Virus record (IMG/VR): IMGVR_UViG_3300020042_006393 | Location: 1-26,075 of that record | Direction: 5' to 3' (one strand) | DNA length: 26,075 nucleotides | Source: a virus | Taxonomy: Duplodnaviria > Caudoviricetes | Shown: positions 1 to 26,075 of the stretch, piece by piece | How positions within the stretch are numbered: the stretch's first letter is position 1 | How the letters are laid out: each line of letters begins with the position of its first letter | The notes under the pieces: model-generated | The model's input: the letters and a program-made list of their open reading frames with translations, nothing else | Databases searched by the model: none | Told to the model about the DNA's origin: nothing | Program-made: the position numbers and the translations under genes

Positions 1-2
1 TA

Positions 3-287
3 ATGTTTGAGGCATTGCGTGAGGCAGTAAGGACAGGTTGTATTCGTGACCTGCCAATGATTATCTCGCAAGAATTAAGAGCATTCTTTATTAACGACAA
101 AGGGAATATAGATTATCCACAACACCATACAACACACGGTGATAGTGTCATAGCTCTAGCTCTTGCGCTCCAATGTATTAAGCAAGTAAGTCTTCCAACA
201 AAGAGCCAGCTGCCTGACTGGGTGGCGCAGGTCAAACTATCTAAAGCGCAAAAGAAGCTAAGCTATCAGAGTACTAGGAGATACTAG
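3..287 (+). CDS. terL: Terminase large subunit, C-terminal fragment (gene truncated by window start)
   Basis: 'ELRAF...HHTTHGDSVIALALA' resembles the C-terminal RNase H-like nuclease motif (E(L)xxF...HDDxVxALALA) of TerL; lies directly upstream of the portal. Confidence 0.75.
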   Translation: MFEALREAVRTGCIRDLPMIISQELRAFFINDKGNIDYPQHHTTHGDSVIALALALQCIKQVSLPTKSQLPDWVAQVKLSKAQKKLSYQSTRRY

Positions 288-382
288 AGAGGAGGGCTAA
301 GGCGCCCTCCTCTACCTCATATCCCCCTCTATACCTGTCTTGCTAACTGCATTATTTGAGGCACCCCCTTATTTTCAGCGAG
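282..382 (+). repeat. Dispersed hairpin/box element, copy A
   Basis: Stem AGAGGAGGGC(288-297)/GCCCTCCTCT(304-313), loop TAAGGC; ATATCCCCCTCTA at 319-331; ACCCCCTTATTTTCAGCGAG at 363-382; similar to copies at 8617-8720 and 17652-17766. Confidence 0.85.
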
Positions 383-387
383 CAGCG

Positions 388-402
388 TTAACATCACCAA
401 CA
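388..402 (+). promoter_or_regulatory. Putative phage late-promoter motif TTAACA-N7-YA upstream of portal
   Basis: TTAACA TCACCAA CA, followed by TTATCGAGG RBS; same motif upstream of other structural genes. Confidence 0.5.
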
Positions 403-421
403 TTATCGAGGAATATATTCA

Positions 422-1978
422 ATGGCAAGATCAGAAGCAGAAACTATCAAGTTAATTCGTCAAGTGCTAGGTGAGCATAAGGACCTATGGACGAATAGAC
501 TTGGAGATATGAAGAGATTACGTAGAGCCTATATGACCAGATTCTTTGAAGATTTAATTCCAGATGAGTCATCCCTACGTGTTGAGACTTCAGATGGATA
601 TACCTTTATTGAATCTTACATCGCATCCTTATTTGAAAAGTCTCCATCAATTGAAGCTGACTCTATGCAAGCTAGCCAAGCTGATGTTGAGATAGCAAAG
701 GCATGTGTCAATGGCTGGATGGCTGATAACAGGAAGGCTCTAGAGAATGGCTCTAGATTGGCTTTAATATACCCTATGGCCTTCTTCAAGATCTCACCAA
801 GGGAAAGTACCGACCCATTGAATCGCGTGGCTATAAGGGCACTGGAGCCTTGGAATGTTATTCTAGATAGAGATGCAGACCTATGGGAAGAGCAGAGATT
901 TGTAGCTCATCACTATTACCTACCACTTAATGATGCCACCAGTTTATATGGATCTAAGAAATGGAATCCAGTTTCTAAACCAGATTACTTTCAGAATGAA
1001 GATAGAGTAGGTAGTGGCAAGTTCTCTAGTCTGCCAAACGAATATAAGTATATCGAGGTTGTTGAGTTCTATGATCTCACCATGGATAAGTTATATATCT
1101 TCTCACCAAACTATAAAGTAGGTGGTGGATTACTAGAAGACATAAAGATTCCTTTGCGTAATTATGATGGCTCACCTCTAGTTCCAATTGCACCACTCTA
1201 TTACAGTCGTACTCCAGATAAACCAATGGATGGTTACTCAACTCTAGGTCGTGTATATGATCAGCTATTTGAGAAGAATATCATCAGAACATTCTGGGCC
1301 AATGCAATACGTAGAGATAGCCGTCAGTTCTTATACAAAGAAGGTGTCATTGATGAGGAAAGTTTAGCAAAGATTTCTGCGGGTCAAGATGGAGCAATGA
1401 TTCCAGTTGATGCAGACTCTCTTGATGGATTGATTAGATCAATACCTGTTGAGCCTTTATCAGCAAACTTTGACAGATACCTAGCCATGGTTGAATCCGA
1501 TATTCAGAGAGGTTCTATCATATCTGCCAACGTAAGAGGTGAAGCAACCAAAGCAACAGCAACAGAGGTAACAGCACTAGCCCAGTATACAGCCTCAGAG
1601 ATTGGACGTATGGCTAGAGAGCGTGATGAATCAATTGAAATGTTAGCTAATATATTTATTAGAATGTTGGTATATCAGCTAGAAGATAAGGAGCGCCCAG
1701 TTATTATGGTTGATAAGAAAGCTGTATTTGTTACAGCAGATAAGCTAGATTATAAACTAAAGTTCTTTGCACTTGACCAGGCATCAACACCTCTAAGTAA
1801 AGAGATAAAGAAGAGACAACTTGTTGAGCTACTTCCAATATTAGCTCAGCTTAATGTAGATCCAAAGGCAATCAAGGAAGAGATAATCAGGTCATTTAGT
1901 TTACCTGAGACTTTCTTGAAGGAGCCTGAGATAACACAACCTCCACAGGTAGCAGCAGGTGAGGAGATAGGACTATGA
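422..1978 (+). CDS. Portal protein (head-tail connector)
   Basis: 518 aa directly after TerL; portal-like segments 'LEPWNVILD', 'VVEFYD', 'RGEATKATATEV'; GAGG RBS. Confidence 0.85.
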   Translation: MARSEAETIKLIRQVLGEHKDLWTNRLGDMKRLRRAYMTRFFEDLIPDESSLRVETSDGYTFIESYIASLFEKSPSIEADSMQASQADVEIAKACVNGWMADNRKALENGSRLALIYPMAFFKISPRESTDPLNRVAIRALEPWNVILDRDADLWEEQRFVAHHYYLPLNDATSLYGSKKWNPVSKPDYFQNEDRVGSGKFSSLPNEYKYIEVVEFYDLTMDKLYIFSPNYKVGGGLLEDIKIPLRNYDGSPLVPIAPLYYSRTPDKPMDGYSTLGRVYDQLFEKNIIRTFWANAIRRDSRQFLYKEGVIDEESLAKISAGQDGAMIPVDADSLDGLIRSIPVEPLSANFDRYLAMVESDIQRGSIISANVRGEATKATATEVTALAQYTASEIGRMARERDESIEMLANIFIRMLVYQLEDKERPVIMVDKKAVFVTADKLDYKLKFFALDQASTPLSKEIKKRQLVELLPILAQLNVDPKAIKEEIIRSFSLPETFLKEPEITQPPQVAAGEEIGL

Positions 1979-2127
1979 TAAAGATTATAATTAAAGATGA
2001 GAAGAGCAAGGCTATGGAAGAGCTAGACCAGATGTATCCTGAAATGGATGAACCATCTGAGGAAGTTGCTAAGCCTGCAACAAGAGCTGATAAATACAAG
2101 TCTATGTGTGAAGAGGAGGAATACTAA
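1975..2127 (+). CDS. Small acidic hypothetical protein (50 aa, MIKIIIKDEKSKAMEELDQMY...EEEEY); not in ORF track
   Basis: ATGA overlap with portal stop, GAGGAG RBS, TAATG overlap with next gene. Confidence 0.7.
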   Translation: MIKIIIKDEKSKAMEELDQMYPEMDEPSEEVAKPATRADKYKSMCEEEEY

Positions 2128-2588
2128 TGCCAATCTATGAGCGTTGGTGTGCAAGATGTGGTGGTCACAAAGAGCTTATCCTAAAAATGGAGAACCGTGA
2201 CCAAGAAGTTATTTGCGATAGCTGCCATATTGTTATGACTAAAATATTATCTGTCCCAGCTTTTACTCCATCTAGTTGGGGTGCTGATTGGAGAGCTGGT
2301 CTGTCAGGCTCATCTATCCAGTCAACAGCATTAGGTAGACCAGTAGCTTCTCGTAAAGAAGAGGAAGCTATAATGCGTGACAGAGGCTTTGTACCTGAGT
2401 CTGATTTAGGCAGTCACTTTATAGATGACTTCAACGCAAAGCGTAGAGAAGCAGTTCTAGAACAAGATAAGGTAAACGCTACCTATCATCAGAACCTAAA
2501 AGCTTTTGGCGGAGATAAGATCAAAGCTATGACAGAAACATTTCCAGCGCACGAGTGTGTGTCTGGTGAGAAGAAAACAAGTTATTAA
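2127..2588 (+). CDS. FmdB-like zinc-ribbon protein
   Basis: N-terminal MPIYExxCxxCG...CxxC...KILSxP matches the FmdB zinc-ribbon pattern common downstream of phage portals. Confidence 0.75.
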   Translation: MPIYERWCARCGGHKELILKMENRDQEVICDSCHIVMTKILSVPAFTPSSWGADWRAGLSGSSIQSTALGRPVASRKEEEAIMRDRGFVPESDLGSHFIDDFNAKRREAVLEQDKVNATYHQNLKAFGGDKIKAMTETFPAHECVSGEKKTSY

Positions 2589-2600
2589 GTAGGAGATAAC

Positions 2601-3125
2601 ATGGCAATGCAAGATATAGCAGCTCTAAATATGTCACCAGTTGAAGATATGAAGGGCGAAGTTTCAAAGAAGATTGGCGAGGTAGAAAAGATGGAAGAAA
2701 GTGTTGGCATGGAAGCAAGTCCAAAGGGCATGTTTTCAAAGGGTGCATTAAACTCTTTAGTTAAAGCACACAATGCAGTCACTAGCATGTTTGGTATTCC
2801 AACTTATCCTATGTTCAGCAAAGACGAGACTGTATTCCCAGCAAAATTTACCAGAGAACTTTTAATGGTATCTAAAGCTGTTGAAGATGCGACAGCAAAA
2901 GAAATCTTAACTCCTGATATGGCTATCTCTTTAGACGGCGTTAGCAGAGACAGAGATCTTGCTGCCCTAACTGGCAAGCTTTCAATGTTAGCAAAGAGCA
3001 AAGACTTTAAGAAGTTCTTGCAAGAAGCACCAGATGAAGAGCCTATGATGGAGGAAGAAGCTCCAGTTAAAGAAGGTATGTCTGAGACCGAGATGGACCA
3101 GATGTTTATGGGCAGAATGTCATGA
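2601..3125 (+). CDS. Hypothetical head-module protein (Met/Glu-rich)
   Basis: 174 aa ORF, AGGAG RBS, coupled to next ORF. Confidence 0.7.
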   Translation: MAMQDIAALNMSPVEDMKGEVSKKIGEVEKMEESVGMEASPKGMFSKGALNSLVKAHNAVTSMFGIPTYPMFSKDETVFPAKFTRELLMVSKAVEDATAKEILTPDMAISLDGVSRDRDLAALTGKLSMLAKSKDFKKFLQEAPDEEPMMEEEAPVKEGMSETEMDQMFMGRMS

Positions 3126-3265
3126 GCCTCTATGAGAATATGAATAAAAGAAAGAAAGCTGGAACTTCTAGAAGCAAATCTAAGTCTACCATTGATCCAA
3201 AGACCTACGATAAGATGAAGAAAAAGAAAGGTGGCTTTGCTCCTAAAAAGCCAAAGGCAAAGTAA
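3122..3265 (+). CDS. Small Lys-rich protein (47 aa, MSLYENMNKRKKAGTSRSKSKSTIDPKTYDKMKKKKGGFAPKKPKAK); not in ORF track
   Basis: ATGA overlap upstream, TAATG overlap downstream; strongly basic. Confidence 0.75.
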   Translation: MSLYENMNKRKKAGTSRSKSKSTIDPKTYDKMKKKKGGFAPKKPKAK

Positions 3266-3507
3266 TGGCTGAGAAAGCTAGAAAGAAAGTAGTTAAAAAC
3301 CCAAAGACTGGCAGAAAGAAAGTTGTTAAGTATGGGCAGAAAGGAGCAACAGTGTCACCAGGAACTCCCAAAGGTGATAGCTACTGCGCAAGAAGCGAAG
3401 GCATAAAAAAGAGACTGCCTAAGTCAGAACAGAATGATCCTAACACTCCAAATAATCTCTCAAGAAAAAGATGGAAGTGTGCTGGTGACAAATCAAGAAG
3501 AGACTAA
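3265..3507 (+). CDS. Small basic phage protein (VKYGQKG...SYCARS...SRKRWKC type)
   Basis: 80 aa, Lys/Arg-rich; motif pattern typical of small phage head-region proteins. Confidence 0.75.
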   Translation: MAEKARKKVVKNPKTGRKKVVKYGQKGATVSPGTPKGDSYCARSEGIKKRLPKSEQNDPNTPNNLSRKRWKCAGDKSRRD

Positions 3508-3520
3508 ATAAGGAGAACAT

Positions 3521-4333
3521 ATGTTACAATCAACCGAGACTGTCGAATCAACAGACAACACCGAGGTAGTTAGTCCAGAAGTAGAAGCAGCACCTAGTGA
3601 TGCATTTGATATAGACGCACTAATCGCTGCTAATTTTGATAACGATGAGGTAATGAAAGATCCAACTGCTGAGCATAGGATAGGCAAACCTTATCATGAG
3701 GTGTTAAAGCATATCCCAGAAGACGGCAGAAAAGTAATTCAGAATCTAAGAGCAAGTTATACACGTAAGACACAAGAGCTTGCTACCATGAAAGCTGATC
3801 TTGAAAATCAAAAGACTGAGATGCTAAGACAGCAGAAGCTTATGACTGATAGCGAGTGGGCCAAGAATATAAAGAGCCTTGCAGATGATAGCACTGAGCA
3901 TGACATCTGGGATGAGGAAGGAAGGAAAGCTTCCATCAAGAAAGAAGCTGCAAAGATGATGTCAGATCTGATGAAGCCACTTCAGCAGGAGGTAGCACAA
4001 GAGCGTAGAGCATTAGAACTAGAAAGATTTAAATCAGAGCATCCAGATATGCAAGACTTGCGTGTTGATATAGCTGCCCTTTTGATAGAAAGATCTGATC
4101 TTAAACTAGAAGACGCTTACTATCTAGTCAAAGGCAAAAGATCAATTGAAACATCTAAGCAAGCAGCCCAAGCTAAAGTATCTGAAAGAGAAACAGCTAG
4201 ACAGGGTATTGCAAAGATAGCTGGTGGGAAGAATGTAGATTCTACTCAGCTTTCGGCTCCTCAGTTTAAGTCTGCTTGGGATGCGTATCAATATCACAAG
4301 TCTATGTCATCAACAGGCACCAACAGAAAGTAG
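3521..4333 (+). CDS. Putative capsid scaffolding protein
   Basis: Acidic disordered N-terminus, coiled coil with 'YTRKTQELA', helical C-terminus; upstream of MCP; AAGGAG RBS. Confidence 0.75.
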   Translation: MLQSTETVESTDNTEVVSPEVEAAPSDAFDIDALIAANFDNDEVMKDPTAEHRIGKPYHEVLKHIPEDGRKVIQNLRASYTRKTQELATMKADLENQKTEMLRQQKLMTDSEWAKNIKSLADDSTEHDIWDEEGRKASIKKEAAKMMSDLMKPLQQEVAQERRALELERFKSEHPDMQDLRVDIAALLIERSDLKLEDAYYLVKGKRSIETSKQAAQAKVSERETARQGIAKIAGGKNVDSTQLSAPQFKSAWDAYQYHKSMSSTGTNRK

Positions 4334-4361
4334 TTGACAGCTTATAAAAGAAGAGTATAAT
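4334..4361 (+). promoter_or_regulatory. Consensus sigma70 promoter driving the tRNA
   Basis: TTGACA (4334-4339), 16-nt spacer, TATAAT (4356-4361). Confidence 0.85.
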
Positions 4362-4439
4362 AGATATACTTAATAACCTTGCGCTCCATTTTCGTATTTT
4401 AATAATGTGCTCATTTTAAATAGCAAGGTTATTCTGTTT

Positions 4440-4514
4440 GGGCTGATAAGCTAATCGGGAAACTGGCGCCCTTGCACGGCGCACTTGAGAGTTCGATCCT
4501 CTCTCGGTCCACCA
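4440..4514 (+). tRNA. tRNA-Ala (anticodon UGC)
   Basis: Acceptor GGGCTGA/TCGGTCC with G3:U70 Ala identity pair; anticodon arm GCGCC-CTTGCAC-GGCGC; T arm GAGAG-TTCGATC-CTCTC; discriminator A; encoded CCA. Confidence 0.95.
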
Positions 4515-4593
4515 CTACTCGAAAGTGAAGGTTTTATTCTTCTTAAACAAAGGTTCCGACAGGTTAAACCTAATCAATATCGCAGAAAAAAGA

Positions 4594-4627
4594 AAAGGGC
4601 TCTTAGCAAAATATGCTAGAGCCCTTT
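4594..4627. terminator. Bidirectional intrinsic terminator between tRNA and convergent membrane-protein gene
   Basis: AAAGGGCTCT(T)AGCA-AAATA-TGCTAGAGCCCTTT, flanked by an A-tract on the left and T-rich sequence on the right. Confidence 0.75.
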
Positions 4628-4632
4628 GTTCG

Positions 4633-4947
4633 TTATTGTTCTTCTATATAGGTGTGAGTATCACAATTATAATATCTTTCATTGCGGTAGGAATAACATC
4701 GTTCTTGATAGAATTTGCTGTGATGAAGCTGTCCCATTTCCTTTTGTTCTACATATGTTAGAGGTTCTACATATCCTAGAGGTTTTACATCTGTAATATC
4801 TTCCCAGTTGTCATATGCCCAAGCTATGAAAAAGAGAATTGCAAGATAAGAAGGCAGTAGAAAAACTGTACCTAAAAGGATACACAAGACGTATATGATA
4901 TCTTTGATTACTTCGATTATGTCAGAAACTTTCCATGTAACAAACAT
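4633..4947 (-). CDS. Small membrane protein (104 aa from ATG at 4947)
   Basis: Hydrophobic segment IIYVLCILLGTVFLLPSYLAILFFIAWAY; ends next to the terminator; the longer start at 5154 overlaps the MCP leader and looks spurious. Confidence 0.55.
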   Translation of the reverse strand: MFVTWKVSDIIEVIKDIIYVLCILLGTVFLLPSYLAILFFIAWAYDNWEDITDVKPLGYVEPLTYVEQKEMGQLHHSKFYQERCYSYRNERYYNCDTHTYIEEQ

Positions 4948-5047
4948 TTGCAAATCCGTTTTTTGTGTGACGATCAAGAATTTTAAGAATTCCTTGGATC
5001 GCCAATATTTTAACCAGCTATTTTTGAGGCGCCATAGATTTTTCTGA

Positions 5048-5062
5048 TTAACAAAATCTCCA
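5048..5062 (+). promoter_or_regulatory. Putative late-promoter motif upstream of MCP leader
   Basis: TTAACA AAATCTC CA. Confidence 0.4.
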
Positions 5063-5219
5063 CATATGAAGGGCCTATCTCGCCCGCTATGCTGAACCTC
5101 CTGGTTACCGATAGCTAAGCAGAAACAACTCTTGGCTGAACCTCGAAAGAACACCTCACTAAGAGAGCAATCAAACTTTAGTTTATCATTTAACCAATTT
5201 ATATCAGGAGAATTTAATC

Positions 5220-6215
5220 ATGGCAATATCAAACGACTTGCTAAGCTCAACACTCTACTCAATCAGAGATGGAGAAGTTGATCAGCTATTTAGAAAGACA
5301 GCATTCCTAGACCTTTGTAAATCAAACGGCGGAATTGAATACGAAGACGGTGGTATCAAAATTCAAAGACCACTCACCGTCGTAGACCACTCAAGCATCA
5401 CTGCACTAGCAACTGGTTATGAGCCAGTATCACTAGCAGTTAGTGACGTTCTAAAGCCAGCTATATACGAATGGGCAGACTTCGTAAGTCCTATAGTGGT
5501 TACCAAACGCGAGGAAATGGAGAATAACGGTGAAAAGGCAATCGTAAAGATTGTCGAAGCCAGAATGAAGAACGTTATGGCAATGTTAAGACGTGAGCTA
5601 AACAAGCAGATCCTTGCTGGTAGCTCAGTATCTCTAGCTGCGCTAAATACCCTAAACGGTGAGGCAAAAACCACAGGCTTCCTAGAGGCTGGTGCTGCTG
5701 CTGCCGCAACTCAGACTAACATTGTTGGTGGTCTAACCAAGTCAACTCTAAACGTCCCAGGTTGGTATAACTCATTCAAGCAAGGTTCAACTGCAACAAT
5801 CGTTGCCGACCTAACCGAAATCTACCAGGACTGTAACCAGTTCTCTCCATTCGGAAACGTCAGCGCAATAATCATGAATCCAGCTACCTTCTCTGCTTAC
5901 AAGTCAGCTCTATTCACCAATGAGAGATTCATTGACTCCAAGGCTCTTGATGCAGGCAGACTTCAGTTAGCATTTGCTGGCGCAGTCTGTGAGCAGGATA
6001 ACGAGATGCCAGCTAACGCAGGTGCAGCAACCAGATTCTCAGCAATTCTTCTAAACTTCGAAGGTATCAAGATGGTAATGCATAGCGATGGCGACTTCGC
6101 AGTATCACCTTTCGAGCATATCTCTGGAACCACAGCAAGAAGCGCACAGCTATACTTTAAGGGCCAGCTTATTGCAGACCATCTACGTGGTTCTGGTATC
6201 ATGAGCGGTATCTAA
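5220..6215 (+). CDS. Major capsid protein (HK97 fold expected)
   Basis: 331 aa after scaffold; strong AGGAG RBS; biased codon usage; MCP-like segments 'GGIKIQRPL', 'IIMNPATFSAY', C-terminal 'GQLIADHLRGSG'. Confidence 0.85.
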   Translation: MAISNDLLSSTLYSIRDGEVDQLFRKTAFLDLCKSNGGIEYEDGGIKIQRPLTVVDHSSITALATGYEPVSLAVSDVLKPAIYEWADFVSPIVVTKREEMENNGEKAIVKIVEARMKNVMAMLRRELNKQILAGSSVSLAALNTLNGEAKTTGFLEAGAAAAATQTNIVGGLTKSTLNVPGWYNSFKQGSTATIVADLTEIYQDCNQFSPFGNVSAIIMNPATFSAYKSALFTNERFIDSKALDAGRLQLAFAGAVCEQDNEMPANAGAATRFSAILLNFEGIKMVMHSDGDFAVSPFEHISGTTARSAQLYFKGQLIADHLRGSGIMSGI

Positions 6216-6245
6216 TCTTAACACATTTTATAAGGAAATAATACT

Positions 6246-6743
6246 ATGGCTACTTCAACATTAATTCAGAGACTAGATCAATCAGCTCTAACAACTTCAA
6301 CTACAGTTCCAGGTGGATACACTGTTGTAACAACTCCAGATGTTTCAAACAGAACTCAGAAAGAAACCTTCCTTGCTGGCGCTGCCATAACAAAGGGTGA
6401 CTGGGTTGCTTTCGATACTTCAGCAACTGGCGCTGTAAAAGTCCTAACCGTAATTCAAGCTTCAACAGCTTTTGCTCTTGGCAATCCACTTGTTGTAGGT
6501 GTTGCACTTAACGCAGCAACCGCAGCAGGCGAGAGAGTCGAAGTTGTTGTATCAGGTTACTGTGACATTGCAAACGTAGCTGCCGCAGTTGCAGCAGCAG
6601 GTGTCGCTCTAGTAGTCGACGCTACCTTAGCAGGAAGAGCTGTTGCACTAGCAGCAGCAGATACTGCAAACGCATGCGGTGTATCACTAGCAGCAGCTTC
6701 AGCTGGTAACGTAGGCGAAGTTTGGGTATATAAGCAGTTCTAA
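6246..6743 (+). CDS. Capsid decoration/cement protein (DUF2190-like)
   Basis: Ala/Gly-rich; 'AGAAITKGDWV', 'VVGVALNAATAAGERVEVVVSG' pattern; follows MCP and precedes terminator. Confidence 0.7.
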   Translation: MATSTLIQRLDQSALTTSTTVPGGYTVVTTPDVSNRTQKETFLAGAAITKGDWVAFDTSATGAVKVLTVIQASTAFALGNPLVVGVALNAATAAGERVEVVVSGYCDIANVAAAVAAAGVALVVDATLAGRAVALAAADTANACGVSLAAASAGNVGEVWVYKQF

Positions 6744-6761
6744 TCTCTAACTGATAGAGAG

Positions 6762-6793
6762 AAGGCCCTGGAATTCCAGGGCCTTTTTGTTTT
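6762..6793. terminator. Intrinsic terminator after capsid operon, between convergent genes
   Basis: Perfect 24-bp palindrome AAGGCCCTGGAATTCCAGGGCCTT (6762-6785) followed by TTTGTTTT. Confidence 0.9.
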
Positions 6794-6794
6794 A

Positions 6795-7991
6795 TCAGTA
6801 TCTCTTCATTGCTAGCGGGATTCTTGCATCTATATCATATCTTGCTTTTAAGAACACCTCTAGAGAATCTTCCAAATACTTCTTGATATCATCAGTAAAA
6901 GATCTCCAGTCGGTTATTAAGAATCCATCAAAGCTTAAAGCTTGAATCTCTAGGCCAAATGCTCTACACTTACGCTCTAGAAGCTGGAGGCATTCGTCTT
7001 CGATTGCTTGAATTGTTAGGGCTAATCTTCTAGAACCATATTCAATGTGTGCAAAAGACTTTGACTCATCTTTAGACTTTAATTCTAATGCTAGAACAGA
7101 AAGATCCTTGTGTAAACCTTCTAGATTTTGTGTTATTTTTGGTGTATAGCCATCACCGTCTCTCCAAGCTGGTGATTCAAAGCTAGAGTTCTCTTTAATC
7201 CAGGTAGTAAAAGCGTTATTACCTTCTTGTTTATATTTGAATGGAGCTAGATAGCATGTCTGAAGAAGCAACTTCTTGGCAGGATCATTATCACAAGCAA
7301 AGTTCTCTTTTATCTCATCAATAAATAAAGGTCTATTTCCAGCAAGGAGGCTTAGCTTTGTAAGATCTAGTCCGTACTTTCTTGCAAGACCATCCATAAT
7401 AATTGGATGGCAGTTAGACATGTCTATCTCAGCTTGGTCGAATACAATCTCAGCTCTCAATACTTTTGGAAGACTTTGTAGGGAAGGACTTGTTGCAAAT
7501 CTTCTGCCATCCTTTCCAGCAGTTCTTTCATATGTCACCCAGTTGCATCCGTCTTCTTTGTTATAAGACATTGCATACATCTTGGCTGCCATATAGTGCT
7601 CAGGTTTTGCAAATAGGGATGGTCCTTTTGAAACTAGGTGCTCTAGCTTTGCAATGTTAACAACCTCTCTGAAGAAATCCTTTCCTTGTTCACCAGACTT
7701 TGGCTTCTGAGTTGGCTCGACAGTCCAGCAGGCCATCTCTCTTACAGCTTCCTTCTTAAATGTGTAGCCCATGGTGTATGCTTTCTTGACGTTGAAAGAA
7801 TAATTATCAGATACAACGTCCAAAATATTGGAAAGTTTACGCTTATAGTTATCGCCAAACTTTCTGTTTAACTCAGTGGCTGATACATAGAACGCATTGT
7901 TGTCATACATATGTGCTCTTTGGTTATTATCAACTTGGGCTTTCAATTCAAGCAGGGCTAGCTTCTCTTTGTTTGTGAATTCTGTGATCAT
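6795..7991 (-). CDS. Family-A/T7-RNAP-superfamily polymerase-like protein (TV-Pol-like), 398 aa from ATG at 7991
   Basis: GRRFATSPSLQSLPKVLR (cf. GRLSSxxPNLQNIP), motif A EIDMSNCHP, motif B AKKLLLQTCY, 'IQAIE', motif C LSFDGFLI; GGAG RBS 5 nt before ATG 7991. Confidence 0.7.
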   Translation of the reverse strand: MITEFTNKEKLALLELKAQVDNNQRAHMYDNNAFYVSATELNRKFGDNYKRKLSNILDVVSDNYSFNVKKAYTMGYTFKKEAVREMACWTVEPTQKPKSGEQGKDFFREVVNIAKLEHLVSKGPSLFAKPEHYMAAKMYAMSYNKEDGCNWVTYERTAGKDGRRFATSPSLQSLPKVLRAEIVFDQAEIDMSNCHPIIMDGLARKYGLDLTKLSLLAGNRPLFIDEIKENFACDNDPAKKLLLQTCYLAPFKYKQEGNNAFTTWIKENSSFESPAWRDGDGYTPKITQNLEGLHKDLSVLALELKSKDESKSFAHIEYGSRRLALTIQAIEDECLQLLERKCRAFGLEIQALSFDGFLITDWRSFTDDIKKYLEDSLEVFLKARYDIDARIPLAMKRY

Positions 7992-8043
7992 GTCATCTCC
8001 ATTTATTAGTTTGATATTAGTAGAAAATCGCTGGGAAAATATT

Positions 8044-8514
8044 TTATCTTGCTGGTGCAGAAGGATGGTAAATCTTTTTAGCATTAAGATAAGCTTGTTT
8101 TGCTTCCTCTTCGGTGTCATGATAGCCTAAAGAAATTGTCTTCTTATTGGCTGAAATTCGTGCTTGCCACTTTCCTTTCTTCTTATCAAAGAAACATCCC
8201 TTAGCTCTCTTTTGGTTTTGAAGATTTTCTGCTCTAGTGACCATTCGAAGATTAGAAAGTCTATTGTCGTATGTATCTCCATTGATATGGTCAACATGGA
8301 GATTGGGATCCCAATCTTTTAAAAATGTCATTGCTAGCAAACGGTGTAGACCACAAGTAGTCTGTTTACCATTATCATAAATGGAGCAGAAAAGATATCT
8401 GCGCATTGAACCTGCATGCACCAGCTTTAAAAGCTTACCAGTCTTATCATTCATAACTTCGCCGCTCTCACTGATGCTGTACTTGCCCTCGTAACCTGGT
8501 ATTGATGTGAACAT
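8044..8514 (-). CDS. NUMOD4-HNH homing endonuclease with C-terminal AP2-like DNA-binding domain
   Basis: IPGYEGKYSISESG (NUMOD4); LHRLLAMTF...VDHINGDTYDNRLSNLR (HNH); GKWQARI...LGYHDTEEEAKQAY (AP2); AAGGAG RBS. Confidence 0.9.
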   Translation of the reverse strand: MFTSIPGYEGKYSISESGEVMNDKTGKLLKLVHAGSMRRYLFCSIYDNGKQTTCGLHRLLAMTFLKDWDPNLHVDHINGDTYDNRLSNLRMVTRAENLQNQKRAKGCFFDKKKGKWQARISANKKTISLGYHDTEEEAKQAYLNAKKIYHPSAPAR

Positions 8515-8616
8515 ATTTTTTCTCCTTTTTCGTTGCAGCCATCGTGGCCACTCTATACTAGAAAATAGTCATAGATTTGCAACCGACCACAGCTTTTTTT
8601 TGAAATTATTTTTGCA

Positions 8617-8720
8617 CTCGCTGAAAATGAATAGGGGGTTCACGAAAAGAACCACCAATAGGGAATAGTAGAGGGGGATATATACAGGGATGGCGCCTAG
8701 CCATCCCTCCCTCTCTAGTA
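8617..8720 (-). repeat. Dispersed hairpin/box element, copy B (inverted)
   Basis: On minus strand: TACTAGAGAGGG-AGGGATGGC-TAGGC-GCCATCCCT-GTAT-ATATCCCCCTCTA...AACCCCCTATTCATTTTCAGCGAG. Confidence 0.85.
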
Positions 8721-8744
8721 TAGATTTCGTCAACTAGCTTATGA

Positions 8745-8759
8745 TTAACACGGGCTCCA
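8745..8759 (+). promoter_or_regulatory. Putative late-promoter motif upstream of adaptor gene
   Basis: TTAACA CGGGCTC CA, then GAGG RBS. Confidence 0.45.
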
Positions 8760-8778
8760 TAGATGACGAGGCTTAAAC

Positions 8779-10323
8779 ATGGATTTGCAGCAGATTCGAG
8801 AGAACATAAAGAATATCACCGACTACTCTCCAGAGTTGCAGGCGTATAGCAACCAGCTTGACGATATTATAAATATATCTTATTATAACTTATGGACCCT
8901 AAAGCGTTGGAACTTTGCTCAAAAGCTAAGCTGGCTTGAGGCGTATCCAGATATCACTTCTGATCGTGAGACTAATGGTGGTACAACAATCACTGCAACT
9001 ATAACAGATGGCCAGAGATTGGTTACATTCTCGGCTGCTGTTAACACTCTTATGCACAAGAAAGATGTATATGAGGGCAATATTATAGAGCTAGATGGAA
9101 GAGAATACACTATTCTCCAGGTTCTATCTACCACTACTTTGACAACATCAGAGCCTATAAGAATACTTGACGGTGTAGCCAGTAAGGTGCTAAGTAACTG
9201 GAGAGCTAAAGCTCGCTTCTATACTCTGCCACAGGATTGCATTGAGATATTAAACTTGCAGCATAGAGATGTTCCTGTTGGCTCAGGTGGACAAGGATAT
9301 ATTCTTCCTCCATATGGCAAGACTGTTGCAATGCTGCCAAGAATGGAAGAGTCAATGGGCTTAAGAGAAGACTATACTCAGACTTATGCAGAAGCATATG
9401 TTCCAGTTCCTCCTCATCAAGTTCCTGCTGCTGAAAAGATTGGTGTTGTTTTTAATGCTCAAAATGTACCTGCCAACGGATCTATTCCAGGAGCCTATTA
9501 CATAGAACTTTGCTGGTCTTTCGTTGATCCAACAAAACAAACTGGGCCATTGTCAGAAAGTTTTATTGGAGCAGGAGCCAGCAGTGGTAGCACATATTCT
9601 ATGCAAGTTAGCTTTCTAACATGGGATGATAAGCCTGTAGTTTCAAAGAACACTGCATATAACGCAGGCCCAGGAACAAAAAGATTCTTAGAGGGTTTAT
9701 CAAAAGTTCTATGGTACAACCAGAACTTTGATCCTGCCACTGGAACAAGATTAGGCAAACCTAAGTGGAGACAGGTAACCGTAGGAACATTGTCTGGTGG
9801 TCTTAATGTTCCATCTCAAGACACACCAATTGTTGCAGATGATATAGACGCAACAGTTAATATAACAAATATAACTTCATTTGATGCAGGCTCACCAGTC
9901 TATAAAGAATATGATGGCGTACACACAAGGATAAGACCTTATCCAAGAATAGATGCATTTGACTTCCAGTACTTTGAGGTAGCAACAGGTGCAACTCAGC
10001 CATTAAGATTAAGAGACTTCTTTAGAAGATTAGAGCTACGTTATTACTTTAAACCAGAACCTTTGATTGCAAAGACTGATACTCCACAGTTACCTTTTGA
10101 CATGCACCAGCTTATAGTTTATGGAGCTTTGGAAGATATCTATAACAAGTCTGGTAACTTAACATTAGCTAGTATTTATGCTAGAAAAATCAAAGACGCA
10201 ATAAAGCTGTGTGAACGCAGATATATCGACCATGTAGATATTGATGTCGTAAAAGGACAATTTGGGCGTATGATTGCAGGACCAATATTTGACCAACAGT
10301 CACTAAGGAATAAGAGCATATAA
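8779..10323 (+). CDS. Head-tail adaptor (tail tubular A/gp4-like) with large beta-rich insertion
   Basis: N-terminal 'LDDIINISYYNLWTLKRWNF' and C-terminal 'YYFKPEPL..TDTPQLPFDMHQLIVYGAL' are adaptor-like; first tail gene. Confidence 0.7.
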   Translation: MDLQQIRENIKNITDYSPELQAYSNQLDDIINISYYNLWTLKRWNFAQKLSWLEAYPDITSDRETNGGTTITATITDGQRLVTFSAAVNTLMHKKDVYEGNIIELDGREYTILQVLSTTTLTTSEPIRILDGVASKVLSNWRAKARFYTLPQDCIEILNLQHRDVPVGSGGQGYILPPYGKTVAMLPRMEESMGLREDYTQTYAEAYVPVPPHQVPAAEKIGVVFNAQNVPANGSIPGAYYIELCWSFVDPTKQTGPLSESFIGAGASSGSTYSMQVSFLTWDDKPVVSKNTAYNAGPGTKRFLEGLSKVLWYNQNFDPATGTRLGKPKWRQVTVGTLSGGLNVPSQDTPIVADDIDATVNITNITSFDAGSPVYKEYDGVHTRIRPYPRIDAFDFQYFEVATGATQPLRLRDFFRRLELRYYFKPEPLIAKTDTPQLPFDMHQLIVYGALEDIYNKSGNLTLASIYARKIKDAIKLCERRYIDHVDIDVVKGQFGRMIAGPIFDQQSLRNKSI

Positions 10324-12569
10324 TGCAGACTAACACAACAAAACAAATAAGAGCGGGTGGTGTTGATCAGCGTTATGAAGCCCCTGATAATAGCGCATCT
10401 GATATCGTAAACATGAGACAGGATTCTGAAGGATTCGGTTTCATAAACGATAGAGGCTTTGAGCCAATGATTCCTAAGAACCTGCATTCAAGCGTGCTTG
10501 GTTCAACTGCGGACTATGAAAGACTCTTTGTTTGGGAAAGACATAGAGGAGCTGAATGCTATGTAATAACCAAGCAGGGAGGCGAGTTATTCAGTGAGGT
10601 TGCTAACAATAGTGGTCTAGCTTCTATTGCCTGGAAGCCTCATCACACTGTTGCCTTTGGAAGATCATCAGCAAAAAGTGATGACCCAGGAGAGCAGTTC
10701 GTTCCTTTTGGAAGATTTTGTTTAATCTTAAATGGCCAAGATCCAATGTTAAAATACTGGGGTCGTGATAGAACAGAGAACTTTGGATTTACCTCACCAA
10801 CACCTTCTCCAGAAGTCTTAGCTACTGATAGTAAATACTTTGAAGGAGTATGTAATTTAGCTGCTACTCCTCCAACATCAACCTTTCCTTATCCTGAGAA
10901 TAACACAATTGGTGGTATAAACTTTGGTGTTGGCAGTGGCACAGGTCTTGGTTCAAAGACTCAGAATAGCGTAAACTATTATAGGTACAAAGTATCCTTT
11001 ATCACAGATACTGGATCTGAATCACCCTTATCTGAGCCAACTCAGGTTAACTGGACTAACGAATCAAACGATGATCTAACCTATTCAGTTTGGTTTCAGC
11101 ATGTACCAGTAGGTCCACCAGGAACTGTTGCTCGCAGAATTTATAGAACCAAATCACTAGATGATCTAAGAGGTGGTGGAAGTGCAGGAGAAACCTACTA
11201 TTTAGTTTCTCAAATAGACGAGAATGTTTCACGAAATTACATTGACATTCTTCCAGATGACTTGCTATCCGTACCAGCTCCAGATGATTTTGCATCAGTC
11301 GTTATTTCATCAAGAATGAAATATGGTGCATCATGGGATGGCAGGATGTGGCTAGCTGGTGGTAAAGGAACTGAAACAACAATCATATACTCAGATCAAG
11401 GTTTGCCAGAACAGTTTAATGCTTTTAACTATTTTGACGTTGGAAATAGAAAAGGCGGAGCTATAACAGCTTTAGTTCCTTACTATGATAACTTACTTAT
11501 CTTTAGAGAAGGAAGCATTGAAATTGTAAGACAAGCAGGATCTGGATATATTTGCACAACTTTAAATGCAAACATTGGAACAACTGCAACCAATGCGATA
11601 ACAAATATCCAAGGATCAGGAATTTTATTCTTATCTTACGATGGAGTTTACACTTTCCAAGGTGGAACTCTAGGTGGATCACAGGTTGAAGTGCGTCGTA
11701 TATCAGATGTGGTTCAGTCGGAAATAAATAGAATCTCAATAGGTTCTCTAGCAACTGCAAAGGCTAGCTATTCAACCAAGGAGAAAGAATGGTGGTGCAT
11801 TTATCCTGTTGATGGACAAACAAAAAATACTAGAGGGCTTGTCTATCATACCTTAACAAATTCTTGGTCATTTAGAAATGATGTTGTTGACAGTAATGGC
11901 ACAACAAATGTAGCTTTCAATATAAATGATATCTCAGTTCTTCCACAGGGATGGTTCATAACAGCTCCAAGAGTAACTCAGACTGGCCCAGTTAATGGTG
12001 TTTATACGCTTTTTCCTTCTGGTATACAGGTGTGGTCTGCAAAGAGATCAGCAGGTGGAGCGCTTACCTACACAGTATCTGGGCAAGGAATTAAAACTAT
12101 AACCTCTAGCTTTGCAAGAGCAACTGTACCTTCTATCTGGTCTGGAGCATGGCTTGATTTTGGTGATGATAGTATTAAGAAGCGCATCATATCTGTTGAA
12201 GTTGAAATACTTTCACAGGGTCATAATGAAATCGAACTAACTTCAGCAGTCGATTATAGAGATGAGGATACTTCTTCTGGATCTAAACCAACCGTTGTTG
12301 CTGAGCAATATGGAACTCTTTCAGAAGATGCAACATACGGTCCTGCTGTTGGAACATTTGATAAATCAGTGGCTATAGTTGGAACATCAAGGTGGGGTGA
12401 GAATAGAGTAACAAGATTAAGATGGGATGTAAATACATCTTTGGTCTCATGGTATAGATTCACATTGAAAAGCACAGCTATGTTCCAGGTAGTTGCTTAT
12501 CACGTTTCTTACGTTGGATCTGATAACAAGACCATCAATCTAAAGGCTGGAGAAAGGAAGACACCATGA
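10323..12569 (+). CDS. Tail nozzle / DNA stabilization protein (P22 gp10, T7 gp12-like)
   Basis: 748 aa; beta-propeller-like motifs 'GRMWLAG...IIYSD..PEQF', 'ITALVPYYDNLLIFRE'; follows adaptor with TAATG coupling. Confidence 0.75.
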   Translation: MQTNTTKQIRAGGVDQRYEAPDNSASDIVNMRQDSEGFGFINDRGFEPMIPKNLHSSVLGSTADYERLFVWERHRGAECYVITKQGGELFSEVANNSGLASIAWKPHHTVAFGRSSAKSDDPGEQFVPFGRFCLILNGQDPMLKYWGRDRTENFGFTSPTPSPEVLATDSKYFEGVCNLAATPPTSTFPYPENNTIGGINFGVGSGTGLGSKTQNSVNYYRYKVSFITDTGSESPLSEPTQVNWTNESNDDLTYSVWFQHVPVGPPGTVARRIYRTKSLDDLRGGGSAGETYYLVSQIDENVSRNYIDILPDDLLSVPAPDDFASVVISSRMKYGASWDGRMWLAGGKGTETTIIYSDQGLPEQFNAFNYFDVGNRKGGAITALVPYYDNLLIFREGSIEIVRQAGSGYICTTLNANIGTTATNAITNIQGSGILFLSYDGVYTFQGGTLGGSQVEVRRISDVVQSEINRISIGSLATAKASYSTKEKEWWCIYPVDGQTKNTRGLVYHTLTNSWSFRNDVVDSNGTTNVAFNINDISVLPQGWFITAPRVTQTGPVNGVYTLFPSGIQVWSAKRSAGGALTYTVSGQGIKTITSSFARATVPSIWSGAWLDFGDDSIKKRIISVEVEILSQGHNEIELTSAVDYRDEDTSSGSKPTVVAEQYGTLSEDATYGPAVGTFDKSVAIVGTSRWGENRVTRLRWDVNTSLVSWYRFTLKSTAMFQVVAYHVSYVGSDNKTINLKAGERKTP

Positions 12570-13324
12570 GTAAAACATATTCCGTAGGCGTTCACCAAAA
12601 TAGAGATTATGCAACAGCTAAAGCTTTTAATCAAGATGCATCTGGTTTTCTAGCAGAATTTAATGGAAAGCTAGATGCTCAGCAGTTGCCATATGAAACT
12701 ATAGATGATTCAAATATGGTTGCAAATTCTAGGATAGCTGTTGATAGCAGACCAGATGGATCAGCTCAAGATGGCGTTGGTGTTATAATGGCAACGCAAT
12801 CTTACTTTCAGGTAGAAAGCACTCTTAATACTTTTACCTGGGCAAGATATCCAGCAGCCGATGTATTAGGTCCTCCGCTTGCAACATTCTCATCACAGAA
12901 TAATAGCTGGGCATCTGGTATTTTGTCACTGTCAGCCAATATAACAAGAGGATCTTTCCTAAGAATTCCAACATCTGAGGGCTTCTTAAGAGGAGCAGCA
13001 CAGATAGATGTTGAATATTTCTTTGTTTCACAAGAAGCAGCAGGTTTTACAGGTAACTTTGGTGCTGGTTGGAGATGGCAGTTTTACGTATTCGTAAATG
13101 ATGTGATGGTATCAACAACTGGCGAACAACCAGCTGGAAGAAGAAGGACTGTAAATCTTCCATTCGCAGCTCCAATCGCTTCTCAAGATTCAGTAACAAT
13201 AGATGTTAGATGGTCAGCAACATTTGATGGTGCAGGAACATCTCCAGCTAATATAAAACTTATTGAAGATGCAAACTTAAGAGTTTATAACTGCCTGTTA
13301 TGGGCGCGTAACCAATATAGATAA
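12566..13324 (+). CDS. Putative tail/collar virion protein
   Basis: Beta-rich 252 aa, coupled to nozzle gene. Confidence 0.55.
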   Translation: MSKTYSVGVHQNRDYATAKAFNQDASGFLAEFNGKLDAQQLPYETIDDSNMVANSRIAVDSRPDGSAQDGVGVIMATQSYFQVESTLNTFTWARYPAADVLGPPLATFSSQNNSWASGILSLSANITRGSFLRIPTSEGFLRGAAQIDVEYFFVSQEAAGFTGNFGAGWRWQFYVFVNDVMVSTTGEQPAGRRRTVNLPFAAPIASQDSVTIDVRWSATFDGAGTSPANIKLIEDANLRVYNCLLWARNQYR

Positions 13325-13333
13325 GAGGGATTA

Positions 13334-13987
13334 ATGTCAAACGCAAGTTTTAATTATCAAGATGCAAGAGCAGTAATTACGGCAACAAATTTAAACCAGC
13401 CTTTTACTGCTTTGAAGGATGCTTCAGATGGTACTTCCGGAAAGATTGATCCTTCAAATACAAGATCTGAAGCATTCAATCGAAACCATTTTAAGCAGTC
13501 AGTAGGACCAAATGTCAGCGACTCTGACTTTGATAGTGATGAGACAGTCTATGGTTTTAATCCAGCTCAAACTGAAGTCTTTACAACCATTGCAACATTC
13601 TCTGTAAACTTAGCATTGCAGCCAAATGATTGTCTAAGACTTGGGTCAAATCCTTTGGTCACTACCACCTCCGTAAACACTCTTGCATCACCACTAATAA
13701 GATCTGAGTCAGCATTCTATCTATGCTGGTTCCTAACGATTGGAGGTGTTGATGTTCAGATAGGTTATCCTTTTGGTTATAACACAATTGTAGCAGGCGA
13801 TGGTAATACAGGATCTTCAGATAATAAAACCTTATTTTATGAAAGACTGCCAATGTCATACTGTTACTTGCCTTCTATTGCTACAACCGTAACTGCAATC
13901 AAAGTCAAGATATATTTTGATGATGCTACGCACTATCGAGTTGATCTAAAGAATCTTTACTTACACTATGTATGGGCTAAGTTCTAG
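13334..13987 (+). CDS. Putative tail/collar virion protein
   Basis: Beta-rich 217 aa; N-terminal 'ITATNLNQPF' tail-anchor-like motif; GAGG RBS. Confidence 0.55.
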   Translation: MSNASFNYQDARAVITATNLNQPFTALKDASDGTSGKIDPSNTRSEAFNRNHFKQSVGPNVSDSDFDSDETVYGFNPAQTEVFTTIATFSVNLALQPNDCLRLGSNPLVTTTSVNTLASPLIRSESAFYLCWFLTIGGVDVQIGYPFGYNTIVAGDGNTGSSDNKTLFYERLPMSYCYLPSIATTVTAIKVKIYFDDATHYRVDLKNLYLHYVWAKF

Positions 13988-13995
13988 GAGAAGAA

Positions 13996-14829
13996 ATGCC
14001 ATTTACACCACCAAATACCTTTACTACTTCTCAGGTTCTCCAGGGAACTCAGGTTGCTCAGAATGAAGAAGCAGCCCGTAAATATATCAACGTAGATATT
14101 GTTGAAGCAGACCTCCAAGATAGCGTATTTGGAGACTCCGATTTGCAAGAAGGAGAAGCATTCCAGGTTACTCTTGATAATATCTTTATGACTGGAGATC
14201 AGTATAGCAATTTTTTTGCACAAAAAGAAGTGCCACGCCAGTCTAGAATATATCATACAAGCACTGTTAAAAGACAGAAGCCAATGGAGACCATCAAATG
14301 GGTTGCAGTTCCTCAGCTTGGAAAGCAGATTTACTGTGAGACTATAGCCAATGTATTGATTGAAGTTGCATTCTTTGCATATGAAGATGAGAACAATGAT
14401 TGCAGAGGAGCTGTATTCCCATGGATAAATACACCAACAGCAGGAAATACAAGATCAGATGGCCAAGATTCTAGATATATCCTTGCGATAGATGGCTCAG
14501 ATACATATGCTCCAGATGAAACAATCAACTTTAGCTTCAATGAAGCAGGTGCTACAACGATTGTCTTTGGCCAATTCTCAGTTATGCAAGGACGCTCCAA
14601 CTTTCAAGCTGATGCAACAGGACAGCGTAAGTTAATTCGCATGCAATATCTTGCAAAGAACCTATCTCAGGGTTGGCATAACATAGCAGTCTTATGTGAT
14701 CCACGCAATGAGTGGGGCTATGTTGATTGCCATGTTTTCTCAGTTGAGATGTTTTATAAAATGGGATATGATACCGTTGAAACTTCAACCATTGCCACCA
14801 ATAGAAAGTTGCCTGAGACACAGTATTAA
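13996..14829 (+). CDS. Putative tail/collar virion protein
   Basis: 'MPFTPPNTFTTSQVL' N-terminus typical of phage tail proteins; AGGAG RBS. Confidence 0.55.
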   Translation: MPFTPPNTFTTSQVLQGTQVAQNEEAARKYINVDIVEADLQDSVFGDSDLQEGEAFQVTLDNIFMTGDQYSNFFAQKEVPRQSRIYHTSTVKRQKPMETIKWVAVPQLGKQIYCETIANVLIEVAFFAYEDENNDCRGAVFPWINTPTAGNTRSDGQDSRYILAIDGSDTYAPDETINFSFNEAGATTIVFGQFSVMQGRSNFQADATGQRKLIRMQYLAKNLSQGWHNIAVLCDPRNEWGYVDCHVFSVEMFYKMGYDTVETSTIATNRKLPETQY

Positions 14830-14840
14830 CAATCACAATA
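14826..14840 (+). promoter_or_regulatory. Putative late-promoter motif upstream of ejection genes
   Basis: TTAACA ATCACAA TA, then TTATCGAGGAA, nearly identical to the portal upstream region. Confidence 0.5.
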
Positions 14841-14858
14841 TTATCGAGGAAATATATA

Positions 14859-15509
14859 ATGGCCATATCTCGTTTGCAGACAAAATTAATAGGTGCCGCA
14901 GGACCAGCTGTTGGCCAAGCTGTTGGTTCTATGATAGCAACCAAGCCTTCAGAAGCTGACAAATATAATCAGGATAGAATAGCTGAACTTCAGAGAATGC
15001 AGGAGCTTGGTTCTCTTGGTTTGACTGAACAGGAAAAGAGAACTTTGCAAGATAAATATTCTTTTAAGCTTGGGCAGATTGGTCAAGAAGGTGCACAAAG
15101 AAGAAGTCAGCAGATGGCATCCTTTGATATGCGTGGTGGCCAAGCTTTACAGCAAGCAGCACTAACTGACAAAGCTTTGATAGAAGGAACTTTACAAGCT
15201 GAAGCTAATGTGCTTGAGGCAGACATGGCAAGAAGAGCACAGTTAGAAGCTGAACTTGCAAGACGCCAGGCTGTTGAAGATAAGAGAATTGAAGATAGAA
15301 GACTTGGAATTGGCAAAGCAGTAGCTGGTGGTATTGAAGCTTTATCAACAATCCCAAGCGAAGACATTGAAGAGCAGGGACAGATCAGTAAAGAGCTAAT
15401 CAATGCCGCAGCTTCCAAGCTTAACATGTCACCAAAGCAAGCAGAAGACTTGCTAAAACAAATATCTGGTGATCCTATATTAGCTAAATTACTAGGAGGC
15501 GCACTCTAA
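14859..15509 (+). CDS. Putative DNA ejection/pilot protein (internal virion protein)
   Basis: Gly/Ala-rich hydrophobic N-terminus, Gln/Arg-rich coiled coil; first of three internal-protein-like genes. Confidence 0.6.
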   Translation: MAISRLQTKLIGAAGPAVGQAVGSMIATKPSEADKYNQDRIAELQRMQELGSLGLTEQEKRTLQDKYSFKLGQIGQEGAQRRSQQMASFDMRGGQALQQAALTDKALIEGTLQAEANVLEADMARRAQLEAELARRQAVEDKRIEDRRLGIGKAVAGGIEALSTIPSEDIEEQGQISKELINAAASKLNMSPKQAEDLLKQISGDPILAKLLGGAL

Positions 15510-17614
15510 TGGCAAGAAAAAAAGCAAGCGAAGCTTATTCAAAAGGCCTAGTTTATTATGAATCATTTTTCCCAAATAGAAATGATATGTTACAAACAGC
15601 ATTGGATAATGTTTTATCACAGCAAGCTGAGAAAGAAAAAGCAGCTGAGTTAGCTCTTGATGTTTACAAGGATTATGCTAAAACTCTTGATAAGGATATT
15701 GATCGTCTTCAAAAACTTCAAGATATGCTAGCTGTAAGAACTGTTGATAAAACTTTTGAAGCAAAAAAATATAATGCTGGTCAAACCAACACATCCACCA
15801 GAACAGAGTATACCACTGCTAATGCAAACGCAAGATTTAATGCAAAGCAAGCAGCCTTAGCTGCTTACTTTGGAAGCAAAGCAGTTACAGCAGGTGGTGC
15901 AAAAGGTGGACCTATTGATGCACAAACTGCAAATCAAGCACGCCAGTCTTATACTTCAAATCCAACGGATGTTAGATCTGGTCTTAGCAATTATAAAGGA
16001 CAAGTTGCTAGCACAACTGAAATTCCAAAATCAACCGATGAAGTCCAGATGGGTATGGCTTACACGGTTTCTCAGTATGTTGTAGAGGAATCTCAGAAGC
16101 CAGAATATAAAATGTTTGGTCAAGATAGAACTGAAGCTGCAGCAGCTGCTGTTATTGGAAAGCTTGATAAAGCAGATCAAGACTTAGTCCTTAGTGGTAT
16201 GAAGAAACTTGAGACAGCAGCCAAAGGAGCAGGTGGTGGAGCAACTGTAGGTGGACCAGATGTAGGTACAGGTAGTATCAAAACCAGAGGTGTTGAGGCT
16301 CCTGATTACTCTGGAATAACAGAAGATATTGGAGCACAGATTAAACGTCTAGAAGAAGAGAAGGTTGCTAAAAAAGCAGCAACTGAAGCTCAGGTTGCAG
16401 CAGCAGCCGAGCCTATTGATATGATCACTGCTCAGCGTAAAGAATATTTTGAAAAATTCTTTCCAAATGAAACTCCTAACTTCGCTGTTAACGAAGCTGC
16501 TAAAGCTCTTCTATCCATGAAAAGTGAGGACATTGCAAAGATTGTAGCTGCTGTACAAGAAAAATCTAGACTAGATGATTTAGCTGGAAGAGTTCCAGAT
16601 GGATCAGGCTTTGGTTATGGTGGTGCATCAAGTGAGCCAATTCTTCCATCAGGTAAACAAGGTCCTAGAATGGCAGGCGACATAGTCGGCATAGAAGGAA
16701 CTGAAGAAGATATGACTGTTGGAGTTAGACAGGCTACTGATTACGATGCTATTGCAAGAACAGTATCACCAGAGATGAGATCACAGATAGGTAAAGCTTT
16801 AACTCAGGACCAGCTATTTGCAATAGAATCTTCAGATGCAGCAAAGGCTAGCTTAAAGTCAAAAGGTCTTTCAATTGCAGGAGGAAGACTTGTACCTACC
16901 GCTCTATTGCAGAAGAGACTAGAGGTTGGTGGACAGGTTGAAGTTCCTGAAGTACCACCTATACAATCTCTAGATATTCCAGCTGGAGAATCCTTTGAAG
17001 CTATGAGAACTAGAGAGCTTGATATCTTAATGAAGCAAGATGAGAAAGCCAAGAGCCTTGTTACAAGAGCACAAATGGAAAGAGATGCAGCTATGAAGGC
17101 ATCCACTCAGGCAAGATCTCCACAGGATATATTAACTACATCAACTGCTTTGGAAGAAAAAACAGGCTTGCTAAATGAAGCAATAGGCGTTGGAAAGGTA
17201 GCTGGTGAAAACTTGGCAAAAGCAACCAAGAAAGGCTTTGAAGCTTTCACAGAAGATGAAATGCTAAAGACAAGAGTAAATCCTCTAGGCTCAGATAAGA
17301 AGTCAGATCAACGATCACTAGCTAAGTTAGCACCTATGACTGATGCTCAAAGAGATAGCGAAAGAAAAGTAAGAGCTGCCGAAAGAGCCAAGGCTATGTA
17401 TGATGCAGGCGAGATTGATAAAGCCAGTTCAACAGCTATTGGTAAGGCCGTAAAAGATCTTTATTCTGCCAACAAAGCAAAGGGCGACCAGGATCTCAAG
17501 AGCACAATCTCTTATATCGCAACAGAGTTCCCAAGACCTGCCGATCAAGAGGAAGCTGTATCACTCTTATTCGCTCTAAACTATCGAGACGAGAAGGATA
17601 AGAAGCTCAAGTAA
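15509..17614 (+). CDS. Putative internal virion/ejection protein
   Basis: 701 aa, helical, Ala/Lys-rich with Gly-rich linkers; synteny. Confidence 0.55.
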   Translation: MARKKASEAYSKGLVYYESFFPNRNDMLQTALDNVLSQQAEKEKAAELALDVYKDYAKTLDKDIDRLQKLQDMLAVRTVDKTFEAKKYNAGQTNTSTRTEYTTANANARFNAKQAALAAYFGSKAVTAGGAKGGPIDAQTANQARQSYTSNPTDVRSGLSNYKGQVASTTEIPKSTDEVQMGMAYTVSQYVVEESQKPEYKMFGQDRTEAAAAAVIGKLDKADQDLVLSGMKKLETAAKGAGGGATVGGPDVGTGSIKTRGVEAPDYSGITEDIGAQIKRLEEEKVAKKAATEAQVAAAAEPIDMITAQRKEYFEKFFPNETPNFAVNEAAKALLSMKSEDIAKIVAAVQEKSRLDDLAGRVPDGSGFGYGGASSEPILPSGKQGPRMAGDIVGIEGTEEDMTVGVRQATDYDAIARTVSPEMRSQIGKALTQDQLFAIESSDAAKASLKSKGLSIAGGRLVPTALLQKRLEVGGQVEVPEVPPIQSLDIPAGESFEAMRTRELDILMKQDEKAKSLVTRAQMERDAAMKASTQARSPQDILTTSTALEEKTGLLNEAIGVGKVAGENLAKATKKGFEAFTEDEMLKTRVNPLGSDKKSDQRSLAKLAPMTDAQRDSERKVRAAERAKAMYDAGEIDKASSTAIGKAVKDLYSANKAKGDQDLKSTISYIATEFPRPADQEEAVSLLFALNYRDEKDKKLK

Positions 17615-17651
17615 CCGCCAGCCGAGTGCAAAAACATTCAGCGCCGTTATC

Positions 17652-17766
17652 AATAGGAACATAGGAGGAGGAGAGGGAGGGCTAGGGCCCTCCCTCTACT
17701 ATATATCCCCCTCTATATCCTACTACCTATGCCTATTTTGGCGAACCACCTTTCATTCTCTGCGAG
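17652..17766 (+). repeat. Dispersed hairpin/box element, copy C
   Basis: Stem AGAGGGAGGGC(17672-17682)/GCCCTCCCTCT(17687-17697), loop TAGG; ATATCCCCCTCTA 17703-17715; AACCACCTTTCATTCTCTGCGAG 17744-17766; outer stem AATAGG..CATAGG/CCTATG-CCTATT. Confidence 0.85.
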
Positions 17767-17769
17767 GCG

Positions 17770-17784
17770 TTAACACTGCCAACA
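17770..17784 (+). promoter_or_regulatory. Putative late-promoter motif upstream of giant protein gene
   Basis: TTAACA CTGCCAA CA, then TTAGCGAGG. Confidence 0.5.
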
Positions 17785-17802
17785 TTAGCGAGGAAGATAT
17801 TC

Positions 17803-20800
17803 ATGCCAATCACGCCAAAGCAACAAGAGCTTATAAGAGCTAAAGGATTAGATCCAGCTGTTTTAGAGAAGACAATGGGTCAAGAAAAGATAGATAAATA
17901 TTTCCCAGATGCTTCTAAAGCGATTGGTGCAGCAAAATCAACTGAAGCTGCAAAGCCTATTGTTAAGCCAAGTGTTAAGCCTTTACCACGCGATCCAACA
18001 GCAGGGATAGATAGAGCTGTAATTGTTGAGCCATCTAAGCAGCTAGATCTGCCAACCATTCAGGCTGATGTTACTTCTCCTAAGCCAATAATTAAAGTTC
18101 CAAGTACCAATGTTCCTTCCACTATCGGACTTGAAGATTTGTCACGACAGATGGTTGTTTCACGTTCAACAACTCCAGAGGGACTAATTGATCCTGAGAA
18201 GGAAAAGGCTGCTCAAGAAAAGGCAAATAGAATAATGGGACAGCCTTTTACTTTAGGTGGAACTCCATCTCCAGTAACCGCTCCTTTTGCGTCCCAACCT
18301 AGCAAGGTTGGATTCTTAGAATCTTTAAAACCACAGACTATACAAACACCTGAGCAAGCTTATCAGCAATCAGAAATGGATCGTCTAACAACAATGGACG
18401 CCATCTCCCAGTTAGAAGGAGAGTATAGAGAAGCTTTAACTAGCTTTAACAAATCAGGATCAAGTGAACTAGCTGCCGCAACTGAGAAGAAACTAAAAGA
18501 TCTTATGGCTCCAGGTAATCCTCTTTTGAAAGGCGATGTTGTTAAAAGAAAGAATTATCTTTTAGAATATAATGCTCTAAGACAGGAAGCTATTGCATCA
18601 GGAAAAGCTCCTCCTGCATTTAGTCCACCTATGGAAAGCGGAGATATTACTGACGTTGCAGGTCAGGTTACAAGTGACTTATTAAAAAGAGTTATGACAG
18701 AGCCTGGTGTTGGTGGAAAGATTGTTGAGTCAGCACCAGCTTATGCTCTAAGAATGCTATCTGCTCCAGTCTCAGGTATAGTTGGTGCAGTTGAAGGTGC
18801 TGTAACAGATAAGCCAATGGCCGAAACCATCCCTGAAAGAATCGTTGGTGGCGCAGGAATAATGGGCGCAGGTATTGATATTGGTTCATCTATTGCTGAT
18901 AGCATGGGTTACACCGAAGAAGCTGCAAAGACCGACAATCAAATAGCTGGCAAGAGATCTGCAATCATGGCAGTAACTGGTGTTATGGGTCTTGCTGGTG
19001 ACTTTATGGTCCCAGTTGCACCAGGATCAGGTTTAGTCCGTGCTGCTGGTAAGGCTGGTGCAGAGGCTTACCAAGTTGAGAAAGTCCTTGGAGCAGCTAC
19101 TGGAACCGCTTTAAAAGGTGCTGCCAAGCAAGCTGGTAAAGCTGTCGTTGGAGAGGCTAGAGTTATACCTGTTGTTGGAAAGTATATTCCTTATGAATAT
19201 GGAAAGGATGCTTTGTCAAAAGGTATTTCTAACTACGCCACAAATGCAAGAAATCAGCAGACAATGTCTGATATCCTAAAGATCGGTGATGAACTTAAAA
19301 GCAATGGAGAGTTAAAAAACTGGGATAAGCTAGATTACAATGATAAAACCAAAGCTTTAGAGGCAGCCTATACAAAGGTAGGAGGAAGCGATTACAAAGC
19401 TTTTGAAGCAGAAAGTGGAAAGATTGGAGACATCTATAACAAGGATCTATATAGGGATATAGAATCAACTAGTCAGATGATGGTAAGGCGTACTGTCATG
19501 GACAACGTACTAACTCCAGAATCTAAAGATATCCTTGGAAAATCTGGCGCCCTAGATTCCAATAGACTTATGAATGATTTGATAGAATTTGTTCAAAAGA
19601 ATGGTGGAGATACAAGCTCTCTTAAGACAGTCCCAGGATTATTTGAAAAAGCAAGCGATATCGTAACAAGATCAAAGACTCCATCAACAGCTACAATGAT
19701 AGCTGTTTTAGATAAAGATCAACTAGCTGCCTTAAGCAAGCAATATCTTCAGGATCTTGCAGTAAAAAACTTAACAAAGACTGCTATGACAAGTCCTGCA
19801 AAAATGTCTTTGCTTCCAAATTATAGCAGATTAACTAGAACATCATTTCTTCCAGATTCAGAAACAAAAAAGGTTATCAACTTTTTAAATAAATCTGCAA
19901 TCGGAAAGACTAAGGATGCAGCAGCTAAAGCAATTGCTGATGGAAAGAAGGCTATAGTTGTTGAAGGAGATTTGGTAAGCGAATTAAATAGAACTCTTGG
20001 AAGTCCTGTTTTCCAGAAGGAAGTAGGAGAAGGTGGAGCTGCTATAGATCGTAGCATTGTGAATGATATAAATAGACTTTTGATAAAAGATAGCAGCGGA
20101 AGATATATTATCCAGGCTTCTGATTGGAACAACTTGGTCGAAAAGGTTACTGATGCATATGCTCAAACGTTGCCAGGTTATAAGTCTATCTTTGATGTTG
20201 ATCAAGAGCTAAAGAGAGTCAAGCCAGTTAGAAAAGAAGGCGAGATTCCAGTTCCATCAACAAGCGAAGTAATTGTTAAAGAGCAATATTATTCAAAGGT
20301 ATTAACACCTAAAGAGGTAGCTGGTGGAACAATGGAAAATGTTCTGGTTGCAGCAACATCTAAAGCAATAGAAGGTTCAAAAGCAGCAAGCTATTCAGAA
20401 CTATCAACAGAGTTTGTTGATGCGATAGGACAAAGATTTGGTTCAATTCCAGAAGACTTTAGGATGGTTTTAAAAAACAACAGAGCTTCAGGTTTATCAC
20501 CACAAGATGCATGGGCAACAACTGTAGTTGATAACTACAATAGACATGCAGAAGATATTATAGATAGAATCGTAATCGAATCAGGAGAAGCTGGTGGTGT
20601 ACTTCCTAAAGAAGCTTTAGATATTAAGCAAGCAAACGTCGAGCAAATGTTTGACGATTACACTGCAATGCTTTATGGAGGATACGAAAGTATTATCGAA
20701 GCAATAAATACAACTGGCAGATCACAGTATCTAGATGGTATGCTTATAGCTCCTTTTGAAATGAGGCAGCTTGCATTTGTTTTGAACCAAAATGAAATGG

Positions 20801-23800
20801 TCAAGAACATTAGACAGGAGTTTATAAAACTTGCTATGGATGGCAAGAATGGCGAAGCTTTAGTTAAACTAAGAGATGTTCATGCTGTATTACAAGGCCG
20901 TCCAATGAAGCAGTTTATCTCTAGTTCACAGCAGCTAGAAGAGTTCCATAAGGCAGCGGTTCTTGATGATAAATATGGAATCTTAAAGAAAGGAACTGGT
21001 GATACTTTCAAGACCGATGAGGCGTTCCAAGGTAAAAGAGGAATCTTTGAGATGTGGAACTATGGTGGAGAGACTGCTCCAATGTTCTTTGTTGATAGCC
21101 ATCTAGATCTTTTGTCTGCACAATATATGACCCGTAGACAGTCAGCTATTGTCTCTGAGGTTTATCAAGACTGGACAAACATTTATCCTGAACTATTTCC
21201 ATCTACAACTACGATTGATAGAAATGTTGAAAGGTATATGGGCTTCCTTGAAAACACTCCTTTGGCTGGAAAAGATTTCTATACAAAAATACTTGGAGAT
21301 TTAAAAGCTGATATTGAATTGACTTATCTAAAGCAGCCAGAAATTCCAAAACCAGTTGCACCTCCAAAGGATCTTCCTCAAGGTGTAACATATATGGGAC
21401 CACTTGAGCCTGTCAAGACTGAGGCAGAAATTCTTGCACAGTTTGAAAAGGACAAACTACAAGTTGCTAAATTCCTAGAAAGCGAATACTATCCTGATTT
21501 TGCAAAGCAAATAATGCAAATAGTATCTAGGGATCCAGCACTTGGAAGAGAAGTTTATGTTGGCCTTGTTGAAGATAGCTTAACAAGATTGTCTGCATCT
21601 GAACAGGTTTCTGGAAGATATAGTGCTGCGATAAGAAAGAGACAAGCTGCTATATCAAATAATATGATGCTTGATATTGAGGAGCAAACAAAACAAATAA
21701 GAGATGATGTGAAATTTGTTCTTGATGATTATAAGCAACAAAAAGGTGACTATGCTAAAAAAGCAGAAGCATATATAGATGGTTTGAAAAAACAAGCTGA
21801 ATCAGTAAACAGTAGTGTTGATCCAAAAATCAAAGATATAACTGAAAAGATTAAAGCTATTGAAAAAAAATCAGCAAAACATCCACCATTTGATATGACC
21901 AATCTAACAACAGGAAAGCTTGAGAAAGTTCCTGCTGATATTAAACAATTAAGATTAGACCTAAAGAAACTTAAAGCTGATAAGCAAGCATTACTCGCAC
22001 AACGTAATAGTGCAAATGCTAGCGTAACTATAGCTATTGAAGAAGCAAGCACAGAGTTATCTAACTTAAGAGAAATGAAGAACGTTGTTGTAGAAAACTT
22101 AAATAGCAAGATTGTAAATAAAAAACTTCAAAAGGAAATAATTGGTAAAACAATCAATGCACTATTTTTTAGTCCAGAAGCATATAACTATCACAGGCTA
22201 GCTTCAGGTGCAGAGGACTATGTAAGATCTCTATATCCACAGCTAAGAGCTGAGACAACTCCTTTGTTTTATGACACTTTAAAAACCTCAATTAGAAATG
22301 CAGCAACAAACAATCTTGCAGTTTTAACAAAGGGTCCTTTAGAGCAGACTCAAACTATATCATTAATATCTCAAGATACTGCTGCTATCAAGGGAGCTCT
22401 TCGTAGACGTGGTGGTATTGACGAATTTACAAAGTCAATGGAAGAATTGAAGATTGATAGCAATGTTAGAAAGCTTCCACCTGGAATAGAAATGAGCCAA
22501 GATTTGTCAACAGCAATTGAGGAAGGATTAAAGGTTACTGATAATTTAAGAGATGTTGCAGTTAAAAATAAGGGTACAGCAAATAGACTAGGCAGTGTCT
22601 TAACAGATGTATTTGGATCAAAAGAAGCATTCTTTGCTGATGGCCGTGTGTCTGCATATGCAAAGGGTGGTGTTCTAGGCGGCCAATTCTTACCAAACTT
22701 AAGGTATATGATGGCAAACTATTTAACAGCGCCTGCAATTATTTACTCAACCATTGGTGGAAAGTATGCCGCTGGTTCATTAAAGACTATGGCAGGTTTT
22801 GATTTTGCAACAAACCAAACAATGAAAGCACTATTGGGAATGGATCTTACAGGAGGATCAGCAAGAATATCTGCTGCTTCAGCAATGGATATAAGATTAG
22901 CAGGTGGCGCTCCAGCAGAAGTAATCGTTGTTACCACTCCATCAGGAAAGGTTTACACAAACTATGACGTAGCAAAGCTTGTTGCAGATGGTGGTGTTGC
23001 TAGATCACAAGCATCAGCAGAGTTAACCACTAAGGTTATTGAAGAGCTTACATCATATGCTGCTGTCAATCATAAAAAGTTAATGAGCTCTGAACTAAAG
23101 GGCTTGAACAATATGTCTGAGAATGCACTAAAGCAATGGATTATTGAATCTTATGGTTTCCCTTTTGCAAAGACTGCATTAACTGGAGAGGTTGCTAAGG
23201 AAGGTTTCCCTCTAGTAAGTGGCAAAAGAAGCATGAATATTTTCTCAGAGTTTGCAAATAACTGTGATACAATGCAGCGTGTTTCAGTTCTTCAAAGTGC
23301 ACTGAAGACAGGCATGGCTGAAGAGCAAGCACTTAAGTTGGCTAGAGAATCCTTATTTGATTATGGAAACTTAACTACCATTGAGAAGGATTTCTTTGCA
23401 AGAGTATTCTGGTTCTGGACATTTAGAAGGAATAGCTATCGCGCAGTTCTAAAATCTCTTTTAACAAATCCAGAAAGATTAAAGAACACAGCATTAGCAA
23501 ATGGCTTTATCGCAGAAATGGATAGAGATAATAATATTGCAACAGCTGATTATGCAGCAACAAGACCATTCATACATATGATTGATGATCCAGAGAACAA
23601 GCAACGCTTTGCACTATATGGTCCTGGTATTCCAGCTTTGTCAGCAATGTCAGAGCTTGTTGATTACATGTCTGTTGTTCCATATTTGTTAAACCCAAAT
23701 ATTTCTGTTGGTGAAAAAATATCAACTGGATTAAAAGAAGTTCCTCTTGCTTATGCAAAGCAAGCACCTCCTGCTATCCAGACTACTATTGGTGTTGCCT

Positions 23801-24291
23801 TTGGTGTTGATCCTAGAAGAGATGCAAAAGAACTAGGATATTATCTTGATCCAAAATTAATGTGGTGGTTACAGCAAGACCCAGAGAAGTGGGCAACCTT
23901 CCAATCATTTATTAATATTGAAACTGTACCTCCAGATCAGGAAATCCCAGGTAGAGGTTCTTATCAAGGAAGACAGTGGCGTATTAGAAAAGGTGATGAG
24001 GCTTCTCTAAGAAACTGGTTTGCTTTCCAACAGTTGATGTTATTCGGTGGTACTCTAAGAAACCTACAAGACTACTCTGTTGTCGGAAATCTTTTGACTG
24101 GTGAGCAAACAAGCGACACTCAAGATATAAGACTTGGCGGTGAATCTTCAAACGCTGAGCTAATAATGATCATGACATCTTCAGGTGTTGTGACTCCAAT
24201 TGAGGCTGTTACTGTCCAGGATAGAATTGAATTTAATAAGAGAGCAATTGCTGAGCAGTTCAGGAAAAATACATACGACACCAAGAGATAA
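17803..24291 (+). CDS. Giant internal virion/ejection protein (2162 aa)
   Basis: Largest of the ejection trio; C-terminal 'ARESLFDYGNLTTIEK..FARVFWFWTF' resembles the helical module of large podophage internal proteins. Confidence 0.65.
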   Translation: MPITPKQQELIRAKGLDPAVLEKTMGQEKIDKYFPDASKAIGAAKSTEAAKPIVKPSVKPLPRDPTAGIDRAVIVEPSKQLDLPTIQADVTSPKPIIKVPSTNVPSTIGLEDLSRQMVVSRSTTPEGLIDPEKEKAAQEKANRIMGQPFTLGGTPSPVTAPFASQPSKVGFLESLKPQTIQTPEQAYQQSEMDRLTTMDAISQLEGEYREALTSFNKSGSSELAAATEKKLKDLMAPGNPLLKGDVVKRKNYLLEYNALRQEAIASGKAPPAFSPPMESGDITDVAGQVTSDLLKRVMTEPGVGGKIVESAPAYALRMLSAPVSGIVGAVEGAVTDKPMAETIPERIVGGAGIMGAGIDIGSSIADSMGYTEEAAKTDNQIAGKRSAIMAVTGVMGLAGDFMVPVAPGSGLVRAAGKAGAEAYQVEKVLGAATGTALKGAAKQAGKAVVGEARVIPVVGKYIPYEYGKDALSKGISNYATNARNQQTMSDILKIGDELKSNGELKNWDKLDYNDKTKALEAAYTKVGGSDYKAFEAESGKIGDIYNKDLYRDIESTSQMMVRRTVMDNVLTPESKDILGKSGALDSNRLMNDLIEFVQKNGGDTSSLKTVPGLFEKASDIVTRSKTPSTATMIAVLDKDQLAALSKQYLQDLAVKNLTKTAMTSPAKMSLLPNYSRLTRTSFLPDSETKKVINFLNKSAIGKTKDAAAKAIADGKKAIVVEGDLVSELNRTLGSPVFQKEVGEGGAAIDRSIVNDINRLLIKDSSGRYIIQASDWNNLVEKVTDAYAQTLPGYKSIFDVDQELKRVKPVRKEGEIPVPSTSEVIVKEQYYSKVLTPKEVAGGTMENVLVAATSKAIEGSKAASYSELSTEFVDAIGQRFGSIPEDFRMVLKNNRASGLSPQDAWATTVVDNYNRHAEDIIDRIVIESGEAGGVLPKEALDIKQANVEQMFDDYTAMLYGGYESIIEAINTTGRSQYLDGMLIAPFEMRQLAFVLNQNEMVKNIRQEFIKLAMDGKNGEALVKLRDVHAVLQGRPMKQFISSSQQLEEFHKAAVLDDKYGILKKGTGDTFKTDEAFQGKRGIFEMWNYGGETAPMFFVDSHLDLLSAQYMTRRQSAIVSEVYQDWTNIYPELFPSTTTIDRNVERYMGFLENTPLAGKDFYTKILGDLKADIELTYLKQPEIPKPVAPPKDLPQGVTYMGPLEPVKTEAEILAQFEKDKLQVAKFLESEYYPDFAKQIMQIVSRDPALGREVYVGLVEDSLTRLSASEQVSGRYSAAIRKRQAAISNNMMLDIEEQTKQIRDDVKFVLDDYKQQKGDYAKKAEAYIDGLKKQAESVNSSVDPKIKDITEKIKAIEKKSAKHPPFDMTNLTTGKLEKVPADIKQLRLDLKKLKADKQALLAQRNSANASVTIAIEEASTELSNLREMKNVVVENLNSKIVNKKLQKEIIGKTINALFFSPEAYNYHRLASGAEDYVRSLYPQLRAETTPLFYDTLKTSIRNAATNNLAVLTKGPLEQTQTISLISQDTAAIKGALRRRGGIDEFTKSMEELKIDSNVRKLPPGIEMSQDLSTAIEEGLKVTDNLRDVAVKNKGTANRLGSVLTDVFGSKEAFFADGRVSAYAKGGVLGGQFLPNLRYMMANYLTAPAIIYSTIGGKYAAGSLKTMAGFDFATNQTMKALLGMDLTGGSARISAASAMDIRLAGGAPAEVIVVTTPSGKVYTNYDVAKLVADGGVARSQASAELTTKVIEELTSYAAVNHKKLMSSELKGLNNMSENALKQWIIESYGFPFAKTALTGEVAKEGFPLVSGKRSMNIFSEFANNCDTMQRVSVLQSALKTGMAEEQALKLARESLFDYGNLTTIEKDFFARVFWFWTFRRNSYRAVLKSLLTNPERLKNTALANGFIAEMDRDNNIATADYAATRPFIHMIDDPENKQRFALYGPGIPALSAMSELVDYMSVVPYLLNPNISVGEKISTGLKEVPLAYAKQAPPAIQTTIGVAFGVDPRRDAKELGYYLDPKLMWWLQQDPEKWATFQSFINIETVPPDQEIPGRGSYQGRQWRIRKGDEASLRNWFAFQQLMLFGGTLRNLQDYSVVGNLLTGEQTSDTQDIRLGGESSNAELIMIMTSSGVVTPIEAVTVQDRIEFNKRAIAEQFRKNTYDTKR

Positions 24292-24316
24292 CTAATCCTT
24301 AAATAGTGGGAGGTTG

Positions 24317-24349
24317 GAGGCGAGTGGAAACAGAGACACCACTCGCCTC
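24317..24349 (+). terminator. GC-rich hairpin after giant gene (possible terminator or processing site)
   Basis: GAGGCGAGTGG-N11-CCACTCGCCTC, 11-bp perfect stem; weak U-tract. Confidence 0.5.
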
Positions 24350-24390
24350 TGTAATTTCTAGATAACATATTTTACATTGATGAGGCAGAT

Positions 24391-24570
24391 ATGCAGAAGA
24401 CAAAGTCCAAAGATAAAAATGACAACAGCAAAGAAGACAAGGCGTCTTGTTTAACTGACGACAAGAGAGAGCCAATAGTCATTGAAGGTGATGAAAGCAA
24501 TGCATATCTTCCTAGATTTATTTTAATGCCAGCTCAGGGTGCATCAAGCGGTCTGAGTAAGAAGGAGTAG
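24391..24570 (+). CDS. Small hypothetical protein (59 aa, MQKTKSKDKND...LSKKE); not in ORF track
   Basis: GAGG RBS, open frame ending 2 nt before next ATG; preceded by ATAACA-N7-CA motif variant. Confidence 0.55.
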   Translation: MQKTKSKDKNDNSKEDKASCLTDDKREPIVIEGDESNAYLPRFILMPAQGASSGLSKKE

Positions 24571-24572
24571 AC

Positions 24573-25001
24573 ATGGCCAAAGTAGGATCATTCGTAAACA
24601 GCGACGTACATTCAAGCTTAACAATAGCTTGTAGCGATTCATATTCAACAGCACGTAGACATGCACTTAATATATGGAGCGGATCTACAGTTGCTTATAA
24701 GGGCTCGATACTAGGAGCTCTTTATATTCATGTTGATACAATTGCAGGAGCACCAACAGGTATCACAGTAAGACTAACAAGAGATGCTGCAGGCGATATC
24801 CCAGTTATTGGTGATACAACTGCAACACTATCACTTGGTGTAACTACAGCAACTTTAGGAAACGTAACATATAAACTTGATGTTCCATACTTTCATACAG
24901 CTTCTAGTGTTGCTGACGGTGTTCTATATGTATTCTTCAAAACCAATGTAGCTGCATCAACTTGCAACGTAAAGAGAATTGAATTAGTAACCGTAGAGTA
25001 A
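24573..25001 (+). CDS. Putative virion structural protein (beta-sandwich)
   Basis: 142 aa, Thr/Val-rich beta-strand pattern; AAGGAG RBS. Confidence 0.55.
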   Translation: MAKVGSFVNSDVHSSLTIACSDSYSTARRHALNIWSGSTVAYKGSILGALYIHVDTIAGAPTGITVRLTRDAAGDIPVIGDTTATLSLGVTTATLGNVTYKLDVPYFHTASSVADGVLYVFFKTNVAASTCNVKRIELVTVE

Positions 25002-25010
25002 GGAGGAGCT

Positions 25011-26036
25011 ATGTCTACACCAAGTAGCTCTAATGCAGATGTATTTAGGGGCGACTCAACAACTCATTCAAAGAATGCTAATGCATTCCCAACATATGTA
25101 TCATCAGGCTCATCTCCTTCTTCATCAACTCTAACAACCAAAGGAGAGCTTCTAGCCCAGTGGGATTTCTCACAGATGGCAGATAGAAGCTTTACTGTTG
25201 ATGGAGATTCAACGGTAGTTCCTACAACCGGCAAAGCAACAACTGCAACCTGGAAGTTCTTTGACATGGTTGCAGGATTAGGTGCAACTGGAAAGATTAG
25301 AATTCAGTCTGGCAAACTAGAGATGAAAGGCAATGTTGATACAAATGCTGCAAATTCTATCTGGGGTTTAAACACAGGTAGACCTGCTCGTTCAGCAGCA
25401 TTTGCAATTAATTTAAGATCACTATCAACAACATTAACTGCCGATACCTTAATGACCTCACATAGATATATTCTTGAGGTTGAGATAGATCCTTCTTTCT
25501 CAGGTGGTGTTCCTGCAAATATAACTGTGCCAACTTACCACCAGTTGCACTATGGTTTCGCAACTGAAATGGATCCTCTTGTTGCTGGCACTGCAACACA
25601 AGGTCGCTTTATGAATATGGCTTATCACGTAAGTACAGGTTCAACTTCATCTACGCATACTTGGCATGGCTGGTCTAGAACAGGCTTTAACGTAACAACA
25701 GGTGAGGGTGCCGGATATATTGGTTCAGCTTATTCTCCTTCAAAATATTCTAACACAGCACAAGCTGGTGCAAATGGTTACGCAGCAGAATGGACAGTAA
25801 CAACAGCTCAGAAGGTTACAGTTACTCATGATACAATAAGACCAAACGCTACCTTCTTTCCAACTACTACATCAGCTAAAGCTCAGGCAAATGTTGGCAC
25901 AGCTTTCCATCTAGAAAGAACAATCAACACAGATACAGGTACAACACCTTGGTTGAATCAAGCTTCAACCAATGATGTCTGGGCTTTCTTTACAGTCTTT
26001 AGAGGTTGGGCTGCAGGTGGTAATACAACTGGCTAA
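25011..26036 (+). CDS. Putative virion/receptor-binding lectin-like protein
   Basis: 341 aa, Thr/Gly/aromatic-rich beta protein; AGGAGG RBS. Confidence 0.5.
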   Translation: MSTPSSSNADVFRGDSTTHSKNANAFPTYVSSGSSPSSSTLTTKGELLAQWDFSQMADRSFTVDGDSTVVPTTGKATTATWKFFDMVAGLGATGKIRIQSGKLEMKGNVDTNAANSIWGLNTGRPARSAAFAINLRSLSTTLTADTLMTSHRYILEVEIDPSFSGGVPANITVPTYHQLHYGFATEMDPLVAGTATQGRFMNMAYHVSTGSTSSTHTWHGWSRTGFNVTTGEGAGYIGSAYSPSKYSNTAQAGANGYAAEWTVTTAQKVTVTHDTIRPNATFFPTTTSAKAQANVGTAFHLERTINTDTGTTPWLNQASTNDVWAFFTVFRGWAAGGNTTG

Positions 26037-26075
26037 TATAAAATTAAGAAGATATCTATTTATGAGGTGCGTATA

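Follow-up and report, generated by a model that had tools for sequence, protein, structure and literature searches.

A hairpin element of approximately 100 bases occurs in three dispersed copies, A, B, and C, and in both orientations in the window, i.e., the whole 26,075-nucleotide stretch of freshwater phage DNA analyzed here. This raises the question of what maintains such an element between phage genes and which of the neighboring genes, if any, it serves.

Layout of the element

Copy A starts directly 3' of the large-terminase stop codon with a hairpin (288..313, plus strand) composed of a 10-bp perfect stem with GGC/GCC apex and a 6-nt loop. It continues with a tract (314..362), in which a 13-mer at 319-331 is followed by a pyrimidine/AT-rich spacer, and ends with a second box, referred to as box 2 (363..382). 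Copy B is located on the minus strand and consists of a 9-bp perfect stem with a 5-nt loop (8686..8708), a tract (8640..8685) containing the 13-mer at 8669-8681, and box 2 (8617..8639), after which an A-tract and a sigma70-like promoter directed toward a polymerase and endonuclease cassette are found. Copy C, situated on the plus strand, has an 11-bp perfect stem with a 4-nt loop (17672..17697), a tract (17698..17744) with the 13-mer at 17703-17715, and box 2 (17745..17766). It is preceded by a lead-in (17615..17671), of which the first 20 nt are similar to the 3' end of copy B and possibly a remnant, while the remainder is a purine-rich flank. The gap between stem and 13-mer amounts to 5, 4, and 5 nt in A, B, and C, and the distance from the end of the 13-mer to the end of box 2 to 51, 52, and 51 nt, respectively. 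Thus, the common layout described in the first-pass annotation was reproduced in every coordinate and letter, and its spacings were obtained again upon remeasurement.

Zero-mismatch matches to the 13-mer and to a 12-mer of box 2 are restricted to copies A, B, and C in the window. Perfect stems of at least 8 bp with the GGC/GCC apex occur three times, compared to none in 200 dinucleotide shuffles, and a profile built from eight copies revealed no fourth copy in the window. The only above-threshold Rfam match in the window is a tRNA, and the same holds for nine related loci. No Rfam family thus matches the element, which the first-pass annotation had not recognized as a named family. An overlap of HOTTIP_2 with copy C is attributed to chance (E 4.5, 11.6 of 80 bits), and an intrinsic terminator (GC stem with U-tract) was rejected, since no copy is among the 11 terminator-like sites in positions 1-18200. 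No description of the element was found in literature searches, the coverage of which was short on subscription papers and supplements.

A late-promoter-like and RBS motif belonging to the portal gene (388..421, plus strand) lies outside the element. It recurs after copy C (17770-17802) and alone at 14826-14858. The similarity of A and C between box 2 and the ATG is a separate promoter/RBS motif, distinct from the element and found by itself at 14826-14851.

Pairing, spacing, and patch exchange

Nine full copies were compared, namely window copies A, B, and C (W_A, W_B, and W_C), five further clade copies at the same sites in relatives (L004_A, L002_A, L137_C, L138_B, and L138_C), and the copy of the distant locus L140. 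The copies of the relatives were located by synteny and independently of their hairpin. RNAalifold on a MAFFT alignment yielded only -2 kcal/mol, because the stem arms are out of register in this alignment, a fault shared by later alignments. Therefore, pairs were counted outward from the apex. At stem positions 1-9, all 81 of 81 pairs in the nine copies are Watson-Crick pairs with zero wobble on either strand, while arms swapped between copies as a control pair at only 218 of 432 positions (50%). Each change in the left arm is matched by a change in the right arm. Also kept across copies are the GGC/GCC apex, the pyrimidine tract, and the distance to box 2: a C/T tract is found 2-24 nt 3' of the stem in 9 of 9 copies, and hairpin and box 2 are 65-68 nt apart in 8 of 8 clade copies. 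Loops of 4-6 nt occur with at least six different sequences, and L004_A and L138_C have a degenerate box 2. The matched arm changes and the spacing in copies found by synteny support the earlier proposal of selection on pairing and spacing.

The 13-mer, in turn, had been regarded as invariant, which applies to the window only. Within the clade it is present in four of the eight copies (W_A, W_B, W_C, and L004_A) and replaced in L002_A, L137_C, L138_B, and L138_C; hence it represents one of two exchangeable tract alleles. In strains L002/L003, tract and hairpin of copy A are replaced together, in strain L137 the tract of copy C is replaced, and one lake sample contains a second tract allele of copy B alongside the first. 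In a read-derived allele, 78 nt are swapped for 77 nt. A partial fourth copy from reads, copy D, which relative to the late genes is inverted like B and opposite to the forward copies A and C, is found in the contig of one strain and is absent from that place in L002. Since near-identical strains swap patches of 60-80 nt among copies, the earlier statement that the pattern arose by selection “rather than recent duplication” was too strong. Whatever its role, the element provides a clean case of phage-repeat modules exchanged between sites within one population with pairing and length kept.

Most stems consist of a purine arm and a pyrimidine arm followed by a pyrimidine tract, as would suit an intrastrand-triplex repeat of the BoxC/TMECO kind, in which, according to the accessible text of PMC4666352, a third block mirrors the homopurine/homopyrimidine arm. 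However, comparison of the tail with the mirrored arm gives agreement at only 6-7 of 8-10 positions, mostly no better than with a direct copy, and the L002 stem is not homopurine. A triplex repeat is thus largely refuted, and we consider its probability to be minute.

Patch exchange is also a property of the PeSLs of T4-like phages, which, as far as described in the accessible parts of PMC2839356 and PMC4122927, combine promoter, stem-loop, and Shine-Dalgarno sequence and mediate shuffling. A comparable regulatory cassette would use the stem-loop to attenuate, terminate, or protect RNA before promoter and RBS, and the repeat homology for module shuffling. The element resembles PeSLs as a multi-copy intergenic cassette with a stem-loop near promoter and RBS and signs of recombination between copies. 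A and C are situated after a stop codon and before promoter and RBS, B and D are positioned where variable modules meet their surroundings, and box 2 on the other strand is loosely similar to the late-promoter motif of the family. Nevertheless, this interpretation appears unlikely. Terminator scoring of both strands picked up none of the three hairpins, no G-U pair occurs among the 81 stem pairs, Rfam yielded no match, and A and C flank core virion genes, not variable regions. In contrast to PeSLs, both orientations occur, and an internal sigma-70 consensus is missing, as only weak 9-of-12 promoter matches at chance level overlap box 2. Moreover, the promoter/RBS motif is separable, being found without the element at 14826, and it differs between A/C and B, the latter lacking it. 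Of PeSL-type recombination, patch exchange is present, but excised circles or gene loss between copies were not seen in four runs.

The polymerase cassette and the distribution of the element

The cassette next to copy B comprises a NUMOD4-HNH-AP2 endonuclease gene (8044..8514, minus strand) and a gene for a stand-alone TV-Pol-type family-A polymerase (6795..7988, minus strand), and it is closed on the cement-gene side by a terminator-like hairpin (6759..6788). The polymerase of ~397 aa consists of an N-terminal domain of ~140 aa and a catalytic core. In its fold, it is most similar to virophage replication polymerases (BFVD, E 1e-13 to 1e-9), and the PolA fold is matched as well (PDB, E about 1e-6). 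The minimal PolA core, which is devoid of an exonuclease, includes the hairpin arginine R162 and the palm aspartates D189 and D354; these residues as well as K238 and Y246 are invariant in 21 of 21 aligned proteins. In the RxxxK fingers motif, of which K238 is the invariant lysine, the arginine is common in the subfamily and replaced by asparagine in the window protein. The accessible text on the TV-Pol family and CcPol-MP of SCCmec (PMC2579912, PMC7581432, PMC10061031) describes the same minimal core with catalytic Arg and two Asp, an extra N-terminal domain, and a mobile-element context. Unlike there, a D5 helicase, recombinase, or SSB partner was not seen here, and the RxxxK arginine is not retained in this branch. 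The TV-Pol-type polymerase is a little-studied predicted DNA primase and the predicted partner enzyme of the element. D5 helicase, resolvase, integrase, and transposase genes were found neither among the 21 window ORFs scanned nor in the ORF lists of the distant loci L139 and L140, and helicase or SSB genes were not seen in the window, which covers a partial genome.

Could the element be a promoter? The first-pass annotation had pointed to the virion RNA polymerase promoters of phage N4, and hairpin promoters of this kind might be used by a single-subunit phage RNA polymerase, which would be a virion-packaged enzyme or else the TV-Pol itself in the role of an RNA polymerase. As in the N4 early promoters (accessible text of PMC4496689), a DNA hairpin with a conserved apex and a variable paired outer stem is observed, TV-Pols are related to T7-like RNA polymerases (PMC2579912, in part), and a giant virion gene is present. 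Compared to the N4 promoters, however, the stem is longer, the loop is variable with 4-6 nt instead of a fixed length of 3 nt, and a distal box is added (PMC4496689, in part). A virion RNA polymerase was not detected: sequence-level searches of the 701- and 2162-aa proteins gave no RNA polymerase match or motif. For the 2162-aa protein, Pfam, PHROG, and PDB gave no match, LPD38 is the closest cluster with a name (score 0.90, lead only), and RNA-polymerase motifs used for comparison are missing. Furthermore, the downstream genes possess promoter-like motifs of their own, tied to a sigma-70 region-4 protein. The N4 comparison is therefore not sustained, and a promoter of this type is quite improbable.

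Occurrence of the element is patchy. Of 22 informative loci, 3 carry it at site A, each having a portal identity of at least 93%, and the site is empty in 19 of 19 loci with a portal identity of at most 71%; at site B it occurs in 1 of 13 informative loci. Absence at syntenic positions, which the first-pass annotation had named as an argument against the element, is thus the rule beyond the clade but not inside it. Exact-pattern scans of viral contigs gave no match in one scan and three in the other, one of them genuine and already among the copies compared. The scan of metagenome contigs gave 100 loci with one genuine copy (L106, the same as L002), the remaining 99 lacking either a proper stem at the matching position or phage genes. 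The annotated phage set contained no match to the element or to two TV-Pol proteins, and the plasmid set none to the one TV-Pol protein searched. Two GTDB scans revealed no close TV-Pol relative and four distant domains, all without the element, which was likewise found in none of 77 loci (727 kb) with more distant TV-Pol domains.

Patchy sites and both orientations would suit a small non-autonomous mobile or selfish repeat, which would be copied between intergenic gaps without benefit to the phage, perhaps with the TV-Pol/HNH cassette or a transposase of the host as the copying machinery. REP/REPIN sequences are characterized by a GTAG foot and a RAYT gene, MITEs by terminal inverted repeats and target-site duplications. 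The element shares with them its palindromic, intergenic nature, copy D is present in one strain's contig and missing there in L002, a remnant-like lead-in precedes copy C, and other phages of the family carry dispersed hairpin elements of their own. GTAG adjoins the stem on the reverse strand in four of nine copies. On the other hand, the element is phage-borne, the window has no RAYT or transposase match, and neither a target-site duplication nor a terminal inverted repeat was seen, the longest shared words in the three window copies being 4-5 nt. Read contigs joining across the cassette were found in none of four runs, although contigs show presence, not absence. As strict pairing and length suggest a function and argue against a purely selfish repeat, we regard this explanation as rather improbable.

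Beyond the clade, the distant locus L140 (portal 53% and TV-Pol 28% identical to those of the window) carries a 10-bp stem with GGC/GCC apex and a 13-mer-like tail 250-300 nt upstream of the TV-Pol gene. Such a stem was obtained in 17 of 20,000 shuffles, and stem plus tail in one of 20,000, the tail pattern having been written after L140 was seen. The box-2 core is present as an inverted pair (one core in 77 of 5000 shuffles, two in none of 5000). It is located 77 nt from the stem compared to 65-68 nt in the clade, a better 13-mer match lies on the opposite side of the hairpin, and the profile score reaches only E 1.3. Since site A of L140 is empty, the only copy within its 7.4 kb stands next to the TV-Pol gene. 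In L139 (TV-Pol 30%), the 430 upstream bases contain only a hairpin of another kind and a box-2-like word of 8 nt, which also arose in 199 of 5000 shuffles. The association with the TV-Pol gene is therefore observed in one (L140) of the two distant loci with upstream DNA, L020 being without such DNA. L015, with a primase-polymerase-like gene and a VapE helicase in place of the TV-Pol, contains no copy in 14 kb. As a side observation, the 5' purine flank and the 13-mer can pair to form an outer stem in window copies A, B, and C and in the copy of L140, which is inconsistent in the other copies.

A candidate priming signal

Since a matching element precedes the corresponding polymerase gene of another, distant phage, the start signal of the predicted primase is a likely candidate role. 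Tentatively, we favor an ssiA-like single-stranded DNA priming signal for the TV-Pol, spread and shuffled by recombination. The priming or origin function considered in the first-pass annotation gains support from the link to the TV-Pol gene, but beyond the clade this support comes from the single locus L140. In the proposed mechanism, the hairpin would extrude or form once the strand is exposed, and the TV-Pol or a partner would bind apex and box 2. Opposite the C-rich tract, the enzyme would synthesize a primer that begins with a purine, and would then run toward the hairpin. Further copies in both orientations would act as additional priming sites on both strands, and recombination among copies would shuffle hairpin and tract modules, with length and pairing kept.

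Precedents for parts of this mechanism are given in the accessible text of two reports: priming by RepB' takes place 5 nt 3' of the ssiA hairpin, into which synthesis then proceeds (PMC8567376), and CcPol, an enzyme of the TV-Pol group, primes de novo with a preference for purines opposite template C (PMC7581432). Counting against the priming signal, CcPol depends on a partner protein and lacks a strict start sequence (PMC7581432), and all copies directly precede a promoter-like motif, which would be explained equally well by a transcriptional role; likewise, the asparagine in place of the RxxxK arginine and the failure to see a helicase or SSB gene in the partial genome are unfavorable.

Like ssiA/ssiB of RSF1010 (PMC8567376, in part), the element is a DNA signal of considerable length that is structured, includes a hairpin, and lies close to the gene of a dedicated primase, here a predicted one. 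Its copies occur on opposite strands (A and C versus B and D), and a pyrimidine a few bases 3' of the hairpin is a possible start, here a candidate. Unlike ssiA/ssiB as described there, it measures about 100 nt instead of 40 nt and occurs in three or four copies kilobases apart instead of one pair in oriV. Additionally, its stems are variable and its tracts exchangeable, the candidate enzyme is a family-A TV-Pol and not a RepB'-type archaeo-eukaryotic primase, and iterons, an initiator, or a helicase gene were not seen here. Given the PolA-fold neighbor and the kilobase-spaced sites, the element may work like ssi without being a member of this group.

TV-Pols have a wide distribution among virophages, phages, and mobile elements. 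In the accessible text of PMC2579912, PMC7581432, and PMC10061031, a hairpin recognition site is not described for any TV-Pol, and our literature searches found no structured recognition site for these enzymes. According to the 2020 biochemical study of CcPol-MP (PMC7581432, in part), no other member had been characterized. It is tempting to speculate, although we consider this unlikely as a whole, that a helicase-less TV-Pol primase reads a modular hairpin-tract-box signal scattered on both strands and primes the genome at fixed sites, that the same cycle of enzyme and recombination spreads and remixes the signal, and that each replication module of the phage family travels with its own dispersed hairpin element. 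If the priming signal holds true, the element and its natural variants would provide a short defined template for testing how DNA synthesis is initiated de novo by a family-A polymerase, and the enzyme might serve as a site-specific primase for biotechnology.

Pairing, spacing and turnover of the hairpin element

Re-examination of the window sequence confirmed three copies with the layout described in the first-pass annotation, i.e., a hairpin with a GGC/GCC apex, a tract and a second box (box 2), located at 288-382 (+) before the portal gene (copy A), at 8617-8708 (-) before the HNH/polymerase cassette (copy B) and at 17672-17766 (+) before a giant gene (copy C). The window holds three perfect stems of this type, and none of 200 shuffled versions contains one. 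No Rfam family accounts for the copies in the window or related loci, and none of the three hairpins qualifies as a terminator by scoring.

The portal, adaptor and second ejection proteins, used as queries, retrieved 19, 14 and 3 related phage loci, respectively. Five distinct additional copies were found at the corresponding sites, namely L002_A (present also in L003 and L106), L004_A, L138_B, L138_C and L137_C, each named by locus and site. Since these copies were found by synteny, their hairpins represent an independent test of the claim that pairing is kept despite differing stem sequence, and this claim holds. Considering stem positions 1-9 from the apex, the left arms of L002_A and L004_A differ from A at five and two positions, respectively, and that of L138_C differs from C at four, in each case with right-arm changes at matching positions. 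In case of L138_B and L137_C the stem is unchanged and the loop altered. The nine full copies give 81 pairs at these positions, all Watson-Crick, with zero wobble on either strand; arms exchanged between copies pair in 218 of 432 cells. For some of the arm differences, one indel may account for what is counted here as several substitutions. Fixed spacing to box 2 is likewise upheld, with 65-68 nt from the right arm to the box-2 core in all eight copies of the clade (near relatives of the window phage). The 13-mer of the tract had been regarded as invariant, but is present in only four of these eight, the others having a TA-rich tract.

Between the window and L002, the flanks of copy A are 98-100% identical, whereas hairpin and tract agree at only 35 of 62 positions; compared to L137, the C tract agrees at 25 of 41 positions and the upstream gene at 594 of 600. 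Read contigs were examined from six different runs among the 20 holder runs. In run X1 site B occurs with two alleles, of which the second combines the same stem with a TA-rich tract, and in run X20, 78 nt of B are substituted by 77 other nt. A contig of run X15 spanning window positions 1-1804 contains a further copy (D) approximately 2.1 kb before the window start, which is inverted like B and has the 13-mer and a different stem with 7 visible pairs; L002 covers this location and carries no copy there. Elements were observed in 3 of 22 informative loci at site A (excluding the incomplete L001), in 1 of 13 at site B (excluding L022 and L033) and in both loci found by tblastn at site C, which is devoid of the element in L029 and L030 as judged by ORF lists. 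Thus absence at syntenic sites, proposed earlier as evidence against the element, applies beyond the clade, but not within it. Neither target duplications nor terminal repeats were found at the copies. The lead-in of C (17615-17640), absent from L138, shares approximately 13 letters with the 3' end of copy B and may be left over from an earlier copy.

Genomic setting and further conserved features

The window is an entire contig of 26,075 nt from freshwater or lake metagenomes (20 of 20 runs listed) and carries the virion module of a tailed phage that is uncultured, comprising the end of the large terminase gene and genes for portal, scaffold, capsid, cement, adaptor, tail and three proteins of ejection type, several of these names being putative assignments from position and weak matches. 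A minus-strand cassette, encoding an HNH endonuclease and a protein of about 397 aa, splits this module between the cement and adaptor genes. In run X1 one contig connects positions 5002 and 8052 (short side, 23 letters), hinting at another strain in which the HNH gene may occupy the slot preceding the capsid gene. A tRNA gene (4440-4511) adjoins a variable minus-strand gene slot; at its place the close strains L001 and L004 carry another tRNA sequence. The 2162-aa protein (17803-24291) has no sequence match, its nearest named Atlas cluster being LPD38, and its orthologue in L138 comprises 1963 aa. Past this gene, an 11-bp stem (window ~24318-24352, L138 ~15190-15225) shows a compensatory two-base swap between both phages.

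In A and C, box 2 is separated from the start codon by a motif that does not belong to the element and occurs on its own at 14826. It is an instance of a family-wide motif, TT(G/A/T)AC(A/G), 12-14 nt and TAGAGG-like letters, which precedes late genes (window 388-413, 5046-5070, 8746-8772, 14826-14851 and 17770-17795). Because phages of the family have a gene for a lone sigma-70 region-4 protein ahead of the small terminase (L002 541-852, L020 993-1310), we infer that this motif is the late promoter. Between this motif and the major capsid gene, a leader (5046-5219; core GCTGAACC...GGTTACCG) is conserved in nine loci (window, L001, L008, L010, L011, L014, L016, L021 and L025). It has zero Rfam matches, is probably structured and is a candidate for a new cis-regulatory RNA. 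A second kind of element scattered between genes combines GCGAAGC/GCGTAGC-type mini-hairpins with a TA-rich tract and A/T tracts. It occurs in both orientations in L008 (95-250, 4670-4810), L010 (430-600, 3455-3629), L014 (720-800) and L016 (1020-1180), and past the portal gene in L009 and L012; a box-2-like word comes after the second copy in L008.

TV-Pol and its association with the element

The 397-aa protein (6795-7988, -) has zero Pfam or PHROG matches. Its structural model (pLDDT 80) comes closest to a protein of an uncultured phage and to virophage replication proteins, followed by PolA structures. In a profile search, 20 clusters reached E 1e-30 or better, most of them stand-alone proteins of about 400 aa; many longer proteins matched the core alone. 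The catalytic residues are invariant across 21 aligned proteins, and in the RxxxK motif of the window protein Asn replaces Arg. The protein fits the TV-Pol family of family-A polymerases outlined in PMC2579912. For CcPol of this group, PMC7581432 describes de novo DNA priming with a partner protein and a preference for a purine opposite template C. Replication modules are interchanged within the phage family, with a primase-polymerase-like gene and VapE helicase in L015 (1257-3592) versus stand-alone TV-Pol in L020 (3-992), L140 (619-1794), L139 (431-1600) and the window, and occupy three different genome positions in these phages. In family phages with GCGAAGC-type elements, no TV-Pol was seen.

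An alignment search for TV-Pol yielded 80 loci, of which three, all phages of the window's family, have the full-length form. With L020 excluded due to missing upstream DNA, L140 positive and L139 negative, the element is associated with TV-Pol in one of two informative distant loci. In L140 (TV-Pol 28% identical), a perfect 10-bp stem with GGC/GCC apex lies 250-300 nt before the gene, with a 13-mer-like word on either side, and the box-2 core occurs twice in the gene's leader as a perfect 17-bp inverted repeat (431-528), a possible operator or RNA stem. Among 20000 shuffles of this region, 17 gave the stem and 1 the stem together with the tail, whose pattern was defined after L140 was seen; a single box-2 core arose in 77 of 5000. 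No element was found at site A of L140, within the 430 upstream bases present in L139 (TV-Pol 30%), or at the other 77 TV-Pol loci and four GTDB loci. In family loci without TV-Pol, the apex pattern otherwise matched once, in a terminator-like hairpin of L030, and 478 kb of unrelated DNA contained six such hairpins, all without the tail. The element thus ranges over one clade and one distant phage.

A putative priming signal

Stems with exclusively Watson-Crick pairs, copies in either orientation, a C/T tract lying 3' of the hairpin on each strand and an adjacent predicted primase fit single-stranded DNA priming. The element would accordingly act as a priming signal for this enzyme, a reading of which we infer every enzymatic step. 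Its geometry resembles ssiA of RSF1010, a hairpin with the start site 3', where, according to PMC8567376, RepB' initiates 5 nt 3' of the hairpin and proceeds into it; PMC13037366 reviews the mini-hairpins found at G4 and ssiA origins. A hairpin promoter like that of N4, suggested in the first-pass annotation, was not borne out, since the RNA polymerase required, going by the N4 features given in PMC4496689, was not detected. A triplex was rejected as the mirror test failed (definition of the triplex repeat in PMC4666352). Two rivals are serious, one being a selfish repeat and the other a regulatory cassette of PeSL type, and either is compatible with a priming signal rather than exclusive of it. 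The literature searched contained no account of the element. If the priming reading is true, the signal would be of known type, differing in its enzyme family, its dispersed layout and the exchangeability of its modules.

Follow-up and report, generated by a model that had tools for sequence, protein, structure and literature searches.

Stand-alone TV-Pol proteins of 400-600 aa have already been described, some of them with an uncharacterised N-terminal helical domain (Iyer, Abhiman and Aravind 2008; PMC2579912). The activity of stand-alone TV-Pol-type proteins has been predicted since 2008, and according to a 2020 paper, CCPol was the only member characterised by then (PMC7581432). CCPol, an enzyme of the TV-Pol group, is described there as priming de novo with dNTPs given a DNA-binding partner, and CCPol-MP of the SCCmec element prefers an origin with repeats (PMC7581432; bioRxiv 10.1101/2022.12.02.518924). 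TVpol-helicase fusions are described for Sputnik (V13), OLV and YSLV1 (PMC3671162). ColE2 Rep and the RSF1010 primase RepB' with its ssiA and ssiB sites are element-encoded primases that recognise their own origin or priming sites, from which host polymerases extend; RepB' uses two separate sites (PMC4538821). Finally, divPolA2 of barbaviruses and Vibrio phages is a protein of ~430 aa that combines a palm with an unrelated N-terminal domain, has no exonuclease and sits in a variable neighbourhood, and its function may be repair or RNA synthesis (PMC11348598).

The window, the whole stretch of 26,075 nucleotides of DNA analysed here, derives from a small freshwater phage and is without about 15% of the genome. 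It carries a stand-alone TV-Pol-like family-A polymerase gene (P0001; 6795..7991, minus strand; called from translation, homologues and fold model) and three hairpin elements, designated A, B and C. The locus offers a candidate enzyme of 398 aa along with its possible natural substrates, and the two head and two box versions provide an internal control for specificity.

The protein resembles TV-Pol in its minimal family-A core, hairpin arginine, two aspartates and lack of an exonuclease. It differs in that no D5 helicase, resolvase, integrase or transposase lies beside it in the loci seen, in that it occurs in small tailed phages and is flanked by HNH genes whereas TV-Pol has no conserved linkage to nuclease genes, and in that the RxxxK arginine is lost, the head contains a strand and a hairpin and comes in two versions, and candidate target elements are repeated. 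The exonuclease-free family-A core is also shared with CCPol-MP and the PolA-SSB primases; these work with a single-strand-binding OB-fold protein encoded separately and owe their site specificity to a helicase (PMC7581432; bioRxiv 10.1101/2022.12.02.518924), whereas the window protein has a probable winged helix joined to its core, with no helicase in view. CCPol keeps the equivalent of E710, given in the same source as the discriminating steric-gate residue of Pol I, whereas the family of the window protein has His (PMC7581432). The likeness to ColE2 Rep and RepB' is an analogy and not homology: both are plasmid-borne members of the AEP superfamily (PMC4538821), whereas the window protein has the family-A fold, is encoded by a phage and is accompanied by three or more sites spaced 8-9 kb from one another. 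DivPolA2 differs in its setting, in phages of 80-130 kb, and barbaviruses are stated to carry a regular PolB (PMC11348598). The profile of the present family aligns with the divPolA2 representative AUR84708 over 44 columns only, at a probability of 39%, and in the search of the viral fold library a barbavirus protein comes only at rank 49. The T7/N4-type single-subunit RNA polymerases, among which the N4 virion enzyme uses hairpin promoters, have the superfamily fold in common with the window protein but score lower Z values than DNA polymerases and stand apart from its bulky residue at the inferred steric gate; the 398-aa protein presumably has no counterpart of their large promoter-binding N-terminal region. 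A literature search covering mostly open-access journals yielded no paper on the polymerase family or the element.

Polymerase core and N-terminal head

The polymerase gene runs antisense within a podovirus-type morphogenesis module, with the cement gene (6246-6743) on one side and the adaptor gene (8779) on the other, in agreement with an earlier note on this DNA, which had also listed five superfamily-A motifs in a 398-aa minus-strand protein. All five are found in order: G162-R163..S170-L-Q172, D190-MSNCHP, K239..Y247, I327-Q328..E331 and F354-D355-G356. A 441-aa ORF from 8120 was dropped, as it overlaps the upstream gene and the close homologues begin at the 398-aa start. The core, delimited by alignment and fold comparison, spans residues 94-398 (6798..7712, minus strand) and includes R163, D190, K239, Y247, Q328 and D355. 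Across 28 aligned homologues R163, D190, K239, E331, D355 and G356 are invariant. In the model the catalytic aspartates D190 and D355 (28/28) are located in or next to the palm strands at 187-191 and 349-359, and R163, the beta-hairpin arginine, lies between strands 149-156 and 164-166. The hairpin is preceded by helices 113-121 and 130-142, within the region aligned to Pol I; these may correspond to the two antiparallel thumb helices of TV-Pol.

Some textbook residues deviate. The RxxxK motif of the fingers reads N235xxxK239 in the window protein, with Asn235 where arginine is expected (kept in 19 of 28 aligned relatives, as counted by eye), and Y247 is followed by leucine instead of glycine. 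The loss of both residues could mean reduced activity of the window protein. His195, five residues after D190, is nearly invariant in the alignment; we take its register to be that of E710, where T7 RNA polymerase presumably has a glycine.

The AlphaFold2 model of the protein has a mean pLDDT of 91 and a pTM of 0.84. Its best solved match is Pol theta, a family-A DNA polymerase (Z 15.7, rmsd 3.3, 263 aligned); Klenow, of the same family, comes close behind (Z 14.9, rmsd 3.7, 265 aligned), and the top 17 rows are all family-A DNA polymerases or T7-type RNA polymerases. The top DNA polymerases, at Z 13-16, rank above the RNA polymerases: mitochondrial (Z 11.5), T7 (10.2), N4 mini-vRNAP (7.2) and N4 RNAPII (6.3). 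By its predicted fold the 398-aa protein is a family-A polymerase core, nearer to DNA polymerases than to T7-type RNA polymerases. Among the top named rows in the viral fold library are a DNA replication protein of Zamilon virus (E 2.4e-12), which we take to be a TVpol-helicase fusion, and the helicase/primase/polymerase of Qinghai Lake virophage (E 1.4e-10), with the first row named PolA below both (E 5.5e-7). On the model, the nearest kin in that library are the helicase-fused polymerases of virophages. Helicase-type Pfam families, among which we count DUF5906 and Herpes_ori_bp, are present in 11 of the 16 long sequence relatives scanned, so that in such fusions this core takes the usual place of a primase.

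In the window protein itself the 90-aa head and the core take up all 398 residues of the model and leave no room for an exonuclease or helicase domain, an architecture common to ~25 full-length relatives. The palm fold, the TV-Pol-like kinship and the missing exonuclease and helicase parts thus stand as first described. Since the RxxxK arginine is missing, the protein is filed as TV-Pol-like and not as a strict TV-Pol member. Sequence databases add little: Pfam and PHROGs hold no family for the protein, searches of PDB sequences returned nothing beyond one row at chance level (E 1.7) and Pol I at E 0.31, and the Atlas returned unnamed phage clusters at 0.96 and, as a lead only, DNA_pol_A at 0.76, with nothing for residues 1-95.

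The N-terminal domain, residues 1-90 (7722..7991, minus strand), was delimited by topology and fold comparison. The topology of the model (helix-strand-helix-helix-hairpin-helix) fits the winged helix that had been suggested for the N-terminal ~100 aa, and the comparison with the MukE-MukF entry 3rpu_A gives Z 5.5. Foldseek reaches a best E of 0.19, with nothing at E 0.001; its rows are mostly DNA-binding proteins, which we take to be winged helices. Residues 1-90 are probably a winged helix, by a match that is not statistically significant. A dimorphic block of the head, residues 37-86 (7734..7883, minus strand), emerges from strain comparison and covers the predicted helix-turn-helix and wing. 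Between the window and the near-identical strain L044, 19 of 50 residues differ in this block, compared with 23 of 348 elsewhere; the Fisher p of 1.5e-8 is overstated, since the block was delimited with the data already in view. The two head versions split 8 vs 12 among 20 close proteins, which include probable re-assemblies of the same strains.

Hairpin elements and their association with the polymerase gene

Element A (281..384, plus strand) lies between the terminase stop and the portal gene, with a 10-bp hairpin at 288-313, a box at 319-331 and a second box at 371-382. Element B (8616..8716, minus strand) has a 9-bp hairpin at 8686-8708 and boxes at 8669-8681 and 8617-8628, and element C (17665..17767, plus strand), ahead of a gene for 2162 aa, has an 11-bp hairpin at 17672-17697 and boxes at 17703-17715 and 17755-17766. 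The copies thus occupy both strands, at intervals of about 8.4 and 9.0 kb. The 13-mer ATATCCCCCTCTA has exactly three exact occurrences in the window (319+, 8669- and 17703+); shuffled controls, with 2 mismatches allowed, average 0.54 and reach 3 in 2 of 100 cases. Each window copy consists of a perfect stem of 9-11 bp followed by the box, with the second box 57 nt past the stem. The 11 element copies comprise nine distinct stems, eight of which are unbroken over 9-11 Watson-Crick pairs, and the distance from stem to second box is 54-58 nt in all 10 copies extending that far. Stems remain perfect though their sequence changes between copies, and G-T pairs occur neither within stems nor at stem ends, from which we infer a structure more DNA-like than RNA-like. 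The RNA folding z-scores of the elements range from -2.7 to -2.9. Apart from the tRNA and a single sub-threshold match at the terminator, Rfam returns nothing, and the elements thus correspond to no catalogued RNA.

A profile of 8 copies detected two new ones, at sites B and C of relative G005 (43 and 57 bits), with shuffles scoring at most 7.4 bits. Element B keeps its place and orientation in L044, L052 and G005, variants of A occur in L007, L008 and L009, and variants of C in L052 and L063; sites B and C hold their positions even where protein identity has fallen to 62-81%. The exact repeats, perfect stems, fixed spacing and kept positions establish the three elements as real, as had been claimed. 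A two-box pattern scan of the virus collection, from which very close records may be absent, gave no match. Three other relatives (L013, L015 and L019) carry different hairpin-rich inserts at site A; L013 and G005 are different genomes, with no blastn overlap.

Element B faces the polymerase gene in all three genomes showing both, directly so in L052. Copy B had correctly been placed upstream of the window gene in the same orientation, but it is not adjacent: a gene for a NUMOD4-HNH-AP2 endonuclease of 156 aa (8044..8514, minus strand; Pfam E 4.8e-12), missed by the earlier note, lies between them. In all 10 relatives with an empty polymerase slot element B is missing, and where other sites are visible among these (site A in six, site C in one record) they are element-free. 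This co-occurrence rests on one clade, and shared descent therefore explains the pattern equally well. Four distant polymerase-bearing contigs (L004 = L036, L050, L043 and L055; 30-39% identity, 1.9-9.6 kb) contain neither the element nor a GC-rich perfect hairpin of at least 9 bp. As to independent occurrence, then, the picture is mixed: the element is absent from the 10 relatives with an empty slot, but distant homologues of the gene occur without the element.

The head block and the element box each exist in two swappable versions among near-identical strains, and these are concordant in 3 of 3 linked genomes, an observation new here. The window and L052 combine version-1 heads with CCCC-type boxes, and L044 combines a version-2 head with the other box; given two types, such concordance is roughly a one-in-four outcome by chance. 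Between the window and L044 the head and the box diverge while the HNH gene between them is ~99% identical. At site A, the hairpin and box of the window and L007 are 52% identical, compared with 98.6-100% in the flanks, and box versions are common to sites A and B across strains. The head and box versions appear to be paired. The window and L044 differ in a third, unrelated block as well, comprising the latter half of the cement gene, so that the strains are mosaic anyway. Co-occurrence in one clade and allele concordance together lend circumstantial support to the proposed cognate link of gene and element.

G001, estimated to be 84% complete, has no match to the polymerase family, which suggests that other phages of the wider group may do without the gene. 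Whole-record searches, run without a positive control, found the family in 0/4 and 0/5 related fragments, and scans of the virus collection with the protein or the first alignment found no relative. When 185,579 genomes were scanned for the motif, 7 stretches emerged, of which 1 has a palm-only match and none the element. GenBank phages contain no relative of the portal, and tblastn of the GenBank phage set with two family members gave no significant or full-length match.

Candidate priming function and competing explanations

We tentatively propose that the protein is a self-sufficient, site-specific primase-polymerase acting at the hairpin elements, comparable in role to ColE2 Rep or RepB' but with a family-A fold; on this reading it would start DNA synthesis at its own sites rather than transcribe genes. 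The predicted winged-helix head would bind the AT-rich box beside the inverted repeat, whereupon the AT tract would melt and the inverted repeat extrude as a DNA hairpin. The core would lay and extend a primer, probably with dNTPs, and host enzymes would take over. With copies on both strands, priming could occur at several points, and the protein, when bound at B, may in addition lower expression of its own gene. The two head and box versions would represent specificity groups, like plasmid Rep-origin pairs, and the HNH genes would be homing passengers. A broader form of the proposal is somewhat unlikely: a one-protein initiation system in which a winged-helix-family-A fusion primes at dispersed hairpin origins without phage helicase or primase, with head and origin exchanged in step and thus forming incompatibility groups among co-infecting strains. 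Site-specific priming, if true, would show how a family-A core primes alone at a defined site, explain the start of replication in 30-kb phages without a visible replication module, and offer a very small site-directed polymerase.

An unlikely alternative is that the elements are unrelated to the polymerase, being sites of a host protein or a sigma-70 region-4 protein or RNA signals in read-through transcripts, with the polymerase an accessory repair or gap-filling enzyme. A sigma-70 region-4 ORF is indeed present in every group phage visible upstream of the terminase, and A and C lie in the sense of late transcripts, with the folding scores given above. The single clade of mosaic strains, the distant homologues without the element and the differing site-A inserts would also be accommodated. 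The position of B ahead of the gene (3/3) and its loss along with the gene (10/10) argue for a connection, as do the concordant block swaps of head and box, and the absence of G-T pairs speaks against RNA signals.

The elements could also be cognate operators, through which the winged helix represses or activates the promoter-like motifs downstream (its own operon at B, the portal at A, the ejection protein at C) while the core works elsewhere; we regard this as quite unlikely. A promoter-like TTAACA lies just past A, separate from the element (388..393, plus strand), and again past C at 17770, and all three copies stand immediately upstream of such a motif or of a gene start in the same sense. 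Of the 18 plus-strand starts, 5 have the motif in the 60 nt ahead of them, with ~0.057 expected for each. Repressors form immunity groups, to which the discrete head versions bear an analogous resemblance. Against operators, the element of ~100 nt with its hairpin and fixed 54-58 nt spacer exceeds what an operator needs, the catalytic residues are invariant, and other late promoter-like motifs, ahead of the cement, adaptor and 14859 genes (6218, 8745 and 14826), have no element. The placement of A and C directly ahead of promoter-like motifs of structural genes fits regulation as well as replication. A sigma-70 scan of the window was at chance level (43 vs 42.9).

It is very unlikely that HNH and polymerase genes form a selfish mobile cassette, in which the polymerase would copy from a nick made by HNH and the elements would be ends or scars. 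Of the 6 loci in which both flanks can be seen, 5 do have an HNH gene directly adjoining the polymerase (a GIY-YIG gene lies near the sixth), the polymerase gene is found at three or more different places across the phage group, and A and B draw on common box versions. The adjoining HNH proteins, however, are only 36-40% identical to that of the window, near-identical L044 excepted, and lie on either side, upstream or downstream; HNH genes also occur in relatives with no polymerase in view (L026, L027, L034 and G001), and the other cassette end has no element. The related suggestion that the copies were seeded by a mobile unit is weak, given element positions kept over 62-99% divergence, with B and C fixed at 62-81% protein identity, and mutually unrelated flanking HNH genes.

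Least probable is that the protein is a miniature single-subunit RNA polymerase, as had been put forward, using the hairpins as promoters in the manner of the N4 virion enzyme: although the superfamily is the same (mitochondrial and T7 enzymes included), the elements are upstream of genes and co-oriented with them, and an RNA-polymerase option has been raised for the similarly built divPolA2 (PMC11348598), DNA polymerases rank higher in the fold comparison (N4 RNAPII reaches only Z 6.3), His195 falls at the inferred steric-gate position, no element accompanies the capsid, cement or adaptor gene, and element-free relatives carry TTGACA-type motifs at the same places, so that these precede late genes regardless of the element.

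The neighbourhood of the polymerase gene contains a terminator-like hairpin (6759..6788, plus strand) where it converges with the cement gene. No small OB-fold partner gene adjoins it, the neighbours being HNH and virion genes, and no resolvase, integrase, transposase or D5-like helicase is seen in the window or at the full-length family loci. The 22 window ORFs matched no helicase, primase or other polymerase family; that a helicase partner is not seen in the window, with 15% of the genome outside it, counts against priming. Relative L020 encodes a VapE helicase (E 4.7e-77) beside an ORF that has no Pfam match and is called primase-like from motifs read by eye.

A family-A polymerase and its gene

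The linear virus record is covered whole at 26,075 nt (completeness estimate, 85%) and its gene content is that of a podovirus-type morphogenesis module. The tail of the terminase gene opens the module at the window start, followed by the portal (422-1978), a probable scaffold, tRNA-Ala(TGC) at 4440-4514 with a perfect TTGACA-16-TATAAT motif in front, the major capsid (5220-6215), cement (6246-6743), the adaptor (from 8779), a nozzle-like gene and large, probable ejection proteins. The scaffold, nozzle and ejection labels derive from position and weak matches. The stretch is contained in 20 public runs from 19 studies, all annotated as freshwater or lake metagenomes.

The polymerase gene (6795-7991, minus strand) encodes 398 aa, in which every one of the ordered polymerase motifs claimed by the earlier note is found. 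When 1.84 billion representatives were searched with a profile, 19 proteins matched at E 1e-30 and 290 at 1e-10. An alignment of 28 full-length homologues (364-438 aa) picked from the matches reveals invariant R163, D190, K239, E331, D355 and G356 and almost invariant H195, Y247 and Q328. Beyond this family the next matches are mainly 750-830 aa long; 11 of the 16 scanned contain DUF5906, VapE, D5_N, DEAD or Herpes_ori_bp domains, one a PolB domain and four no domain.

The AlphaFold2 model (pLDDT 91) was compared with 48,161 solved chains, where family-A DNA polymerases take the top eight places (Z 15.7 to 12.0); RNA polymerases rank lower, with mitochondrial RNAP at 11.5, T7 RNAP at 10.2 and N4 RNAPII at 6.3. 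Among predicted viral structures the top match is an uncharacterised phage protein of 400 aa, and virophage replication proteins outrank those named PolA. Based on both rankings, the modelled protein is TV-Pol-like. The proposed kinship thus holds in structural ranking, but two traits in the available part of the published TV-Pol definition (PMC2579912) are missing: the RxxxK arginine, kept in 19 of the 28 relatives, and a helicase or recombinase neighbour. Virophage TVpol-helicase fusions are documented in the portion of PMC3671162 available, stand-alone TV-Pol-type proteins are already known, and the accessible text of PMC10201439 does not mention TV-Pol. An identity with divPolA2 was rejected. 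In the predicted model, residues 1-90 form a separate domain, the head, whose topology is that of the suspected winged helix, but the fold search is weak (Z 5.5, best E 0.19).

A motif scan of metagenome contigs for the polymerase family yielded 26 stretches, comprising six stand-alone members, nine palm-only matches, one weak match and ten without a match. The related contig L044 (89%) has the same layout as the window; in L052 (70%) the polymerase gene occupies that slot too, and the HNH gene downstream of it is a different one. In L050 and L004 (the latter equal to L036; 38-39%), probably a single lineage, the gene is co-directional and lies ahead of a sigma-70 region-4 gene, which in L004 is followed by terminase and portal. 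In L055 (30%) it is antisense and adjoins the scaffold gene; in L043 (31%) a GIY-YIG gene and a tRNA-like stretch lie nearby. An HNH gene adjoins the polymerase gene at five of the six loci with both flanks in view. The gene therefore changes place, and is a member of this phage group's gene set with a varying position. Ten relatives found via portal or capsid run from capsid/cement directly into the adaptor, the insert being absent. No family member was found in the relative G001, which is 84% complete and misses the terminase-to-capsid part, where the L055 gene is located. The early region of the contig L020 encodes a VapE helicase and a primase-like ORF; the two overlap in different frames (1260-3592), possibly as one frameshifted gene.

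Hairpin elements and apparently paired versions

The window harbors three elements: A in the terminase-portal gap, B before the polymerase and HNH genes, and C before the gene for a 2162-aa protein. Copy B does lie upstream of the polymerase gene as claimed, but an HNH endonuclease gene intervenes. Each element combines a purine-rich lead with a perfect stem of 9-11 bp capped by a TAGG-like loop; the AT-rich tract that follows carries one box, and a second box lies farther on. A 13-mer is identical in A, B and C. The 11 copies compared have nine distinct stems, eight of which are uninterrupted runs of 9-11 Watson-Crick pairs, the ninth having seven pairs and an inner mismatch. Since the script scores only Watson-Crick runs, the telling point is stem length despite changed sequence. 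The stem-to-second-box distance is 54-58 nt in all ten copies that extend that far. The TTAACA motif after A and C is distinct from the elements and is present ahead of five of 18 plus-strand genes; element-free relatives carry TTGACA at that place.

A profile built from eight copies and run on 63 sequences (485 kb) picks up one further copy, in the relative G005 at site C (43 bits); the next best score 9.4 and 7.0, training copies and duplicates aside. A second G005 copy at site B (57 bits) is oriented toward the contig end, and the G005 proteins compared are 62-81% identical. By profile, the element was not found in the ten empty-slot relatives or in 13 further relatives showing site A only. 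Co-occurrence with the polymerase agrees with the empty-slot result, but fails in all four distant polymerase-bearing contigs, where the element is absent. In run X15, an 8,351-nt contig continues, upstream of position 1, into a piece resembling window 8623-8681 (the element B core), a hint that the early region beyond the window start may hold a fourth copy; in run X6, a C-like hairpin leads into A's tail.

Between the window and L044 polymerases, 19 of 50 positions differ in residues 37-86 and 23 of 348 elsewhere. Among 20 close proteins, eight match the window's block at every residue and 12 have the other version. The exact window block is kept even at 90% core identity, a helix like that of the window version is retained in all 12 members of a cluster whose core identity is ~70%, and the homologue P0005 is intermediate. 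Two of four runs compared with the window skip 7750-7879, which would fit the second version. Boxes likewise occur in two types, a C run and a short palindrome within a longer AT tract. At site A, the window and the related contig L007 share 52% identity over hairpin and box and 98.6-100% in the flanks, and one site can differ in box type between 99%-identical strains. Copies within a genome share one box type (three in the window, two in L052 and, more loosely, two in G005).

A candidate priming system

Head and box versions are concordant in all three genomes showing both, but only these three bear on the pairing, and the cement gene also diverges in the same strain pair. Gene conversion among copies could homogenise box types without any protein. 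Taken together, priming, operator, mobile-unit and RNA-polymerase readings make some cognate link between polymerase and elements likely; that the two are unlinked is rather improbable. As to the kind of link, several features jointly suggest a site-specific primase-polymerase system: the core is of the priming type and carries a head predicted to bind DNA; an element resembling an origin, with its inverted repeat, AT tract and constant spacing, precedes the gene; further copies occur on both strands; and no other replication gene is in view. We infer that the head would bind the element and that the core would prime there, a reading we hold tentatively. Priming by a family-A core has a precedent in CCPol-MP (PMC7581432; bioRxiv 10.1101/2022.12.02.518924), and site-specific priming in ColE2 Rep and RepB' (PMC4538821, PMC10345425), as far as the accessible parts of these sources describe them. 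The RNA-polymerase reading of the earlier note is least favoured, as DNA polymerases score higher structurally.

In the accessible literature neither the phage family nor its element nor the pairing of versions turned up, and subscription papers and supplements may hold more. Enzymes of this class have been described before; what the locus adds is a putative enzyme together with its putative substrate, with naturally occurring specificity variants, so that a question standing since 2008 can be put to a direct test.

Other variable loci in the phage group

A third strongly diverged block separates the window (6430-6729, second half of the cement gene) from L044, strains otherwise 99% identical. 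Another block swap puts a different sequence in place of the tRNA body in L006 and L009 (99% and 93% strains), with the same TGC anticodon and near-identical flanks. Three relatives without the element have other hairpin-rich inserts in the terminase-portal gap, with GCGAAGC- or GCGTAGC-like loops (L015 3450-3640, L019 565-823, L013 100-290), possibly analogous signals. In three 48%-identity relatives (L022 2942-3600, L024 754-2099, L023) this gap contains at least one methyltransferase-like ORF (DPPW/DPPY by eye) and is therefore an insertion hotspot. A stand-alone sigma-70 region-4 protein is conserved ahead of the small terminase across the group (L007 541-852, L004 993-1310 and others), and may be the factor that recognises the TTGACA/TTAACA motifs in front of late genes. 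L052 has an endonuclease VII-type gene (3391-3732) between element B and the adaptor, on the strand opposite the polymerase. The scaffold-capsid interval holds a minus-strand membrane-like ORF (window 4633-5220, L006 4291-5131) that differs by a 270-nt insert from one 99% strain to another; the capsid gene is preceded by a leader that looks structured. Short lysine-rich ORFs ahead of the scaffold (window 3125-3520, L008 3389-3540, L009 4017-4168) vary in presence among close strains.
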